Shown here: in pieces, positions 1 through 64,000 of the stretch
Position numbering within the stretch: the first letter of the stretch is position 1
Layout of the letters: every line of letters starts with the position of its first letter
The notes under the pieces: model-generated
Seen by the model: only the letters and a program-made list of their open reading frames with translations
What the model was told of the DNA's origin: nothing
The model's database searches: none
Position numbers and translations under genes: made by a program
Source: Candidatus Woesearchaeota archaeon
GTDB taxonomy: Archaea > Nanobdellota > Nanobdellia > Woesearchaeales > GW2011-AR9
Direction of reading: 5' to 3'
NCBI GenBank assembly: GCA_018696595.1
Contig: JABHQW010000003.1
Location: 192,001 to 256,000, forward strand
Length of the DNA: 64,000 bases

Positions 1-1
1 T

Positions 2-325
2 GAGAAAGATATTGCTTTAGCAGCAATTATGGTTCTTGCTTTCGGAGATTCAGTAAGTCACATGTTTGGAGCAAAGTTTGGAAAGATAAAAAATATTATT
101 AGTGGTGACAGTAAAAAACTTTTAGAAGGAACTTTTGCTGGAACTGTTGCAGGAGCTTTATCAGCAGCATTATTTGTGCCATTTCCAGAAGCGTTCCTAG
201 GAGCTTTAGCAGCAATGATCTTTGAAGTATTCAAAATTGATTTCAATGATAAAACGCTTGACGACAATATTGTTGTACCGCTGATTGCAGGAACAGTAAT
301 GTTTCTGATTCGAACTTATTTGTAA
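2..325 (+). CDS. SEC59/DGK1/VTE5-like (dolichol/phytol kinase, CTP-transferase family) membrane protein, 5'-partial
   Basis: Frame open from position 2; hydrophobic helices; GDSVS-h-FG-x-x-FGK, K(L)LEGT-x-AG and DDN-I-V-V-P motifs typical of the family. Confidence 0.75.
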   Translation, partial: EKDIALAAIMVLAFGDSVSHMFGAKFGKIKNIISGDSKKLLEGTFAGTVAGALSAALFVPFPEAFLGALAAMIFEVFKIDFNDKTLDDNIVVPLIAGTVMFLIRTYL

Positions 326-418
326 AAAATTATAACTTAATTATCCCTTAAACCACCACAATTCTTTTAAACAAACAATTCTTACAAACTAACATCATAT
401 CCAAAGAGGTGTTTTAAA

Positions 419-970
419 ATGTGTAATGATTGTGAAGAACATAAAAAAGATAAAAAGTGTTGTGAAGAAAATAAAGAAGAATGTTGCGAAGAAAAAACAG
501 AGCAATGTTGTAACGAAAAGAAAGATTGCTGTTCTGAAGAAAATAAAGAATGTTGTGAAGAAAGTCCTTCTGCCGAAGAAATTATTGAAGAAGTAAAAAG
601 AGAAGACGAACAAGAAGAAGCAAAAGAACAACCTAAAGCTTACCCTGCTGAAGAGCAAGGAATAACAGAAGAAACAACTGAAACAACTGACATCAAAGAA
701 GAGATGGACATGGGTGAAAGAGATGAAAATCTTGATACAGAAGTAGGCCGAGAAAAACAAGTTGAAGATGATGAAATCAATCCAGAAGAAGCAGGTTTCA
801 TGCAAGGAGAATCTGGAGCTGGTCAACTTGGAAAAGATGCTCTTACTGGAGAACCTTTAATGGATATTGAAGATGTTGTTGAAACAGAAATTGATGGCCA
901 GATGTACAGGTTTGTAAATCAAGAAAACGCTGAAGAGTTCCGAAAGAAGAAAGAAAAAGAGAACCAATAG
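419..970 (+). CDS. Acidic protein with N-terminal Cys-Cys repeats and C-terminal TRASH/YHS-like fold
   Basis: SD GAGGTG 7 nt before ATG; five CC pairs spaced about 7-8 aa; C-terminal DALTGEPL...EIDGQMYRF resembles TRASH/YHS but lacks the Cys ligands. Confidence 0.7.
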   Translation: MCNDCEEHKKDKKCCEENKEECCEEKTEQCCNEKKDCCSEENKECCEESPSAEEIIEEVKREDEQEEAKEQPKAYPAEEQGITEETTETTDIKEEMDMGERDENLDTEVGREKQVEDDEINPEEAGFMQGESGAGQLGKDALTGEPLMDIEDVVETEIDGQMYRFVNQENAEEFRKKKEKENQ

Positions 971-1045
971 CTTTCTTATTTTTTTATTTATCTTTATTTC
1001 TATTACATAAACCATTATATACTTCTAAGCTAAAAAGTCATTAAA

Positions 1046-2167
1046 TTGCCAATTTTACAACCATTGTATGAAGATGTACAAGTAGAAACATTTCAAGGAA
1101 AATATCAAGTCCAACTAGAAATTCTTCCAGAATCCACATTAACAAGAGATGACATTCAAAGAGTCTTAGAATTAGCTTCTTGGAGAAAAGACCCAAATAC
1201 AGAACCAGTTAGTTATGAAGGGGGCAGAGGTATATTAGTTCCAAGAAAAGAACCAATAACAATTCAAGATCAAAAATTAGAAACATTGTTAATTAGCGGA
1301 ATTGGTTATCGTAAGATGTTAGTTGATGATTCTGGAAATGCAAGTGTTGAAGAAGATATTTTTTATCCGCCATCAACAGAAAATTTTATGGATGGTCTTC
1401 CAAAAGGATTGATTGGCTATAGTTACGCCAAAGGAGAAGAAATCGTTGATGAATTTGATGGATATTCCCCGTTAGGAACATACACGACAGAAACATTAAA
1501 AGAAAAGATTGAACAAACAAGATTAGCATCGGGCTTAGGGTTAACCAAACTGATTGTCCCCCCAATTGAAGCATATGGAAGATTTGTTAATGAAGAATTA
1601 CAAAATGATTCTGGAAACTTTGGGTTCTTAGTTTTTTCGGTTCCAGAGAATAACAAAAGATTCAGGGAAAGATTAAGGAACATAATTTGTAGTGGTAAAG
1701 AAGATAACACCATATTGAATCACGTTCTTCAATCTATGCAATCATTCATTTCGGTCATTTATCCGGGACTGTATGAATTACATTGGAAGGGTTATGCTCA
1801 TGGATCAACTCATTTATCCAATTGGTATTCAGAAAATAAAGCCATACTCAGCGATTGGGAAACAACACAAAAGTTAGATGGAAATAGAATAGATAATGCA
1901 TTAAACTGTTTAATTGATTTTCACAGACCAATTGTAGAGATGTGCCACCTTATTAAAGACTTTGAAATTGATCAAGAACTATTAGAAAAAATTGAAGAGG
2001 CAATATTTTATGATGCGATTGAAAATTATTGTCCCGAAAGATATCCTGGATTCAATCTTGATCCCAGAAAAATAGATTTAAGAGACAAAGATTCAAAAAC
2101 AAGACCAGAGTTAATTGAATGGATGAAGCAATGTATGGAAACAGAATTATCACTAAAAATTGTATAG
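1046..2167 (+). CDS. Orphan protein with atypical kinase-like (SelO-like) motifs
   Basis: 373-aa ORF; TTG start about 30 nt after ATTATATA; motifs GGRG, SGIG and LHWKGYAHGSTHLSNW...LSDWE. Confidence 0.55.
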   Translation: MPILQPLYEDVQVETFQGKYQVQLEILPESTLTRDDIQRVLELASWRKDPNTEPVSYEGGRGILVPRKEPITIQDQKLETLLISGIGYRKMLVDDSGNASVEEDIFYPPSTENFMDGLPKGLIGYSYAKGEEIVDEFDGYSPLGTYTTETLKEKIEQTRLASGLGLTKLIVPPIEAYGRFVNEELQNDSGNFGFLVFSVPENNKRFRERLRNIICSGKEDNTILNHVLQSMQSFISVIYPGLYELHWKGYAHGSTHLSNWYSENKAILSDWETTQKLDGNRIDNALNCLIDFHRPIVEMCHLIKDFEIDQELLEKIEEAIFYDAIENYCPERYPGFNLDPRKIDLRDKDSKTRPELIEWMKQCMETELSLKIV

Positions 2168-2269
2168 CTAAAGCTACTTTAAATATTTATAATAAAAATG
2201 ATTTAACATTAAAACATAGCTAACGCTAAGTATAAATTTCTTTCAATCTAAACAACATAGCTAAAGCTA
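2165..2269. repeat. Three copies of palindrome TAGCTAA(A/C)GCTA
   Basis: Copies at 2165-2176, 2217-2228 and 2258-2269, read directly from the sequence. Confidence 0.8.
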
Positions 2270-2299
2270 TTCTAAAATTAAAAAAAAGAAAAAAATGAA

Positions 2300-2327
2300 A
2301 AGCCATACACAATGACAAAACCAACAT
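2300..2327 (-). other. 3' arm of the pre-23S processing stem
   Basis: Complementary to 5260-5287 on the minus-strand transcript: 27 of 28 pairs including G-U. Confidence 0.8.
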
Positions 2328-2334
2328 GCTAAAG

Positions 2335-5250
<2,916 letters not shown>

Positions 5251-5259
5251 AAACCTAAG

Positions 5260-5287
5260 ATGTTGATCTTGTCTTTGTGTATGGCTC
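5260..5287 (-). other. 5' arm of the pre-23S processing stem
   Basis: Inverted repeat partner of 2300-2327. Confidence 0.8.
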
Positions 5288-5428
5288 ATCAATATGATGT
5301 AATTTCGTGATGGAATTGTGAAACTCTCACTCCATCATATCTTAACCAATAACCGCCAAGAATTAAAATTCTTGAAGATTTATGTTTTGTGCCCTAAAAA
5401 AACTCAATGGATTTTCAGGAACACAAAA

Positions 5429-5504
5429 TGGACCCGTCGGGATTCGAACCCGAGGCCTCCTCCTTGCAAGGGAGGCGCTCTAATCCGGACTGAGCTACGG
5501 GCCC
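5429..5504 (-). tRNA. tRNA-Ala(UGC), intron-less, CCA not encoded
   Basis: GGGCCCG acceptor stem, anticodon loop CUUGCAA, GGUUCGAAUCC T-arm; lies in the 16S-23S spacer. Confidence 0.97.
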
Positions 5505-5545
5505 GGTAATGATTTTACATATGTTCTTTTTTTATAAAAAAAAAA

Positions 5546-7112
<1,567 letters not shown>

Positions 7113-7548
7113 TATTTTCGTTTTTATTTTACATCCCTAGAATACATTATTGGTCACTTTAAAGCTACTTATTTGGAATTGTCAAAATTTCATCGTCCAA
7201 AATTAATTGGATCACCTATTTCATACTCAATATTAGTTGAGTACACATGTGTTTCTCTTCTAGAAAAGAGGGTGTTTATAAAGCTTTCTGAAAAAAGCCC
7301 TTAATCTTGCTTAAATGGAGTTAGAAATCACCAAAAATGGTGCTTTTTTCAATAAAAAAATAAAAAATGAGTTACAATAAATTTTTGTTTTTTATCCTCA
7401 TACAATTATCTTTTTCTTTAATCTTCTCGTCGTAAAGTTTAATCCAAACTAATAAAGTTATCCTAAACGACTAAAGAACCAAAGAAAAAAATGACTAAAT
7501 TGTCCCATACCCACAAGATTTAAATACCCCTGAATTTTACTTTTTTCC

Positions 7549-8577
7549 ATGCTAACAAATAAAGAAGTCAAATATTTGAGGGAAGAGTTAGCCAATGCTA
7601 AGAACCCATTATTCTTCTATGATGATGATCCGGATGGTATTTGTTCATTTGTTCTGTTATACAAAATCCATAGAGAAGGAAGAGGAATAATAGTTAAAGC
7701 ATCACCAAAACTAGATTCAAGATTAACCCATAAAGTTCAGGAAAACTCGCCAGATAAAATATTTATTTTAGACATACCTATTACTAGTCAAGAATTTATT
7801 GACCAAGCAAAAACACCAGTCTATTATATAGACCATCACGAACCATTAGAATTAAACAAAGTCAAATATTATAATCCCCGAATTAAAAATCCAAGTGCAT
7901 ACATTCCCACAACAAGAATGTGTTATCAAATTAGTGGAGATAAAAACAATCTTTGGATTGCAACCGTTGGTTGTTTAGCAGATTGGCACATGCCAGATTT
8001 TATTGATGAATTTATTAAAGAATATCCTCAACTATTAGATAAAAACAAAGATTTGAATTATGCTGTGTACCACCAACCTGTTGGAAAATTAGTAAGAATA
8101 TTTTCATTCTTACTGAAAGGGCCAACGTCTGATGTGAGAAAGTCAATAAAAATCCTGACCCGAATTAAAACACCTTTTGAAATACTTAACCAAGAAACTT
8201 CACAAGGAAAATTTCTTTATCGTCGTTTTGAAAAAATTAATCAACAGTATGAAGATTTAGTAGCAGAAGCAAAGAAAAAAGCAACCCGGAGCAAATTGTT
8301 ATTATTTTATTATTCAGAAAACAAATGGTCATTCACAGCAGACTTAGCTAATGAGTTAGTTAACCTCTTTCCAAAAAAAGTTATAATTATTGCCAGAAAT
8401 AAATCAGGAGAGATGAAATGTAGTGTCAGAGCAACAAGAAACATCAGAGACCCCCTCCAAAAAGCTTTAGTTGGAATCCAAGGCCGCGGTGGAGGACACG
8501 AAAACGCTTGCGGCACAGTAATCAAAGAAGAAGATTGGGAACAGTTCTTGAAAAACTTCAAAAGGGAAATTAAATGA
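7549..8577 (+). CDS. DHH family phosphoesterase with DHHA1 domain
   Basis: DDDPDG, ILD, IDHH and C-terminal GRGGGH-x-x-A-C-G motifs; TTTAAATA 30 nt upstream. Confidence 0.9.
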   Translation: MLTNKEVKYLREELANAKNPLFFYDDDPDGICSFVLLYKIHREGRGIIVKASPKLDSRLTHKVQENSPDKIFILDIPITSQEFIDQAKTPVYYIDHHEPLELNKVKYYNPRIKNPSAYIPTTRMCYQISGDKNNLWIATVGCLADWHMPDFIDEFIKEYPQLLDKNKDLNYAVYHQPVGKLVRIFSFLLKGPTSDVRKSIKILTRIKTPFEILNQETSQGKFLYRRFEKINQQYEDLVAEAKKKATRSKLLLFYYSENKWSFTADLANELVNLFPKKVIIIARNKSGEMKCSVRATRNIRDPLQKALVGIQGRGGGHENACGTVIKEEDWEQFLKNFKREIK

Positions 8578-8978
8578 ATTTCATTTTGGAAATTTTAATG
8601 TTATTGTTTGCTTGTACTGGAATAATCTTTGGAGTTATATTAGCAATGATCGCGCCCGAAGAGTTGAGTTCTGGAAAAAAGTATTTTTTATTAATGAAAA
8701 GAGTTTTGTTTATAATTCTCTTTTTCTTTGTGAACTATTTATTATACATTGCTGAGAATTATGTTTTAATTATAGTGTTTAGTATATTAGCAATAATCTT
8801 GTTTGTAATTGAATTAACTATTTGGAAAAAAGCTTATGAAATTGCTAATTATGTTATATTCTTAATACCTTACTTTTTTGTTCTTGGAAGCAATAATAAA
8901 ATGATTTTAGCAACAATGATATTTATTTATGGATTACCAACAGGAACACTAATTAAGAGAAAGTTAGAAAATGTCTAA
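8574..8978 (+). CDS. Small multi-pass membrane protein
   Basis: About five hydrophobic segments; ATGA overlap with the upstream gene. Confidence 0.75.
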   Translation: MNFILEILMLLFACTGIIFGVILAMIAPEELSSGKKYFLLMKRVLFIILFFFVNYLLYIAENYVLIIVFSILAIILFVIELTIWKKAYEIANYVIFLIPYFFVLGSNNKMILATMIFIYGLPTGTLIKRKLENV

Positions 8979-9618
8979 GACAGATTTAGAAGAAAAGATT
9001 AAAGAAAAAGTTTCCAGTTTGTTAGAAGAAACCATGGAAAAGCATTGGGGTATTACAATTCCCAAAATCGAAGAAGATTTAAGTGGGAAATTAAGCCATC
9101 CTCAACTGAATATTTATGTTCCTTTAAATTTAAGTTTTTCCGCTGCAAAGAAATTCTTCAAAGCAGAGTTTCTAAAAAGAGAATTGAGATTGCATAAAGG
9201 CAACATTTCACAATTAGCTAAAGTATTAGGTATCGATCGAAGAAGCGTACATCGAGTAATTAAAGATTTGGGTGTTGATGTAGAAAAATTGAGGAAAGAA
9301 ATCCAATCAATCGAAGATTCTCAGACTGGTTTTGTTGATCACGCAATTCGTTCAACTCTTGACCAATATAAAGAAGTAATCCAGCCACAAAAAATGGAAA
9401 AGATGTATGAAGAAGTTCATGAACTTTCTAGAAACATTGCCAAGATTCTTCCGCACCAAGAACTAAGTTGGAAAGAAGCTGAGAAAGAGTTTGAGAGACA
9501 GTTTTTGAGTGAAGCACTTAAAGAAAGTAAAGGTGTTGTTACAAAAGCAGCTTCTAAGTTAAAAATTCGGGTAGAGACTTTACATCGGAAGATTAAAAGG
9601 TTAGGATTGGAGAGATGA
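8971..9618 (+). CDS. Protein with two Fis-type (HTH_8) helix-turn-helix domains
   Basis: LRLHKGNISQLAKVLGIDRRSVHR and LKESKGVVTKAASKLKIRVETLHRK. Confidence 0.8.
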   Translation: MSKTDLEEKIKEKVSSLLEETMEKHWGITIPKIEEDLSGKLSHPQLNIYVPLNLSFSAAKKFFKAEFLKRELRLHKGNISQLAKVLGIDRRSVHRVIKDLGVDVEKLRKEIQSIEDSQTGFVDHAIRSTLDQYKEVIQPQKMEKMYEEVHELSRNIAKILPHQELSWKEAEKEFERQFLSEALKESKGVVTKAASKLKIRVETLHRKIKRLGLER

Positions 9619-9694
9619 GTAGACTCTATCACCAAAAACTTTAATAAGCATTACAAAATCATAAATTAACATTAAAAGGGGATGAGGTAGCAAG

Positions 9695-10333
9695 ATGGTT
9701 AAAAAATTTTTAAAAAATCTATTCAGTAAGCTTAAATTCAATCCATTTGCAAGAAAAAGCCATGTTAAATTAGGATTATATGGGCCACCGAATGGAGGAA
9801 AATCAACATTAGCTAATCGGGTTTGTCTGGATTGGTTAGGTGAAGAAATGTCTTCTGTTTCACATATTGCTCACGAAACTAGAGAGATCAAGATTAAAGA
9901 GCAAGTAAACATTAAAAATAAGAAAGGGAAAGAATTAACTTTTTCTCTTGTTGACACTCCTGGAATCGCAACAAAGATTGATTATGAAGATTTCTTAAAA
10001 AGAGGGATGAAAAAGAAAGAAGCTAAAGCTCGAGCTAAAGAAGCAACTAAAGGAGTTATTGATTCAATTAAATGGCTTGATGAAATGGAATGTGTAGTTG
10101 TGGTTTTAGATGCAACAAAAGATCCATATTCACAAGTTAACATTACAATCATTGGAAACTTACAAGCAAGAAATATTCCAGTATTAATCGCTGCCAATAA
10201 AATTGATCTTAAAAGAGCTAACATGGATGTCATTAAAGCAGCATTTCCACAATATGAAATTGTTGGAGTTTCTGCAAAATATGGCAAAAATTTAGAAGAG
10301 TTTTATGAACAGCTGTTTAAGGTAGCAAAGTAA
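9695..10333 (+). CDS. oapA: Era-like small GTPase OapA
   Basis: G1 GPPNGGKST, G3 DTPG, G4 NKID, G5 VSAK; followed by DUF2073-like and Zn-ribbon genes as in the oapABC cluster. Confidence 0.85.
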   Translation: MVKKFLKNLFSKLKFNPFARKSHVKLGLYGPPNGGKSTLANRVCLDWLGEEMSSVSHIAHETREIKIKEQVNIKNKKGKELTFSLVDTPGIATKIDYEDFLKRGMKKKEAKARAKEATKGVIDSIKWLDEMECVVVVLDATKDPYSQVNITIIGNLQARNIPVLIAANKIDLKRANMDVIKAAFPQYEIVGVSAKYGKNLEEFYEQLFKVAK

Positions 10334-10415
10334 AATACATGATAGATTATATATAATAAAAAACAAGATTTAAAAAGTGTAAAGATTTACTAAATAAGAA
10401 AGAGGTTAAGAAAAG

Positions 10416-10829
10416 ATGGTTACATTCCAATTCGTTCCGTACACAGACATTGAAGTTATGAGTTCTGCTAAAAGGATTAATAAGCTTTTAAAAATTGTAA
10501 AAGAAGAGAAAATTGTTTTAATGGAAGGCAGACTTAAGAAACACGAGGAAGCTGATTTAATTGAAATTACTATGGAAGAAATTTCCCCAAAGTTCAAAGG
10601 TATTGAACTAAGCGTAGTATATCCTGATAAAAAGAAACAAGATTTGGGTCAAAAAATGCGTGGTGCCTTTGCTAACGTTTTGTTAGGAGACCGACAAGGC
10701 ATGACAATTATTGGACCTGCTTCTGTGGTTAAAAGAATTGAACAAAATCCTGATAAGATTGAATTGTTTACTAAAGATAGTAAAAGTAAGCCAGTTGGTC
10801 CAAAGAGAAGATACAGAAAAAGAAAATAA
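10416..10829 (+). CDS. oapB: DUF2073 family protein OapB
   Basis: IVLMEGRL...EEADLI...GIE...GMTIIGPA pattern and cluster position. Confidence 0.85.
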   Translation: MVTFQFVPYTDIEVMSSAKRINKLLKIVKEEKIVLMEGRLKKHEEADLIEITMEEISPKFKGIELSVVYPDKKKQDLGQKMRGAFANVLLGDRQGMTIIGPASVVKRIEQNPDKIELFTKDSKSKPVGPKRRYRKRK

Positions 10830-10896
10830 AGAATTAGTCTTTATTTACGAAAATAGAATCAAAAGTATTAAAAAACAATAAGTTATTTATTTTAAT

Positions 10897-11277
10897 ATGC
10901 CACATCAATGTGTAAGGTGTAATAAATTATACCAAGACGGAGCTCAAGAAATTCTTAAAGGATGTAGTTGTGGCGCTAGACTGTTCTTTTACATTAAGAA
11001 AAAGCATATTGAAGATGGTAAAACTTTAGTGAGTAACTTTTCTAAAGAAGATAAAGACCAAATTGAAAAAGATGTTACTGAGATTTTGCATATCAAGAAA
11101 GAAGACAAGAATAAGCCAGTAGTTTTAGATTTGGAAAGTATTCGTATTGCTGGTCCTGGAAAGTATGAATTGGATTTAGTCCATATGTTCAAAAAAGATC
11201 CGATGGTAGTTAAGTTAGAAGAAGGAAAGTATGTTATTGATCTTGCTCAAATGTTTAAAGAAGGCAATAAAGAGTGA
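10897..11277 (+). CDS. oapC: Zn-ribbon protein OapC (DUF2072)
   Basis: MPHQCVRC...GCSCG..F and ESIRI..PGKYELDL motifs. Confidence 0.87.
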   Translation: MPHQCVRCNKLYQDGAQEILKGCSCGARLFFYIKKKHIEDGKTLVSNFSKEDKDQIEKDVTEILHIKKEDKNKPVVLDLESIRIAGPGKYELDLVHMFKKDPMVVKLEEGKYVIDLAQMFKEGNKE

Positions 11278-11298
11278 TTGTTAAGTAAGTTTTAAAAT

Positions 11299-12003
11299 AT
11301 GGCAAATAAAAAGCTAGTAGATTATATTAAAAAAGAGGAAGCAAGAGGTTATTCTATTCAACAATTAAGAAAAACTTTACTTGAAAGCAAATATAAAAAG
11401 GAAGAAGTTGAAGAAGCATTTAAATTTTTAAATAAAGATGAAGAACAAAAAAGCTTTCCTTTTTTAGCTTTTACAACATTATTGTTAGGATTTGGAGTAG
11501 TTTCTTTATTGTTAACATTTCTTTTTATTTTAATGATTTCTCTCTTAAGTGTCCATATAACAATTGGTTATTTTCTAATCATTTTATTTGGATTAATTAC
11601 TGGATACTATTTTTATCATGTTACTAATTCATTAAGAATTAAAGATAAGTTAAAAGCGATTATCGGAATAGTTTCTCCTATTTTCTCTTTAGTTCCTATT
11701 ATATTGTTATTTAGATCAATCAGGTTATTACAAGAAGAGCTGAGTTCTTTTGCCGCACAAGGAAAAGACTTAATGTTGGGAGGCGGAGTGCATCAAATTT
11801 TTAGTCAAAGTATTCCCCACCCGTACATTTCAGCAGCAATTTTTTATATTTGTTGTAATGTATTTATAATTACAAAAATCGTTAAAGATAAGAAACAAAA
11901 ACATTTAATGTGGTATCTTTTAGCACCCACTTTACTTTTTCTAATTTGGTTAATTACAGAAGTTGTCACAAAAACAATTATGGCAAACACATTAGGATTA
12001 TAA
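11299..12003 (+). CDS. Multi-pass membrane protein with a small N-terminal helical domain
   Basis: N-terminal LVDYIKKEEARGYSIQQLRKTLLESKY followed by about five TM helices. Confidence 0.7.
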   Translation: MANKKLVDYIKKEEARGYSIQQLRKTLLESKYKKEEVEEAFKFLNKDEEQKSFPFLAFTTLLLGFGVVSLLLTFLFILMISLLSVHITIGYFLIILFGLITGYYFYHVTNSLRIKDKLKAIIGIVSPIFSLVPIILLFRSIRLLQEELSSFAAQGKDLMLGGGVHQIFSQSIPHPYISAAIFYICCNVFIITKIVKDKKQKHLMWYLLAPTLLFLIWLITEVVTKTIMANTLGL

Positions 12004-12015
12004 CTTTCCTTTAAC
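11998..12015. repeat. Direct repeat, left copy (18 bp, 1 mismatch) flanking the PHP gene
   Basis: ttataactttcctttaac versus ttataacttacctttaac at 12757-12774. Confidence 0.8.
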
Positions 12016-12051
12016 ATAAGTTTTAAATATTATACACTTTCTGAGAATTTT

Positions 12052-12762
12052 ATGATATTAATTAATGATCTAGCAAAAGAAGATCATCATATGCATACCT
12101 GTACTTTCTCTGATGGAGACAATACTGCTGAAGAGATGATTAGAGTAGCTGGAGAAATTGGTTTAGAAAGGATTGCAATTACAGACCATAGTAAAATGAT
12201 TATAGATTCTTACTGGACAAATTTAAAAAGGGATCTTAGTCCAAAACTCAATAGAGACAAATTTAAAGAAAGATGGCAAGGCCAACAAGATAACGGAGTT
12301 AATGTTATTATTGGATTAGAAGCAGACTTAGTTAATGAAAATGGAGATGTTTGTGATTATAATTGGGATCCGTGTTTTAAAGAAGATTGGTTAATCTTAT
12401 CTGCCCATTTATATGGCTATGATGGTGATGGATCAAAAGTCATGCAAGGATATCTTAAAGCAATACAAAGATTTGGTGAAAGAATTAAAGTGATTGGCCA
12501 CCCTTATTGTTCAAGAGATTTTTCTCCCTATACTGACATGAAAGAATTAGCAAAAGCTGCTAATGACTATGGTATTGCTGGAGAGATAAATGGAAAATGT
12601 TTTTCTAATCCAGAAAGACTTCTTGATTTTAAACAATTGGAGTTAATGTTAGAACACTTCGATAGAATTGTAATTAATAGTGATGCCCATAACACAAGAG
12701 AATTGGAGAATGGAAGACTAAAACCATTTCAGTATCTTAAAGAGAAGGGATTAGTTTTATAA
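12052..12762 (+). CDS. PHP domain phosphoesterase
   Basis: HMHTCTFSDG, AITDH, GLEAD, GHP and NSDAH motifs; TTTAAATA 30 nt upstream. Confidence 0.9.
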   Translation: MILINDLAKEDHHMHTCTFSDGDNTAEEMIRVAGEIGLERIAITDHSKMIIDSYWTNLKRDLSPKLNRDKFKERWQGQQDNGVNVIIGLEADLVNENGDVCDYNWDPCFKEDWLILSAHLYGYDGDGSKVMQGYLKAIQRFGERIKVIGHPYCSRDFSPYTDMKELAKAANDYGIAGEINGKCFSNPERLLDFKQLELMLEHFDRIVINSDAHNTRELENGRLKPFQYLKEKGLVL

Positions 12763-12774
12763 CTTACCTTTAAC
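12757..12774. repeat. Direct repeat, right copy; the 3' end of the ZPR1 gene
   Basis: Encodes VKGKL-stop of ZPR1 on the minus strand; the left copy encodes the same peptide with one synonymous change. Confidence 0.8.
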
Positions 12775-13269
12775 GGCTTTATCACTTATTATTGCGCTAT
12801 GGCCAGTAGGATCTTCAATGATAAGTTTTAATTTCTCTCTGCCAACAAGAACTTTGCCCAACTTCTTAACTTGGTTTTTAGCTTTTTTTCTTAAAGAAGC
12901 ATCGTCTTCGCCTTCAACAGAAGCTTCAATGATTTTTTTTACTCTCTCAATTAAACCTTCGACATTAGTTATATATCCGCTAGAAGCAGGACCTGGTTCC
13001 ATAGTAATAACATGTGGGATTTTTACAGTTGCGTCCCCGGACTTAACAACTTTAACATTTAAATCATCATCTGAATTGATTTCAAAAGTATATTTGCAAG
13101 GTTCTTTCTTTTCTGCAGGCTCAATGTCTGACTTTCTATAACCACAATCAGAACATTCCACTGAAAGAATAAATATCCTTCCGAAGTGCGGTATTTCTGC
13201 TTCTTCTTCTCTAAGAGTAGCTTTATTTCCACCACAAATTGAACAATGTTGATTTTTTAACTCAGCCAT
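12757..13269 (-). CDS. ZPR1 zinc finger domain protein
   Basis: CSICG...IPHFG...CSDCGY...PG....GYITNVEG...LIIEDPTGHS. Confidence 0.92.
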   Translation of the reverse strand: MAELKNQHCSICGGNKATLREEEAEIPHFGRIFILSVECSDCGYRKSDIEPAEKKEPCKYTFEINSDDDLNVKVVKSGDATVKIPHVITMEPGPASSGYITNVEGLIERVKKIIEASVEGEDDASLRKKAKNQVKKLGKVLVGREKLKLIIEDPTGHSAIISDKAVKGKL

Positions 13270-13386
13270 GTTAATTAGAAAGAGAGATAGGTTTAAAAAG
13301 ATTTCGCCGCGGAGGAATATTAATCTAAAAAAATTGTTTTTTCCATCACAATATTCTTTATATATCCCCCCATATTACAAAGAGCA

Positions 13387-15198
13387 ATGTCAAAGATTAA
13401 CTTATTAAGTGAAGATTTAATCAACAAGATAGCTGCTGGAGAAGTGATTGAAAGGCCAGCTTCTGTTGTTAAAGAACTAGTTGAGAACTCATTAGATGCT
13501 GGCGCGGATATAATTACAGTTGAGATTAAGGATTCTGGAAAGAAACTAATTAAGATTTCTGATAACGGATCTGGAATGAGTGAAGAAGATGCAAAAAAAT
13601 GCATTTTAAGACATGCAACAAGTAAAATAAGTAAAGCAGATGATTTGTTTTCTATTCAGACTCTAGGGTTTCGTGGAGAAGCTTTGGCAAGTATTGCCGC
13701 AGTTTCAAGGTTGTCAATTATAACAAAACAAAAAGATTTAGTTGAAGGATTTAACCTTGTTGTCGAAGGTGGCAAAGAAATCAGTTCAGGGATTATTGGC
13801 ACAAATACAGGAACAACGATCGAAGTGCATGATTTATTCTTCAATGTTCCAGCAAGAAAAAAGTTTCTCAAAACTGATGCTGTAGAATTAAGACATATTG
13901 TTGATACTGTTTTAAAATATGCTTTAATCAATCCTACCGTAAGTTTCAAGTTAGTTCATGAAAAGCATGAATTAGTTAGTTCCCCTGCAGTTAAGGATTT
14001 ACAAGGAAAGATTGCTTCAATTTATGGAATAAATCTAGCAAAAGAACTTTTAGAAGTTAGTTCTGATCAAGAGGCCGTTAAAGTAACAGGATTCATTTGT
14101 AAACCTTATCAGGCAAGGAACGACAAAAACCAACAACAAATTTTTGTTAATAATCGTTGGATTAGAAATGAAACAATCAATAAAGCAGTTTATGAAGCGT
14201 ATCATTCACTTTTATTTGTTGGTAAACATCCAGTTTTTATTTTAAACATTGAAATTAATCCGGAAGAGATTGATGTTAATGTTCACCCAGCAAAAACTGA
14301 GATTAAAATTGAACAGAAAGAACAAGTTTTTTCTGCCGTAATGGAAGCAGTTAGAAAAACTTTGGAAAACCATGACTTAATTCCAGAATTAGATATTGAT
14401 CATGAAGAGCAATTAACTTTTGGAATTGATAAAAAAGAAGTTGAAGTTAAAAAAGAAAAAGCCAAATATTTGTTTGAACCAAGTAAACAAACAATATTAA
14501 AAGATAAAGAAGAAAGTCCCATAATTAGTGTAGATAACTTTGAAGAAGGCTCTTATACAACTCCTGAAGAAGAGGTTTTTGTTTCTGAACAAAAAGAAAA
14601 GAGAGTGTTAGAAAAGAGTTTAAGATTACCAGCAATGAAAATTCTAGGGCAAATACATAAAACATTTTTTATTGCCGAAACTGAAGGTGGTGCTTTATTT
14701 ATTGATCAACATGTTGTTCAAGAAAGAGTTCTTTATGAAAAGTTCATGAAACAATTAATGAACAAAGAAGTTGCTGTGCAAGAATTGTTGCAAGGGGAAG
14801 TTATTGAGTTCTCTGCTGCAGAAAAAGTTTATGTTAACGAAAGTTTGGTAAAAATGAAAGAGTTGGGATTTACGTTAGAAGAGTTTGGAGGAAATAGTTT
14901 TGTTTTAAAAACCGTACCATCATTATTTGGCAGATTGCAAGCAAAAGATTTATTATTCTCTGTTTTAGATAAATTAAAAGAAGGTAAAAACAAGTTAGAA
15001 GAAATTCAAGAAGAAATTATTACTCGAATGGCTTGCCGTGCTTCTGTAAAAGCAGGAGATACAATGACCATTAGAGAAATTGAGAAATTGTTATCTGAAC
15101 TGGCTGAATGTCAGTTGCCTTACACTTGTCCTCATGGCCGTGCTGTGTTGATTAAAGTTCCTGTTAGTGAGTTGGAGAAAAAATTTAAAAGAAAATGA
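13387..15198 (+). CDS. mutL: DNA mismatch repair endonuclease MutL
   Basis: KIAAGEVIERPASVVKELVENSLDA, TLGFRGEAL, DVNVHPAK, DQHVVQERVLYE and CPHGR motifs. Confidence 0.97.
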   Translation: MSKINLLSEDLINKIAAGEVIERPASVVKELVENSLDAGADIITVEIKDSGKKLIKISDNGSGMSEEDAKKCILRHATSKISKADDLFSIQTLGFRGEALASIAAVSRLSIITKQKDLVEGFNLVVEGGKEISSGIIGTNTGTTIEVHDLFFNVPARKKFLKTDAVELRHIVDTVLKYALINPTVSFKLVHEKHELVSSPAVKDLQGKIASIYGINLAKELLEVSSDQEAVKVTGFICKPYQARNDKNQQQIFVNNRWIRNETINKAVYEAYHSLLFVGKHPVFILNIEINPEEIDVNVHPAKTEIKIEQKEQVFSAVMEAVRKTLENHDLIPELDIDHEEQLTFGIDKKEVEVKKEKAKYLFEPSKQTILKDKEESPIISVDNFEEGSYTTPEEEVFVSEQKEKRVLEKSLRLPAMKILGQIHKTFFIAETEGGALFIDQHVVQERVLYEKFMKQLMNKEVAVQELLQGEVIEFSAAEKVYVNESLVKMKELGFTLEEFGGNSFVLKTVPSLFGRLQAKDLLFSVLDKLKEGKNKLEEIQEEIITRMACRASVKAGDTMTIREIEKLLSELAECQLPYTCPHGRAVLIKVPVSELEKKFKRK

Positions 15199-15506
15199 AA
15201 TGTTCACAATGCGGTGTTTGTTGTAAATTATTTGTAATAAACCTTAATGAAGAAGAGTATCGTTCTGGTAAATTTAAAACTGTCTTTGAAAAGTTTGGTA
15301 ATTTTGATTGGAGAGAAGCAGAATTAATTGGCGCCCATTTACTTGCTCAGAAGGAAGATGGCCAAACTTGTATATATCTTCAAGAAGGAAAATGTTCTAT
15401 CCATGAAGTTCGTCCGCAAGTATGTAGAGATTTCTTTTGTGATTCTAAAGAAGAATGGCACCAAGAGATGATTGAAAGAATAAAAAATTATAAAAAAGAG
15501 AATTAA
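15195..15506 (+). CDS. YkgJ-like CxxCxxCC zinc/iron-cluster protein
   Basis: CSQCGVCC...CIYL..GKCSIHEVRPQVCRDF. Confidence 0.9.
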   Translation: MKCSQCGVCCKLFVINLNEEEYRSGKFKTVFEKFGNFDWREAELIGAHLLAQKEDGQTCIYLQEGKCSIHEVRPQVCRDFFCDSKEEWHQEMIERIKNYKKEN

Positions 15507-16645
15507 CCTCTTCGTTCTACTTTCTGCATCCAATCTTTAGTGTCTTCTACTTCTCCGGTTTGAATTCCTGTTAGTAATGCATACATCTCCGTACTTACTG
15601 ATCCCACTTGACCATCTCCTACAACCATTTCTCTGACTCTAGTTCTTTTTCGTTCGCCAAGATCCATAATAAAGCTACCAACAGGAGCAACAGTTGCTGC
15701 TGTTCCTAATCCACCAGTTTCGGTTATTTCTCCAAGAGCGATGTCAGTAACAAAATCTAAAGCTGAAACTTGTTCTTGTAATACAGGATGTCCTAAACGA
15801 TCACCCAACTCTAAAAATGAACGGCTAGTAATAGATTCTAAAATAGTGTCAGTAAACTGGGGAATAATGATTTCCCCATCCCTAGTCACCATATAAACAT
15901 TCATTGCTCCAGTTTCTTCAATAAATCTATCTGTTGCATCCATATAAAGCACTTGTTTAGCTCCAAATTCTTTTGCTCTTTCAGCTGCTTTTAAGGAAGC
16001 GGCATAATTACCCCCAGTCTTAGCAGTCCCTACACTTTTAGGAGCAACACGTTTATGTTTATCAGTTAACATTAATTTAATAGGACTAAAGCCATCAGGG
16101 AAATAAGCACCACTAGGAGAAAGAAATGTACAGAAAACATAATCTGAACTTGGTTTTACTCCCAAAAAACCACCAGTACCAAACATAAATGGTCTGATAT
16201 AAATAGAAGCATTATCTTGTTGTGGCATCCATAATCGTTCTACATCAAGCAAAGCATTAATTCCTTCTAACTGAACTTCTTCCGGAATTTCTGCCATACA
16301 CATCTCTCTTGCTGAATGATTGAGACGATTAACGTTCTCATCTAACCTAAATGTATAAAGTTCCCCATCAGGATGTTGAAAAGCTTTTACTCCTTCAAAG
16401 ATAGTTTGAGAATAATGTAATGTTGCCATGTTAGGCATTACATTTACTCTATTTACATGATTAGCGGTATCAACCACTTCAAATGGACCGTAAGGAACAA
16501 TTCTTGGCGAATGCCATTCTCCATTAGAATGATCCATTAAAAACATATGGTCGGAAACTAATCCTCCAAACCCTAATGGTTCTTTTTGTTCAAATTGTTG
16601 TTGAAGTCGCTCAGATTTAGGTAGAAGATCGTATTGGATATCCAT
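15503..16645 (-). CDS. ilvE: Branched-chain amino acid aminotransferase (PLP class IV)
   Basis: LHYSQTIFEG-x-KA, YIRPFMFG, AKTGGNYA, ETGAMN and ILESIT motifs. Confidence 0.93.
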   Translation of the reverse strand: MDIQYDLLPKSERLQQQFEQKEPLGFGGLVSDHMFLMDHSNGEWHSPRIVPYGPFEVVDTANHVNRVNVMPNMATLHYSQTIFEGVKAFQHPDGELYTFRLDENVNRLNHSAREMCMAEIPEEVQLEGINALLDVERLWMPQQDNASIYIRPFMFGTGGFLGVKPSSDYVFCTFLSPSGAYFPDGFSPIKLMLTDKHKRVAPKSVGTAKTGGNYAASLKAAERAKEFGAKQVLYMDATDRFIEETGAMNVYMVTRDGEIIIPQFTDTILESITSRSFLELGDRLGHPVLQEQVSALDFVTDIALGEITETGGLGTAATVAPVGSFIMDLGERKRTRVREMVVGDGQVGSVSTEMYALLTGIQTGEVEDTKDWMQKVERRG

Positions 16646-16795
16646 TTTGGTTGGAAGTAATGGAACAATCTATTTAAACATTATTAATCAATATTCAATA
16701 GTGTTTATGAGGAAATAAAGAATTGTTTATTGATTATCAAAATTTCTGTCATTTTATGAGAAAAGTTTATATATACTTACTCCTTAGTGGTAAAT

Positions 16796-18544
16796 ATGTC
16801 TCTTGAAGAAGATGAAAATCAATATACTGAAGAAGATTATGGGGGACCCCACTATAGAACTGGAGGCATGGCATATTATGGAGAAGGAGACTTAGAAGAC
16901 AGATTAGGTTTCTTAGTAGCCAAACATGATAAAGATGGTGATGGTTGGGAACTTAGTACATCATGGGCATTATACTCAAAAGATGGTAATAATCGTAGAT
17001 TTGGTGGTTCACATGATAATATTTCAGGAATAAGAACATTTCCAAATGGATTACAATTTCTAAATACTGATAACAAGATACAGCGTAGTTATTTCTCAAT
17101 AGAAGGTATTGAATTTAGTGTTGGTTATCACGGACCCCAATCACATGATAACATAGTGGCTAATTTTGCAAATTGGCAAGAATATTTTAGTTATGATAGA
17201 ATAAATCCAAAAACTTTACAATCAGTTAAAAATTGGTTAATGGATGATAATAATCCAATAGATCAAATAAAAATAGAATTAGTTGCCGAAATTTCGGAAA
17301 AATGTTTATTAGATAAAAGTGAAGCACTCTTTGGGATTAATCCAAGTGAATTTTTAGATATATTCTCTGAAGGTTTAAGAAACCCATTTTATCAGAACTT
17401 ATTTTCCCAAGTCATAGATTATTACTTTGAGCTGGGAGAGACTCAACTTAACCCTCATGAACTTAATGAAGCAATTGTTAAGAATACTGCTCAATGGTAT
17501 TCCGAAGCAAGGCCATATGAAGAGGATCTTCGTAAAAAAGCTGATTCTTTGGCAGAAGGAGCAAATGCAAAGGATTGCTTAGATGCAATATTAAAACAGG
17601 GCCGATTTTCCAGTGTTAAAGAGTTAGGAGAATGTGCAAGTATTCAATTACCACATCATTACGTCATCAAGAAACATGCTTCTGGAGGATGGAGCCAAGT
17701 ATATCTAATTATAGATAAAGGAGAAACAGATGAAGATTTCATTAAAGTACTCAAAGTTCCAAAAAATAATATTGACATGAATAAAGATCCCAACGTTAAG
17801 AAAATAATTGAAAAAAATTCTAGTATAGAAAACACCCTTAAAGCAATTGCGGAGGAGGAAAAGAGAATTAATAGCAAAACATCCAACACATCTAATGATA
17901 ACTTTCCAAATTTTGAATATCGTCCATTGCCACAGTTCCACGAAAGTTACGTAGGGAATAACGGAATCCCATTATTAATTTACGAATTTATTCGTGGGGA
18001 AACCCTAGAAGATCATTTTGAAGAAGAAAGGCCACTTGAAGAAAAGTTAGATGTTTTAACTAGAACCGCATATTCATTAAACTATATTCACCAGAAAGGA
18101 TTTACTCATAATGATATTAAAAAAGATAATTTCATGAGAAGTGAAGTTAATGATAGAGTTTACTTATTAGACTTAGGACTTTCCAGAGTTACTGAATCAG
18201 ATTCAAGTATTCGTGGAAAAAGAGCTTATGCCGCTCCAGAAAGAATAACGGGACAATCTAACCCCTCTGAAGAAGCAGATCAATATAGTTTTGGAGTGAT
18301 GGCTTATGAAATTCTTACAGGAGAATTACCCATTGACTTTGGAGAAACTGAAGAAGAAAAAGCAGAGATGGTTATAAAAGTAAGAGATGGCGAAGTTCTT
18401 CCAGATTACGAATTGCTTAGAGAAAGAGTACCTTCACAACTTGCAGAAATAATTGAAATTTGTTTATCTTACGACCCAAAAGACAGATACGGATCTATGC
18501 AAGAGGTTGAAGATCAATTATGGGCATTGCAGAATCCTGATTAG
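16796..18544 (+). CDS. Hanks-type Ser/Thr protein kinase with unknown N-terminal region
   Basis: SGGWSQVY, IKVLK, HNDIKKDN, DLGLS, YAAPE and DQYSFG motifs; ATG 16796 lies about 30 nt after TTTATATA, preferred over GTG 16787. Confidence 0.9.
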   Translation: MSLEEDENQYTEEDYGGPHYRTGGMAYYGEGDLEDRLGFLVAKHDKDGDGWELSTSWALYSKDGNNRRFGGSHDNISGIRTFPNGLQFLNTDNKIQRSYFSIEGIEFSVGYHGPQSHDNIVANFANWQEYFSYDRINPKTLQSVKNWLMDDNNPIDQIKIELVAEISEKCLLDKSEALFGINPSEFLDIFSEGLRNPFYQNLFSQVIDYYFELGETQLNPHELNEAIVKNTAQWYSEARPYEEDLRKKADSLAEGANAKDCLDAILKQGRFSSVKELGECASIQLPHHYVIKKHASGGWSQVYLIIDKGETDEDFIKVLKVPKNNIDMNKDPNVKKIIEKNSSIENTLKAIAEEEKRINSKTSNTSNDNFPNFEYRPLPQFHESYVGNNGIPLLIYEFIRGETLEDHFEEERPLEEKLDVLTRTAYSLNYIHQKGFTHNDIKKDNFMRSEVNDRVYLLDLGLSRVTESDSSIRGKRAYAAPERITGQSNPSEEADQYSFGVMAYEILTGELPIDFGETEEEKAEMVIKVRDGEVLPDYELLRERVPSQLAEIIEICLSYDPKDRYGSMQEVEDQLWALQNPD

Positions 18545-18570
18545 TTCTCATCTCATTTAGAAACTATATT

Positions 18571-19482
18571 TTAATAATTTAATCCATAAAATGGCCCGGA
18601 GATATCCCAAAGTTTTCTCATAATATTAACTAAATGAGAAACAATAATATGTTCATCAGGACTTAACTTCTTTCTAAGATCATAATAAGTATGGAAAAGT
18701 AATTGGTCTTTGATTTTAGAAATCTCTTCAATCTTCTTGTTATTTTTTTCATAAAAAGCTTGATAAAACAACAACAATGCTTTATTTACTTCCTCAAAAA
18801 ATTGTAAAGTGGCTTTTGATACTTTTTGAACAGAATGTTTAGAACAAAATTGATAAATATACCTATATTGATTAGAAATCTTTTCTAAGTTCCAAACAAC
18901 CAAATATTCAAAAATCATTGACTCCTGATTATTTCGATGCTTATTTAGAATTCTTTTACAAAAGTCAGTGTACTTGGTAATTACTTTAGCTTTATGGTGA
19001 ATCTCTTCTAATTGGCTAAATTCTTTGTTTTTAAGACTATAAAATATTTCTTCACTAAGTTCCAATAAAAGAATAAAAGAATTTTTAAGAATATCATCAA
19101 ACTCTGATTCTAGTTGCATAGCAATATTTCTAACTTCACATTCTTTTTTTCTTCTAGAAACAACTTCAATTCCCAGAAGCCAATCAACAACACTTTGTAT
19201 TTCCCTCAAAGCAGACTCGTCTTCATAATGGAAAATTATTTTATCGTAACCTTTTTTGTAAATATTACCAATTATTGCCCTTATGTTTGAATCAGTACTT
19301 TTCTTAATCTCAACTTTAGTTTCTCCAACATGAACAGAGTTCCCGCCCCAAAGTTCGAGAATATTTCCTTTCTCATTTAAAGTTACTTCATCGCCTTTCT
19401 TGACGTTATATTTCTTAGTCCACTTAGCTGGTAAACTCACCATTAATGTTGCAGGGCCAACTTGACATACTTTTCTTTTCAT
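18571..19482 (-). CDS. AbrB/SpoVT-type DNA-binding domain fused to PhoU-like helical regulator
   Basis: MKRKVCQVGPATLMVSLPAKW-x-K.....KGDEV N-terminus; IYKKGYD..I motif. Confidence 0.85.
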   Translation of the reverse strand: MKRKVCQVGPATLMVSLPAKWTKKYNVKKGDEVTLNEKGNILELWGGNSVHVGETKVEIKKSTDSNIRAIIGNIYKKGYDKIIFHYEDESALREIQSVVDWLLGIEVVSRRKKECEVRNIAMQLESEFDDILKNSFILLLELSEEIFYSLKNKEFSQLEEIHHKAKVITKYTDFCKRILNKHRNNQESMIFEYLVVWNLEKISNQYRYIYQFCSKHSVQKVSKATLQFFEEVNKALLLFYQAFYEKNNKKIEEISKIKDQLLFHTYYDLRKKLSPDEHIIVSHLVNIMRKLWDISGPFYGLNY

Positions 19483-19594
19483 ATTAAGATAGAAAAGGAG
19501 CAGATATTTAAATATTTCGTTTTATTTAAATATAATTATGCATTATTATAATATAAGGATAATGTTTAAATGTTTAGCCAAATGATAGAATTCT

Positions 19595-19975
19595 ATGAAA
19601 AGCAAAACATATTCCCGTTTCGGGAAATTATTGGAAGATTGTAAACCCTCATTGGGTCAATTGGGAGAAGCATTAATGAATTACGCTGTTAGTAGTGGAA
19701 AACAATTCTTAGTAGAAAGAGAACAAAGAGAAAGCATAAAAGAAAATATTGGAGAAGAATATTTTCAATTAACTGGAAAAGAAACAAATGATCTCTTAAA
19801 AAATTATATCTCAAGTTCAGTAAACCAAGGATGGCAACTTTACCAAGAGCATGGTGAGAAGAGAGCTGAGTTATTTACGATTGATCGGTTAAAGAAAGCC
19901 AAGGATGATTTTACATTAGAAGCTAAAGTTGTTAGTGCAATTGATGCAAAAGTAGAATATTTAGAAAATAAATGA
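19595..19975 (+). CDS. Hypothetical protein, first gene of an accessory operon
   Basis: 126-aa ORF; TTTAAAT 30 nt upstream. Confidence 0.7.
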   Translation: MKSKTYSRFGKLLEDCKPSLGQLGEALMNYAVSSGKQFLVEREQRESIKENIGEEYFQLTGKETNDLLKNYISSSVNQGWQLYQEHGEKRAELFTIDRLKKAKDDFTLEAKVVSAIDAKVEYLENK

Positions 19976-19990
19976 TGAGGCAAATAAAAA

Positions 19991-20203
19991 ATGGTGAAAT
20001 ATGAAAAAAACACTTACGAATGGAGTGGTCCAACAGATGGAGTATTAGGAACATCAACATATCGAACTGATGTGTGGGATGATTCTGGATATAAAGTAGC
20101 AGAAGGAATAGGTTCTTCAAGAGAAGAAGCAGAAGACAATGCCAGAGATAATATTATTGAAGAAGGAGTAAACATGGGAGAATTCTATAAAACCATGGAT
20201 TAA
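19991..20203 (+). CDS. Small acidic protein, weak dsRBD-like C-terminal half
   Basis: SD-like GAGG upstream; AEGIGSSREEAEDNA resembles the dsRBD beta3-alpha2 G-x-G-x-S-K/R-x-x-A motif. Confidence 0.65.
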   Translation: MVKYEKNTYEWSGPTDGVLGTSTYRTDVWDDSGYKVAEGIGSSREEAEDNARDNIIEEGVNMGEFYKTMD

Positions 20204-20235
20204 GAATAACTATTAATTACGGAGGAAAAATAAAA

Positions 20236-20676
20236 ATGGAAATGAGACCCCTTGAACATAAAATCGCCCTCCTAATTGATGGCCCAAATATGTACCCAAT
20301 AGAGTTTAAAGAAATCAAAGAAATAGCAGAAAGATATGGAACAATTGTATTGACAGAAGTTTATCTTAACAAGCATGCTTCGAGAGGGTTAATTGAGGCA
20401 GCAATAAACGGAGGATATCGTCCAGTAATAGAAGCAATTGATGATATTGATACTTCTCTTTGTACTAGAGCCACAGAAATAATCTGTTCTCCACGTTATG
20501 AACAAGTAGATTTAATAGCAATTGCTAGTTGCGATGGAGATTATGTGCCTCTAACGCACAAAACAAAAGAATATGGCAAGAAATGTTTAGCTATTATGAG
20601 TGATACCAATGGCAGATCTATTGCTTTAAAAAATTCTGTGGATTATCTTGAAATCATTAACCCGAGAACAGAATAA
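20236..20676 (+). CDS. NYN domain (PIN-fold, LabA/DUF88-like) protein
   Basis: IALLIDGPN, DIDT-x-L, IAIASCDGDY-x-PL....KEYGK and LKNSVD motifs; SD GGAGG. Confidence 0.9.
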   Translation: MEMRPLEHKIALLIDGPNMYPIEFKEIKEIAERYGTIVLTEVYLNKHASRGLIEAAINGGYRPVIEAIDDIDTSLCTRATEIICSPRYEQVDLIAIASCDGDYVPLTHKTKEYGKKCLAIMSDTNGRSIALKNSVDYLEIINPRTE

Positions 20677-20710
20677 AAAAATAAAAAATAAAAGATTTGG
20701 AGGAAAGAAA

Positions 20711-20863
20711 ATGGAACCATTAGAAAAAATGATAGAAGGTTATAGAAGATTAGAAACAGAAATAGAAACAGATATTGGCTATCAAAAATTAGAAGTTAAT
20801 TATGGGAACAAAGATTTAAAGTTAACCCATGAACAATGTCCAAGCCAATGTTCAAATAAGTAA
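20711..20863 (+). CDS. Candidate RiPP precursor peptide (50 aa, C-terminal core HEQCPSQCSNK)
   Basis: SD GGAGG before ATG 20711; MEPLEKMIEGYRRLETEIETDIGYQKLEVNYGNKDLKLTHEQCPSQCSNK; ends 8 nt before the radical SAM gene. Confidence 0.7.
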   Translation: MEPLEKMIEGYRRLETEIETDIGYQKLEVNYGNKDLKLTHEQCPSQCSNK

Positions 20864-20871
20864 TAACAAAA

Positions 20872-22248
20872 ATGATAATGACTAACCCGAAAACTCGGAT
20901 ATGGGAAATAGGAAATAAAAAAGTAATGTTTAATTCATTACATGGAAAGCCATTAATACCAACCGAGGGGTTAATCAGATTATTAGAAACTTTTAAAGAA
21001 CCAAGAGACCAAGAAGACATCATCAAAACAGTTAGTCAAAAAGAATTAAGAATAATTGAGGACTTGGTCTCAATGGACTTTTTAATAAATCCCCTTAAAG
21101 ATGTTTATGAAAAAGTTAAAGAAAGAGAGAAACAAGAACTTAATAATAACTTAGAGGGATTAAACCTTTATAATCTTAGACTAAACGTAACCTCTTCTTG
21201 CAATCTTGCGTGTCAATATTGTTATGTATATCAAAGAAAAGAAGAAATTTCTTCTTTTAAAAATATGAGTACAGAAATTGCAGAAAAATCAATATCTCTT
21301 TTCTTTAAATTTCTTAAAGAAAAAGAAGAGCAAAGAATACAAACAAAAGCTATTCCCAAAATAAGATATTTTGGAGGGGAACCCTTAATCAATTTCCCAG
21401 TAGTCAAAAGAAGCGTAGAACTAACAAGTCGTTTGGCAGAACAATACAATATTAAGGTCCAATCGATAATCAACACAAATGGTACAATATATGATCAGGA
21501 GATAGAAAAATTTCTTTTAAGTAACCAAGATTTAAATTTAATAATTAGTTGGGATGGATTAGGAGATTACCATGATTTAGTAAGACATTCCAAAAATAAT
21601 GAAAAAAGTAGTAAAAAGATAATGAAGAACTTTGAAAGGATGATGGACCAAGGGATAAGACCCACCATCAGTTGTGTACTATCAGAAAGAAATAAGGACC
21701 ACCTTAAAGAATTCATTGATTATTTAGCAGAAAAAAAATTAAAATATTTTGGCATTAGTGTACAAACAGTCTCACAAACAGGCGACAAAATGAGTTCAGA
21801 AGAAAAAGCAAAAAGATTAATAGAAGTTATGAGTTATGCTAAAGAAAAAGGAATTGAAGTTGATGGGCCGTGGTCTTGGCAATACAGGTTATTTAATGAC
21901 AACACAGAAGTTTCTTATTGTGGAGCAGTAGGAGGAGAAATCCATGTAAGTGAAAATGGAACAGCCCACCCCTGCCATTTAGTTAAACTAAAATATGGTG
22001 ATATCACAAAAATAAAAAAACTAGAAGAATTATTTGTTTCTCAAGAATATAAAACAATAATTAACAGAACAATATCTGCAATGTATGATGATTGTAATTC
22101 TTGCGATTTAGAAGGTTTATGCGCAGGTGGATGCATGGCAGAATCCTATGAAAGAACAGGAGATTATTCGAAAAGAGGAGAAGGGTGTGAATTTAAAGTA
22201 GAAATGACAAAACAGTTATTAGAAAAATATCTAGAAGAGATGGACTAA
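20872..22248 (+). CDS. Radical SAM/SPASM peptide maturase with N-terminal RRE (PqqD-like) region
   Basis: CNLACQYC, FGGEP, INTNG, ISWDG; SPASM CG...G..HPC...CNSC....CAGGC...C; about 75-aa N-terminal extension ending DLVSMDFL. Confidence 0.88.
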   Translation: MIMTNPKTRIWEIGNKKVMFNSLHGKPLIPTEGLIRLLETFKEPRDQEDIIKTVSQKELRIIEDLVSMDFLINPLKDVYEKVKEREKQELNNNLEGLNLYNLRLNVTSSCNLACQYCYVYQRKEEISSFKNMSTEIAEKSISLFFKFLKEKEEQRIQTKAIPKIRYFGGEPLINFPVVKRSVELTSRLAEQYNIKVQSIINTNGTIYDQEIEKFLLSNQDLNLIISWDGLGDYHDLVRHSKNNEKSSKKIMKNFERMMDQGIRPTISCVLSERNKDHLKEFIDYLAEKKLKYFGISVQTVSQTGDKMSSEEKAKRLIEVMSYAKEKGIEVDGPWSWQYRLFNDNTEVSYCGAVGGEIHVSENGTAHPCHLVKLKYGDITKIKKLEELFVSQEYKTIINRTISAMYDDCNSCDLEGLCAGGCMAESYERTGDYSKRGEGCEFKVEMTKQLLEKYLEEMD

Positions 22249-22288
22249 TTAAAACAAATTTTACAAAAATAATTAGGTGGTAAAAAAG

Positions 22289-22408
22289 ATGAAACAACAA
22301 TGCCAAGCTAAATGCCGCAATGAGACTGATTGCTTAAATAAAGCTTTACCAGAATCAGATTATTGCTGGTTACATAAAAGAAGAGAAAAAGAGAGTAATA
22401 AACAATGA
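22289..22408 (+). CDS. 39-aa Cys/His zinc-finger microprotein (below the ORF-track cutoff)
   Basis: SD AGGTGG; MKQQCQAKCRNETDCLNKALPESDYCWLHKRREKESNKQ; QC-x-A...C-x-x-KA....YC-x-x-H pattern resembles DUF5763. Confidence 0.7.
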   Translation: MKQQCQAKCRNETDCLNKALPESDYCWLHKRREKESNKQ

Positions 22409-22484
22409 AAAAGTTTAAATATATAGAAAGCACATTATTTAATAGAAAGCTTTTTTCAACCACAACAAAAAAGGTCTTAATTAA

Positions 22485-22613
22485 ATGGAAATAAATAAAC
22501 TCATCTTTTCTTTAATAAAAATAAGTGTCCTTTCATTCACGGTGTGGTATCTTTATAATGATACAAAAAAAAGAATGAACCATAGTACTGTTGTAGAAGA
22601 GAAAGAAAAATAA
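22485..22613 (+). CDS. 42-aa single-TM microprotein
   Basis: MEINKLIFSLIKISVLSFTVWYLYNDTKKRMNHSTVVEEKEK; co-oriented, fills the intergenic gap. Confidence 0.5.
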   Translation: MEINKLIFSLIKISVLSFTVWYLYNDTKKRMNHSTVVEEKEK

Positions 22614-22641
22614 AGAACAAAGGAAAAGATAACAAATAAAA

Positions 22642-23715
22642 ATGGCAGAAGGAATAGTAGCAATTATTGTAGCAGGGATTATAGGGTTCCGATTATGGTC
22701 CCATTATAACCGCAATGGTCGGAATAAAATAGATCGAAAATCTAGGGAGAATCAACAGACATACCAGAACCATACTTATACAACTGCATATGAGACCGCA
22801 AATTCACATAAACACATACAACAAGAAAATATTAAACTGATCAGAGGAATTAACTTCCAAAGATTTAAAAAAATCAAGTATGTTCCAAAAGAAAGAGATT
22901 ATTTCTCAGATTTAGAAGAATTAATTAAATTAGGAATCACCCCTCACATCTTTGTTGAGTCTTTAATGGCCGTTCATTTAGAAGGGAGAAAAGCCAGTTG
23001 CTGTTTTTCAGATCAGATAAATTTTCAGTCTTCAATCGAACAATTAGAACTAATTGCTAAAAAAATAAAAGAGGACTATAACATTTTCATGGATGCGATT
23101 GCAATTCCCTTTGGTAAAGGATGTATGATGCTTTTCTTTTTCTTCAAAGACATCAAAGAATATAAAAGAATAGAGAAGTTACAAAAAATTAGTGAGAACC
23201 CAGATATATCCCTCGAAAAAATCTTCAAAAACCCAGAATTAGTGAAATTATGGGGAGAAATATTAGATTATCCAAAATGTTGTGTTGATTTCTGTGTTGA
23301 AACAAGGAAAGGCAATAAAGATATAGAAAAAGAATGTTCTGAAATGTTAAAATCCATCCAAGAATATAAGAAAGTTGACAAAAGTAAGATTAAAAAAGAT
23401 GAAAAAGATAACGATAAGAAAGAATTATCTATTCCAGAGAAAGTTTTGACAAATTACTTTGCTTACGAATTTTATCCTTGTAATCCTAACTGTAAAGAAG
23501 CCAAGAGAATTGGAGATGAAATTAAGAAAAGATTTAGTGAAAAAGATAAAAATCTTGCTACAGCATTTCAAATCAACTCAGAATTTAACAGCCGTAAAGT
23601 GCTAAATCTCTGTACTGATCCAAAAATGGAAAAATTCCAGAACATGATGAAAGACAGAATTATTCATCGTTTATTTTCTGTTCATCATGAAGCTAAAAAA
23701 CTTAAAACCAAATAA
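22642..23715 (+). CDS. Membrane-anchored protein with DUF483-like Cys motifs
   Basis: N-terminal TM; WGEILDYPKCCVDF and FYPCNPNCKEA resemble DUF483 G-x-x-L-G-Y-P-x-C-C and PC-x-x-x-C. Confidence 0.6.
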   Translation: MAEGIVAIIVAGIIGFRLWSHYNRNGRNKIDRKSRENQQTYQNHTYTTAYETANSHKHIQQENIKLIRGINFQRFKKIKYVPKERDYFSDLEELIKLGITPHIFVESLMAVHLEGRKASCCFSDQINFQSSIEQLELIAKKIKEDYNIFMDAIAIPFGKGCMMLFFFFKDIKEYKRIEKLQKISENPDISLEKIFKNPELVKLWGEILDYPKCCVDFCVETRKGNKDIEKECSEMLKSIQEYKKVDKSKIKKDEKDNDKKELSIPEKVLTNYFAYEFYPCNPNCKEAKRIGDEIKKRFSEKDKNLATAFQINSEFNSRKVLNLCTDPKMEKFQNMMKDRIIHRLFSVHHEAKKLKTK

Positions 23716-23837
23716 TTCATTTTTCCAATACATAATAAAAAGCAAAGCTTTTTGGGATGTCCTGGAAAATATTTCTTTTTCCAATAGATTTAAGTAACAG
23801 TAAACATTTCTCAAATTCAGTTAAAAGAGGTCAATAA

Positions 23838-24818
23838 ATGTTAGAAATCTTGTTTGTTGTTTTAATGATTATAGTAAGTTTATTTGTATTAGTCAAAGGA
23901 GCAAATTATTTGGTTGATGGTTCTGCAGACTTAGCCAGGTTGTTAAAAATATCACCAATACTTGTTGGTTTAACAATAGTGGCTTTTGGAACTTCATTGC
24001 CAGAATTCATTGTAAGTTTATTCTCGGTCCTAGCAGGTAAAGCAGATATTTCTATGGGAAATATTATTGGAAGTAACATTGCTAACATTGCTTTAGTTAT
24101 TGGTGTTTGTGCAATCATAACCAAACTTAAAGTAAAATCGAAAACATTAATCAACGAATATCCATTTATGATTATTTCTAGTTTCTTATTATTAATTCTT
24201 GCTAGCGATATGTTTATTTTTGGAAGAAATGAGTTTACACTAGGCAGAATTGATGGAGCAATTCTGTTAACAATATTCTTATTCTTTATGTATTACATTT
24301 TCCGTTCAATGAAGAGCTCTAAAAAAGAAGTTAAAAAAGAATTTAGAGAAGAGTTTCAACACCAAAATCCCACCTGGAAAAATACTTTGATGATAGTTGG
24401 TGGTATTGTTGCTTTAATGGTTGGAGGAAAACTATTTATTCTCTATGCCTCAGAATTATCTGTTATTGCTGGTTTAAGCGACTCTTTTATTGGTTTAGTA
24501 ATTGCCGCCTTAGGAACCTCCTTACCAGAATTAGCCACATCAGGAATAGCAGCCTGGAAAAAACAAGGTGATATTGCTATAGGAAACATCGTAGGTAGCA
24601 ACATATTTAATATTTTGTTTGTATTAGGAACAATAAGTTTGATTAAACCCATCAACGTCAATCCAGCAATATTACAGATTGATGCCATGATTATGTTATT
24701 TGTAATGGGCTTATTTTTAGTATTTTCAACTTACGGCAGGAATATTGTTAGAAAAGAAGGTATTATTTTAATAACAATTTATATACTTTACATCATATCT
24801 TTGATATGGAGAGGATAA
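23838..24818 (+). CDS. Calcium/sodium antiporter (YrbG/CaCA family)
   Basis: Duplicated alpha repeats GTSLPE...GNIIGSNI and GTSLPE...GNIVGSNIFN. Confidence 0.95.
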   Translation: MLEILFVVLMIIVSLFVLVKGANYLVDGSADLARLLKISPILVGLTIVAFGTSLPEFIVSLFSVLAGKADISMGNIIGSNIANIALVIGVCAIITKLKVKSKTLINEYPFMIISSFLLLILASDMFIFGRNEFTLGRIDGAILLTIFLFFMYYIFRSMKSSKKEVKKEFREEFQHQNPTWKNTLMIVGGIVALMVGGKLFILYASELSVIAGLSDSFIGLVIAALGTSLPELATSGIAAWKKQGDIAIGNIVGSNIFNILFVLGTISLIKPINVNPAILQIDAMIMLFVMGLFLVFSTYGRNIVRKEGIILITIYILYIISLIWRG

Positions 24819-24825
24819 ATGATAA

Positions 24826-26751
24826 ATGAAATATAAAACATTCACATTAGACAAGTTTCAAGAAGATTCTATTAATGCTATTGAAAACAATTATTCAGTA
24901 GTTGTTTCTGCCCCTACAGGAAGCGGAAAAACCTTAATTGCGGAATATATTATTGATAAACATAAAGATGATGATAAAAGAATAATTTATACAGCACCAA
25001 TTAAAGCGCTTTCTAACCAAAAGTATAGAGATTTTTCTAAAGAGTATGGTGAACAAAAAGTTGGTCTCATGACAGGAGACATAGTAATTAATCCTCATGC
25101 TAAGATTCTAATTATGACTACCGAAGTTTACAGAAATATGGCTGTATCTCAAGATGGAGAATTAGCTAATGTTGCTTATGTAATCTTTGATGAAATCCAT
25201 TATATTAATGACCCAGAAAGAGGTTATGTTTGGGAAGAATCAATAATTTATAGTTTAGAAACTGTTCGGTTCTTATGTTTAAGTGCTACAATTCCTAACG
25301 CGGTAGAGTTTAGTAACTGGATCCAAGCCATTAAGAAACACGAAGTTAAAACTGTTAAAGCAACGAAAAGAAATGTTCCGTTAGAAAAATCATTTTATGA
25401 TTATGAACTTGGGATTACAACACTTGAAAAAATTAGACAAGCCAAACAGATTCCTAATGTTCAGAAAAGTCATGGTAAAAAGAAATGGCGTAGAAAACGT
25501 GAGCCAACACCAAGCCATGTAGAATTAATTAGAGAATTGGGAAAAGATAAAACGCCTTGCTTGTTTTTTCATTTCTCTCGAAGATTATGTCAAGAAAATG
25601 CTTTAGAATTATCTAGAAAGAACTTATTTCAAAAAAATCCTGAAATTATGAGTTTTGTTAATGAAAAATTAAGAACTGCCCCGTTTGAAATCAACAAACT
25701 AAAATCAACGCAGACTTTAAAAGAAACTTTACAGCAAGGGATTGGGTTTCATCATGCTGGATTATTACCAATATTAAAAGAGATTGTTGAAGAGTTATTC
25801 ACAGCAGGAAAGATTAATGTCCTTTACGTCACAGAAACATTTGCAGTAGGAATTAATATGCCCGCTAAAACTGTTTGTTTTTATTCATTGCGAAAATATG
25901 ATGGTAGAAGTTTTCGGAATCTAAACACAAAAGAATATTTCCAGATTGCTGGGCGTGCTGGTCGGCGTGGAATTGATAAGATTGGTTACGTTGTGACAAT
26001 GATTAGCCGTAATGGGTTCAACTATAATGAAATTAGATCTGTAACAGATAAAGACATGGCACCAATCCAATCCCAGTTTAAGTTATCTATCAATAGTGTG
26101 CTTAACCTAATTGAGAGACACACACCAGTAGAAATTGAAAAAATTTTACGTTTAAGTTTTTTCTCTTATCAGAAATTTGGTAGAAAATATGCAGACATAC
26201 CCGCAAAAGTATTAATGGCCAGATATAACAGTGTTGTAAGAAAATTGAATAAATATAAATATATTGTAGATGGAAAGTTAACAGGTAAAGGATACTTCTC
26301 TTCCAAAATTTATGCTGATGAAATTGCTATGGGAGAAATATTTGCAACTGACTTTGTTAAGAATATTGATGAGTATCAAATTTTATTATTGTTAGCTGCT
26401 TTAGTTTATGAACATCGAGAAACAACTGAGTTCAAACGTGAATTTAAGAGTGAGAAACAAAAAGAATTATGGAAACTGCTAATTAATAATGAATTCTTGA
26501 AAAGGGAAAAGAAATTTGACAATCTTAACAAAGTTGGTGTGTTTATTCACCCAGTTTATAATGGTAAGACCTTTTTTGAAGTAATCAATTTAACCAACTT
26601 ACAAGAAGGAGACATTATTAGAATTTATGCCCAGATCCTTGATCGAATTGGACAGATTAAAAAAGCTGCAACAGATTCTGAAGTAATTACAAAAATGGAA
26701 AACTGTCAAGGAATTATCCAGAAAGTCTTAGAAGGCATTTGGCTTGTTTAG
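24826..26751 (+). CDS. Ski2/HelY-like SF2 RNA helicase
   Basis: APTGSGKT, PIKALSNQK, DEIH, LSAT, GFHHAG, TFAVGINMPA and QIAGRAGRRGID motifs. Confidence 0.93.
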   Translation: MKYKTFTLDKFQEDSINAIENNYSVVVSAPTGSGKTLIAEYIIDKHKDDDKRIIYTAPIKALSNQKYRDFSKEYGEQKVGLMTGDIVINPHAKILIMTTEVYRNMAVSQDGELANVAYVIFDEIHYINDPERGYVWEESIIYSLETVRFLCLSATIPNAVEFSNWIQAIKKHEVKTVKATKRNVPLEKSFYDYELGITTLEKIRQAKQIPNVQKSHGKKKWRRKREPTPSHVELIRELGKDKTPCLFFHFSRRLCQENALELSRKNLFQKNPEIMSFVNEKLRTAPFEINKLKSTQTLKETLQQGIGFHHAGLLPILKEIVEELFTAGKINVLYVTETFAVGINMPAKTVCFYSLRKYDGRSFRNLNTKEYFQIAGRAGRRGIDKIGYVVTMISRNGFNYNEIRSVTDKDMAPIQSQFKLSINSVLNLIERHTPVEIEKILRLSFFSYQKFGRKYADIPAKVLMARYNSVVRKLNKYKYIVDGKLTGKGYFSSKIYADEIAMGEIFATDFVKNIDEYQILLLLAALVYEHRETTEFKREFKSEKQKELWKLLINNEFLKREKKFDNLNKVGVFIHPVYNGKTFFEVINLTNLQEGDIIRIYAQILDRIGQIKKAATDSEVITKMENCQGIIQKVLEGIWLV

Positions 26752-26788
26752 AGAAATCTTTATATAACCATAAAAAATAGTTCTTTGT

Positions 26789-27319
26789 ATGGGAGAAAGT
26801 CTTGGAACGCCAAGAGCGATTATTCGTTATAGTGGACTATTTGATTTTGACGGCTTTTATGCTGCCGTAATAGATTGGGGTAAAAACCATGGTTATATGT
26901 GGCACGAAATTGATTACAAACATAAAGTTCCTAGTCCTAGTGGAGCGGAACAAGAATGGAAATGGCGGTTAATGAAAGACGTTAATGACTTTATTAATTA
27001 TGATATACAATTTATCATCCATGCTTATGATTTGCTTGATGTTGAAGTGGAAGTTGAAGGTCGGAAAAAAAACCTTACCAAAGGCAGACTTTATATTTGG
27101 ATTAATGGTACAGTAACTTACGATTGGCAAAGTAAGTTTGGCGGTGGAAAATTTGCCAAATGGTTAGGAGCATTTTATGCCAAGAGAATGAACCCAGAAA
27201 TTGCTGGATATTGGGACACGTTATATTATAGAATCTGGAGTTTACAAACAATCATTAAAAAGTATTTCCAAATGCAAACCACCAAGCATCCATATAAAGA
27301 ATATTTAAAAGAAGATTAA
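26789..27319 (+). CDS. Conserved-looking hypothetical protein
   Basis: 176-aa ORF; TTTATATA exactly 30 nt upstream. Confidence 0.7.
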   Translation: MGESLGTPRAIIRYSGLFDFDGFYAAVIDWGKNHGYMWHEIDYKHKVPSPSGAEQEWKWRLMKDVNDFINYDIQFIIHAYDLLDVEVEVEGRKKNLTKGRLYIWINGTVTYDWQSKFGGGKFAKWLGAFYAKRMNPEIAGYWDTLYYRIWSLQTIIKKYFQMQTTKHPYKEYLKED

Positions 27320-27356
27320 TTGTTTCTAAATTTTTTGTCCGAAGTAATTTCTTTTT

Positions 27357-27436
27357 GTATACTAAAGCCCCGGTGTGTAGTTTACACCGAGGTGGGTACT
27401 CTATAAGAGTACGATGTCCGCCGTGCTTTAGTATAC
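27357..27436 (+). ncRNA. Candidate three-way-junction structured RNA/DNA element
   Basis: 12-bp perfect closing stem GTATACTAAAGC/GCTTTAGTATAC plus two GC-rich hairpins; G-U pairs favour the plus strand. Confidence 0.45.
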
Positions 27437-27495
27437 TAATAAATTTAATTTTAGATAAAGATCATTTTTAATAATATCAATAAAATAGAAATATT

Positions 27496-27597
27496 ACTAG
27501 ACAAGATCTTACGATCAAAGGAAGTTTAACAGTCCCCGAAGGACTAACCAATTGGATTTTCTAAGCTCAACTCCCGTGTTTTCGTATCTTATCTAGC
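27496..27597 (-). ncRNA. Candidate ~102-nt small RNA with its own promoter
   Basis: 11-bp terminal stem CUAGAUAAGAU/AUCUUGUCUAG with internal helices; ATTATATA box 30 nt upstream; U-rich tail. Confidence 0.55.
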
Positions 27598-27685
27598 ATA
27601 ATCTAAGAAAGTAAGAATCTATATAATATTTTCTTACCACTATACTTCAGTAAATTTTATATAAAATCAACAGAATTAAAGGAAA

Positions 27686-28438
27686 ATGACATTATATTTA
27701 ATTGGGATTGGACTAAGTACAGAAAAAGACATCACAGTTAAAGGATTAGAAATTGTTAAGAAATGTGATAAAGTTTACTTAGAAAGTTATACTTCACTAT
27801 TACAATGTTCTGTTAAGGATTTGGAACAGTTTTATGATCAAGAAATTATTATTGCAAACCGAGAAATGACTGAACAAGGAGATGAAAAAATTATTTCTGA
27901 AGCTAAAAAAAAAGATGTTGCTTTCTTAATTATTGGCGACGTTTTTTCTGCTACAACCCACGTTCAGCTGTTTAAATTGGCTAAAGAAAATAATGTTAAA
28001 GTTGAAGTAATTAATAATGCTTCAGTATTAAATTCTGTAGGGATTACTGGATTAGAATTATACAAATTTGGTAAAATCACTTCTATCCCTTTTATTGAAG
28101 ACCATCCTCAGTTAGAAACACCTTATAACGTTTTGAAGGAGAATGGCGATATGCACACTTTGTTTTTACTTGATTTAAAGCCCGCTGAGAATAAGTTTAT
28201 GACCATTAATGTTGCACTAGAGATTCTGGAAAAAATCGAATCACGGAAGAAAGAAGGGTTAATTAACGATGATTTGTTAGTTGTTGGTTGCGCTCGTCTT
28301 GGATGTGATGGTTTTATTGTTAAAGCAGGTAAGTTATCTGAAATTCGGGCGTTCGATTTTGGTGCACCGTTACATTGTTTAATCATTCCAGGCAAGATGC
28401 ATTTTATTGAAAAAGAAATGTTAGAGTTATGGAAGTAA
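27686..28438 (+). CDS. dph5: Diphthine synthase
   Basis: LYLIGIGL...DITVKG, VYLESYTS, GDVFSATTH, LELYKFG, HTLFLLD and PLHCLIIPG-x-MHF-x-E motifs. Confidence 0.96.
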   Translation: MTLYLIGIGLSTEKDITVKGLEIVKKCDKVYLESYTSLLQCSVKDLEQFYDQEIIIANREMTEQGDEKIISEAKKKDVAFLIIGDVFSATTHVQLFKLAKENNVKVEVINNASVLNSVGITGLELYKFGKITSIPFIEDHPQLETPYNVLKENGDMHTLFLLDLKPAENKFMTINVALEILEKIESRKKEGLINDDLLVVGCARLGCDGFIVKAGKLSEIRAFDFGAPLHCLIIPGKMHFIEKEMLELWK

Positions 28439-28454
28439 TAAGTAAAGAAAAAAA

Positions 28455-28784
28455 TTAATAAAAAGCACAAGGCCACATAGATGCTTCAGCTTTAATCTGA
28501 TCTTCAATTTGTAAATTTTCATCACCATTTTCTTTTTCTTTTTTAAGCGCATCTTTTATTTTTTCTCTACGATTCACAAAATAATTCATTATCTCGGGTG
28601 TATAACCCATTTTTTTTAACGGGATAATATAAGGTTTATCTCCACGAGCAGCTCTAGATGCATCTAATTCTTCTTGGTTTCTAAAATTTCCTTCTCCAAC
28701 AATATAAATAGTTGATTGCTTTGCAACTTCTTCTAAAACCGGTTTATCTCCATTAACTTTAACATTTTTATCATGATTTGTCAT
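28455..28784 (-). CDS. Orphan hypothetical protein
   Basis: 109-aa ORF with upstream BRE/TATA-like motif TTCTAGAAAACATTTATAA. Confidence 0.6.
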   Translation of the reverse strand: MTNHDKNVKVNGDKPVLEEVAKQSTIYIVGEGNFRNQEELDASRAARGDKPYIIPLKKMGYTPEIMNYFVNRREKIKDALKKEKENGDENLQIEDQIKAEASMWPCAFY

Positions 28785-28924
28785 TTTAAATTATCTCCAA
28801 ACACCAACAAACTACCTAGAACCTCTAATATTAGTACAATTCTGAGAGCTATTTATAAATGTTTTCTAGAAAATATATGTTCTAGTAAATAAAGTAATTA
28901 AAAGTAAGAAATTATTGATTAATT

Positions 28925-29269
28925 GTGCAAGAAAAGACTATCTTAAAAACATCTTTAATCGTTGTTTTAGTAGGTTTAGCATTTCTATTTTTCTATGCAG
29001 AAGAGATTGATTTGAAAGCGATAAATAATGTTGATGAAAGTAATTCAGGAGAATCAATAAAGTTAACGGGCACTATTAGTAAATTAACTACAAGTGATAA
29101 AGTTGCTTTTATTGAATTGGAAGGCCAGCAAACTATTAAAACGGATGTAATTCTATTTAGTAGCGAGAATGTTTATTTGCAAGAGGGAGATTACGTAGAA
29201 ATCTACGGCACTGTTGAAGAATATAATTCTGAAAAAGAGATTATCGCCAGTAAGATAGTTAAGAAATAA
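28925..29269 (+). CDS. Membrane-anchored OB-fold protein
   Basis: N-terminal TM helix; I-K-L-x-G-x-I...GDYVEIYGTVEEYN...EI-x-A OB-fold pattern. Confidence 0.8.
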   Translation: MQEKTILKTSLIVVLVGLAFLFFYAEEIDLKAINNVDESNSGESIKLTGTISKLTTSDKVAFIELEGQQTIKTDVILFSSENVYLQEGDYVEIYGTVEEYNSEKEIIASKIVKK

Positions 29270-29278
29270 AAGAAAAAA

Positions 29279-30268
29279 TTATTGGGCTTTAGATTTCAGC
29301 TCACCAAAAGCCTTATTAATTTCTTGATCTGTCCAACCAGTATTATGTTTAAGAATTTCTCTTACACCTTCGTCAGAAGTACCCATTCTTTTTTCCTCAT
29401 GAATCCAAGTCTTCAATTCATCAAAATTGTAAGCTTTCCTATGCGGATGAACAAAATGTACAACCACTAAGATTAAAACTATGATAAAAGATAGTACTGA
29501 AGGAATCCCAATGATATAAGTTTTATATTGGTTCCAATAATTCCAATAAGATGATGTTGGTTGTTGTATTTGTGGTTCTACTGCTGGAGGAGGTAAATCT
29601 GGTTCGATTTTTTGTGGTTGCGGACCAGGGACAGTAATTTGATTACAATTCTTTTGCAATAATGGTTTCTTGAATGTAGTGCCACAAGAATGGTCGTCTA
29701 CACAAGTTCTTTTCTGTACTCCGTTACTACAATCGTTCCATAACGAACAGAACCAGGATTCTTTACATTCTTCACAAGATTGAACTTCTTTTTTAGGTTT
29801 ATCACAACCGTTTTTATCTGTACAAGTTCTACTTTGTTCTAAAGTTGCATTACACAATGACCAAGTGCCACATTCCCACTTTGAAGAACAATAGTTTATA
29901 TTGCCACCGCCTGGAGATGGTGTTGTTGTAATGGGAGGCACTGTATAACAACCAGGAGAATCTACACAGAAAAATTGTTCAGTATTACCGTTAGCACAAT
30001 TCACTTTAATTTTATATTTTCCTGCGTTTAGATTAGAATTAGTATTATAAGAAGTCACCCAACTATTTTCTCCACTTTTAATATCTACTAACTCATCTGC
30101 AGAATCTAAAAAAACTTTAAGAACAGAATTCCCTGTACATTCAGCAACTGTTAATTGTACATTTTCAGGATGAGAATAATCCGTTTTATCAGTTGTTACA
30201 GTTACTGCTAAAGCTAAACTCATGCAAAGAATAAAAGTTAAAAAGTAGATTATCTTCTTCATTTTCAT
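29279..30268 (-). CDS. Secreted, C-terminally anchored protein with TSP1-like WxCxxWSxC repeats
   Basis: Signal peptide; WECGTWSLC...QSRTCTD and WFCSLWNDC...QKRTCVD; C-terminal TM and short helical tail. Confidence 0.8.
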   Translation of the reverse strand: MKMKKIIYFLTFILCMSLALAVTVTTDKTDYSHPENVQLTVAECTGNSVLKVFLDSADELVDIKSGENSWVTSYNTNSNLNAGKYKIKVNCANGNTEQFFCVDSPGCYTVPPITTTPSPGGGNINYCSSKWECGTWSLCNATLEQSRTCTDKNGCDKPKKEVQSCEECKESWFCSLWNDCSNGVQKRTCVDDHSCGTTFKKPLLQKNCNQITVPGPQPQKIEPDLPPPAVEPQIQQPTSSYWNYWNQYKTYIIGIPSVLSFIIVLILVVVHFVHPHRKAYNFDELKTWIHEEKRMGTSDEGVREILKHNTGWTDQEINKAFGELKSKAQ

Positions 30269-32895
30269 TCTCCGTAAGGTGTTTCTAACTCACCTGAAAC
30301 AGTTTGTCCTTGATCTGGAAGTTTGTCGTAAACAATCACAGATTTTTTAGTAACTTCACTATCTTGATAATTTACTGAGACAGTATAAGGATTATCTACT
30401 TCCATACCACCTTCAACCTTTTGTGATTTGATTACTAGAACTTTATCATCTTCACCGTAAAGAACGGTGTAAGCAGTAATCTCTTCAGTGAAATCTTCAA
30501 GTGCAGTGATTAATGTAGCATAGATTCCGTTGTTTGGTTCCACTTCTGTCAAAGTTATTTTTTCTGTTGTTTCTGGAGCTATTGGTTTAGGAAGACAAGC
30601 ACCTTCTTCACAGCCAAATTCGCATTTGTAAAACAAATAAGGTGTAATACTTTCAGCTAAACAGTTCCTTTCTAAAATATAATCCATTTCAGTATCAAAA
30701 GGTTCATCATCAGGATTTAATGGAACATTTCCTCCTTCCCCAGGCGGTAATGCTAAATCAGAACCTACAACACACCCATCATAATCTGTTTTGAATTCTT
30801 CATCATCCCACCATTTAATAGTTCCTTTGGTAAACGGATCACTATCTGGGTCAGTATCTGTACAAATTTTAACACATTCTGCTTCTTCACAAGCTTCTCC
30901 TTCTGCACAATCGGTATTTAACTGACATCCTAGATCTTCAACACAAGCACCGTCTGTATTACAAACATTTCCACCTTCACAAGTACCACAACTTCCACCG
31001 CAACCATCTGAACCGCAAACTTTTCCGCCACATTGTGGTTGACATTCATCACAAACTGGTAAACTTACATCAACACAATCAGCAGATGTATATTGTGAAC
31101 AAAAATCTAACCCAATTAAAGTGCTTAATTGATTGTTTTGATCAATATTAAAACGAACACAACAAGGAAGAACTTCTTCTACGATTAGATTGTCTTGAAG
31201 TTTAAGTGTTTCCAATTTAGTCATACAAGACAGAGCACTAATATCAGTAATATCGTTATCATAAAGATAAAGATTTTTCAAATTGGTCAAACTAGACAAG
31301 GGAGCAATATTAACAATCTCGTTATTATAAATATAAAGATATTCCAAAGCAGTTAGACTAGACAAAGCACTAATATCCACTATCTCGTTATTACTAAGCC
31401 AAAGAGTTCCCAAAGCAGTTAAACTAGACAAAGGATTAATATCAACAATCTCGTTACCACTAAGACTCAGATATGTCAAACCAATTAAACTAGACAATTT
31501 ATCTAAATCCTTGCTAACAAGTCCATTGCCAAAACTTAAAGATTTTAAAGAAGAGAAATATGAATAATCAGACAAAATAGTTAAGTCATCACCATCAAGT
31601 TCATTGCCATTAAGATACAATTTATTTAATTGATTTAAATTAGATAAGGAAGTGATATCAGAAATGTCGTTATTAACAAGATTAAGATATGTCAAACCAA
31701 TTAAATTAGACAAAGGAGCAATATTAATAATATCGTTGTGACCCAGACTAAGAAATGTCAGAAGAGTTAAATCAGACAAATCACTGATATCAACAATTTT
31801 GAAGTTACCATAAAGATTAAGAGATTTCAAACCAGTTAAACTAGATAAGGGAGCAATATTAATAATATCGTTATATTTCAGTATAAGATCTTTCAAATTG
31901 GTCAAACCAGACAAGGGAGCAATATCAACAATGCTGTTATCACCAATATTAAGATCGTTCAAACTAATTAGATTGGATAGGGGAATAATATTAACAATAT
32001 TTTTGTTACCATAAAGATTAAGAGATTTCAAACCAGTTAAACTAGATAAGAGAGCAATATCAACAATTGAATTATACTTAAGTTCAAGTGTTTCTAAACT
32101 AGTCAGATGTTCAATCCCGCCCAATTCAACAATCCCTAAATTATTTGCATTCAACCCAGTCAATTCTACAACATCAGCAGGATAAATATCTCCTTCTGGT
32201 TTTTCAATAGCGCCTCTAACAGCTGCTTCTAATTGAGGATCATCAAAAGTAATTGCTTCCCCCTGTGCTTCACCTTCAACAACAATAAAAACATCTTCAC
32301 CTTCAACAATTAAATCTGCTGCTTCCGGATCATTGAAATCATAAATATTAAATATATCAAAAATCAAAGGATAATTTCCTGCAAGAGGATCTGCAGCAAA
32401 AGTAATAGTAGCAATATCAAAAGTTCCACTTTTTACATTATTGAAATTTAGAGTGGAATAATTAAAATGGATTTTATGATCAACAAGATCACAAGTGATA
32501 TATTCAAGTTCTGGACCCCAATCGGCTAAAAGATGATTTTCAATTGCTGCTGGACAGTCATCTTTTAAAATTAAATTGCCATAATCTAATGTAAAAGCCA
32601 AAGCTAGAGTTTCTTTATCGGCTTCTAACTGAGTACTAACAACCACTATAATATCTTCTCCTGACTCCGCTATATTCTCTGTTAAGAAAATTCCCGCTTT
32701 TCCTAATTCTGGAACATCGGCTGTTATAGCTTCTCCAACAACGGGCTGTTTCATAAACAAGAATAATGATAATGCTACAAGTGCAATAATTGTAACTATT
32801 GCAATGATTAAAGTTTTGTTAACTTCTCCTTGATTTGCTCCAGAATGGGCTTCCCAACTATGTGGAGGTAAAGGTTTGTATCTTTTCCGTACCAT
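30265..32895 (-). CDS. Membrane-anchored cohesin-like plus internalin-type LRR surface protein
   Basis: N-terminal TM; cohesin-like beta-sandwich; ITFDDPQLEAAVR LRR cap; about 14 x 22-aa LxxLxLxxNxIxDI repeats; Cys-rich modules. Confidence 0.85.
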   Translation of the reverse strand: MVRKRYKPLPPHSWEAHSGANQGEVNKTLIIAIVTIIALVALSLFLFMKQPVVGEAITADVPELGKAGIFLTENIAESGEDIIVVVSTQLEADKETLALAFTLDYGNLILKDDCPAAIENHLLADWGPELEYITCDLVDHKIHFNYSTLNFNNVKSGTFDIATITFAADPLAGNYPLIFDIFNIYDFNDPEAADLIVEGEDVFIVVEGEAQGEAITFDDPQLEAAVRGAIEKPEGDIYPADVVELTGLNANNLGIVELGGIEHLTSLETLELKYNSIVDIALLSSLTGLKSLNLYGNKNIVNIIPLSNLISLNDLNIGDNSIVDIAPLSGLTNLKDLILKYNDIINIAPLSSLTGLKSLNLYGNFKIVDISDLSDLTLLTFLSLGHNDIINIAPLSNLIGLTYLNLVNNDISDITSLSNLNQLNKLYLNGNELDGDDLTILSDYSYFSSLKSLSFGNGLVSKDLDKLSSLIGLTYLSLSGNEIVDINPLSSLTALGTLWLSNNEIVDISALSSLTALEYLYIYNNEIVNIAPLSSLTNLKNLYLYDNDITDISALSCMTKLETLKLQDNLIVEEVLPCCVRFNIDQNNQLSTLIGLDFCSQYTSADCVDVSLPVCDECQPQCGGKVCGSDGCGGSCGTCEGGNVCNTDGACVEDLGCQLNTDCAEGEACEEAECVKICTDTDPDSDPFTKGTIKWWDDEEFKTDYDGCVVGSDLALPPGEGGNVPLNPDDEPFDTEMDYILERNCLAESITPYLFYKCEFGCEEGACLPKPIAPETTEKITLTEVEPNNGIYATLITALEDFTEEITAYTVLYGEDDKVLVIKSQKVEGGMEVDNPYTVSVNYQDSEVTKKSVIVYDKLPDQGQTVSGELETPYGE

Positions 32896-35114
32896 TATTC
32901 ATCATCCTCCATCAATGCAAACGCAATCAGTGAAATCTTTTGTAAGTTATTTTTATCTTCATCTAAAATCCCTACCACTTCGTTTATTAAGTCTACTTTA
33001 GTGGGGTCAGTAATTTCATAATCCTCATCCTCACCATTGGGATCACTTGCAAAGAAATCTTTCAATCTTATTGCTATCTGTACTAATGGATCTCCAGTAT
33101 CAATTGCAGTTACTAAATCAGTTTGTGATAATAAAATATTTATTTCAGTTCCAGCTCCAGGAAGACAAGCACCATTAGCACAACCATTAGGACAATCATA
33201 AAGCAAAGATTCAGGATTAACTCCCGTACAAAATTGTTCATTTAATTTACAAGTTTCATCAAAACAAGTAGGAACATTTTTGAGAGCTCCATTTACCATC
33301 ATCTGACAAGCGTCATGATTATCAGGAGACTCGGAAATTAACCCATTCAAGAAATAATTTTTCCCATCTGGATATACATTGGTCACGTCAGTATCTGTAC
33401 AGGTTGCAACAACTTCACAAGCACCAGCATTACAACTTTCTCCATTTCCACATTCCCCACAAGTTCCACCACAACCGTCATCACCGCAAACTTTATCTCC
33501 ACAAACTGGAACACATCCGTCTCCAGGACAAGTTCCCCAAACAGGTTTATTCTCATTTGCTAAAGGACTATCTACTGCAAAGTTCCAAGGTTCTTGAGCA
33601 ATACTTGTAACACACCAACTACTAAGATCTTGATTAAAAGAAACAGCATTTTTAAACATCACTCCCATACTAGTTACAATCGAAACATCCCAATCACTAA
33701 TGTCTTCATTGAAAGAGATAGCATTCTGAAACATATTCACCATATTTGTTACACTTGATACTTCCCAAGAACCAATATCTTGGTCAAAAGAAGAAGCACT
33801 ATTAAACATACCTGGCATAGAAGTTACACTAGAAACATCCCAATCACCAATATATTGGTTAAAAGAAGAAGCACCATTAAACATAGATTGCATATTAGTT
33901 ACAATCGAAACATCCCAATCATTAATACCTTGATCAAAAGAAGAAGCACTATAAAACATAGCTGACATAGAAGTTACACTAGAAACATCCCAATCACCAA
34001 TATATTGGTTAAAAGAAGAAGCACCATTAAACATAGATTGCATATTAGTTACACCATTACTAGCTTCATCAAACCAATCATCTGCTTTAAATTGAGTAAT
34101 TTGAGTTGCTTCCCGGAACATATTCCTAGCAGAATTAATTCCAGTTACCCCTGGACTTAATGAGGATAAAATATTAACTAATAATTCTGGTGTCCCAATA
34201 ATTTGCCCATTCGCAGATTCTCCAAAGGCAATTCTACTAGCTTCTCCACAAACATAGACGTCATGAGTTCCAATATCAGCAAAAGGATAACTTCTCAAAT
34301 CAGTTCCTTGATAAGTTTCAATAACTCCATCTTCCCATTTTACATTCAGATTAACAGCACCATCTGTTTGAAATTTAAATTCTTGACCTACTTCAATTGT
34401 TTCTATTTGAAAAGTAAATGGTTGAGCACACATTACTACGCCTCCAACTTCTTCTACACAAGCATCCTCAGCTTCATTCGGTATATAACCAGCATCACAA
34501 CTTAAAACACAATCAGCATCATATTCACCATTAGCAGGATCAGCAGGACAAACATCTCCAGCAAATTCAATAGTAATTATTTTTGCTGGAGTTGAGCCAA
34601 GTACTGATTCAGGATACAACCCCGGAAATGGAACTGGTTTAAACACAGATTCAATTAAATCTGATCCAGGATCTATTGACAAAGTTACTTGCTCTGACCC
34701 TTCAGCAACCGTTCCTGTTGCTTTAAACTGATACAATAATTTACTTCCACTAATAACTTTGTTTGCTCCCTGTGTAATTGCCTCAATATCCCATCGACAA
34801 AAGTTATCGCCAACAATACATTCATTATTTTTTCCAGTCGCGGCAGTAAACTCACTTGTAGAAAAAATGGTTCCTTGGCTTACCGCATCAATGAAACCAA
34901 TAAAATCCCCATCTGAAATTAAATAGAGATTTGCGTTTGTTAAAGTTATATCATCCTGCCCAGAGTCCAAGTAAACAGAAACAATAATATCTTCTCCACT
35001 GGAATACTTCTCCTTATCAGTTGTTATACTAACATCTAGTAATGCTGAAACAAAAGTTGCACATAAAAGTACTGAAACCAAAAAGATAATAATTTTAAAA
35101 ATTGTTTTTCCCAT
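32895..35114 (-). CDS. Secreted cohesin-like plus DUF285 (BspA-like) repeat protein
   Basis: Signal peptide; cohesin-like N-domain; 25-aa repeats V(T/S)xMxxMFxxAxSFNQxIxxWDVS; Cys-rich modules. Confidence 0.85.
33816..34053. repeat. 150-bp-period tandem duplication inside the DUF285 array
   Basis: 33816-33903 is identical to 33966-34053 (88 bp). Confidence 0.9.
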
Positions 35115-35117
35115 TTT

Positions 35118-36545
35118 CTATTCCTCAGGACATTTTATTTCATAAGGATCAGGATTCTCACAAAGCACCTTAGTAATCCCATCAGTTTCAAATACGGTAG
35201 TTCCGTCAACAATGTAATTTGTAGATTCGACCAATGAATCAGGGGAATTCTTGTAAACAATCGCGGGGTCTTGATCATAATCACTATACCAAGTTCCATC
35301 ATCACAAACAAAAATAGAAGTACCTTGCCAGAAACCAATCTTAGGGGCTTGTCCTTGTCCTCCAAGGTTACAATCATCTATTACTTTTTTATACACAGGT
35401 AATATTGCGATATCATAATCCTGCATTAATTGTGGGTCTGCAACAATTGGTTGATTGTTATCATCCATGTCTAATTCCCAATAAATATTTCCTGGATAAC
35501 TAGCAGCAACTTCACCACCAATACCAATATCACAACCAGCAAGTAAAACTTGTCCATTGGTATCAGTCTTTGCGTTTGCTAGTCCATCACAATCGTGGTC
35601 AATAAAATCACACTTCTCTTGATCATCATAATCATAAGCAGCAGGAGTTAGTTCATAAGCATTAGTCCAGGTTCCACTTTCACACACTTGTTTAACCCCA
35701 TAACAAACTCCTAATTGTTTATCTGCATTAGGAATTGTCTCGCCATCTTCTAATGTTGCATCATCTTCATTCCAATCATCTAATTCACATTTACTATCTT
35801 TACCATCACATAATTCCACTGTATTTCCGGGATAACAAGTAGGACAATCATCATCACAATCATCTTCAGTATCGCTCCCTAAACATCCTCGAATATCTCC
35901 AGTCCCATAATTATCTCCATCTAAATCAACACATTTTGGAACTGGTGTAACTGTTACAGAAACACTAGATGGCCCGTATGCATTTTCATCCACATCATAC
36001 AGATACACATCAGAAAAAGAAATAACTTTGTCCTCATCAAGATTCCCGCTAGATAACCTGAAAGTGTACTCTCCGATACTGTTTTCGTTAATTATTTTGT
36101 TTTTAGGATCCCAAAAGGTATGTTTATTATTTTCCGGTTCTTCAAGCATACTGGTCAAAACTGATGTTGGTTTACGGCTAATAAAATCAATTCCTGCAGG
36201 AAGAATAAGCTTAAACTCAACATTTCCAACTTCTATATCATTAGTATCAACAGTTAGAATTACTTTGAAAAGATCCCCATCATTATTATCTAATAAATTC
36301 CCCGGTACTGCAGTAACCGTTTCATGATCTAACTTAACTCCTTGACCACCATCACTAGTAACGTATTCAGGAGTTCCTTCATAATGAGTAGCTTTTCCTG
36401 CTCCCACTCCATCACCAATTAAAACAAATGTTAAAAGCCCTCCAACCACTACAAGCAAAATAACCCCCAGAAAGATATAACCCATTTGTTTTTGAGTTAA
36501 CTTGTGATCACCGCTATTTAAATTATTATTTTTTGACTGATTCAT
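35118..36545 (-). CDS. Membrane-anchored cohesin-like protein with MopE-type (putative metal-binding) Cys/Asp repeats
   Basis: ATG 36545 after SD GGAGG; TM helix; beta-sandwich; CVDLDGDNYG...DCDDDCP..YPG..ELCDGKD-x-x-C and EKCDFIDHDCDG. Confidence 0.78.
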   Translation of the reverse strand: MNQSKNNNLNSGDHKLTQKQMGYIFLGVILLVVVGGLLTFVLIGDGVGAGKATHYEGTPEYVTSDGGQGVKLDHETVTAVPGNLLDNNDGDLFKVILTVDTNDIEVGNVEFKLILPAGIDFISRKPTSVLTSMLEEPENNKHTFWDPKNKIINENSIGEYTFRLSSGNLDEDKVISFSDVYLYDVDENAYGPSSVSVTVTPVPKCVDLDGDNYGTGDIRGCLGSDTEDDCDDDCPTCYPGNTVELCDGKDSKCELDDWNEDDATLEDGETIPNADKQLGVCYGVKQVCESGTWTNAYELTPAAYDYDDQEKCDFIDHDCDGLANAKTDTNGQVLLAGCDIGIGGEVAASYPGNIYWELDMDDNNQPIVADPQLMQDYDIAILPVYKKVIDDCNLGGQGQAPKIGFWQGTSIFVCDDGTWYSDYDQDPAIVYKNSPDSLVESTNYIVDGTTVFETDGITKVLCENPDPYEIKCPEE

Positions 36546-36558
36546 TTTATTATTCCTC

Positions 36559-37833
36559 CTAATCTCTTTTTCCGTAAGCACTAATAAAGCCCACAACATC
36601 ATTATTATTTAGTATTCCAATAGGTTCTCTTATATCGCTAGACAATTGTCCATTAGCTATATCGTAAGTATCACGAGTAGAGTAATGATTAATTAAGCGA
36701 ACAACATCACCATTGTTAATTATTCCATCAAAATTAAAGTCACCTTCAAAGCAACCAATAAAAGGACCATCTTTGATCAACAATTCTACTTCAGTGTAAT
36801 GAGAAACATAAGCAGCTAAAGAAGCATCTGAGTGAATGCATTTATTATACTCATTTTTGTCGAAGATTCCATCTAAATCTAAATCCACATTACACTTATT
36901 ATCTTTAGCATAAAAGTATTCACACGCATCATCATCATTGTCAATATTATCCCCATCAATATCTTCATCACAAAGATCTCCTTTACTATCTTCATCTAAA
37001 TTTGCTTGATTGGGATTAACAACTAATGGGCAATTATCTTCTTCATCAATAACCCCATCATTATCATCATCACCATCCAAGTCATCAGTTTCACCATCAC
37101 CATCAGAGTCAGGGAAACAATCAAGCGGACAATTTTTTATTGTTTCTTGGTTATCAGCATCACAAATACCATTACCACAACGGTCTTTTATACTAATGTG
37201 TAAGTTGGTGGGTATAATACCGTGTTTTAAACTAGATGGCACACCCCCCGAAAATTGAGTCAAATAAATACGAGAAATACTATCAGAAAGATCTGCCACA
37301 ATTATGTCCGTTTCTATAGTTTCTCCAAGAGGCACATCTAAAATATGAATATCAAAACCCCCAATAACGTTATTTAACCCATCATTCATTTGAGAGACAT
37401 AAATATTATTTTGGCTAACAGAGCCAAGCACTTCCCCAGCAAGATAATTTCCGTTACTAATAAATTGATTATTGTCACCAAAATATACATTATTATTATC
37501 TATATTAATCCATGCAACCTTTTTTTCAGGTTCAATTGTATCAAGAGGATTTAAATTAGGAAGAAAAGACAAATAATTAGATTCTGAATTGATTACAACA
37601 TCAAAACCAGTAATGAACGGAGAATTGGTCTCACCATCGACTGGATAAACACTAACAAAAATGGATAAATCCTCACCTTCAAAAATATCTACTGAATTTT
37701 CTCCTACACTATTAGCAATTTTAACTGAAACTGAATCTCCTGTTTCTGTATCTGATAAATCAGCGTAAACAAAAAGGGAAAAAACTAGAAGAAAGCACAA
37801 AATTAACATAAACAATCCTTTTTTTGTTTTCAT
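36559..37833 (-). CDS. Secreted protein with TSP3 Ca-binding repeats and C-terminal dockerin-like domain
   Basis: Signal peptide; DSDGDG...DNCPLVVNPNQANLDEDSKGDLCD; GDFNFDGIINNGDVVRLINHY and D....GILNNNDVVGFISAY. Confidence 0.82.
   Translation of the reverse strand: MKTKKGLFMLILCFLLVFSLFVYADLSDTETGDSVSVKIANSVGENSVDIFEGEDLSIFVSVYPVDGETNSPFITGFDVVINSESNYLSFLPNLNPLDTIEPEKKVAWINIDNNNVYFGDNNQFISNGNYLAGEVLGSVSQNNIYVSQMNDGLNNVIGGFDIHILDVPLGETIETDIIVADLSDSISRIYLTQFSGGVPSSLKHGIIPTNLHISIKDRCGNGICDADNQETIKNCPLDCFPDSDGDGETDDLDGDDDNDGVIDEEDNCPLVVNPNQANLDEDSKGDLCDEDIDGDNIDNDDDACEYFYAKDNKCNVDLDLDGIFDKNEYNKCIHSDASLAAYVSHYTEVELLIKDGPFIGCFEGDFNFDGIINNGDVVRLINHYSTRDTYDIANGQLSSDIREPIGILNNNDVVGFISAYGKRD
36695..36772. 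repeat. Duplicated dockerin cassette, copy A (78-bp exact core)
   Basis: Identical to 38084-38161; similarity extends over about 250 bp. Confidence 0.9.
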
Positions 37834-37935
37834 TACTAACTATCCTCTTTTTTAATTTGTATATTAAGTAATATTTTATCTTTTATATAACTTTTGCCGA
37901 TACTAATTCTCTTGAACATATCACTTTTAATCAAT

Positions 37936-39654
37936 TTAATCACCCGCTATATCCCTTAACCCATAGGCACTAATAAATCCAACAATATCACCGTTGTTTA
38001 ATACACCTATCGGTTCCCTTATATCGCTAGACAATTGTCCATTATTTATATCGTAAGTATCACGATTAGAATAATGATTAATCAAGCGAACAACATCACC
38101 ATTGTTAATTATTCCATCAAAATTAAAGTCACCTTCAAAGCAACCAATAAAAGGACCATCTGTAATTAACAAACCGACTTCAATGTAATGAAAAACGTAA
38201 GTAGATAAAGATTCATCTGAGTGAATACATTCAAAATATTCTAAACTATCTACAATACCATCCCCATCTGAATCGCCTTCACTTCCTGCTCCAGGAAAAT
38301 CATCAGGATCATTTGGATTAGAACCTGCAGCGATTTCTTCGACATCTGTAACACCATCCCCGTCTGAATCAATAATTAAAACACATTGATCTAAACAAGG
38401 TTGAAGTAAATCACCACATTCTGGACAACCAGAATATTTCTTACAACCACCCAAACAATTTTCAACTTCAAGTTCACAACTAGATTGACATTCTGAATCT
38501 ACAACATAACAATCACCATTAGAACAAACATCATCTTGATCACAAACACCACAATCTCCACCACAACCATCTAGACCACAAGTTTTACCCTCGCATTGGG
38601 GTTCGCAAATATCTCCAGAAACACATTTATAATTTTGACAAGTCAGTTCATCTTTACAATAATTATCTAACAAACAGAATTCTCCAACATCAGAAAGAGG
38701 TCCATTACAAAGATTATCTTCACCACAAGTTCCAGAAACACATTGTTTATCACCCATACAAAAGGAACCTTCTTTACCCGCAGAACATATCTTATTAGAA
38801 ATATGACAATTACCAGAGATACAATCTTCCTTTTGGTTACAAGCTCCTCCCAATTTTAAAGAACCAACACATTCATTGTCCGCCCCACAAACCCCAGAAC
38901 CACAATCATCATCTTCTAAACAACAAGTTCCACCATCGGGACCAACTTTACCCAAACAATCAGAATCAGTACAATCGGTACCAGGAACATCCAGCCCTTC
39001 GCTTCCTGCTTTACCAAACAAATTATTACGTGGTTTTGCCCCAATATTTTTTTGAACATCGCCACTACCAAAATTTAAATCTCCTCTTTTCATAACCGCT
39101 TTATTAACAAAATCTTTATTCTTAAGCCCATTACTTGTTGGAAGAATTGCCCTACCAGAAATATCTCCAGAATAACTTTCCTCAGAAGTTAAAACCAATA
39201 ATTCTCCAGGATCTAAATAAAAAGCCCAACAATCAATTACCAAACAAGGACCCAAAGGACTAACTTGATCAGTTTCAATTAATTTTTCAAAGAAACCAAG
39301 ATTCTCTTCGTCAACTTTAACACTAGTATCTGGATTTTGTTTACTTAATTCTTCAGCAGCACTATACATTTGGGAGTGGGTAGGAAATTCTTTAGATTTG
39401 AAAGAATCATCACCATCATTATCAATTCCATCAGCACATCTGGTTTCTATCTTGGCTTTTGTATCAATTTTAGAACTCATCAATCCTGAAACAGATACTT
39501 TTACAACTAAAGGTTGTTCTGGTAATGGTTCTATTAAGAAAATCTTATCTCCTAATGGAACATTAAAAAAGCTGTCGTCGGAAATAACCAAGGTTGGTAA
39601 AAGAAATAGTAAAACAAATAAAAGTACAATTCCCCTCTTATTTAACTTATACAT
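37936..39654 (-). CDS. Secreted Cys-rich protein with C-terminal dockerin-like domain
   Basis: Signal peptide; many C-x(5)-C-x-SG-x-C modules; DSDGDGVTDVEE...GSNP; C-terminus nearly identical to the dockerin of 36559-37833. Confidence 0.82.
   Translation of the reverse strand: MYKLNKRGIVLLFVLLFLLPTLVISDDSFFNVPLGDKIFLIEPLPEQPLVVKVSVSGLMSSKIDTKAKIETRCADGIDNDGDDSFKSKEFPTHSQMYSAAEELSKQNPDTSVKVDEENLGFFEKLIETDQVSPLGPCLVIDCWAFYLDPGELLVLTSEESYSGDISGRAILPTSNGLKNKDFVNKAVMKRGDLNFGSGDVQKNIGAKPRNNLFGKAGSEGLDVPGTDCTDSDCLGKVGPDGGTCCLEDDDCGSGVCGADNECVGSLKLGGACNQKEDCISGNCHISNKICSAGKEGSFCMGDKQCVSGTCGEDNLCNGPLSDVGEFCLLDNYCKDELTCQNYKCVSGDICEPQCEGKTCGLDGCGGDCGVCDQDDVCSNGDCYVVDSECQSSCELEVENCLGGCKKYSGCPECGDLLQPCLDQCVLIIDSDGDGVTDVEEIAAGSNPNDPDDFPGAGSEGDSDGDGIVDSLEYFECIHSDESLSTYVFHYIEVGLLITDGPFIGCFEGDFNFDGIINNGDVVRLINHYSNRDTYDINNGQLSSDIREPIGVLNNGDIVGFISAYGLRDIAGD
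38084..38161. repeat. Duplicated dockerin cassette, copy B
   Basis: Identical to 36695-36772. Confidence 0.9.
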
Positions 39655-42371
39655 TGTCCATCAACACATCTTTCCAAAACACATACATCCCCACATTCTC
39701 CACAATTAAATGGATTAGTATTTAAATCACAACCACCAACTTCACGACAACCTGAAAACAGATTTAGGGTATTAAAATTATTATCACTAATACTGTCAAA
39801 ATCGTCATCTTCATCATTACAGTATTCTAAACTCACTTGAGGATCGGGATAAGAGCCATAATAAGTCTCAAGAATTTCAGAACCAACTTCTTGATCTTTA
39901 TTCCAACTAAATTCCGCTAAAGTTTCCAAATCATTAATAGTTAAAACAATTTCATCAGGAGAAGGAGAACATTTTCCTACAAAACATTGTCCAAACCAAC
40001 CTTTTGGTTCAATTCCTGCTTTTTGTAGATGATATTTAAAAAATTCTACAACTTCTCCATCCCAATTTGGAGCTACAACAAAATTTTCATGACTGATTCC
40101 TTTAAACAAAGATAAACTATTTCTAATGAAATAAACTCTGTCAATAACATTATACCACCAAGGCGATACTATAAATTCATTTTTTTGTTCTCCCAACAAA
40201 AAGAAAGCATCACCTCTTGCACTTACATCATATTGCGTTTCATAATAATTATCATTTCCCCCCTGCATTGAAGGTAAAATAGAATTGCCAAAAATAATTA
40301 GTTCTGAGTTAGGATAATATTCTTCTTTTAATTCAATCCATTTTTCCATGCCATATTCAAAGAATTCTGCATTAGTCATTCCGGTCATATCTCTGTTATA
40401 CGCTCTGATTTCATCCATAGGCACATGAAAATACTTTAAATCGGGAAATAGTAACTTTGTTGGCTGAAGAACTTTTGTTTCCATTTCTTGCCAGAAATAA
40501 TCATCAGCAAAATTTGGAAAATAATGATTTAATTCCCCAGGCCTATCTCTTACAAACAGCAATTCATAAGTAACTTTAACTTTGCTACCTTGCGGAATAT
40601 CATTCAACAGATTAATTTCTGTTTCAGTTGCATCTGTAGAAAGAATATCTTTAATTCCATTTGCACCAATTTCTTTATTAGGTTCTATTGAATAATCAAC
40701 ACCTTCAATTAAATTACCCTCATCGAATTTCACATTAACAACTCTTTTTACATTCCTCAATAATCCATTCAATCGGGTAATGGTTACTGGACCAAATAAA
40801 GCCTCTCCCTGACAATCAGGCCCCCTATCTCTAACTGTAACCACTATTTTTTCCCTTCCTTCAGCTACAAAAAGAGGAAAAGTAATTGTTTGTTTTCCTT
40901 CTTTAAGATCATCAGTCCCACCCGCCTGGTGAACACCTAATAAACTCTCGTGATCAACACCAGCTATTGGTTTAACACCAATGCTAAACGAAAATAAACA
41001 ATCAGTTCCTTTAGAATCAACATCAACTTCAATTGAACCAGTATACATGCCTGGAATAATTGAATTTTCATCTGGTTCACTATCAACAACATTATTTTCA
41101 TATATAAAATAACTTTTCTGATTATTAAATTCTCCAATTACCATCTTCAAACAATTTTCTTCTTGATTAAATGAACATGGCTCTTCTTGCCAAGAAACTG
41201 ATTGATCACCATAATCATGACCTAATTTTAATAAAGTCACTGCATTATCACCCATTTCGGAATAATCTTGACCTAAATCAAATATTTTTGAAAAAGTTTT
41301 TTCTGGAACTAAAATCCCCCCATCACCAACAATAAATGGTTCTTCTAAAATTAACCAACCAACTAAACATTTTGGACAAAAATCGGGAGACCCAGGAACC
41401 ACTAATTCATTATCAGTAATTCTTAACATGGGTTCAACAAAATGATCAAGTTTGTAATTGTAATCTTGAATTTTATTATTTTTCACTTTGTTGGTATCAG
41501 TTAAATAAAACGCTCTTTCAGTTTGGCCATTCATCTTCAACCTAGAAAGAATATTCGTAACTGGTGCTTGATTAGGCCTGTTGTGATAATATAATCTATG
41601 CTCATAATCCGGCCAATCTATAATTGTCCCTTCTGGAATTAATCCACTTTCAAAAATCCACCAAAAAGTTTGTACTGCATAAAAACTTCCTGCTTCAGTA
41701 TCACCATAAAAAGAAATAACTTCATTGAAACCGTCCAGATCTAAAATATATCCCTCTCCAAACCCCCGTTTTTCTCCTTCTAAAGTTAATTCCTGATCCA
41801 AGTTCAAACCCTTTTCTTGAAGATAAGAACCAATATAATCTTCACCATCATTTGTGCTGATAAGCATGACTTTAGTTGGGGGGACAGAAGTTATATCAAC
41901 AATGTCTAAATCTAACCCCTTGTTAAGAAGATCTTCTTTTAAAAAGTTGGCAACATTAAACAGTTTTTCATTACTTTGATCAACCGCAATTTTCCAAGAA
42001 TTGTCAATTACTAAATAATTAATTCCGTTAACTATTTCTTTGGGTTTAGGAACAATTTTTATTTTATCCAAATCATTTGTTGTTATTTCATACTCTTCTC
42101 CAGAACAAATTTCTTTTTTTTCAACATTAAAATTAGTTAGAAGATTACCCCCTTTTGTTGCTAAGATTTGATAACAATCCCCATCTAATTTAACATCAAT
42201 AGAATCTTGATCCTCAAAGTTCAAATAGAAGTTTTGGGAATAATATTCTTCAGGAGTTTGATAAGCTTCCCCAACCAAAGTACTTTGAGGATAAAACAAT
42301 AAAATTGCAACTAAGATAACCGCTATAGAAATACCTACCACTAACCAAATCTTATGCTTGTCAACATCCAT
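39642..42371 (-). CDS. Membrane-anchored GH20-like (beta-N-acetylhexosaminidase-like) glycoside hydrolase
   Basis: N-terminal TM; IVPKPKEI...EGYIL...GDTEAGSFYAVQT...IIDWPDYEHR (GH20 domain 2); FHVPMDE resembles the GH20 H-x-G-x-D-E catalytic motif; Cys-rich tail. Confidence 0.72.
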   Translation of the reverse strand: MDVDKHKIWLVVGISIAVILVAILLFYPQSTLVGEAYQTPEEYYSQNFYLNFEDQDSIDVKLDGDCYQILATKGGNLLTNFNVEKKEICSGEEYEITTNDLDKIKIVPKPKEIVNGINYLVIDNSWKIAVDQSNEKLFNVANFLKEDLLNKGLDLDIVDITSVPPTKVMLISTNDGEDYIGSYLQEKGLNLDQELTLEGEKRGFGEGYILDLDGFNEVISFYGDTEAGSFYAVQTFWWIFESGLIPEGTIIDWPDYEHRLYYHNRPNQAPVTNILSRLKMNGQTERAFYLTDTNKVKNNKIQDYNYKLDHFVEPMLRITDNELVVPGSPDFCPKCLVGWLILEEPFIVGDGGILVPEKTFSKIFDLGQDYSEMGDNAVTLLKLGHDYGDQSVSWQEEPCSFNQEENCLKMVIGEFNNQKSYFIYENNVVDSEPDENSIIPGMYTGSIEVDVDSKGTDCLFSFSIGVKPIAGVDHESLLGVHQAGGTDDLKEGKQTITFPLFVAEGREKIVVTVRDRGPDCQGEALFGPVTITRLNGLLRNVKRVVNVKFDEGNLIEGVDYSIEPNKEIGANGIKDILSTDATETEINLLNDIPQGSKVKVTYELLFVRDRPGELNHYFPNFADDYFWQEMETKVLQPTKLLFPDLKYFHVPMDEIRAYNRDMTGMTNAEFFEYGMEKWIELKEEYYPNSELIIFGNSILPSMQGGNDNYYETQYDVSARGDAFFLLGEQKNEFIVSPWWYNVIDRVYFIRNSLSLFKGISHENFVVAPNWDGEVVEFFKYHLQKAGIEPKGWFGQCFVGKCSPSPDEIVLTINDLETLAEFSWNKDQEVGSEILETYYGSYPDPQVSLEYCNDEDDDFDSISDNNFNTLNLFSGCREVGGCDLNTNPFNCGECGDVCVLERCVDGQCIS

Positions 42372-42467
42372 TCTCTTTTATCTAAGTAATACTTTTTTAT
42401 TTATATATATATTGTTTCAGAAAAACATTTAAACAACCTAACTTTCCAACAAAACGAGGTGCTTACA

Positions 42468-43013
42468 ATGACTAAAACTGAAGAAAACTTAAAAACCGCT
42501 TTTGCTGGCGAATCGCAAGCAAGAAACAAGTATGATTATTTTGCAAAACAAGCCAGGAAAGAAAAATTACTTTATTTAGCAAAAATCTTTGAAGAAACTG
42601 CTTTGAACGAAATGCAACATGCTAAAGACGAATTTAAACTTCTTAACGGAATTAAAGATACAAAAGAAAATTTGAAAGCAGCAATTGCTGGTGAACATTA
42701 CGAAACAACAGAAATGTATCCTACCTTTGCTAAGGAAGCAGAAGAAGAAGGTAACGAAGAAGCCGCCAAACTTTTCACAGAAATTGCTAAAGTTGAAAAG
42801 GAACATGAAGCTCGTTACAAAAAATTGTTACAAATGGTTGAAGAAGGTAAAGTTTTCAAAAGAAATAAACCAATTAGATGGAAATGTAGCAAATGCGGAT
42901 TTATTGATGAAGGAGAAGAACCGCCTGAAGAATGTCCAAGTTGTAAACACGAATCACATTATTTCGAACCAGAGTGTATGTGTTTCAAAGAAGGTTGCGA
43001 AATTTGTAACTAA
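42468..43013 (+). CDS. rbr: Rubrerythrin
   Basis: AFAGESQARNKY, EMQHA, AIAGEHYE, EKEHE and rubredoxin-like WKCSKCG...ECPSCKH; SD GAGGTG before ATG 42468. Confidence 0.95.
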   Translation: MTKTEENLKTAFAGESQARNKYDYFAKQARKEKLLYLAKIFEETALNEMQHAKDEFKLLNGIKDTKENLKAAIAGEHYETTEMYPTFAKEAEEEGNEEAAKLFTEIAKVEKEHEARYKKLLQMVEEGKVFKRNKPIRWKCSKCGFIDEGEEPPEECPSCKHESHYFEPECMCFKEGCEICN

Positions 43014-43024
43014 TTCTTTCTTTT

Positions 43025-43417
43025 TTATTTTTTTAAATAGTTAACAAGAAGAAAATTAAAATATTCACTTCTTTTTTCAAAACAAGACTCACGAATATGT
43101 TTTAATGGACTTCCTTCAGAAGAAAATTCGTAATGCACTCTCACTTCATTATCATCAAATATTCTAAGATGATATTGATAAACCTCATCACTTACTTTTC
43201 TCATGTTAAGAACTTCGCCTTCATCTTTCCAAGTTAAGATCGCATCTTCAAATCCTTCATTAGTAAGAAATTCACGAAGTTCATTTAGATCACAATTACT
43301 TTTCAGATAACCCAACAAATATGGCTGTCTTCCTTTGTGAAATTTTACTTTTTCTAACAAACGTAAAACGGGTGGATAGATTGTGTAAACAATTTTCCAC
43401 ATTTTAGAATATGCCAT
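43025..43417 (-). CDS. Hypothetical protein
   Basis: Start moved to ATG 43417 because the longer ORF-track frame overlaps tRNA-Ser; YQYHLRIF-x-D-x-EV-x-x-H-x-E motif. Confidence 0.7.
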   Translation of the reverse strand: MAYSKMWKIVYTIYPPVLRLLEKVKFHKGRQPYLLGYLKSNCDLNELREFLTNEGFEDAILTWKDEGEVLNMRKVSDEVYQYHLRIFDDNEVRVHYEFSSEGSPLKHIRESCFEKRSEYFNFLLVNYLKK

Positions 43418-43435
43418 TTTGATTAAAATAAAAAG

Positions 43436-43605
43436 CGCCACGGGCCGGACATCCAAGCAAAAAGAGAATCTTAATGCAATTTGAACCGGCGATCCCATAA
43501 GGGACTAGATATTCACGAGATTAGGTTTTCATATTTTGTCATAGACAATATCAAACCCACGCTAAAATAGCAATCTAGCGCAATACCAGACTATGCGACC
43601 GTGGC
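43436..43605 (-). tRNA. tRNA-Ser(GCU) with two BHB introns (37/38 and 59/60)
   Basis: Acceptor GCCACGG/CCGUGGC, anticodon stem CUAGA/UCUAG, long variable arm, T-stem GCCGG/CCGGC; introns at 43511-43567 (57 nt) and 43450-43479 (30 nt). Confidence 0.92.
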
Positions 43606-43678
43606 GCGAACGTAGTGAGCGACGCGGGAAGCATGCTCAGAAACAATTTATTGTTTCTCGCGTATGCGACTGTGGCAC
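43591..43678. repeat. Direct repeat of the tRNA-Ser 5' end (71-bp period)
   Basis: tatgcgaccgtggc (43592-43605) versus tatgcgactgtggc (43663-43676). Confidence 0.8.
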
Positions 43679-43788
43679 TCAAATGTGTTATTACTCATTT
43701 TGTTTTTAAACTTATCGATTAATTTGTAATTGTTTTACTCTTAAAACCACAGAAAATCTTAAATAATCCTTAACTAACCTTTTATCCC

Positions 43789-44298
43789 ATGCTTAAACAA
43801 ACAGACATCCAAAAAACATTAAGTGCATTCAAACCAGAAAACTTTGTGTTTGTTATTTCTATAGATAAAAACAATAAACCAAACGGCATGGTAGCTGCTT
43901 GGAAAACAAGAATCTCTGGAACTCCGCCATTGTATGCCCTTGCGTTAGGACAATCAAGTAACACTTACAAACTGATTAAGAAAAGTAAAGAGTTTGTTAT
44001 TGCAGTTCCAAATAAAAGTATGGAAAAAGCAATAAAGATTTTTGGTCATCAACATGGGGATGAGATCGACAAATTCAAAGAATCTAAACTAACAACAATT
44101 CCTGCTAAGAAAATTAAAGTTCCATTAATCAAAGAAGCAACTATTTGTTATGAATGTAAGCTAGTTAATACTATAAAAACAGGCAGTTGTAATTTAGTAG
44201 TTGGAGAAGTAGTTGTAGCTCATCATAACAAAAAGAAAAAGGTTATTTTAGTAATGGGAAAAGATAAGGAAGGGAAAAGAATATTCAAAGAATTCTAG
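43789..44298 (+). CDS. Flavin reductase-like FMN-binding protein
   Basis: PNGMVAAW...SGTPP..A.A...S.NTYKLI.KSKEFVIAVP...PLIKEA..CYEC motifs. Confidence 0.9.
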   Translation: MLKQTDIQKTLSAFKPENFVFVISIDKNNKPNGMVAAWKTRISGTPPLYALALGQSSNTYKLIKKSKEFVIAVPNKSMEKAIKIFGHQHGDEIDKFKESKLTTIPAKKIKVPLIKEATICYECKLVNTIKTGSCNLVVGEVVVAHHNKKKKVILVMGKDKEGKRIFKEF

Positions 44299-44334
44299 AA
44301 ACATTTATAAAAAAATAGCACTAAAAATATTATA

Positions 44335-44619
44335 ATGGAAACCGGACAATATCAACAACCGATTGAAGAAGAACGTTACTTAACTGCATTAAATAGTAGA
44401 AGATTAATCCCTAAAGATTTATCTGGCGCAGTATTGCCTAATGGTGGTGGCAATGGTGGTGGGGATGATGACGATGACAAAAGAGAACCCCATTTAGAAT
44501 TGTTAATTAGAACAAGTAGCCCTTCAAAAAAAGGAGAATATGGCAATAAGGTTTTTGACGTAAAGAAAATAATGAAAGAATATTTTCCCACTCAACAAGA
44601 ACCCAAATACATTTCTTAA
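44335..44619 (+). CDS. Orphan small protein with a G/D-rich linker
   Basis: 94 aa; TTTATAA about 30 nt upstream; NGGGNGGGDDDDD tract; flanked by a 15-bp direct repeat at 44293-44307 and 44641-44655. Confidence 0.6.
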   Translation: METGQYQQPIEEERYLTALNSRRLIPKDLSGAVLPNGGGNGGGDDDDDKREPHLELLIRTSSPSKKGEYGNKVFDVKKIMKEYFPTQQEPKYIS

Positions 44620-44688
44620 TTAATTACTTTTTTCAACGTCTTCTAGAAACATTTAAGTATAGTTGAAGTCTTCTTAAAGTTTATATAC

Positions 44689-45243
44689 TTGTTAAAAAAA
44701 GAGATGAACATAATGAAAAAATTAATTATTTTAATAATTATTGTCTTACTAATCTTACCACTCGCCACATCTAGATCAATTACTGTTTCTGGAGAAAAAT
44801 TTTTTGGATGTAACCTAATTTCAGAACAATATGAACAATACCAAAATGAAAAAGGAATTAAAACAAATAATCAAATAGTAGCAGCAGGGTTAGATTATTT
44901 AATAGATGATGAAAACCCAGATTATGATTACGCATGTATGTTCTCTGAAAATAAAACAGAATGTAAATCCTGTGTTGCAAATGTTGTTCTTCAAGAAAAA
45001 AAAAATAATCTGAAATCAGAGGAAAGAAAAATAAAAAGTGAACGTAATTCTAAAATTACCTCTGGGGTTCTTATTGCTTTAATATTAATTTCAAGCATTT
45101 TATTATACAAATCAATTAAAAATGGAAAATTAAAGCATAGAAAATTATGGATCACTTTATTATCAATTGGATTAAGCATTTGTGTACTACTTTTTATACT
45201 GCGTTTAATTGCAATAGCCTTATTTAGTACCAATCTGAATTAA
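44689..45243 (+). CDS. Membrane protein with signal peptide (start uncertain: 44689, 44704 or 44713)
   Basis: N-terminal hydrophobic segment, four Cys, two C-terminal TM helices. Confidence 0.65.
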   Translation: MLKKEMNIMKKLIILIIIVLLILPLATSRSITVSGEKFFGCNLISEQYEQYQNEKGIKTNNQIVAAGLDYLIDDENPDYDYACMFSENKTECKSCVANVVLQEKKNNLKSEERKIKSERNSKITSGVLIALILISSILLYKSIKNGKLKHRKLWITLLSIGLSICVLLFILRLIAIALFSTNLN

Positions 45244-45251
45244 GAAAAGTT

Positions 45252-45593
45252 TTAATTTTTAGAAACCTTAAAGAGAACTCCAGGAACTAAACCAAGACAT
45301 TTCTTACTACCACAAGCACATTCCATCTTCAGAAAAGGAACTTTCTCTTTAACATAATTGCAAGTTATTTCTTCGCCCTCATTAATATTTCTTAAAGCGA
45401 TATTCTCACCCTCTTTTTCTGTAAGATTAGCATCACAAGAATGATTCAAAAAAGAACTAGGAGATTTAACAACAACCGACACATCTTCTAACAAAGAATC
45501 CCATCTGAACACTATTTCACCTTTCTGAAAATCTTTATTAGCAAAAACTCCTTTCCCTTGAATCTTAGAATCTTTAATAACAATACCCGACAT
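45252..45593 (-). CDS. Minimal SET-domain lysine methyltransferase with post-SET motif
   Basis: SKIQGKGVFA-x-K, FLNHSCDAN, ALRNI-x-EGEEITCNY and CACGSKKC motifs. Confidence 0.92.
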   Translation of the reverse strand: MSGIVIKDSKIQGKGVFANKDFQKGEIVFRWDSLLEDVSVVVKSPSSFLNHSCDANLTEKEGENIALRNINEGEEITCNYVKEKVPFLKMECACGSKKCLGLVPGVLFKVSKN

Positions 45594-45595
45594 TT

Positions 45596-46024
45596 TTAAA
45601 TGTCTACTAGAACTTTAGCATACCAACCTTTATCGGTTTTCTTAACTTCAAACATATGCATTGTAATTGCTTTAATATCTACTTTTTGTTCATGTTTCTC
45701 AGGATCAATCTTCTCACCATAAGCAATACAGGTTAATTTATACTTGCCATTTTCTTCTGTAACTTTACAATCAAACTTAGAAAAAATTATTCTTTCTGAA
45801 TCCTTATGAAATAATAAATCATCTAAGAAGTCAAACAATAAATATTCAATATTTTCATTTTCTCCTGTAATTTCTCTTTTCTGTTCAGCAGAAAATTGTT
45901 TCAGATTAACTTGTACTTCTTCTACAGCTAACCCGCATTGTTCAAATAATTCCCCCAATGTAGAAGCTTCCGCTACAAAAAGTTCATCCGCAGTATGTTC
46001 CAGGAATTTATAGTTTGCTTTCAT
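45596..46024 (-). CDS. Archease (tRNA-splicing ligase RtcB cofactor)
   Basis: YKFLEHTAD...DIKAITMH-x-F.......AKVLVDI. Confidence 0.93.
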   Translation of the reverse strand: MKANYKFLEHTADELFVAEASTLGELFEQCGLAVEEVQVNLKQFSAEQKREITGENENIEYLLFDFLDDLLFHKDSERIIFSKFDCKVTEENGKYKLTCIAYGEKIDPEKHEQKVDIKAITMHMFEVKKTDKGWYAKVLVDI

Positions 46025-47778
46025 TCTAATATCGCCTTAATCCGTCTAACACCAGCACTTGAAGACCCTTCCTTCTTAATTTTAAAAACTCCCAACTCAG
46101 AAATATTTGAAACATGAGGACCCATACAAATCTCTTTGGAATAATCCCCAACAGTATAAACAGAAACTTTCTCTGGATACTTTGCACCAAATTCCCCGTG
46201 CGCCCCAGAATCTAAAGCGTCCTGTAATTTCATCTCTTCACGTACAACAGGAACTCCTGAAGAGATTACGCGATTAACTTCTTCTTCAACAGCAGTAAGT
46301 TCCTCTGCAGTTAGTTTCCGATCAAAATTGAAATCAAACCTTAATCGATCTGCAGTAATGTTAGAACCTCTCTGTTTAACATCTTCTTTCAAAACACGAC
46401 GTAAAGCTTCATTCAATAAATGTGTAGCAGTATGTAATTTAGTAGTTTCTTCAGACGCATCTGATAAACCACCTTTAAACTTTTTCTCTGCACCAATTCT
46501 AGATAGTTCTTGATGTTTTTCATATTCAGCATTAAATCCAACAACATCAACTTTAATATCTTTCTCAGCAGCCAATTCTTCAGTCATCTCAATTGGAAAA
46601 CCATATGATTGGAATAACAAGAACGCATCTTCACCAGAAATTTCTTTTGCATTTTCAGCAAGCTTAGCAAACTTGTTCAATCCTTTTTCTAAAGTTCTCT
46701 TGAACTTATCTTGTTCTTTTCTCAACTCTTCAAAGATAATATCTTTCTTCTCTTCTAATAATAGATACTCTTGATTATACATAAAAATAACAATTTCTGC
46801 CAAGGAAGTTAAATCAATCTTTTCAATAGCTAATCCTAATGAACGGAAATGTCTGATTGCACGACGAATAAATCTTCTTAAGATATAACCCTGATCAACA
46901 TTACTAGGAACAACAGCCCGTTCATCTCCAAGAATAAATACTGAAGCTTTAACATGATCTGCAATGATCCTAAAAGATTTCTCATTTCCAGAATATTTCT
47001 TCTTAGTTACTTTCTCAATCTTTTTAATCAACGGCAAGAATAATTCAGTCATATAATTATCATTTAATCCATTTAAGACAGCAAGAGTTCTTTCAAATCC
47101 GCCGCCAAAATCAATACTTTTCTTTTTCAATTGTTTAAATTTCCCATTCTTAGTTTTCTCATACTCAATAAGAACATCATTTCCAATCTCTACCCACCTG
47201 GAATCGTCAACATCAAACTTTTCTGAAGGAACATCTTTAGATGCCCAGAAATATATCTCTGTACTAGGACCACAAGGACCAGTTTCTCCAGCAGGACCCC
47301 ACCAATTATCTTCTTTACCCAAAAAACCAATTCGTTCTTTTGATACACCTAAACTAAGCCAAGCTCTTGCAGCTTCTTCATCTTTAGGTGCGGCATCGTC
47401 TCCAGCGAAACAAGTGAACGCTAAATGTGATACAGGTAATTTCAATTCCTTAGTAAGAAACTCAAAAGTCATTTCAATCGCTTCTTTCTTAAAATAATCC
47501 CCAAGTGACCAATTCCCCATCATTTCAAAGAATGTGTGATGTGTTGCATCTCCAACTTCATCAATATCACCAGTACGGATACATTTTTGGAAGTTAGTAA
47601 CTCTTTCTCCCAGAGGATGATTATTATCTAAGAAAAAAGATACTAATGGCTGCATTCCTGCAGTTGTAAATAGTACAGTGGGATCATGTTCGGGGATTAA
47701 AGGTGCAGATGCAATTACAACATGCCCTTTACTTTGGAAAAACTCTAAATATTTCTGTCTTAGTTCGTTCGCTTTCAT
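46021..47778 (-). CDS. alaS: Alanine-tRNA ligase, short form lacking C-Ala domain
   Basis: LFTTAGMQPL, QKCIRTGDI, HHTFFEMMGNWS, GPCGPSTE, IIADH, LHTATHLL and EICMGPHV motifs; ATG 47778. Confidence 0.96.
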   Translation of the reverse strand: MKANELRQKYLEFFQSKGHVVIASAPLIPEHDPTVLFTTAGMQPLVSFFLDNNHPLGERVTNFQKCIRTGDIDEVGDATHHTFFEMMGNWSLGDYFKKEAIEMTFEFLTKELKLPVSHLAFTCFAGDDAAPKDEEAARAWLSLGVSKERIGFLGKEDNWWGPAGETGPCGPSTEIYFWASKDVPSEKFDVDDSRWVEIGNDVLIEYEKTKNGKFKQLKKKSIDFGGGFERTLAVLNGLNDNYMTELFLPLIKKIEKVTKKKYSGNEKSFRIIADHVKASVFILGDERAVVPSNVDQGYILRRFIRRAIRHFRSLGLAIEKIDLTSLAEIVIFMYNQEYLLLEEKKDIIFEELRKEQDKFKRTLEKGLNKFAKLAENAKEISGEDAFLLFQSYGFPIEMTEELAAEKDIKVDVVGFNAEYEKHQELSRIGAEKKFKGGLSDASEETTKLHTATHLLNEALRRVLKEDVKQRGSNITADRLRFDFNFDRKLTAEELTAVEEEVNRVISSGVPVVREEMKLQDALDSGAHGEFGAKYPEKVSVYTVGDYSKEICMGPHVSNISELGVFKIKKEGSSSAGVRRIKAILE

Positions 47779-47884
47779 TTTAAGAGTAGGAATATGGTTT
47801 GTTTTATATATTTTATTAGTAATTGCAGTATATACTTTGTAATAAACAATTCTTTTTAAATCTGAAACAAACAACATAAGCTTA

Positions 47885-48523
47885 ATGGCAAAAGGTAAAA
47901 GTAAGAAACAAAAAAAAGTTCATCAGAATAAATACGAGAACGCCCCAAGGGGACCCAAAAGAACGGGACGAAACAGAGTAGCACACCCACAACATTCTAT
48001 TGAAGAATTAGTTGAAGAAACTCCACAAGTAGAAGTAAGAGAAACAAGACCAAACCAAATAGAACCAAAAAATAATCCAACTTACTTGCAATATGATGAT
48101 TGGCAAGTGAGTGAAACTTTTCCTGATTGGGATGGAAACATCAATTTATACGCTTCTAACAAAGTAGACTTAGTGTTGTATGATCCAAAAGCAAGACTTT
48201 GCCTTTTAGTTGGTGCTTGGCAAACAGGAAAAGTTTTCAGGAATCAGATGAGAAAATTTAAAGAAGAAACTGGCGCAGTAATTGAAGCACATAAAAACCC
48301 AAAATTAGGTGTAAGAACAGCATTAGCTTATTCTACAAACCCAGAAGAGATTAGAGAACATCTTAATCCCGAAGCAGAAGTGTTAGTTGGTTTCCCACAT
48401 GCAGGAAAAGGAACCAGTTTACTAATGAGCCACAATAGGGACAATTCAAACAAACAACATAAACTAAACACAATAATGCTTCATTACTTACAAAGAGCAG
48501 ATTCTAATTATTTTAGTATTTAA
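47885..48523 (+). CDS. Orphan hypothetical protein with basic N-terminus
   Basis: 212-aa ORF; no recognisable motif. Confidence 0.65.
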   Translation: MAKGKSKKQKKVHQNKYENAPRGPKRTGRNRVAHPQHSIEELVEETPQVEVRETRPNQIEPKNNPTYLQYDDWQVSETFPDWDGNINLYASNKVDLVLYDPKARLCLLVGAWQTGKVFRNQMRKFKEETGAVIEAHKNPKLGVRTALAYSTNPEEIREHLNPEAEVLVGFPHAGKGTSLLMSHNRDNSNKQHKLNTIMLHYLQRADSNYFSI

Positions 48524-48540
48524 GAATCAACCAAACTTCT

Positions 48541-49104
48541 TTATTTAATATTATCAGAAACTAATTTCGCAATAACTTCAAAATCACTTTTCATCTGAGC
48601 AAACATTTCCGGATTTCTACCAGAATAAAGATAACTTGCAGGATGAACAACAGGAACAACAGTTATTCCTCGAAAATCAAACATTTGTCCCCTGATAGAT
48701 TTAATACCAGTTTTACCAATGATTCTTTCTGTAGCAAAATTTCCAATAGTTACAATAACTTTTGGTTGCATAACTTCGATTAATTGGTCTAACCGTTCAC
48801 GACAATTCTCAATCTCATCTTTCTTTGGGTTTCTATTATCTTCTGGTCTACATAAGACAGTATTAGTAATAAAAATATCTTCTCTTGACAAATTGACAGA
48901 GTTTAATAATTCTGTAAGAATCTTTCCAGACATCCCACAGAAAGGAACCCCTTGTTTATCTTCGTTCGCCCCAGGGGCTTCGCCAATTAATAAAATATCT
49001 GAATTAGGATTACCAGAACCAAACACTACTTGTGTTCTATTCTTACAAAGTTCAGTACATTTAGAACAAGTAGAATAATGTTGTTTTAACTCTTCGAAGT
49101 TCAT
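48541..49104 (-). CDS. udg: Family 4 uracil-DNA glycosylase (Fe-S)
   Basis: CSKCTELC, IGEAPG..ED..G.PFCG.SG, TNTVLCRP..NR.P...EI.NC and VHPAS motifs. Confidence 0.95.
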   Translation of the reverse strand: MNFEELKQHYSTCSKCTELCKNRTQVVFGSGNPNSDILLIGEAPGANEDKQGVPFCGMSGKILTELLNSVNLSREDIFITNTVLCRPEDNRNPKKDEIENCRERLDQLIEVMQPKVIVTIGNFATERIIGKTGIKSIRGQMFDFRGITVVPVVHPASYLYSGRNPEMFAQMKSDFEVIAKLVSDNIK

Positions 49105-49168
49105 TTAGAGATAGAATTGTTTTAAGTTTATTAAATTAATGAAAAATAAAATATTAAAAAAATAAGAA

Positions 49169-49438
49169 TTATTCTTTCTTAACTTCTTCTTTAACTTCTT
49201 CAGCAACTTCTTCAGCAACTTCTGCTGACTTGCTGATCATCTCAACATATTTGCACTTACCACAAACTAAACGATCTTTGTGTTTACCTAAAAACATTCC
49301 AGGCCCGCACTTTGGACAAGTTCTATTCTTACGAGTAATTTTGTCGCCAGAAATTTCAAACAAAGCAGATAATTTCTTACCTTCTTTCTTAACCTTTTCT
49401 TTTGGTTTTTTATCTTTTGCTCCACCTTTCTTTGCCAT
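49169..49438 (-). CDS. rps27ae: 30S ribosomal protein S27ae (eS31)
   Basis: RKNRTCPKCGPGMFLGKHKDRLVCGKC. Confidence 0.95.
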   Translation of the reverse strand: MAKKGGAKDKKPKEKVKKEGKKLSALFEISGDKITRKNRTCPKCGPGMFLGKHKDRLVCGKCKYVEMISKSAEVAEEVAEEVKEEVKKE

Positions 49439-49866
49439 TATTCTTCACCCTCTTTCTTCTCTTCAGCAGGAGCAACTTCTTCTTTAGGTGCCTCTTCAAC
49501 AGGTTCAGCTTCTTTCTTAGATTCTTCTTCAGCTTTCTTAGCTTCTTCCTTAGCTTCGGCAGCAGCTTCTTCAGCTTTCTTCTTATCTGCATCAATCTTT
49601 TTCTTCATATGTTTTGTCAACATTTCAGTTTTATCCCTAGCTTCTTCACTTTCATAAACTAACGCAAAAAAATCTGCTTTCTGTTGACTAAATTGAGAAT
49701 AAATATTTTTTATAATTACTAAACTAGCATCTTTCTTCATTTCTTTAGATAATGCTTCTACAAGTTGTACATTAGTAGGAGTAACTCCTTCATAATCAAT
49801 TGAACCTTTAACTTCTACTCTTTTTAGTAAATTATTATCTTTCTTTTCTTTGATTTCTACTTTCAT
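49438..49866 (-). CDS. rps24e: 30S ribosomal protein S24e (eS24) with acidic tail
   Basis: MKVEIKEKKDNNLLKR-x-E; position in the rpoE1-spt4-S24e-S27ae operon. Confidence 0.9.
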   Translation of the reverse strand: MKVEIKEKKDNNLLKRVEVKGSIDYEGVTPTNVQLVEALSKEMKKDASLVIIKNIYSQFSQQKADFFALVYESEEARDKTEMLTKHMKKKIDADKKKAEEAAAEAKEEAKKAEEESKKEAEPVEEAPKEEVAPAEEKKEGEE

Positions 49867-49868
49867 TT

Positions 49869-50057
49869 TTACCTTACCTTAATTGCATATTCGCCTTTAA
49901 CTTTAATTCCAATCTTTTCTCCAATCATAGAATTGTTAACATCATTAATAAATAATCTTCCTTGCCAACTGGTTGTAAATGAACTTGTTCCACATGAAGG
50001 ACATTTGTCTCCTTCTACAAACAATTTACATTTTTTGCATGCTTTTTTCTTTGCCAT
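49869..50057 (-). CDS. spt4: Transcription elongation factor Spt4 (RpoE'')
   Basis: KACKKC......CPSCG....T.SWQG..........S.I...IGI...GEYAIKVR. Confidence 0.95.
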   Translation of the reverse strand: MAKKKACKKCKLFVEGDKCPSCGTSSFTTSWQGRLFINDVNNSMIGEKIGIKVKGEYAIKVR

Positions 50058-50058
50058 T

Positions 50059-50616
50059 TTATTCCTCAGCCCCTTTATTAGTTTCGTCTTGTTGGTTTAA
50101 CCATTCAATTTTTCCTAATCCTTCTTGACGCATGCTTAACCCAATCTTAGGATTATTCATGTCTTTATATGAAACAGCAATAATTCTTGCTTTACAATTA
50201 TCATTTACTTTTAGACTTTGACCTGTTTTCTTTCCCTGTAAAACTTTGTCTTTACTGAAAGAAACAAAATCATCCATACTTTGTGAGATATGAACCATTC
50301 CTTCAACTCCGCCCAGATCCATAAATGCACCGAAATCGGTGATATCACGAACTTTTGCAAAAACAAGTTCGTTTAGTTCTGGTTTAAAGGTTAGTAATTC
50401 AAAATCTGTATCGTAATAAGCTGCTCCGTCTCCTGGAACAATAACACCTTCTTTTACGTCTCCAACATCAATAACATTAATAACGAAACCTAATTCTTTT
50501 GAGATAAAGTTTTCATAGGTTGCTTTAACATTAGCTAGAACCGCTTCTTTTCTGCTTAAATCAAACATACTTGGCGGTACTCTGATAAAATCCTTGGCTT
50601 TTACTTTGTAGAACAT
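50059..50616 (-). CDS. rpoE1: RNA polymerase subunit Rpo7 (E')
   Basis: IRVPP, GVIVPGDGAAYY, FKPELNE, FGAF and HISQ motifs; S1 domain. Confidence 0.95.
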   Translation of the reverse strand: MFYKVKAKDFIRVPPSMFDLSRKEAVLANVKATYENFISKELGFVINVIDVGDVKEGVIVPGDGAAYYDTDFELLTFKPELNELVFAKVRDITDFGAFMDLGGVEGMVHISQSMDDFVSFSKDKVLQGKKTGQSLKVNDNCKARIIAVSYKDMNNPKIGLSMRQEGLGKIEWLNQQDETNKGAEE

Positions 50617-50715
50617 TTTAGTTATAATTCTTATTGGGTGTTTATAAAGGTTTCTATTAATAACATGACAATTTTAGCTCAACGAACAAAAATAAAAAAA
50701 ATAAAAAGAAAAGAA

Positions 50716-50841
50716 TTAATAGCCCCGACAGTCTTTGCAATAATATCGATTAGCGTTTTCAACAACAATTCGTTGACCGCAACCTTTGCAACACCGCTGG
50801 ATTTTAAATTTTTTGACTTCCTGAAATACGTGTTGTTTCAG
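50716..50841 (-). CDS. 41-aa Zn-ribbon microprotein with probable CTG start
   Basis: AAGGTG SD 7 nt before CTG; (M)KQHVFQEVKKFKIQRCCKGCGQRIVVENANRYYCKDCRGY with CxxC...CxxC. Confidence 0.55.
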   Translation of the reverse strand: MKQHVFQEVKKFKIQRCCKGCGQRIVVENANRYYCKDCRGY

Positions 50842-50885
50842 TTTGTATCACCTTCTTTTTTTTACACAATTAAAAAAAGACAGGT

Positions 50886-50912
50886 CAAAAAAAGAACTGT
50901 TGTTCTTTTTTG
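50886..50912. terminator. Perfect hairpin with A/T tails
   Basis: AAAAAAGAAC-TGTT-GTTCTTTTTT. Confidence 0.45.
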
Positions 50913-51117
50913 CTTACCTTCTTTTTTTTTAAAAGAACGATTTAGAAAAACTTAATTTCCATCCACCTTCTTTTTTGCGAACTCGTTTAGAGCTCAGCCT
51001 CTCCAACGTTTCTTTCGTCAGAAAAACACACCTAATAGTACTCGAGAGTAAACTAGTATATAAATGTTTTCACGTTTCACCCTCTATTCTTACTAAAAAA
51101 CAAAGATAAAATAAATC

Positions 51118-51750
51118 CTAAAACAATAAATTTCTAAAATAAATTCCTAAGAATCCTAATGCCAACATAATAATCCAAATTGTTTTACTCCAATAAAATA
51201 TCTTCTTCCCATCAAACAACCAAAAAGGAATTAAATTAAACAATCCCAAAAAGAGATTCACATAATAACCAACGAACCAAACATTTATGAAACTAGGAAA
51301 AACAAAGTTTAAAGAGAAGAACACAATAGCTAAAACGTAATTAGTTAATGGGCCCGCTAAACTGATGATTCCATTTTCTTTTTGAGTGATTTGACCAGAA
51401 ATGATTACTGCACCAGGAGCTGCAAAAATTCTTCCAATAAAAACAGCTAAGCCGATAGCAAAATATAACATTTTATCCTCTGCTCTAAACTCAGCAACAC
51501 AACCATAATGTTGAGCAAGAAATTTATGAGCAAGTTCGTGAAACAAAAACCCCACACCCACAGTAAATAAAGAGATTAAAAAAGAGATTAAAAACTGATA
51601 AGAAAAAGCATTAGAAATATTGCCTTCAACTAAACTAGTTCCAGATAAGAAAAAAGCAAAAGCTAACGAAATTGCCAACCATGCTTTGGCAATGTCAACA
51701 AGTTCTATTCGAGAAGTTTTAATTCTTCCAATTTTAATTGTCTTGTACAT
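51118..51750 (-). CDS. Site-2 protease / M50 family Zn metalloprotease
   Basis: HELAHK, ISLAGPLTN and FNLIP...FDG-x-K motifs; multiple TM helices. Confidence 0.9.
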   Translation of the reverse strand: MYKTIKIGRIKTSRIELVDIAKAWLAISLAFAFFLSGTSLVEGNISNAFSYQFLISFLISLFTVGVGFLFHELAHKFLAQHYGCVAEFRAEDKMLYFAIGLAVFIGRIFAAPGAVIISGQITQKENGIISLAGPLTNYVLAIVFFSLNFVFPSFINVWFVGYYVNLFLGLFNLIPFWLFDGKKIFYWSKTIWIIMLALGFLGIYFRNLLF

Positions 51751-51982
51751 CTTCGTTTTTCTCTTTCATCACAATCATCTTATCAAGTTCTTCTTCAGTG
51801 TGAACAATATCTTCCATCTTTTCTTTAAGAAAGTTTTTTAATTTTTGTGCTTCTTCCTCAACTTTCACTAACATATCTAAATCAGAAAAGTTTTCTTCAG
51901 CACATTCGGGACAATAATAATCAGGAGTATCTTTTATTTTGTAAATCGCTTCCTCACCACAGATCATACATTTCTTAACCAT
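51734..51982 (-). CDS. Small Zn-finger protein
   Basis: CMICG...YYCPECA followed by a coiled coil. Confidence 0.75.
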   Translation of the reverse strand: MVKKCMICGEEAIYKIKDTPDYYCPECAEENFSDLDMLVKVEEEAQKLKNFLKEKMEDIVHTEEELDKMIVMKEKNEDVQDN

Positions 51983-52087
51983 CTGTTTACTACGAAAGAG
52001 AAAAGTCTTTAAAAAGATTTCTGATGAAAATAAGAACGACTAAAAAGCATAAGCTTTTTATGTATGTTCTGAGATTCAACAATTACA

Positions 52088-52600
52088 ATGAATGAAAACG
52101 ATTTATTAGATGTTGTAAATGAAACAGATGAAGTAATTGGACAAGATTATAAGAACAATAAATTCACTAAAGGGTTTATCTCTAGAAATGCAGTGGTTTT
52201 TATTAAAGATAAAGAGGGCAGATATATTATTGTTAAAAGAAGCCCACTAAAAAGAACTGACCCCAATAAGTTAGATCTTTCTGTTTGTGGAAATGTTAAT
52301 GCTGGAGAAGATTATAAACAAGCAGCAATAAGGGAAATGAAAGAAGAAATTGGGATTGAGTGTGATGTTAAATTTCTAAAGAAAATCACTAATGAGATCC
52401 CCCACAAAGACACAATTCTAAAATTCTTCACAGGAATCTTTCTAGGAGAACATCATGGAGAAATTGTTACAAACGAAGAAGTTAAAGAACATCAACGTTG
52501 GACTTTAGAAGAGTTAAAACAAGAGATGGAACAGAACCCAGAACAATTCACCTTCGGTTTTAGAAAAGACTTTGAAGAAGTTAAAGATTTACTTCAATAA
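52088..52600 (+). CDS. NUDIX hydrolase (IDI-like branch)
   Basis: LDVVNETDEVIG, CGNVNAGEDYKQAAIREMKEEIGI and PEQFT motifs. Confidence 0.9.
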   Translation: MNENDLLDVVNETDEVIGQDYKNNKFTKGFISRNAVVFIKDKEGRYIIVKRSPLKRTDPNKLDLSVCGNVNAGEDYKQAAIREMKEEIGIECDVKFLKKITNEIPHKDTILKFFTGIFLGEHHGEIVTNEEVKEHQRWTLEELKQEMEQNPEQFTFGFRKDFEEVKDLLQ

Positions 52601-52611
52601 CGTTTCTTTCA
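52588..52611. repeat. 24-bp exact direct repeat, left copy
   Basis: tttacttcaataacgtttctttca, identical to 53040-53063. Confidence 0.92.
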
Positions 52612-52649
52612 CAGAAAAGAATATAAAATCCAATAGTATTCTATCTCTC

Positions 52650-53036
52650 ATGGCAAAAGATGATGACACATTAGAGAATCTTGTCGGACCAACAATTGTT
52701 TTTAAAGATGGCGTCGAGTTTACTGGAGCAGGAATGAATTGTTTATCATTAAAATACAATTACTCTCACGGACAAAAGAACCCACATTATGAAGATGTTG
52801 CCAGTGTTTTTGTTAATGGAGAACTAAAATGGCAAAACCATAATTATTCTCAAGGAACACCAAAAACAACAGATTCTGTAGAGTTAGTTTTAGCCCCAAG
52901 AATAGAATATGTTATGAAAATAAGTAAAACATTACGATTTAAAAGACCAAAAGATAAAACAATAAAAACATTCTTGAAAATAGAAGCCAGTCAAGTAGAA
53001 AATGTTTACCAGAATGATGAACAACTTTGGCCATAA
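52650..53036 (+). CDS. Orphan 128-aa protein inside a direct-repeat-flanked cassette
   Basis: ATG 52650 lies about 30 nt after AATATAAAA inside the cassette; the longer ORF-track frame overlaps the NUDIX gene. Confidence 0.7.
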   Translation: MAKDDDTLENLVGPTIVFKDGVEFTGAGMNCLSLKYNYSHGQKNPHYEDVASVFVNGELKWQNHNYSQGTPKTTDSVELVLAPRIEYVMKISKTLRFKRPKDKTIKTFLKIEASQVENVYQNDEQLWP

Positions 53037-53039
53037 AAG

Positions 53040-53063
53040 TTTACTTCAATAACGTTTCTTTCA
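53040..53063. repeat. 24-bp exact direct repeat, right copy; the 3' end of the PIN-like gene
   Basis: Encodes KETLLK-stop on the minus strand. Confidence 0.92.
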
Positions 53064-53730
53064 TTTCTTTGATTTCTTGTTCAGTTACAGCAGAACCATT
53101 ATACTTTGCTGCCCACAATACAGAATCTAGTAAAGTGGTTTTACCACCACGCTGTTTAGGCATATAATGATTCAACATTCCAAGTTTGTAAGCCACAGCA
53201 ACTAATTCAATAGAACGAACAATTTTTATATTTTTCAACTGATTACTAAAATCGTTCATTTTATCTTTGTTCACTTGAACATCTTTCTTGAAACGGATTT
53301 CTAATAACTTTTCCATTTCTTTATTATTCTCAATTAGTAAACGTAAAGTTCTTTCATCCATGACAACAGCAGAAGCATTGGTTTGTAAAGCACAAGTTAC
53401 TGCTTCCATTTCTCCAGTTTGAATTATGTCCATGTTTTTGTTTTTTATTTTGAAAGAACTGTTAGCCAAATTTTGTAACTGTTCTACTCTACTTTTAGGA
53501 ACTTTATCATAAACTTCTAATGTCCCATCTCTAATTAGTTTCATAACTTGTAATGCTTCAAATTCAAACCGTTTAATTCCTAATGGTCTTTCAACTAATT
53601 CTGTTTTAACACCGGGAGTAATGTAGAATTTTCCACCAAACTTTTCTTTCAGTTTAGGAAGAATCCAAATCAACCGAGACATAACTAGTGTGATGATCGG
53701 TCCTGCGTCGAAGAATAATGCTTTTTCCAT
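53041..53730 (-). CDS. PIN-domain-like protein
   Basis: LFFDAGPIITL...GEMEAV..AL......VVMDERTLR. Confidence 0.75.
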   Translation of the reverse strand: MEKALFFDAGPIITLVMSRLIWILPKLKEKFGGKFYITPGVKTELVERPLGIKRFEFEALQVMKLIRDGTLEVYDKVPKSRVEQLQNLANSSFKIKNKNMDIIQTGEMEAVTCALQTNASAVVMDERTLRLLIENNKEMEKLLEIRFKKDVQVNKDKMNDFSNQLKNIKIVRSIELVAVAYKLGMLNHYMPKQRGGKTTLLDSVLWAAKYNGSAVTEQEIKEMKETLLK

Positions 53731-53731
53731 T

Positions 53732-54286
53732 TTAAACCCCAAATAGTTTCAGTGCTAATTCTAACCTTTTTTTTGCTGAGACTGAAACGTAATGTGAATC
53801 CATCACTTTAGTTCTGCCAGCATATTGTTGTAAGTCCCAATTAGATAAACCCATCAATCCCGCTGCTTGTCCTAATGAAAGACCTTTCTGCAATAAAACC
53901 GCTCCTTTTTTAATTCTGGCTGCATCCATTACATCTTGTAAATGTGTTTTTACTGAAGCGTTTGCACTTCTAACAATCTTAAAAAGAGATTTCACACTTT
54001 TATTATATCTAGCAAAATTTCCTTGTTGTAAATGATTTCTAGCAAATTCCAGTTCTGCAATTAAATCTTTATAATTTTCTTCTTTCATTTGCCGAACAAC
54101 TTTGTATATTGAATAAATAAGAACAGTTACTGAAATCAAATCAAGATTTTTGTATAAAGCCACATCTTCTATTGAATGGTCGCTTAAATCTTTCAATTGT
54201 TCTACATCTTGCAGTTCTCTTTGTTTAAGAATTTCAATAGTCTTAGTCAAATCATTAAGAATCTCTTTCTTTACCTCTCTTCTCAT
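53732..54286 (-). CDS. Helical protein with C-terminal UPF0175-like HTH
   Basis: GLSLGQAAGLMGLSNWDL; ATG 54286 lies about 30 nt after TTTAATA. Confidence 0.65.
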   Translation of the reverse strand: MRREVKKEILNDLTKTIEILKQRELQDVEQLKDLSDHSIEDVALYKNLDLISVTVLIYSIYKVVRQMKEENYKDLIAELEFARNHLQQGNFARYNKSVKSLFKIVRSANASVKTHLQDVMDAARIKKGAVLLQKGLSLGQAAGLMGLSNWDLQQYAGRTKVMDSHYVSVSAKKRLELALKLFGV

Positions 54287-54491
54287 ACTTGTTAGCATAT
54301 TCTTGGGTTTTATTAAAGTTTTGGAAAGAAGCCTATACCACAATTTTAAGAGCAGCGCCAATGGAGGCACATTTTTTGGCTAAAAGACAAAAAATCTCGG
54401 GTGCCGTGCCCTGCTCTTAAAATGATTTTATAACCCAAGTAAACAATTGACAGACCAACAAATTTATAACCAATAAAATATTACTTTCTTT

Positions 54492-54986
54492 ATGGCTTAT
54501 GCAGTAACCCATATCATTCTAACAATCGTTGTCTTAGATTTATTTAGACATTATGTATTTGGAAAAAGAAGATTTCCGAGATATATGTTAGTGATTGGTG
54601 GGATTGCTGGACTTCTTCCAGACATTGATATTCCTCTTAGTTGGATTTATAATTTATTTACAGGACTCTCAGTTAATTTTCATGGTATGTTTACCCATTC
54701 ATTAATATTCCCAATAATATTTGCTTTGATAGGAGTTATTTTCCATTTCAAAAAAGGGAATCATAAATGGGCAAAGATATTTTACATTATTGCTTTTGGA
54801 TTGTTTTTCCATTCAATATTAGATTGTGCTTTTGGTGGTTACAAAACTTTCTTCTGGCCGTTCTACTTCATAAACTTCTGTCCACAATGGGGAATTGCTA
54901 GTTATATGCAAAGTGTAGATGCAATTATATTAGTTGTTTGGTTGCTACATGAAGAAATACATAATAAGATCAAGGATTATATTTGA
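54492..54986 (+). CDS. Membrane-bound metal-dependent hydrolase (YdjM-like)
   Basis: VTHI, GLLPDIDI, HG-x-FTHSL and HSILD motifs. Confidence 0.88.
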   Translation: MAYAVTHIILTIVVLDLFRHYVFGKRRFPRYMLVIGGIAGLLPDIDIPLSWIYNLFTGLSVNFHGMFTHSLIFPIIFALIGVIFHFKKGNHKWAKIFYIIAFGLFFHSILDCAFGGYKTFFWPFYFINFCPQWGIASYMQSVDAIILVVWLLHEEIHNKIKDYI

Positions 54987-54988
54987 AA

Positions 54989-56038
54989 ATGAAAAAAGAG
55001 ACAATTCCCGGAACTATCAGGATTCAAGTGAAAGGATTAATTCCTTATCAGAAAACTAAAACCTCTTGGAAGAAATGTTCTCAAAAGTTTCCCAAAGTAA
55101 AAGAGATTGTTAAATTGTTTAAAGCACACAAAAACTTCAACATCCTAGTTGATAAAGTTAATCCAAGATTCCTTAAAGGACAATTGCTAAAAGGAAAAAT
55201 TCAAGGTGCAAGAATTAACGTTCTTCCAGATGGAACAAAAATAGATAAAGCTTATTCTTTATTCGCAGACCATTTAACAGTTCATGATCAAAAGTCAAAT
55301 GAACATTGGGATGTTTTATATCAGAATCCTGGTGGAACGTGGGCTTATTGTTATTCTTTAGAAAAAAAAGCGAAAAACACTATTAAAAAATATAATAAAG
55401 TTCATCAATTTGATAAAGTTTATTCTAACTTAAACAAAAACGTTTCTTCAGCACTAAGAAATAAGAAAGATAACCTTGCCTTACCTATGTATACTTTATT
55501 GAAAACAAGAATGAGAATTGGTAATGAAATTTATTATAAGTTACACAATCATAAAGGATTAACAACATTAAAGAAAAAAAATATTAAAATAAAAGGTAAC
55601 AAAATTGAATTTCAATATGTGGGAAAAGATGGAGTCCCACAAGATGTTGTTAAAGAATTTCCTGTTTCTTACATTAAACGAATGAAAGAACATCTTAAAA
55701 AGATTAAAAGAGAAGATTTTGTTTTTGTTTCTAATTCCGGACACCCATTACCAGAGAAGGAATTCAAATTAGCTTTCAAGAGGTACTGCGGTAAAGAATT
55801 CTATCCCCATATAGTAAGATCTCATTATGCTACAAGTAAAGTTAAAAATTTCATTAAAGGTAAAAGAAAACTCAACAAAAAGGAAGTAAATAAGTTATAT
55901 TTAGAAATTGCTAGTTCTTTAGGGCATAAAAAGTTCTCAAAAAAAGATAATGTTTGGAAAGAAAGTTTCTCTGTTACTGTGGGACATTATATTGAGCCAA
56001 AGTTGGTTGAGAAGGTTAAAAAAATGGTTAGTAAATAA
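54989..56038 (+). CDS. DNA topoisomerase IB (short poxvirus/bacterial-size form)
   Basis: RIGNE-x-Y, GLTTL-x-K, FQYVGKDG, HIVR, LGH and C-terminal HYIEP (candidate catalytic Tyr). Confidence 0.8.
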   Translation: MKKETIPGTIRIQVKGLIPYQKTKTSWKKCSQKFPKVKEIVKLFKAHKNFNILVDKVNPRFLKGQLLKGKIQGARINVLPDGTKIDKAYSLFADHLTVHDQKSNEHWDVLYQNPGGTWAYCYSLEKKAKNTIKKYNKVHQFDKVYSNLNKNVSSALRNKKDNLALPMYTLLKTRMRIGNEIYYKLHNHKGLTTLKKKNIKIKGNKIEFQYVGKDGVPQDVVKEFPVSYIKRMKEHLKKIKREDFVFVSNSGHPLPEKEFKLAFKRYCGKEFYPHIVRSHYATSKVKNFIKGKRKLNKKEVNKLYLEIASSLGHKKFSKKDNVWKESFSVTVGHYIEPKLVEKVKKMVSK

Positions 56039-56103
56039 ATTCTAACTACAATTAAGTGACAACACCCAAAACATTTATAAACTGAACACGAAGAAATAGA
56101 GTT

Positions 56104-57588
56104 ATAACAGATTATTTTACAGAATATGACCAAAAATGGCACCAGAGAATATCTTCTCTTCATGTTAATGCATTACGTACTGCAGAATCAACTGCTAAAG
56201 CATCAAAGAAATTTAAAAAAATTATGGTTTCTGCAGAAAGAAAGAGACAACAAGCATTAATAAATTATGATCAAACAACAGCTCTTGATTCCTTAGAATC
56301 TAAATTAAGAGCAATAGATATACAAGAAGATTTAGATACAATGGATTTGTCAAGAGAAATAACTTTAGAAGTTGTGCAAATGGAGTTAAGAACACATTTA
56401 CGACAATCATTGACAGAGTTAACTGATATTGGTTGGAAAATGTACCAGGATGATTTAAAACAATTTAATGATGAAGGACAATTAATATTTTATTTCAAGT
56501 TAGCAAATGAATTATTTATGATCAGTGAATTACATGAAATGGAATTTTCTTATCGTACTGATGAACCATTATTATCAGATTGTAATGTATTAAAAGAAAG
56601 ATTATTTCCAAGAGGACCACCTAAAGGAAGTATTGATAGCTTTTTTGAGAGCAGACAAGATGATGTAAAAACTTTGGTCCAAGAATTACAAAGAAATAAT
56701 TATATCACTAAGAAAGCAGCAAGAAAATTAACTCAATTATTAAACCCACTTAGTGCTGAATTAGAAAGAAGAGAAGTGGCTAATATTACTTCAGCGGTAA
56801 GCGAACTTTTTGATAGTATTTATAGTACAATAGAAACACATACAAAACCAGTACCAAAAAAAAAGACAGTTATTGAAGAAAAAGTTGCAACAGGACCAAC
56901 TCCAGAACAAATTGCTGAAAGTCAAGATGTTTTAATTAATTTCTTTGATTTAAGAGAAGAAATTGCTGACAATTATGCTAACCAATTATCTCAATCAGAT
57001 ATAATTCATATGTATAGTCAACTAGCCAACACAATTGGTGACGAACCAGCAATAGCAGTTATTAGAGATAATCCAGAAATTTTAACATATGTACAAACTA
57101 ATCAATGGAGTAAATATGTCAGAGCCTTAAGTGTTATCTGTAACGGAACCGGGCAAGAAACAATTGAAAGTTATCCCACAAATGAATATTCCTCTTTAGA
57201 AAGAGCTTTAGAATTAAAACAAAAAGTTAATTCGTTTGCTAATAGTAAAGATACAGCAGAAATAACTGAAGAATTAACAAAACCAGAATTTGAATTATAC
57301 AGATATACCTTTCTTCATACAGGAAATGAACATGTAAATAGAAGAAGAGAAAGTTTAATTAAAAAAGGAAAAGTAACAGTTACAGACCGAGATCATTGGA
57401 ATGGAGGAAGTTCTGGTGCAAGAGGAAATAACATCATCATGAAATTAGATTATGAAATCGGGATTTTGTTTTCAGACTTGGGCTTACCAGAACCTGATTG
57501 TAATCCTAATTTTGGTCAAAGAACATTATCTATTTCTCCACAAGACCAAGCTAACCTAGCAGAAGTTGCTGCTTTATATTGTAAATAA
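56104..57588 (+). CDS. Orphan helical protein (ATG 56224; possible ATA start at 56104)
   Basis: Frame open 40 codons upstream of the ATG; ATA lies exactly 30 nt after TTTATAA; bounded by GTAAATAAAT at 56031-56040 and 57581-57590. Confidence 0.65.
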   Translation: MTDYFTEYDQKWHQRISSLHVNALRTAESTAKASKKFKKIMVSAERKRQQALINYDQTTALDSLESKLRAIDIQEDLDTMDLSREITLEVVQMELRTHLRQSLTELTDIGWKMYQDDLKQFNDEGQLIFYFKLANELFMISELHEMEFSYRTDEPLLSDCNVLKERLFPRGPPKGSIDSFFESRQDDVKTLVQELQRNNYITKKAARKLTQLLNPLSAELERREVANITSAVSELFDSIYSTIETHTKPVPKKKTVIEEKVATGPTPEQIAESQDVLINFFDLREEIADNYANQLSQSDIIHMYSQLANTIGDEPAIAVIRDNPEILTYVQTNQWSKYVRALSVICNGTGQETIESYPTNEYSSLERALELKQKVNSFANSKDTAEITEELTKPEFELYRYTFLHTGNEHVNRRRESLIKKGKVTVTDRDHWNGGSSGARGNNIIMKLDYEIGILFSDLGLPEPDCNPNFGQRTLSISPQDQANLAEVAALYCK

Positions 57589-57589
57589 A

Positions 57590-57727
57590 TGGGGCCGCGA
57601 AGACTTTCAAATTCTCTCTTGCGAAAGAATTTTTTGAATTCCAGGATTAATTATTAATCTCTCCGATTCCACGACTTCTGGTTTTGATCCCCAGCCGTGG
57701 GTGCTAACCAAGTTACACTACGGCCCC
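57590..57727 (-). tRNA. tRNA-Pro(GGG) with three introns (37/38, 53/54, 59/60)
   Basis: Acceptor GGGGCCG/CGGCCCC; introns at 57676-57688 (13 nt), 57639-57660 (22 nt) and 57604-57632 (29 nt), each with a 4-bp central helix and two 3-nt bulges; mature length 74 nt. Confidence 0.9.
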
Positions 57728-57774
57728 GATGAAGTCTAAGTAAAGAATCAATATATAAAATTTACTATAAGAAA

Positions 57775-58188
57775 CTAAAATCTACTTCTCTGATGAAAAT
57801 CTTCTTTTCCCACCAATCCATCTTCTAAAAGAAACTTTTGAGAACCGATATACAAACCATCATGACGTAAATCTAAATTAGCCACTTTAACAAGTCGTTG
57901 ATATTCCCCATCAACAATATTATCCACCCTGGCTTCTCGAATAGAATCAACAAACTCAAAAAAATCATTTCCTCCTGAAGAAAAAAGATATTTCCGTTCT
58001 GCAGTTTCAATTTCTTTTAACAAATCACCATCAATATCTGGGTTTTGTTTAAGAAAACCAGCTTTATTATCAATAATCGCATAAGCACAATAATCCATTT
58101 TAACTTGACTTAAAACAGTTTCATCAAAAAAAGATAATTCTGTCATAAAGCGAAGTACTTCTGATCTCATTTGGTTCATGATAGTCAT
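57775..58188 (-). CDS. Orphan hypothetical protein
   Basis: 137-aa ORF with upstream TTTATAA box. Confidence 0.6.
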   Translation of the reverse strand: MTIMNQMRSEVLRFMTELSFFDETVLSQVKMDYCAYAIIDNKAGFLKQNPDIDGDLLKEIETAERKYLFSSGGNDFFEFVDSIREARVDNIVDGEYQRLVKVANLDLRHDGLYIGSQKFLLEDGLVGKEDFHQRSRF

Positions 58189-58219
58189 AAATCTGTTTGG
58201 AAAAGGTTAGTTTATAAAA

Positions 58220-58654
58220 TTAATGCTTATAAATTTCATTAGTAAAGAAGTTCTTAATTATTTTCACACAAGGTGGAAATACTTTCTCTGGCAATTCTGA
58301 AAAGGAAAACCAACGCCACTCGACTATTTCATCTGGTTCCATTGTTTTAACATCTCCTTCAAAGTCTGTACAAATAAATCCGTTAGTTACAAAATGGTTG
58401 TCATGTACAATTTCATCCGTCACACTAATTAGTTTTAAATTATTAGCTTTCAGACTAGTTTCTTCTTCTAACTCCCTCATAGCACTCTCTTTAATTGTTT
58501 GATGCCAATCAACTTTACCACCTGGCATAGTCCAAGTTCCTTCTCCATGTAATTCAGAACTAGCTTTCTCTGCATCAGAATGTCTTAAACCTAAAAGAAC
58601 CTTATGATTTCTAACAACCATAACTCCTACTCCTGCTCTTGGATATTTTGTCAT
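58220..58654 (-). CDS. NUDIX hydrolase (MutT/NUDT15-like)
   Basis: PRAGVGV, GTWTMPGGKV......ESAMRELEEET and EPDEIVEWRWF motifs; ATG 58654. Confidence 0.9.
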   Translation of the reverse strand: MTKYPRAGVGVMVVRNHKVLLGLRHSDAEKASSELHGEGTWTMPGGKVDWHQTIKESAMRELEEETSLKANNLKLISVTDEIVHDNHFVTNGFICTDFEGDVKTMEPDEIVEWRWFSFSELPEKVFPPCVKIIKNFFTNEIYKH

Positions 58655-58707
58655 AATAACAACAAGAAACAAATACATTTAAAAACTTTATGAATAACAT
58701 TTAATAG

Positions 58708-59178
58708 ATGAGAGAAAAACCTAAAGAGCGGTTAACCACCTGGTTATTCCTATTTGCATACTTAACTACTTTAGCAATAACTTTCTTAGACTTTTTCAAA
58801 CTTAAAATATTAACATTTAATTACGAAATCATTTTTGGGATCCTTTTAGCAGGAGGAATAGCCTTAAGACTTCTTTGTAGAATGTGGTTAAGAAGGTTTT
58901 TTAGTATCCATATTAAGATTAAAAAAGACCATGAAATTGTTAGAAAAGGATTATATAAATATGTTAGACATCCGATGTATACTTCTACACTTTTAATTTT
59001 CTTAGGTTTTGCAGGAATATTTTCTTCAATCTTAGGAATAATTGCAACTCTAGTTTTAATACTACCAGTAACTTTGTTAAGAATTAAACGAGAAGAATAT
59101 TATTTGAAACAGAAAACAAAAGAACGTTATGAAGATTATATGAGAAATACTAAGAAACTAATCCCTTTTATTTATTAA
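58708..59178 (+). CDS. ICMT/PEMT-like membrane methyltransferase
   Basis: HEIVRKGLYKYVRHPMY and REEYYL.......YEDY......LIPFIY motifs. Confidence 0.9.
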   Translation: MREKPKERLTTWLFLFAYLTTLAITFLDFFKLKILTFNYEIIFGILLAGGIALRLLCRMWLRRFFSIHIKIKKDHEIVRKGLYKYVRHPMYTSTLLIFLGFAGIFSSILGIIATLVLILPVTLLRIKREEYYLKQKTKERYEDYMRNTKKLIPFIY

Positions 59179-59185
59179 ACAACTT

Positions 59186-60094
59186 CTACTTATTTTTTGT
59201 GATTAAGCTTATTACAGTATCAGAAAAAGGGACAAGGATATCTTTTCTAGTAACTCCAAAATATTCTTGCCAACTTTCATCAAACCAACCACCATGCTTA
59301 AGAAAAGTTTCCTCTTCTTTCACAAAACTAGGATTATCAGAAACTAATAATTTTCCACCTGGCGCTAAACTTTTAGTGATATTAGCCATAGCTAATCTCT
59401 GTGCTTCTGGAGATAATTGATACATAACACTCATGCAATTAGCGAAATGGAATCTTCCTTCATGTAAAACAACATCAGCAATATCATTATGGTGAACATC
59501 AACGTTTCCAGGAAATATTTTTCTAAGTCTACCATGATTAACTTTAAAGGATTTAGGAACCTTTGCTTTCTTAATTCCTTCACGTAAATAATAGTTCGGA
59601 CCAAAACTTCTTGAACTTCGACATTCGGAATCAAAAAGTAATCCTAGCTCTCCTTCAACCGCACCTGAGCAACCTTTAGCAACCTTACAATAATCAAACC
59701 AAGATTCCCCACCAGTTGGATCTTCTTCCCAACTAATTCTTGCAAACAAATGTTTTCTTCCAAGAACATTTTCAACAATCCCAGAATGATTATCAACAAT
59801 AGTCATGCCATATTCAATTCCTTTTTCTTCAAGCTTTGCCCCGATAAAATATGGTTCATAAGAACAAAGTAAAGGATGAGCCCAAATGCCTACACCAATT
59901 TGTAAAACTTCAAACTTTTCCAAAAACTCTACTTCTGGAATTACTTGTTGCTCTAAAACATTTAAAACTCTTGGCATTCGATCAATTCCCGTTTGGGTAA
60001 GATATTTTTCTGAGTCCAACCAAGTACTGCCTTGATGAATAATAACGGGTTCATATCTTTCTCTAAGTTCTGCTAATAATGTGTCTTTATCCAT
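59186..60094 (-). CDS. SAM-dependent methyltransferase-like orphan
   Basis: VLQIGVG (motif I-like) and C-terminal FHFANCMSVMYQL...ITKSLAPGGKLLV. Confidence 0.6.
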   Translation of the reverse strand: MDKDTLLAELRERYEPVIIHQGSTWLDSEKYLTQTGIDRMPRVLNVLEQQVIPEVEFLEKFEVLQIGVGIWAHPLLCSYEPYFIGAKLEEKGIEYGMTIVDNHSGIVENVLGRKHLFARISWEEDPTGGESWFDYCKVAKGCSGAVEGELGLLFDSECRSSRSFGPNYYLREGIKKAKVPKSFKVNHGRLRKIFPGNVDVHHNDIADVVLHEGRFHFANCMSVMYQLSPEAQRLAMANITKSLAPGGKLLVSDNPSFVKEEETFLKHGGWFDESWQEYFGVTRKDILVPFSDTVISLITKNK

Positions 60095-60142
60095 TAGAAT
60101 TGATTAAGATAAAGAATCTTTTAAAAATCTTTTGTAAAGGAA

Positions 60143-61609
60143 CTACTTAAGGGTAACAACTTCGCCCACTAAACTTCTTAACATATGCGAAACAATCTTA
60201 ACCTTAATCTTCTTACCAAGAGGAATCCGACCTTTAACACCAATAATCAAAGGATAAGTTCCAATTTGTCGACAGAAAGTAGTTTTTCCATCATAAATCT
60301 CTGTGTAAACTTCACTAAGAACAGTTCCAACAGGTACAACTCGTTTCAACATTGGCAAATCAATCTTCTGCCGGATTTCATTTCTCCATTTCCAATAATG
60401 TTTCTTATTCTTTCGCAGAAACTTATTTCCGCCATGCTCTTCCAAATATGTTCCAGGCATAACGACAGCTTGCCGCAAATTAATACGACGCAACATTAAT
60501 CCTGAATCTAAGATCTCTAACAAAGCATCCATGTTCTTCTGATGAGTTCCTTTCCGTTCTTCAAGTAAACCAAAAATCAAATTCAAACCAGGAAGAAAAA
60601 CAGGCATTCCATTCTTGCCCCTCTCTGAACCATACTTGTTGATAATTTCAATTGCTTTCATTGCCACACTAGGAGTCGTGTTCATCCTGTTAGCCTTCAC
60701 AACTTCCGGATCAAAAGATTCAATTCCAAAAGCAGCAATGTTTCCAGGGGTACAATATTTAACAATCGCTTTCGTTATTGCTTCGCCATCTTTAGAAACA
60801 ACAGAATTTGGATTAACATTATCAATATGAAGAACTTCAATCTTTGGACACTTTTTGTTAATCCCCTCCAATAACTCAATAGGCCTATCAATCGCATAAA
60901 AGTCTGCTTGTTTTCCAATACGAAAATAACGAGCCCCCGAATTATAATAAGCAACAACCTCTTCTAAAACACCTTCCATTTTACGATTACAAAACTTATT
61001 CTTGATTGACTCGGTACAAAAACTACACTTCCCGAACTTGCAACCACGAGAAGTTTCAATTTCAATTACTCTTTTATCAGGAATCTGATTCAATATACCG
61101 GCACCTTCAACCACGTATTTATCTAACTCATCAAAAGCATAAGTATAATCTTTAACTTCATTAAACAAAGATAAATCTTCTTTCTCAAAAGATTTTCCAC
61201 CTTCAAGTTGGGTACCAAATACGGCAGGCCCAGTAAGAATTTTCTCACACTTAATATCCTTTAACATTGGCAAGACTTCTTTTAAAGTCCCAGGAACAGC
61301 AGTTAAATATTTGCCAGGAACGTGTACCCCAAGAATTACAATCAACAGATCTGTTTTTAATAAAGTTTCTTCAGCCTTATTCTTGGTAAGGTTATTCACA
61401 TAAATGTTTGTTTTCTCTTTCACAGAAGGTTCTTTCTTAACACCTTTCAACTGTTTCCATAATCTTAAATCATCAATAGTCAGATAATTAACGGAATCTC
61501 CTGAAGAAGTAAACTTACCAAATAAATACCTAGGATAAGTTCCTAAGTATGGTGGAACACCTAATCCAGAAGCTTCATCTGTGTAACAGTCAAGTATAGT
61601 TATGTTCAT
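60143..61609 (-). CDS. Archaeal radical SAM Fe-S protein with C-terminal TRAM-like domain (COG1031-like)
   Basis: ILDCYTDEASGLGVPPYLG, ETSRGC...CSFC, LHIDNVNP and RQIGTYPLI motifs; ATG 61609. Confidence 0.82.
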   Translation of the reverse strand: MNITILDCYTDEASGLGVPPYLGTYPRYLFGKFTSSGDSVNYLTIDDLRLWKQLKGVKKEPSVKEKTNIYVNNLTKNKAEETLLKTDLLIVILGVHVPGKYLTAVPGTLKEVLPMLKDIKCEKILTGPAVFGTQLEGGKSFEKEDLSLFNEVKDYTYAFDELDKYVVEGAGILNQIPDKRVIEIETSRGCKFGKCSFCTESIKNKFCNRKMEGVLEEVVAYYNSGARYFRIGKQADFYAIDRPIELLEGINKKCPKIEVLHIDNVNPNSVVSKDGEAITKAIVKYCTPGNIAAFGIESFDPEVVKANRMNTTPSVAMKAIEIINKYGSERGKNGMPVFLPGLNLIFGLLEERKGTHQKNMDALLEILDSGLMLRRINLRQAVVMPGTYLEEHGGNKFLRKNKKHYWKWRNEIRQKIDLPMLKRVVPVGTVLSEVYTEIYDGKTTFCRQIGTYPLIIGVKGRIPLGKKIKVKIVSHMLRSLVGEVVTLK

Positions 61610-61704
61610 GATATCATTAATTACTTGTTTTATTATAAATATAACGATTGAAAATATAACTCCCAGTACAACAATGCTTTTTAACAAGTTCAAGATAATA
61701 AATA

Positions 61705-62286
61705 TTGAAAAAGATGGTCTATAAAATAGGATTAACTTCTACCCACGGCACAGGAAAAACATCATTAAGATTCGATGTTGCTGGCGCTTTATCAAAAAGG
61801 GGGATCAAAACAATTGATGTTAGAGAAGTCGCCACATTAGCAACACATTTGGGGATTCCGATTAACCAAGAGACAACTTTAGAAGCACAAGCATGGATAT
61901 TACATAAACAATGCACATTAGAACTTAAAGGAGAAATCGACAAATATCAAGCTATTGTTTCAGATAGGACGGTTTTTGATAATTATATCTATTTAGCTAA
62001 TGCCTGTGGAGAAAACCCTCATTATTTGAATTTAGCATTGAACCATGCAAAACAACACCCATATTCAAAGATTTATTTATTACCTGTAGTTGGAGAACTG
62101 GAAGAAAATGGAACCAGAGATGCTGAAGATAAACAATTTCAAATAACCATCAATGACAAATTAGAAGCATTTCTGGAAAAACATAATATTGAACATATTA
62201 AACTTCCAATTCCTAAACCTTATGATGGCGATAGAGAAGAGTGGTTAAAATTAATTGTTTATGAAACACTTAAAGATTTAGAATAA
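61705..62286 (+). CDS. P-loop nucleotide kinase-like ATPase (NadR/Ttd14 AAA_28-like)
   Basis: STHGTGKT, SDRTVFDN and E-x-N-G-x-R motifs. Confidence 0.8.
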   Translation: MKKMVYKIGLTSTHGTGKTSLRFDVAGALSKRGIKTIDVREVATLATHLGIPINQETTLEAQAWILHKQCTLELKGEIDKYQAIVSDRTVFDNYIYLANACGENPHYLNLALNHAKQHPYSKIYLLPVVGELEENGTRDAEDKQFQITINDKLEAFLEKHNIEHIKLPIPKPYDGDREEWLKLIVYETLKDLE

Positions 62287-62290
62287 TAGA

Positions 62291-63016
62291 ATGGCAAAAC
62301 AGATAATCTTAATTGCTGGCAACATTTGTGCAGGAAAGACCGAACTTGGTAAGTACATTGAAGAAAATAAAGCACAGTTCGAACCATTTCTTGCAGAAGG
62401 TGAAGAAGTTACATTCATTCCTGAATTTATTGATCCAGTAGCATTAGAGTTATTTTATAAAGACATGAAAGAACATAGTGTAACCTTTGAAGAAAGCTGT
62501 CTAAGAGGAAGAATTAACCGCCACTTAAAAGCCAAACAGGAGTCAGGGATTTACATTTTTGACAGAGGCACGATTGAAGGAGCAGAAACATTTTGTAAGA
62601 ATTCTTTCGAAGAAGATAATCTTTCACGTGAAGACTATGAGAATTACCATCGTAACTTAGAAAGGGGATTAGACCAATTAGATCGTACAAAACAAGATCA
62701 ATGGTTAGAACAGATAGTTATTTATTTAAAAGTTGGTAATGAAAAAGTTTTAGTTGAAAGACAAAAACAAAGAGATACAGCTAACGAAACTATTCCTATT
62801 GAATATCTAATAAAGATTAACAGAATGTATGAAACTCTTTTTGGTAATGTTGACCTGGTTTATTCAAAGTATGCTGTAAGGGCGCCAGAAGTAATAACAG
62901 TTGACGCCACCCAGGATTTCACTCGAGATAAAGGTTATCATTCAAGAATACTAGACTCTTTGGTCCAATCACTAGAAAGAAAACAAGATAGAAACCAACA
63001 AATTCTTCTAAAGTAA
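62291..63016 (+). CDS. Deoxynucleoside kinase family protein
   Basis: IAGNICAGKT, FDRG, IYLKV...L..RQ..R....E.I..EYL motifs. Confidence 0.82.
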   Translation: MAKQIILIAGNICAGKTELGKYIEENKAQFEPFLAEGEEVTFIPEFIDPVALELFYKDMKEHSVTFEESCLRGRINRHLKAKQESGIYIFDRGTIEGAETFCKNSFEEDNLSREDYENYHRNLERGLDQLDRTKQDQWLEQIVIYLKVGNEKVLVERQKQRDTANETIPIEYLIKINRMYETLFGNVDLVYSKYAVRAPEVITVDATQDFTRDKGYHSRILDSLVQSLERKQDRNQQILLK

Positions 63017-63052
63017 TAAATAAGAAAAAAGAAAAAAGAAAAAAAAAGAAAT

Positions 63053-64000
63053 TTACTTTCGCTTCATTAACCAGTAAGCAACCACAATTACTGCAATTAC
63101 TACCAAGATTAAAGCCACCCACGGCCAAGTTGATTTGCCTTCTTTAGTTATTTCTTCAGTTATTTCTTCAGTAGTTTCTTCAACAACTTCTTCGCCAACT
63201 TCAGCTACTTCAGCCACTTCTTCAGCAACTAGCTCTTCTTCAGTTAACGGAGCCGCTTCTTCTTTTTGCCCAATTACAAAATAACTGAATCCAGGAGTTT
63301 CCGCGGTATAATGTTGATAAGTATCATCAGCAGAACCAAGGGTTGTCTTCAACTCTACCCACTTCTCATCGACATACCTAAACATAGCAACATTATTCTT
63401 ACTAAACTTGTTTTCTTTCAACCATGCTTTAGTTACTTTAAAGTCAATTGTTACTGATCCTTCTAAAGCTTCTTGAACATTATTCTCAGTAATCTTAACA
63501 TTCTTGTAAACTTTGTTACTAAATGTTTTAACGTTACTCGGCAAACTAGTTTTCTTCTCAACTTTTAACCAAGCCCCGTAAATGGTTTTGTCAACTTTAA
63601 AGTTTACTTCAGTAACACCAATTTCACCATTATCAACTTCCACGGTGGCTGTTTCTCCACTATTAATGGAAGCCCAAACTTCTTTTGCAAATAAACCCGC
63701 AGCACCTGTTCCGATACCACCAGAAGAACCACTATTACCACCACCACTAGATGATGCTGTACTTTCAGTATATTGGACACTACGCGCATTTCCAGCCTCG
63801 TCTGTACAAACAACAGTAAAAGTAAAGGAAGTTTCAGATTGCAATCCAGAATAAGTAATTGTCCAGGAATCTTTAGTCCCAGTAATAGAACCAATATCTG
63901 AAGTACAACTAGCAGCATCAACATTTGTACTTACATCAATTGTAAGTGAACTGGTTGATATAGTTGTAGATGTAAAAGAAATAGTTGGTGCAGTATTGTC
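63053..64000 (-). CDS. PGF-pre-PGF domain surface protein, 5'-partial
   Basis: Frame open to the window end; SSSGGGNSGSSGG linker, VAMFRY...W..L.T......Y.AETPGFSYFVIG, acidic stalk and C-terminal TM. Confidence 0.88.
   Translation of the reverse strand, partial: DNTAPTISFTSTTISTSSLTIDVSTNVDAASCTSDIGSITGTKDSWTITYSGLQSETSFTFTVVCTDEAGNARSVQYTESTASSSGGGNSGSSGGIGTGAAGLFAKEVWASINSGETATVEVDNGEIGVTEVNFKVDKTIYGAWLKVEKKTSLPSNVKTFSNKVYKNVKITENNVQEALEGSVTIDFKVTKAWLKENKFSKNNVAMFRYVDEKWVELKTTLGSADDTYQHYTAETPGFSYFVIGQKEEAAPLTEEELVAEEVAEVAEVGEEVVEETTEEITEEITKEGKSTWPWVALILVVIAVIVVAYWLMKRK

Follow-up and report, generated by a model that had tools for sequence, protein, structure and literature searches.

According to our analysis, the window (the whole stretch of 64,000 nucleotides that was analysed, from a Candidatus Woesearchaeota genome) contains four places where a gene is bracketed by two copies of a short direct repeat, as shown in Table 1. 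An earlier note on this DNA had reported these four repeat pairs, and sequence comparison located all of them at the positions given in the table; the stop codon of the upstream plus-strand gene lies within the left copy at each of the four sites, and the interior holds one plus-strand ORF in every case. The same note described this ORF as a leaderless gene behind a TATA box, a description which fits sites 1 to 3, where the ATG lies about 20 to 30 bp downstream of a TATA-like box, but not site 4, whose gene does not look leaderless since its ATG (56224) is found about 140 nt past the TATA-like box. The neighbouring genes were said to be intact, and they are indeed of full length when compared with relatives (ZPR1 aligned over residues 1 to 170 and the 233-aa neighbour gene over residues 5 to 233).

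Table 1. Direct repeats, bracketed genes, and neighbours at the four sites of the window
Site	Feature	Position	Strand	Remark
1	234-aa gene, family unknown	11299-12003	+	likewise missing at the junction in relatives
1	left copy, 18-bp repeat	11998-12015	+	stop of gene 11299-12003 inside; 17/18 identical to right copy
1	unique insert	12016-12756	+	TATA-like box near 12019-12033; PHP-domain phosphoesterase gene 12052-12762
1	right copy, 18-bp repeat	12757-12774	+	last five codons and stop of conserved ZPR1 gene (12757-13269, - strand)
2	NUDIX hydrolase gene	52088-52600	+	upstream neighbour of the 24-bp repeat
2	left copy, 24-bp repeat	52588-52611	+	NUDIX stop codon and copy of last codons of - strand gene 53041-53742; 24/24 identical to right copy, 28/30 if extended
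2	unique insert	52612-53039	+	TATA-like box near 52621, then ORF 52650-53036 (128 aa)
2	right copy, 24-bp repeat	53040-53063	+	authentic 3' end and stop of conserved - strand gene 53041-53742
3	left copy, 15-bp repeat	44293-44307	+	stop of flavin-reductase gene 43789-44298 inside; 15/15 identical to right copy
3	94-aa orphan gene	44335-44619	+	between the 15-bp copies
3	right copy, 15-bp repeat	44641-44655	+	sequence match
4	left copy, 10 bp	56031-56040	+	stop of topoisomerase IB gene 54983-56038 inside; 10/10 identical to right copy, chance-level match
4	454-aa orphan gene	56224-57588	+	between the 10-bp copies
4	right copy, 10 bp	57581-57590	+	abuts 3' end of tRNA-like gene (- strand, ~57593-57727)

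At site 1, the stop codon of the PHP-domain phosphoesterase gene falls in the right copy, and the sole mismatch between the two copies is synonymous in the ZPR1 reading frame. The phosphoesterase is patchily distributed across the order, with a top match of 44% identity, and the ancestral state is deemed to be one in which OapC (10897-11277) and ZPR1 were convergent and 19 to 27 bp apart. The 128-aa product at site 2 is an orphan, for which Pfam, PHROG, and PADLOC all gave no match. The NUDIX gene upstream of it is an earlier insertion itself, since neither same-genus genome has it at the locus and other relatives lack it there too; no significant repeats were detected around it. At these two strong sites, the bracketed genes are missing from relatives, where the flanking core genes abut, and the right copy is the authentic 3' end of a conserved gene; no exact repeat of at least 15 bp was found at the two junctions in the loci of 50 relatives, and the 24-mer of site 2 had no match in the metagenomes searched. 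At the position of the 94-aa orphan of site 3, the same-genus genome G001 carries two unrelated minus-strand genes. At site 4, the slot of the 454-aa orphan is regarded as variable because G001 and G002 have a 293-aa minus-strand gene in its place, the 10-mer itself being no evidence.

When intergenic regions of this genome are paired at random, 0.047% of the pairs have an exact word of at least 15 bp in common, 4.2% one of at least 10 bp, and 0.17% a window matching at 17 of 18 positions. Given these frequencies, the 24-, 18-, and 15-bp pairs of the earlier note are individually unlikely to have arisen by chance, whereas the 56031/57581 pair is at chance level and explained as such, since 10-bp matches are expected for about 4% of genes. 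The whole genome was then scanned, taking as the unit the two intergenic regions which bracket one gene, with random intergenic pairs as the null and the inverted orientation as the control. Exact words of at least 15 bp were observed in 14 bracketing pairs against 0.56 expected (inverted control, 1), those of at least 18 bp in 8 against 0.06, and 17/18 matches in 20 against 2.0, while words of at least 10 bp were observed in 72 against 50. Repeats of at least 15 bp are therefore 25-fold enriched, in adjacent pairs and in direct orientation only. Two of the 14 cases are due to paralogy and two to a separate cassette array on another contig, which leaves about 10; the cases are spread over four contigs at unrelated junctions. 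In G012, which belongs to another genus and was read over 816 kb, the pattern is weaker (4 observed, 0.15 expected, 7 inverted). Tandem gene duplication followed by divergence was rejected, since BLASTP of the inner genes against all called genes of the genome returned adjacent paralogues only at contig 6, 184 to 188 kb; in one further case a methyltransferase of 31% identity lies upstream of the inner gene. An assembly artefact was also rejected, as the same structures are found in independent assemblies.

In agreement with the earlier note, the bracketed genes are accessory: relatives in which the flanking genes adjoin lack them. With the enrichment present and the cassette genes neither core nor syntenic, the outcomes that would have refuted its proposal did not occur, and the proposal is supported in part. 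Empty sites with one repeat copy were identified at five loci, in sister species and metagenome contigs, and the single copy matches both flanking direct repeats, as attB does attL and attR. The two-gene 1.5-kb insert between the copies of a 28-bp repeat has its empty site in G001 and G002, and the gene encoding a PKD-domain protein (18-bp repeat) in G002. The site of a MauE/DoxX gene (15-bp repeat) is empty in G001 and filled in G002, the ArsP permease locus (21-bp repeat) has one copy in G002, and the LeuRS promoter (22-bp repeat) has one copy in JGI contig L304. Since the flanking repeat of 15 to 33 bp occurs once at the empty spot in sister species, single genes have repeatedly been slipped into tight gene borders, leaving the neighbours unbroken. 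The repeats are two copies of a gene junction that was there before and became duplicated as a small accessory gene unit recombined into it.

The same junctions also show turnover of their contents. The 22-mer of the LeuRS promoter has only two occurrences in the genome, and the copies of this promoter enclose four different fillings (G000, G001, G002, and L302) with identical repeat borders, which could point to a site-specific enzyme or to selection keeping only the promoter core. The ArsP locus is ordered as junction, gene, junction, ArsP, and junction. In the 28-bp case, derived bases are common to both copies and missing from the empty sites. At the PKD site, G001 has a different insert at the same point, without duplication. 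At the two loci where G000 and G001 share a cassette, which amount to 54 bp, there are 0 and 2 differences between the copies of one genome and 6 to 8 differences between species. On the evidence of these two loci, the two repeat copies of a shared cassette appear to resemble each other more closely than they do their counterparts in the other species. The earlier statement that there is no fixed att site holds across sites, but at a given site the same repeat and borders are reused by different cassettes in different species. The related statement that no sequence is common to the repeats is almost correct, except that several contain TAAC followed by a T-rich box, which we read as the local BRE/TATA promoter consensus and not as a common core.

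The duplicated stretch is always the former junction of two genes, where a stop codon overlaps the TATA box of the next gene or two convergent genes overlap at their ends. In five cases it spans such a stop codon/TATA overlap or overlapping convergent stops, and here duplication is needed because both neighbours must stay intact despite their overlapping signals; with neighbouring signals overlapping in a compact genome, harmless entry is possible only if the junction stands on both sides of the gene. The insert borders are sharp, and the repeat lengths are not fixed (14, 15, 15, 16, 18, 18, 19, 21, 22, 24, 28, and 33 bp). In 13 cases, the first 45 bp of the insert were aligned with the last 45 bp in reverse complement, and no terminal inverted repeats were detected (best P of 0.026, most above 0.1); the insert ends have no complementarity and the repeats themselves are not palindromic. 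The inner genes match NUDIX, methyltransferase, ArsP, PKD, MauE/DoxX, PHP, or trypsin-like families in Pfam, or none, and the same Pfam analysis found no transposase, Cas1, integrase, recombinase, or recombinase remnant in the inserts.

As for the mechanism, we infer that the duplications most likely arose by a Campbell-type single crossover with a small circle, towards which we lean as a best guess and not as a proven route. Incoming DNA, probably a small circle, would bring the same junction sequence of about 15 to 33 bp and would join the chromosome by one crossover at that junction, in the manner of Campbell-type insertion-duplication; either the homologous recombination system of the host or a relaxed recombinase supplied in trans would perform the crossover. 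The two junction copies would stay recombinable, which would explain the precise presence or absence of cassettes among congeners, the cassette arrays, the swapped cassettes, and the concerted evolution of the repeats. The features of such an insertion over short homology are found here: the repeat corresponds to the shared segment and varies in length, the empty site has a single copy of it, and no element-encoded enzyme is present. Some observations run against the circle model: a length of 15 to 33 bp is short for homologous recombination, the first gain of a junction copy by a cassette is left unexplained by the model, and some hot-spot insertions, such as that of G001 at the PKD site, lack the duplication. 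The absence of exact repeats of at least 15 bp from the two window junctions in the 50 relatives and the weaker pattern in G012 also count against it. Archaea may be able to recombine homologously over lengths of 15 to 33 bp. A broader version, which we put forward tentatively as a possibility, is the exchange of single-gene units at the genus level by an integrase-independent cassette system or a relaxed recombinase in trans, in which any conserved junction, such as a stop codon/TATA overlap or convergent stops that overlap, would serve as a landing pad. A circle with one junction copy would integrate by a crossover over 15 to 33 bp, excise through the two copies, and could move into a related cell at the corresponding junction there. 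If true, such genus-wide exchange would explain why there are hot spots and arrays, why identical repeats enclose different cassettes, and why the copies evolve in concert.

Site-specific recombination by a tyrosine recombinase in trans is the strongest rival, though we consider it unlikely. Integrase-less cis-mobilizable elements exist as att-flanked relatives of integrative islands, and the cassettes would be att-flanked elements of this kind, cis-mobilizable or decayed islands, integrated at gene ends by the genome's own recombinases. At 15 to 33 bp, the repeats are as long as an att core, one site can receive different cassettes with the same borders, and there are arrays repeating one junction. 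The genome encodes three tyrosine recombinases, outside the cassettes, one of them 2.7 kb from a 25-bp repeat pair on contig 6, as well as the separate cassette array with the fixed core TAACATCGTTA; furthermore, a 17-bp repeat pair of G012 includes a tRNA 3' end. However, three enzymes would need to serve at least 10 unrelated repeat sequences, which have no common core beyond the promoter consensus and lack the array core, and the inserts, free of recombinase remnants, are minimal transcription units without a decayed element backbone.

Slightly less likely is non-homologous insertion with target duplication, by filled-in staggered breaks or replication template switching, with selection keeping the events that duplicate overlapping signals. 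The variable repeat length and sharp borders agree with it, as do the five cases where duplication is needed to keep both neighbours, the derived bases common to both 28-bp copies, as expected of in-place duplication, and the duplication-free insert of G001, which suggests untargeted events. Instead, the identical borders of four cassettes, the arrays reusing a junction, and the concerted evolution of copies are not predicted by it, and the duplication often exceeds the overlap to be preserved (24 bp against 12 to 13 bp at site 2). Moreover, we know of no enzyme that, in the absence of terminal inverted repeats, cuts with a stagger of 15 to 33 bp.

That neighbouring intergenic regions match by chance or through the ordinary similarity of promoters is conceivable in an AT-rich genome with a shared promoter consensus and does account for 10-bp matches, but for repeats of at least 15 bp it is refuted by the enrichment of direct adjacent pairs, the 22-mer present only twice, and the single-copy empty sites, so that this reading is highly improbable overall. 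Vaccinia topoisomerase IB can promote illegitimate recombination at CCCTT sites, YCCTT being the poxvirus-type site, and a gene for a topoisomerase IB of poxvirus/bacterial type lies next to site 4; strand transfer by this enzyme, the candidate of the earlier note, is nevertheless dismissed as very improbable, as the gene is core (54 to 79% amino acid identity in relatives with or without cassettes), YCCTT occurs in only two of seven repeats (sequences read by eye), and closeness to a chance-level 10-bp pair has no weight.

The genomes of DPANN archaea are very small and closely packed, but their gene content turns over fast. Junction-preserving insertion would offer a specific route, open to testing, by which genes are gained and lost without an element-encoded enzyme; the 15- to 33-bp repeats left behind would stay recombinogenic, and their signature would flag recent acquisitions in uncultivated archaea. 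The finding raises the question of which host enzyme recombines such short sequences.

When compared with known systems, the inserts resemble those of transposons and casposons in that the target is duplicated on both sides and the empty site is single copy, but insertion of this type was rejected since there are no terminal inverted repeats, no transposase or Cas1, and no fixed duplication length (14 to 33 bp). Integron cassettes are likewise single-gene units added one by one, with slot contents differing among related genomes; here, instead, attC-like end pairing, a shared core, and a single attI site beside intI are all lacking, the cassettes are dispersed, and each repeat copies the junction at its own site, so that integron cassettes were also rejected. 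Phage morons are self-contained units of promoter and gene between two intact genes, as is the case here, but morons are not defined by duplications of the junction on either side, and our inserts reside in a cellular chromosome. Streamlined marine microbes have "additive" cassette islands, which are bordered by direct repeats of tRNA fragments (PMC7771536). As in such integrative islands, a short direct repeat of the target gene end flanks the insert, the target stays intact, and recurrent insertion at the same spot builds arrays; unlike in them, the targets are many unrelated protein-gene ends and promoters rather than tRNA genes, and most inserts consist of a single gene, lacking an element backbone and any integrase in or next to them. 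The Campbell-type model predicts what is observed here, namely, the direct repeat as the shared segment, its variable length, reversibility, arrays, and homogenisation of copies. Insertion of a circle by a single crossover over a short homologous segment is familiar from plasmids and laboratory mutagenesis, and to our knowledge it has never been described as a way in which single genes recurrently enter genomes in nature over 15- to 33-bp junctions. That insertion can duplicate a target or att sequence is known in principle, and to call the route undescribed, as the earlier note did, is too strong; what looks new, however, is a form of it in a DPANN archaeon that involves no integrase, single genes, and many targets.

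According to our analysis, accessory genes in the genome under study (G000) are inserted at gene junctions with duplication of the junction sequence; the same junctions are reused, presence and absence are precise, and the two copies are homogenised. All four repeat pairs of the window, which the earlier note had read as single-gene cassettes at stop-codon junctions, were confirmed at their coordinates, listed in the table below. At sites 1 and 2, a conserved minus-strand gene (ZPR1 and a 233-aa gene, respectively) has the right repeat copy as its true 3' end, while the left copy contains the stop codon of the plus-strand gene upstream, which indicates that the neighbours were convergent, with a common stop region, before insertion. 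The sole mismatch in the 18-bp repeat is synonymous in the ZPR1 frame. The window inserts start a few bases from a TATA-like box and end with a stop codon or at most 3 bp from one; they are minimal transcription units. Left of the NUDIX gene at site 2 and of the gene 11299-12003 at site 1, a search for a third, degenerate copy of the junction gave no significant match. Among 50 relatives' loci, the same two junctions carried no repeats of at least 15 bp, and the site 2 24-mer had no match in the metagenome scan. At site 1, the promoter-like 11-bp word TAAGTTTTAAA stands ahead of each of the two inserted genes, and the resulting order (A, gene, B, A, gene, B) is only suggestive, about 1.7% of random intergenic pairs sharing a word of at least 11 bp.

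Coordinates of repeat pairs and associated features in G000, with their state in the congeners G001 and G002 where compared
Feature	Location	Strand	Remarks
18-bp repeat pair (site 1)	window 11998/12757
24-bp repeat pair (site 2)	window 52588/53040
15-bp repeat pair (site 3)	window 44293/44641
10-bp repeat pair (site 4)	window 56031/57581
11-bp word TAAGTTTTAAA	window 11284-11294 and 12016-12026
OapC homologue	window 10897-11277
82-aa gene	window 51734-51982
G+C-rich intergenic stretch	window about 43424-43670
tRNA-like gene	window 57593-57727	minus	manual reading
28-bp repeat	contig 3, 412600/414136		G000: two identical copies around two genes; G002: one copy; G001: empty
18-bp repeat	contig 6, 23356/24807		G000: PKD-domain gene between two copies; G002: one copy
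15-bp repeat	contig 3, 423545/424006		G001: empty; G000, G002: filled
21-bp repeat	ArsP locus		G002: one copy, last codons of upstream gene plus next promoter
LeuRS gene	contig 6, 139409-142285		locus L060:2410-5286
Recombinase, ATPase and zinc-ribbon genes	contig 6, 89664-92511		loci L272, L062
25-bp repeat pair	contig 6, 92879/93366
Cassette array	contig 2, 1-13000		locus L071

The window corresponds to contig 6, 192001-256000, of the G000 genome (1.19 Mb in 8 contigs, 32% G+C). This genome has an archaeal rRNA operon whose spacer holds tRNA-Ala, and the public genomes nearest to it carry the labels Woesearchaeota or Nanoarchaeota; the DNA identity of the congeners to G000 is about 71-81% at the majority of conserved loci. 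The 233-aa gene of site 2 is followed by the 82-aa gene in G001, G002 and most other relatives, at a distance of about 50-55 bp in the two congeners, and neither the NUDIX gene nor the 128-aa orphan is present there; the orphan protein was found on 36 contigs. In several relatives, a gap of 19-50 bp separates the convergent OapC and ZPR1 genes of site 1, while other relatives hold unrelated inserts of 0.15-3.6 kb at this junction, which makes it a hot spot. Cassette genes that are core and syntenic in relatives would have counted against the reading of the earlier note; at sites 1 and 2 the flanking genes are instead adjacent in relatives and the inserts missing. At site 3, two unrelated minus-strand genes replace the window's genes in G001, and at site 4 a 293-aa minus-strand gene replaces the 454-aa gene in both congeners, the slot ending at the tRNA-like gene.

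This tRNA-like gene, conserved in G001 and G002, was missed by both ARAGORN and Rfam. Its 5' GGGGCCG pairs with 3' CGGCCCCA, a D-arm is present, GGG at the anticodon position suggests Pro, and two interruptions resemble introns. The G+C-rich stretch is probably a structured RNA, either undescribed or highly divergent: over 191 bases (43424-43614) its identity to G001 reaches 95%, well beyond that of the adjacent genes, parts of it are 89-97% identical in three further relatives, and Rfam gave no match for it at E up to 1. The gene anchoring site 1 encodes a homologue of the origin-associated protein OapC, the cumulative GC skew of the window peaks near 29 kb (region about 28000-30000), and a replication origin or terminus may lie near these features.

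The genome-wide scan for repeats bracketing single genes, proposed earlier and run here against random intergenic pairs, revealed an enrichment. We called 1213 genes in G000 with a simple codon-usage ORF picker and compared, for each gene, the two bracketing intergenic regions, each extended by 25 bp into the flanking genes. An exact shared word of at least 15 bp was observed in 14 cases (0.56 expected from random pairs, 1 in the inverted control) and one of at least 18 bp in 8 (0.06 expected, 0 inverted), while 17 of 18 matching bases were found in 20 cases against 2.0 expected. Intergenic regions two or three genes apart shared a word of at least 15 bp in 3 cases each. Two of the 14 cases are tandem paralogues (contig 6, 184-188 kb), a single locus and hence rejected as a general source, and another two lie in the fixed-core cassette array of contig 2. 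This leaves about ten, to which the 17/18 case of the window is added. The enrichment rules out chance or promoter similarity as the source of repeats of at least 15 bp. With words of at least 10 bp, instead, 72 cases were observed against 50 expected, so that the 10-bp pair of site 4 carries no evidence and is ascribed to chance or promoter similarity; the 24-, 18- and 15-bp pairs of the window stand above chance. In G012, a genome of another genus (816 kb read), the excess was weaker (4 observed, 0.15 expected, 7 inverted), and the process, which is more visible in G000, may occur widely though at low frequency.

Empty sites in the congeners demonstrate directly that the target was duplicated to give the repeat. 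The empty 28-bp site of G001 (contig 42, about 14558-14600) contains GTAGAAACTA twice, about 27 bp apart, which may be the footprint of imprecise excision or of a tiny insertion. In the single G002 copy of the 18-bp repeat on contig 6, the upstream gene has its stop within the TATA box of the gene downstream; G001 holds another gene at the same point without duplication. At the ArsP locus, G000 has a degenerate 21-bp copy at the end of the upstream gene and two exact copies further on, giving the order junction, gene, junction, ArsP, junction. ArsP in G016, of another genus, lies at a different location without repeats.

The 22-bp promoter of leucyl-tRNA synthetase (LeuRS) occurs in two copies each in G000, G001, G002 and a fourth species (JGI metagenome contigs L302 and L303), with unrelated genes between the copies in each genome. 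The repeat borders are equal in G000, G001 and L302, while the G002 copies share about 20 more bases on the left. The JGI contig L304 carries a methyltransferase, a single promoter copy and LeuRS. A regulon motif was ruled out as the source since the 22-mer occurs only twice in the G000 genome, and an assembly artefact since the structures recur in an independent MAG and in JGI contigs. As to LeuRS itself, the G000 protein is 36-37% identical to those of both congeners, whose own enzymes share 86% identity. It is encoded behind the genus-specific 22-bp promoter, and its last 16 residues match the native G001 enzyme exactly. A foreign version appears to have taken the place of the original gene in situ. 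The two LeuRS types have a scattered distribution across the order; the search for a donor gave a best match of 64% identity, with different promoters.

At the two loci with a cassette common to G000 and G001, the copies match throughout in G000 (54/54 bp) and show 2 differences in G001, while orthologous copies differ between the two genomes at 6-8 positions. Independent evolution since a shared duplication would make the difference within a genome at least as large as that between species; the observed one is smaller, so that something keeps the copies alike, at these two loci by gene conversion or by repeated excision and re-entry.

The cargo consists of ordinary accessory genes (NUDIX, methyltransferase, ArsP permease, PKD, MauE/DoxX, PHP phosphoesterase) or orphans, with no defence or phage families of note among those searched, and a search of IMG/VR for three cassette proteins yielded no carrier virus or plasmid. 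Transposon or integron ends were ruled out, as the inserts have neither terminal inverted repeats nor pairing between their ends. A link to the contig 2 array, where the invariant core TAACATCGTTA adjoins hairpin-forming arms (six copies at 1180-6407, one more within a gene on contig 3), was likewise rejected since the dispersed repeats lack this core.

The inferred and most likely route, in keeping with the circle integration suggested in the earlier note, is that incoming DNA, probably a circle, bears the short junction sequence and recombines once with the chromosomal junction. A less likely alternative is that a relaxed site-specific recombinase acts in trans. The G000 genome encodes three tyrosine recombinases; none of the inserts contains a recombinase or transposase. 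The topoisomerase IB next to site 4, put forward speculatively before, is a core gene in relatives, and most repeats lack the cleavage motif that we presume for it. Likewise less likely is insertion by a non-homologous route, through the filling-in of a stagger or a switch of template, followed by filtering by selection. No longer hidden homology was found beyond the repeat borders within the G000 genome. A 206-aa tyrosine recombinase, a HerA/FtsK-like ATPase and a zinc-ribbon gene on contig 6, just left of the 25-bp repeat pair, may represent an integrated plasmid- or virus-like element; the G001 and G002 contigs end near this region.

The pattern is not novel in principle, target or att duplication on insertion being already known, and the suggestion of an undescribed route is too strong. 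We found no account of such insertions in Woesearchaeota or DPANN in the literature searched. The nearest published analogue in that literature is the additive islands of streamlined marine bacteria, in which tRNA-fragment repeats mark cassettes (PMC7771536). Here, instead, the targets are many unrelated promoters and protein-gene ends, most inserts hold a single gene (one has two), without an integrase, repeat length is variable, and the copies evolve in concert.

Follow-up and report, generated by a model that had tools for sequence, protein, structure and literature searches.

A two-gene cassette of a Woesearchaeota-type archaeon that very probably encodes a cross-linked ribosomal peptide

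In a 64,000-nt stretch of archaeal DNA, analysed as a whole and called the window here, we identified a gene pair whose product is, with high probability, a ribosomal peptide with cross-links. This two-gene cassette consists of a gene for a short peptide with two cysteines and, directly downstream, a gene for an RRE-radical SAM-SPASM peptide maturase. Neither the enzyme nor the peptide can be placed in a curated family, although the system itself is of a known kind. By analogy with characterised systems, it is probable that this RiPP cassette makes a thioether peptide similar to ranthi- or sactipeptides, with a (CPSQ)(CSNK) core. We can only infer the thioether chemistry, since the closest solved relative of the enzyme is a cyclopropyl synthase and not a thioether synthase. 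We show below the gene pair and its anatomy, the RRE fold, the complete ligand sets of the iron-sulfur clusters, the lack of sulfatase-maturase and cyclopropyl-synthase signatures, the placement in an accessory locus and the Cys-containing peptides which recur beside homologous enzymes. The features of the locus are collected in the table.

Table. Features of the cassette and of its neighbouring ORF (positions in the window)
Feature	Position	Strand	Basis or remark
Shine-Dalgarno-like GGAGG	20699..20703	+	7 nt upstream of peptide ATG, read directly
Precursor peptide gene (50 aa + stop)	20711..20863	+	ATG at 20711, stop ends 20863
Putative leader (residues 1-38)	20711..20824	+	acidic/charged; boundary inferred
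Putative core (residues 39-50), THEQ-CPSQ-CSNK	20825..20860	+	Cys43, Cys47
RRE-radical SAM-SPASM peptide maturase, 458 aa	20872..22248	+	Pfam, NCBIfam, PDB profile, AlphaFold model
N-terminal RiPP recognition element (RRE), ~residues 1-78	20872..21105	+	winged helix-turn-helix, three strands and three helices
CxxxCxxC (C110/C114/C117), ligands of the SAM-binding [4Fe-4S]	21199..21222	+	invariant in alignments A1 and A2
G332-P333-W334 at the GYW position of cyclopropyl synthases	21865..21873	+	alignment to TigE
SPASM domain, seven Cys	21919..22188	+	Pfam SPASM; Cys (nearly) invariant in A1/A2
39-aa Cys4-His microprotein	22289..22408	+	AGGTGG SD; weak zf-C3Hc3H and HGG_STG matches

The peptide reads MEPLEKMIEGY...YGNKDLKL-THEQCPSQCSNK, with THEQCPSQCSNK as the C-terminal end. 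The initial annotation had described a peptide of 50 aa which is led by a Shine-Dalgarno (SD) motif and whose gene stops 8 nt short of that of the enzyme, and direct reading bears this out: positions 20864-20871 separate the peptide stop from the first ATG of the enzyme. Public gene calls place the enzyme start at 20878, which widens the gap to 14 nt and shortens the enzyme to 456 aa. Within the window, a 5-mer SD motif stands before only ~3.5% of the ATGs and before 5 of the 46 long ORFs; the genome makes little use of SD motifs. Of the 2597 small ORFs of the genome, 26 (1%) have a CxxxC motif among their last 12 residues, and 28% have at least two cysteines. Taken singly, these SD and CxxxC statistics support the upstream ORF weakly. 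The peptide ORF becomes credible by the combination of three features: it shares the strand of the enzyme gene and immediately precedes it, gene calls for exactly this 50-aa product exist on 41 contigs in public data (NCBI records among them), and Cys peptides stand beside most homologues.

The putative leader carries LEKMIEGY near its N-terminus and YGNKDL at residues 31-36, and it is invariant across all population variants seen. The two C-x-x-x tetrads of the putative core finish exactly at the C-terminus of the peptide. Two population variants were found, T39P and P44Q, both within the last 12 residues and both with the two cysteines kept, while the 25 contigs with the full-length enzyme show no variation in its sequence. 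The peptide has no match in Pfam or NCBIfam (NCBIfam threshold E <= 0.01), the SCIFF precursor model included, in agreement with the early assessment that its core matches no recognised family. A search among 5.8 billion proteins recovered only 98%-identical variants as homologues. The MAFFT alignment A3, in which the peptide was set against the RCKGWCHD family, is unconvincing.

The enzyme belongs to the radical SAM superfamily according to its CxxxCxxC motif and a core which aligns to many radical SAM structures. Pfam matches were obtained for Radical_SAM (PF04055; 65 bits, cut-off 29.5) and SPASM (PF13186; 24.2 bits, cut-off 21.5). The SPASM pattern is complete with C350, G363-x4-C368, C408-x2-C411-x5-C417-x3-C421 and C439. 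By analogy with TigE and CrpC, C350, C368 and C421 would be the ligands of the auxiliary [4Fe-4S] cluster Aux I, with one site open, and C408, C411, C417 and C439 those of the second one, Aux II. An Aux I with three Cys ligands is also found in CteB, TigE and CrpC. About 95 residues stand ahead of the radical SAM core, and both the full SPASM Cys set and the N-terminal extension given in the initial annotation are found.

The AlphaFold model of the enzyme has a pLDDT of 93, with residues 1-72 above 90. Its N-terminal domain contains strands at residues 8-13, 16-21 and 25-28 and helices at 32-39, 47-53 and 56-67. This domain aligns with residues 6-85 of TigE, whose published RRE comprises residues 3-85 (PMC10878394), and with the N-terminus of CteB. 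A PDB profile search matched TigE over the full length (E 3e-106). Structure alignments run from end to end only for the two RRE-bearing enzymes, TigE (Z 34.8, model residues 1-458) and CteB (Z 31.6, model residues 5-457), whereas those to anSME and ChlB begin only at residues 94-99. Residues 1-95 align with TigE and CteB and not with anSME or ChlB, which confirms the RRE fold proposed from the sequence. In the model, the enzyme carries a PqqD-like RRE fold, on which the leader of the peptide may dock.

All top NCBIfam matches of the enzyme are RiPP maturases, with PapB as the best one (1e-45) and SCIFF, QhpD, CefB and CcpM also among them. It remains below the cut-off of every NCBIfam family, with 156.4 bits against 340 for PapB (NF047865), 103 against 425 for the SCIFF maturase (TIGR03974), 92.7 against 525 for CrpC (TIGR04463) and 85.8 against 349 for anSME (TIGR03942). 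In a quick SH-aLRT tree, its clade is sister to the GYW-bearing cyclopropyl synthases of the TigE/TvgB type. These enzymes (PDB 8VPO; PMC10878394) have the same arrangement of RRE, radical SAM and SPASM with seven Cys, and TigE is the best solved match, although the identity is only ~21-25%. The GYW motif is strictly conserved in cyclopropyl synthases; in TigE, its Tyr ligates Aux I and is required for activity (PMC10878394). In our enzyme 'dGPWswqY' stands opposite 'tGYWhitY' of TigE, and Pro333 occupies the place of the Tyr ligand. Among the 47 sequences in alignment A2 (query and 46 homologues), just two carry GYW. GYW cyclopropyl synthases act on Val/Ile and not on Cys, and the precursors of TigE/TvgB contain repeated Val/Ile motifs (TVGG, TIGSVS), whereas a single C-terminal core with two Cys is present here. 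Membership in the cyclopropyl synthases is ruled out by GPW in place of GYW and by the missing Val/Ile repeat. The core contains neither Val nor Ile, and His40 is its sole aromatic residue; therefore, it has no cyclophane, streptide or cyclopropylglycine substrate motif.

Three thioether systems were used for further comparison. CteB (PDB 5WGG/5WHY) resembles the enzyme in the full-length match including the RRE and in an Aux I with three Cys, and its open Aux-I site binds the substrate Cys. The His after the Aux-I Cys is shared with CteB ('PCH'). Catalytic-proximity profiling against a set of three solved enzymes gave the six residues YFNSHL for our enzyme, FFTSHQ for CteB, FFVSKG for TigE and FQQSDF for anSME; three of the six are identical with CteB, positions 3 and 6 differ. 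The SCIFF precursor CteA contains six Cys compared to two in our peptide. PapB, which modifies PapA (freyrasin), represents the best curated family. The match spans residues 101-433, and the PapB model covers no part of the RRE. As in our cassette, a short Cys-containing precursor is encoded upstream. The core motif of PapA is a repeated Cys-X3-Asp, and this repeat is absent from the core here. CrpC of Methanococcus voltae is an archaeal RRE-radical SAM-SPASM enzyme, for which the formation of ranthionines was shown experimentally (PMC13692751, 2026). In its substrate CrpA, the modified motifs are of the type C-x-x-acceptor (CAGM, CAVD, CPLV), and the RRE recognition sequence is located at the extreme N-terminus (PMC13692751). 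CrpC likewise has an Aux I with three Cys; the tetrads CPSQ and CSNK and a candidate recognition motif from residue 4 are the counterparts in our cassette. However, CrpA is large and Cys-rich, has an extra N-terminal domain and is accompanied by a CrpB helper, whereas our peptide comprises 50 aa and no helper is present.

The strongest competing explanation is a RiPP cassette with a chemistry other than thioether formation. Such a chemistry could be a C-C or C-N cross-link, a cyclisation within one residue akin to that of TigE/TvgB, an epimerisation or a Cys oxidation. The cysteines would then be only cluster anchors or serve in later disulfide formation or metal binding. Cyclopropyl synthases do make up the sister subclade and provide the nearest solved structure, the enzyme lies far below the cut-offs of PapB, SCIFF and CrpC, the proximity positions 3 and 6 deviate from CteB, and RRE-SPASM enzymes are known to be chemically diverse (PMC10288494). 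Nevertheless, we regard such a chemistry as unlikely: the strictly conserved GYW is replaced, the core offers neither Val/Ile nor an aromatic residue besides His40, Cys is the one feature common to the peptides beside most homologues, and the best NCBIfam model is that of a ranthipeptide maturase.

Indirect support for the favoured thioether product comes from the Cys residues of the core, from the open Aux-I site and from PapB and CteB being the nearest thioether synthases. The following sequence of steps can be proposed. Residues ~1-38 of the peptide would dock on the N-terminal RRE of the enzyme, by which the THEQ-CPSQ-CSNK core could reach the radical SAM/SPASM active site. Reductive cleavage of SAM would yield a 5'-deoxyadenosyl radical, which would remove a hydrogen atom from one of the core residues. 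The resulting carbon radical might form a bond with the sulfur atom of Cys43 or Cys47, which would be bound by the iron left free in Aux I. The expected product would contain one or two small thioether rings of the ranthionine or sactionine type, each with a mass shift of -2 Da. Leader removal and export would presumably follow; the cassette has no leader peptidase, transporter or immunity gene in its vicinity. Prediction of the complex from the enzyme alignment, the peptide, three 4Fe-4S clusters and SAM gave a median score of 0.51, compared to 0.71 for the control with an unrelated enzyme; the result is neutral with regard to binding.

Short peptides were also found at homologous loci. In the archaeal locus L091, whose enzyme belongs to the same clade (32% identical) and also has PapB as best curated family (3e-54), an overlapping upstream gene encodes a Cys-rich 37-aa peptide ending in ITCACICTYKGY. 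Most loci of DPANN homologues also have Cys-rich peptides beside the enzyme (L094-L098, L102, L103, L105-L107, L110, L116 and L224), in a locus comparison of homologues other than the closest ones (P0002, P0017, P0020, P0021 and P0024). L220, a bacterial member of the clade, has no short peptide immediately next to its enzyme. The peptides at the homologous loci are analogous rather than orthologous to the 50-aa peptide, and as analogues they agree with the expectation that such loci would contain short peptides. The leader weakly resembles that of the peptide family of L095 and L224, which carries KCCMCC: by global-alignment rank and shuffle test, the two measures used for this likeness, it takes rank 7 (z 2.9) for L095 and rank 1 (z 3.4) for L224 among 3643 small ORFs of the genome. 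BLASTP of the peptide against these two peptides gave no alignment. An HMM built from the two sequences did not place our ORF among the top matches in the genome, and the profile of both recovered only these two peptides themselves in the protein search.

These loci also bear on the question of whether the 50-aa ORF is the substrate, or a gene at all. The target could instead be the 39-aa microprotein encoded downstream, a DUF483-like Cys-bearing membrane protein of the same island or an unlinked protein. At L094, L102, L106 and L107, it is behind the enzyme gene that the Cys-rich peptide is encoded. The 39-aa ORF has its own SD and five Cys in all, which are conserved in its variants, the single features of the upstream ORF are statistically modest, and there is precedent for protein substrates in the action of CrpC on the large CrpA (PMC13692751). 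However, the motif of the microprotein fits a zinc-finger pattern (zf-C3Hc3H/HGG_STG) and recurs in ORFs of 52-220 aa in five related genomes, in which the radical SAM enzyme has no match at E <= 1e-10; this argues that the motif is independent of the enzyme. The microprotein is probably a stand-alone zinc finger outside the cassette, judged from its sequence. The DUF483-like protein was found beside no homologous enzyme and is absent from the genomes G001-G005. By contrast, the ORF upstream shows a tight coupling with the gene of the enzyme, is widely called and varies only in its last 12 residues, and it is the best or 7th-best match of the genome to the precursor family of the homologous loci. 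A different substrate is therefore quite improbable. An eight-gene operon as functional unit, with the NYN gene, the zinc-finger microprotein and the DUF483-like gene, was also considered and rejected, since none of these recurs beside homologous enzymes.

That the enzyme is anSME-like or belongs to other SPASM enzymes outside RiPP synthesis (maturation of cofactors or lipids), with a coincidental small ORF, is very improbable, because the anSME models (matching at 1e-24 and below) stay far under their cut-off and the shared radical SAM and SPASM core of anSME (PDB 4K36-4K39; Z ~28 over residues 97-458) comes without an RRE, while the first ~95 residues of our enzyme align only to RRE-bearing enzymes. 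The 'CGMNGTCTC' insertion with the fourth Aux-I Cys, by which Aux I of anSME is fully Cys-ligated, is also absent. A search for sulfatases (PF00884), which matched 10 of 14 control genomes (9 above cut-off), had no match in this genome of 97% completeness. The score, the RRE, the missing insertion and the missing sulfatase speak against a sulfatase maturase, and this reading was rejected. Three observations had been named beforehand as speaking against the RiPP-maturation interpretation of the initial annotation, namely homologous loci without peptides, a missing RRE fold and a grouping with sulfatase maturases. None of them was made, and the interpretation is supported.

The host is a tiny marine archaeon of the Woesearchaeota type (DPANN). 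This assignment, which had been suggested before, is confirmed by an AlaRS with 69-83% identity to its counterparts in MAGs which carry the names Woesearchaeota or Nanoarchaeota and by the genome size of 1.19 Mb. A few of these MAGs are labelled Methanosarcinales. Both genes of the cassette are located in an island of ~7 kb, which is absent from one genome of the same genus, and no orthologues were detected among 60 relatives examined. The locus is an accessory, strain-specific island. No other radical SAM/SPASM gene with an RRE was found in the genome; contig C8 bears another radical-SAM ORF of the SPASM/twitch type, which stands outside this comparison.

A wider interpretation would see the cassette as part of a lineage-wide DPANN set of undescribed radical-SAM systems with a shared N-terminal motif, swapped cores and maturases from different clades, possibly with a third chemistry and with a product that acts on the host cell of the putative symbiont; we consider it doubtful. 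The motif would be L-E-K-x-[IL]-E-x-[YF], followed by Y-G-[NK]-x-D-[LV], a pattern set post hoc after inspection of the data, and the cores would be CPSQC here and KCCMCC elsewhere. The enzyme, placed in the non-GYW part of the TigE/TvgB clade, might then differ both from cyclopropanation and from the thioether formation of PapB/CteB.

Radical-SAM RiPP clusters in DPANN have already been counted in mining studies (PMC12144867), and no characterised modified peptide from a DPANN archaeon was found in the literature searched. Our finding is a clean, testable example and not a new principle. With one 50-aa peptide of two Cys and one enzyme, the cassette is near minimal size and therefore an easy target for co-expression, which could establish the chemistry of the non-GYW relatives of the cyclopropyl synthases. 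The 1.19-Mb genome keeps few accessory genes, and the placement of the cassette in an island hints that its product matters in cell interactions.

The initial annotation had described a 50-aa peptide led by a Shine-Dalgarno (SD) sequence, which ends 8 nt before a radical SAM enzyme with a complete SPASM cysteine set, and both genes were confirmed (see table). The enzyme, whose start is placed at 20878 in public gene calls, scores 65 bits with the Pfam domain Radical_SAM and 24.2 bits with SPASM, above the cut-off in each case. Its CxxxCxxC motif consists of C110, C114 and C117, and the seven SPASM cysteines are C350, C368, C408, C411, C417, C421 and C439. All of these cysteines are invariant or nearly so across the homologue alignments.

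Position of the peptide and enzyme genes and of further features in the window
Feature	Position	Strand	Remarks
Shine-Dalgarno GGAGG	20699-20703	+	7 nt before the peptide ATG
Peptide ORF, 50 codons	20711-20863 (ATG 20711, stop ends 20863)	+	product MEPLEKMIEGYRRLETEIETDIGYQKLEVNYGNKDLKLTHEQCPSQCSNK
Enzyme ORF, 458 codons	20872-22248	+	start 8 nt past the peptide stop
SD-led microprotein, 39 aa	22289-22408	+	MKQQCQAKCRNETDCLNKALPESDYCWLHKRREKESNKQ; zinc-finger-like C-x9-C-x10-C-x2-H
Leucine-rich-repeat protein (875 aa) and DUF285 'Mycoplasma-type' repeat protein (738 aa), adjacent	30265-35114	-	
AlaRS gene	46021-47877	-	

All strong NCBIfam matches of the enzyme are peptide maturases, PapB being the best (1e-45), followed by DynA, QhpD, FibroRumin, SCIFF, nif11, CefB, CcpM and TIGR04463; it stays far below the cut-off for each of these families. 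A profile of the enzyme and 46 homologues matches the TigE crystal structure 8VPO over the whole length (3e-106), CteB with 7e-65 and anSME over the core only (3e-49). In the AlphaFold model (pLDDT 93, pTM 0.92) the N-terminus forms three strands and three helices. VIA-align superimposed the model on TigE (Z 34.8, model residues 1-458) and CteB (Z 31.6, residues 5-457) nearly end to end, while ChlB and anSME match from residues 94-99 onward only, in agreement with Foldseek. Since the RiPP recognition element (RRE) of TigE comprises residues 3-85 (PMC10878394) and the alignment covers the full length, the N-terminal extension is an RRE, as had been proposed. A sulfatase maturase, the alternative initially considered, is rejected: the enzyme scores 85.8 bits where the family cut-off is 349, an RRE is lacking in anSME, and the insertion bearing the fourth Aux-I cysteine of anSME is missing. 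No sulfatase gene was found in the 1.19 Mb genome (97% completeness).

Taken singly, the features of the peptide ORF argue only weakly for a gene. Within the window, a 5-mer SD stands before 5 of 46 long ORFs, and for all ATGs the share is about 3.5%. Among the small ORFs of the genome, 1% have CxxxC within the last 12 residues and 28% at least two cysteines. The ORF is credible because of its context: it lies on the same strand and tightly 5' of a radical SAM/SPASM gene, the only one with an RRE that was found in this genome. Gene calls on 41 public contigs, including NCBI records, contain exactly this product. Two variants from other samples (T39P and P44Q) differ within the last 12 residues and keep both cysteines. 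No change was seen in the leader part, and all 25 contigs with the full-length enzyme encode one and the same enzyme sequence. The confinement of variation to the last 12 residues is only a hint, as the sample is small and some contigs are short. The one further SPASM-domain match in this genome is a 368-aa SPASM/twitch-type radical SAM ORF (G000:C8:62073-63179; L121:1366-2472, minus strand) without an N-terminal extension of RRE length, which adjoins a secreted Cys-containing protein of 211 aa.

The host is a DPANN archaeon, in line with the initial annotation: the AlaRS encoded in the window shares 69-83% identity with those of MAGs named Woesearchaeota or Nanoarchaeota, a few being labelled Methanosarcinales. 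Outside DPANN MAGs, the next-best AlaRS matches are from Patescibacteria and Clostridia (about 50-57% identity) and not from other archaea, a hint that the AlaRS of this lineage is of bacterial type. Among 60 relatives no orthologue of the maturase was found (top match 27% identical). Matches at E <= 1e-15 occur in 19 of 401 genomes of the phylum with at most 33% identity, and the nearest homologues among 5.8 billion proteins are 32-33% identical. In a library of 1.8 billion proteins, the best matches (P0008-P0016) are bacterial fusions of about 1100 aa, combining radical SAM, Peptidase_MA_2 and RRE-radical SAM-SPASM parts. To our knowledge, such an architecture has not been described.

In a genome of the same genus (G002, contig C24) hardly any sequence separates the aminotransferase gene from the Na+/Ca2+ exchanger and helicase genes that come next. 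This identifies the segment of about 7 kb absent there (window ~16.7-23.8 kb) as an accessory island. Besides the peptide and enzyme genes it contains a Ser/Thr-kinase-like gene, an AbrB/MazE-like gene, small ORFs, an NYN-domain gene, the zinc-finger microprotein, a 42-aa TM peptide and a DUF483-like membrane protein. None of the other island genes was seen again beside homologous enzymes in the loci read. The microprotein, called on 49 contigs, weakly matches zf-C3Hc3H and HGG_STG, and its motif turns up again within ORFs (52-220 aa) of 5 related genomes in which the enzyme had no match. Since the neighbours do not recur and the motif is found in genomes with no enzyme match, only peptide and enzyme are assigned to the system. 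Elsewhere in the window, the leucine-rich-repeat and DUF285 proteins are candidate surface or interaction proteins.

Two members of the enzyme's own clade were read in genomic context. At the archaeal locus L091 (enzyme 32% identical), a 37-aa ORF with the C-terminus ITCACICTYKGY shares 4 nt with the start of the enzyme gene. This pair (within L091:4891-6702, MAG JAZDNM010000003.1) is flanked by a full-length class-I aminoacyl-tRNA synthetase gene (1841-4693, minus strand) and, on the other side, by a 96-aa ORF (6412-6702, minus strand); because the latter resembles a duplicated N-terminal fragment of such a synthetase, insertion of the pair at the synthetase locus is suggested. At the bacterial locus L220 (797-5990) the enzyme occurs with a radical SAM-peptidase protein, a split version of the fusion, and with GNAT and a CPBP-type membrane protease. 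This enzyme has no short peptide as its immediate neighbour; a 115-aa ORF with PCPCGPC follows further downstream. The contig is metagenomic, and the cluster of its P0018 protein includes one labelled Desulfobacula.

Further peptides were found in other DPANN loci. L095 (1103-3445) and L224 (632-2935) share a three-gene unit in two genomes, consisting of a peptide of ~51-54 aa ending in A-S-[GA]-K-CCMCC-[SR] (...ASGKCCMCCS and ...ASAKCCMCCR), an RRE-radical SAM-SPASM enzyme and a gene of ~255-261 aa, which appears methyltransferase-like by eye. No NCBIfam model matches these peptides, and the 5.8-billion-protein collection holds these two members only. Their leaders (MLEKIIEPFE...YGKIDLY and MIDKILEQYE...YGNIDVY) resemble that of the window peptide (LEKMIEGY...YGNKDL), with global alignment z values of 2.9 and 3.4, and the window peptide takes ranks 7 and 1 among 3643 small ORFs of its own genome; BLASTP and a two-sequence HMM did not pick up this similarity. 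Homology of the leaders may be considered suggestive, not shown. A second precursor family (L096:1129-1293; L110 and L097, reverse strand) has the leader ME[KPN]LE[AV][KR].AE[EF], followed by one or two copies of MELRCKGWCHD (L096, L110) or by MRCAGMCRGSCSC (L097), and lies upstream of its own maturase clade; the L110 maturase frame is split (82 + 387 aa). L098 encodes ECCGEGCGKCTVCP with two maturases, L116 CSCQCACDCVCICDC, and L105 a peptide ending in ...LVKCCI. Cys-rich peptides lie downstream of the enzyme at L094, L102, L106 and L107, and a 137-aa Cys-rich ORF upstream at L103.

TigE and TvgB form cyclopropylglycines, and their GYW motif was reported as strictly conserved and family-specific, its Tyr in TigE being an Aux I ligand needed for activity (PMC10878394). 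The enzyme has G332-P333-W334 instead, and GYW is present in 2 of the 47 alignment rows. In a quick tree, it groups with P0017, P0020, P0024, L091/P0002 and P0018 (SH-aLRT 99), with a sister subclade in which the two GYW proteins are joined by P0063 and P0064. By analogy, its Aux I would have three Cys ligands and an open site, as in CteB, where the substrate Cys binds this site, and in CrpC (PMC13692751). At six 'catalytic proximity' positions it has YFNSHL, compared with FFTSHQ in CteB, FFVSKG in TigE and FQQSDF in anSME. Cysteine is also the recurring feature of the peptides beside homologous enzymes. The open Aux I, the proximity residues and this recurrence point to Cys-based cross-linking. 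In archaeal CrpC/CrpA, ranthionines were mapped to the C-x-x-acceptor motifs CAGM, CAVD and CPLV (PMC13692751). Compared with CrpA, the putative core studied here has exactly two tetrads of this type, CPSQ and CSNK, at its C-terminal end. Together with the Cys-linked observations, these tetrads make a product with one or two small thioether rings the preferred prediction.

In architecture and likely logic, the locus matches RRE-dependent radical SAM/SPASM RiPP systems (sacti- and ranthipeptides). CrpC, a thioether-forming member from an archaeon, was characterised in 2026 (PMC13692751), and ranthi-/sactipeptide-type clusters were listed across DPANN in a mining study of 2025 (PMC12144867). Specific to this locus are an enzyme outside all curated families, in the non-GYW part of the TigE/TvgB clade, and an orphan precursor with a minimal two-Cys core, forming a two-gene cassette on a strain-specific island without a linked protease or transporter. 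The gene pair is no surprise and makes a good experimental target.
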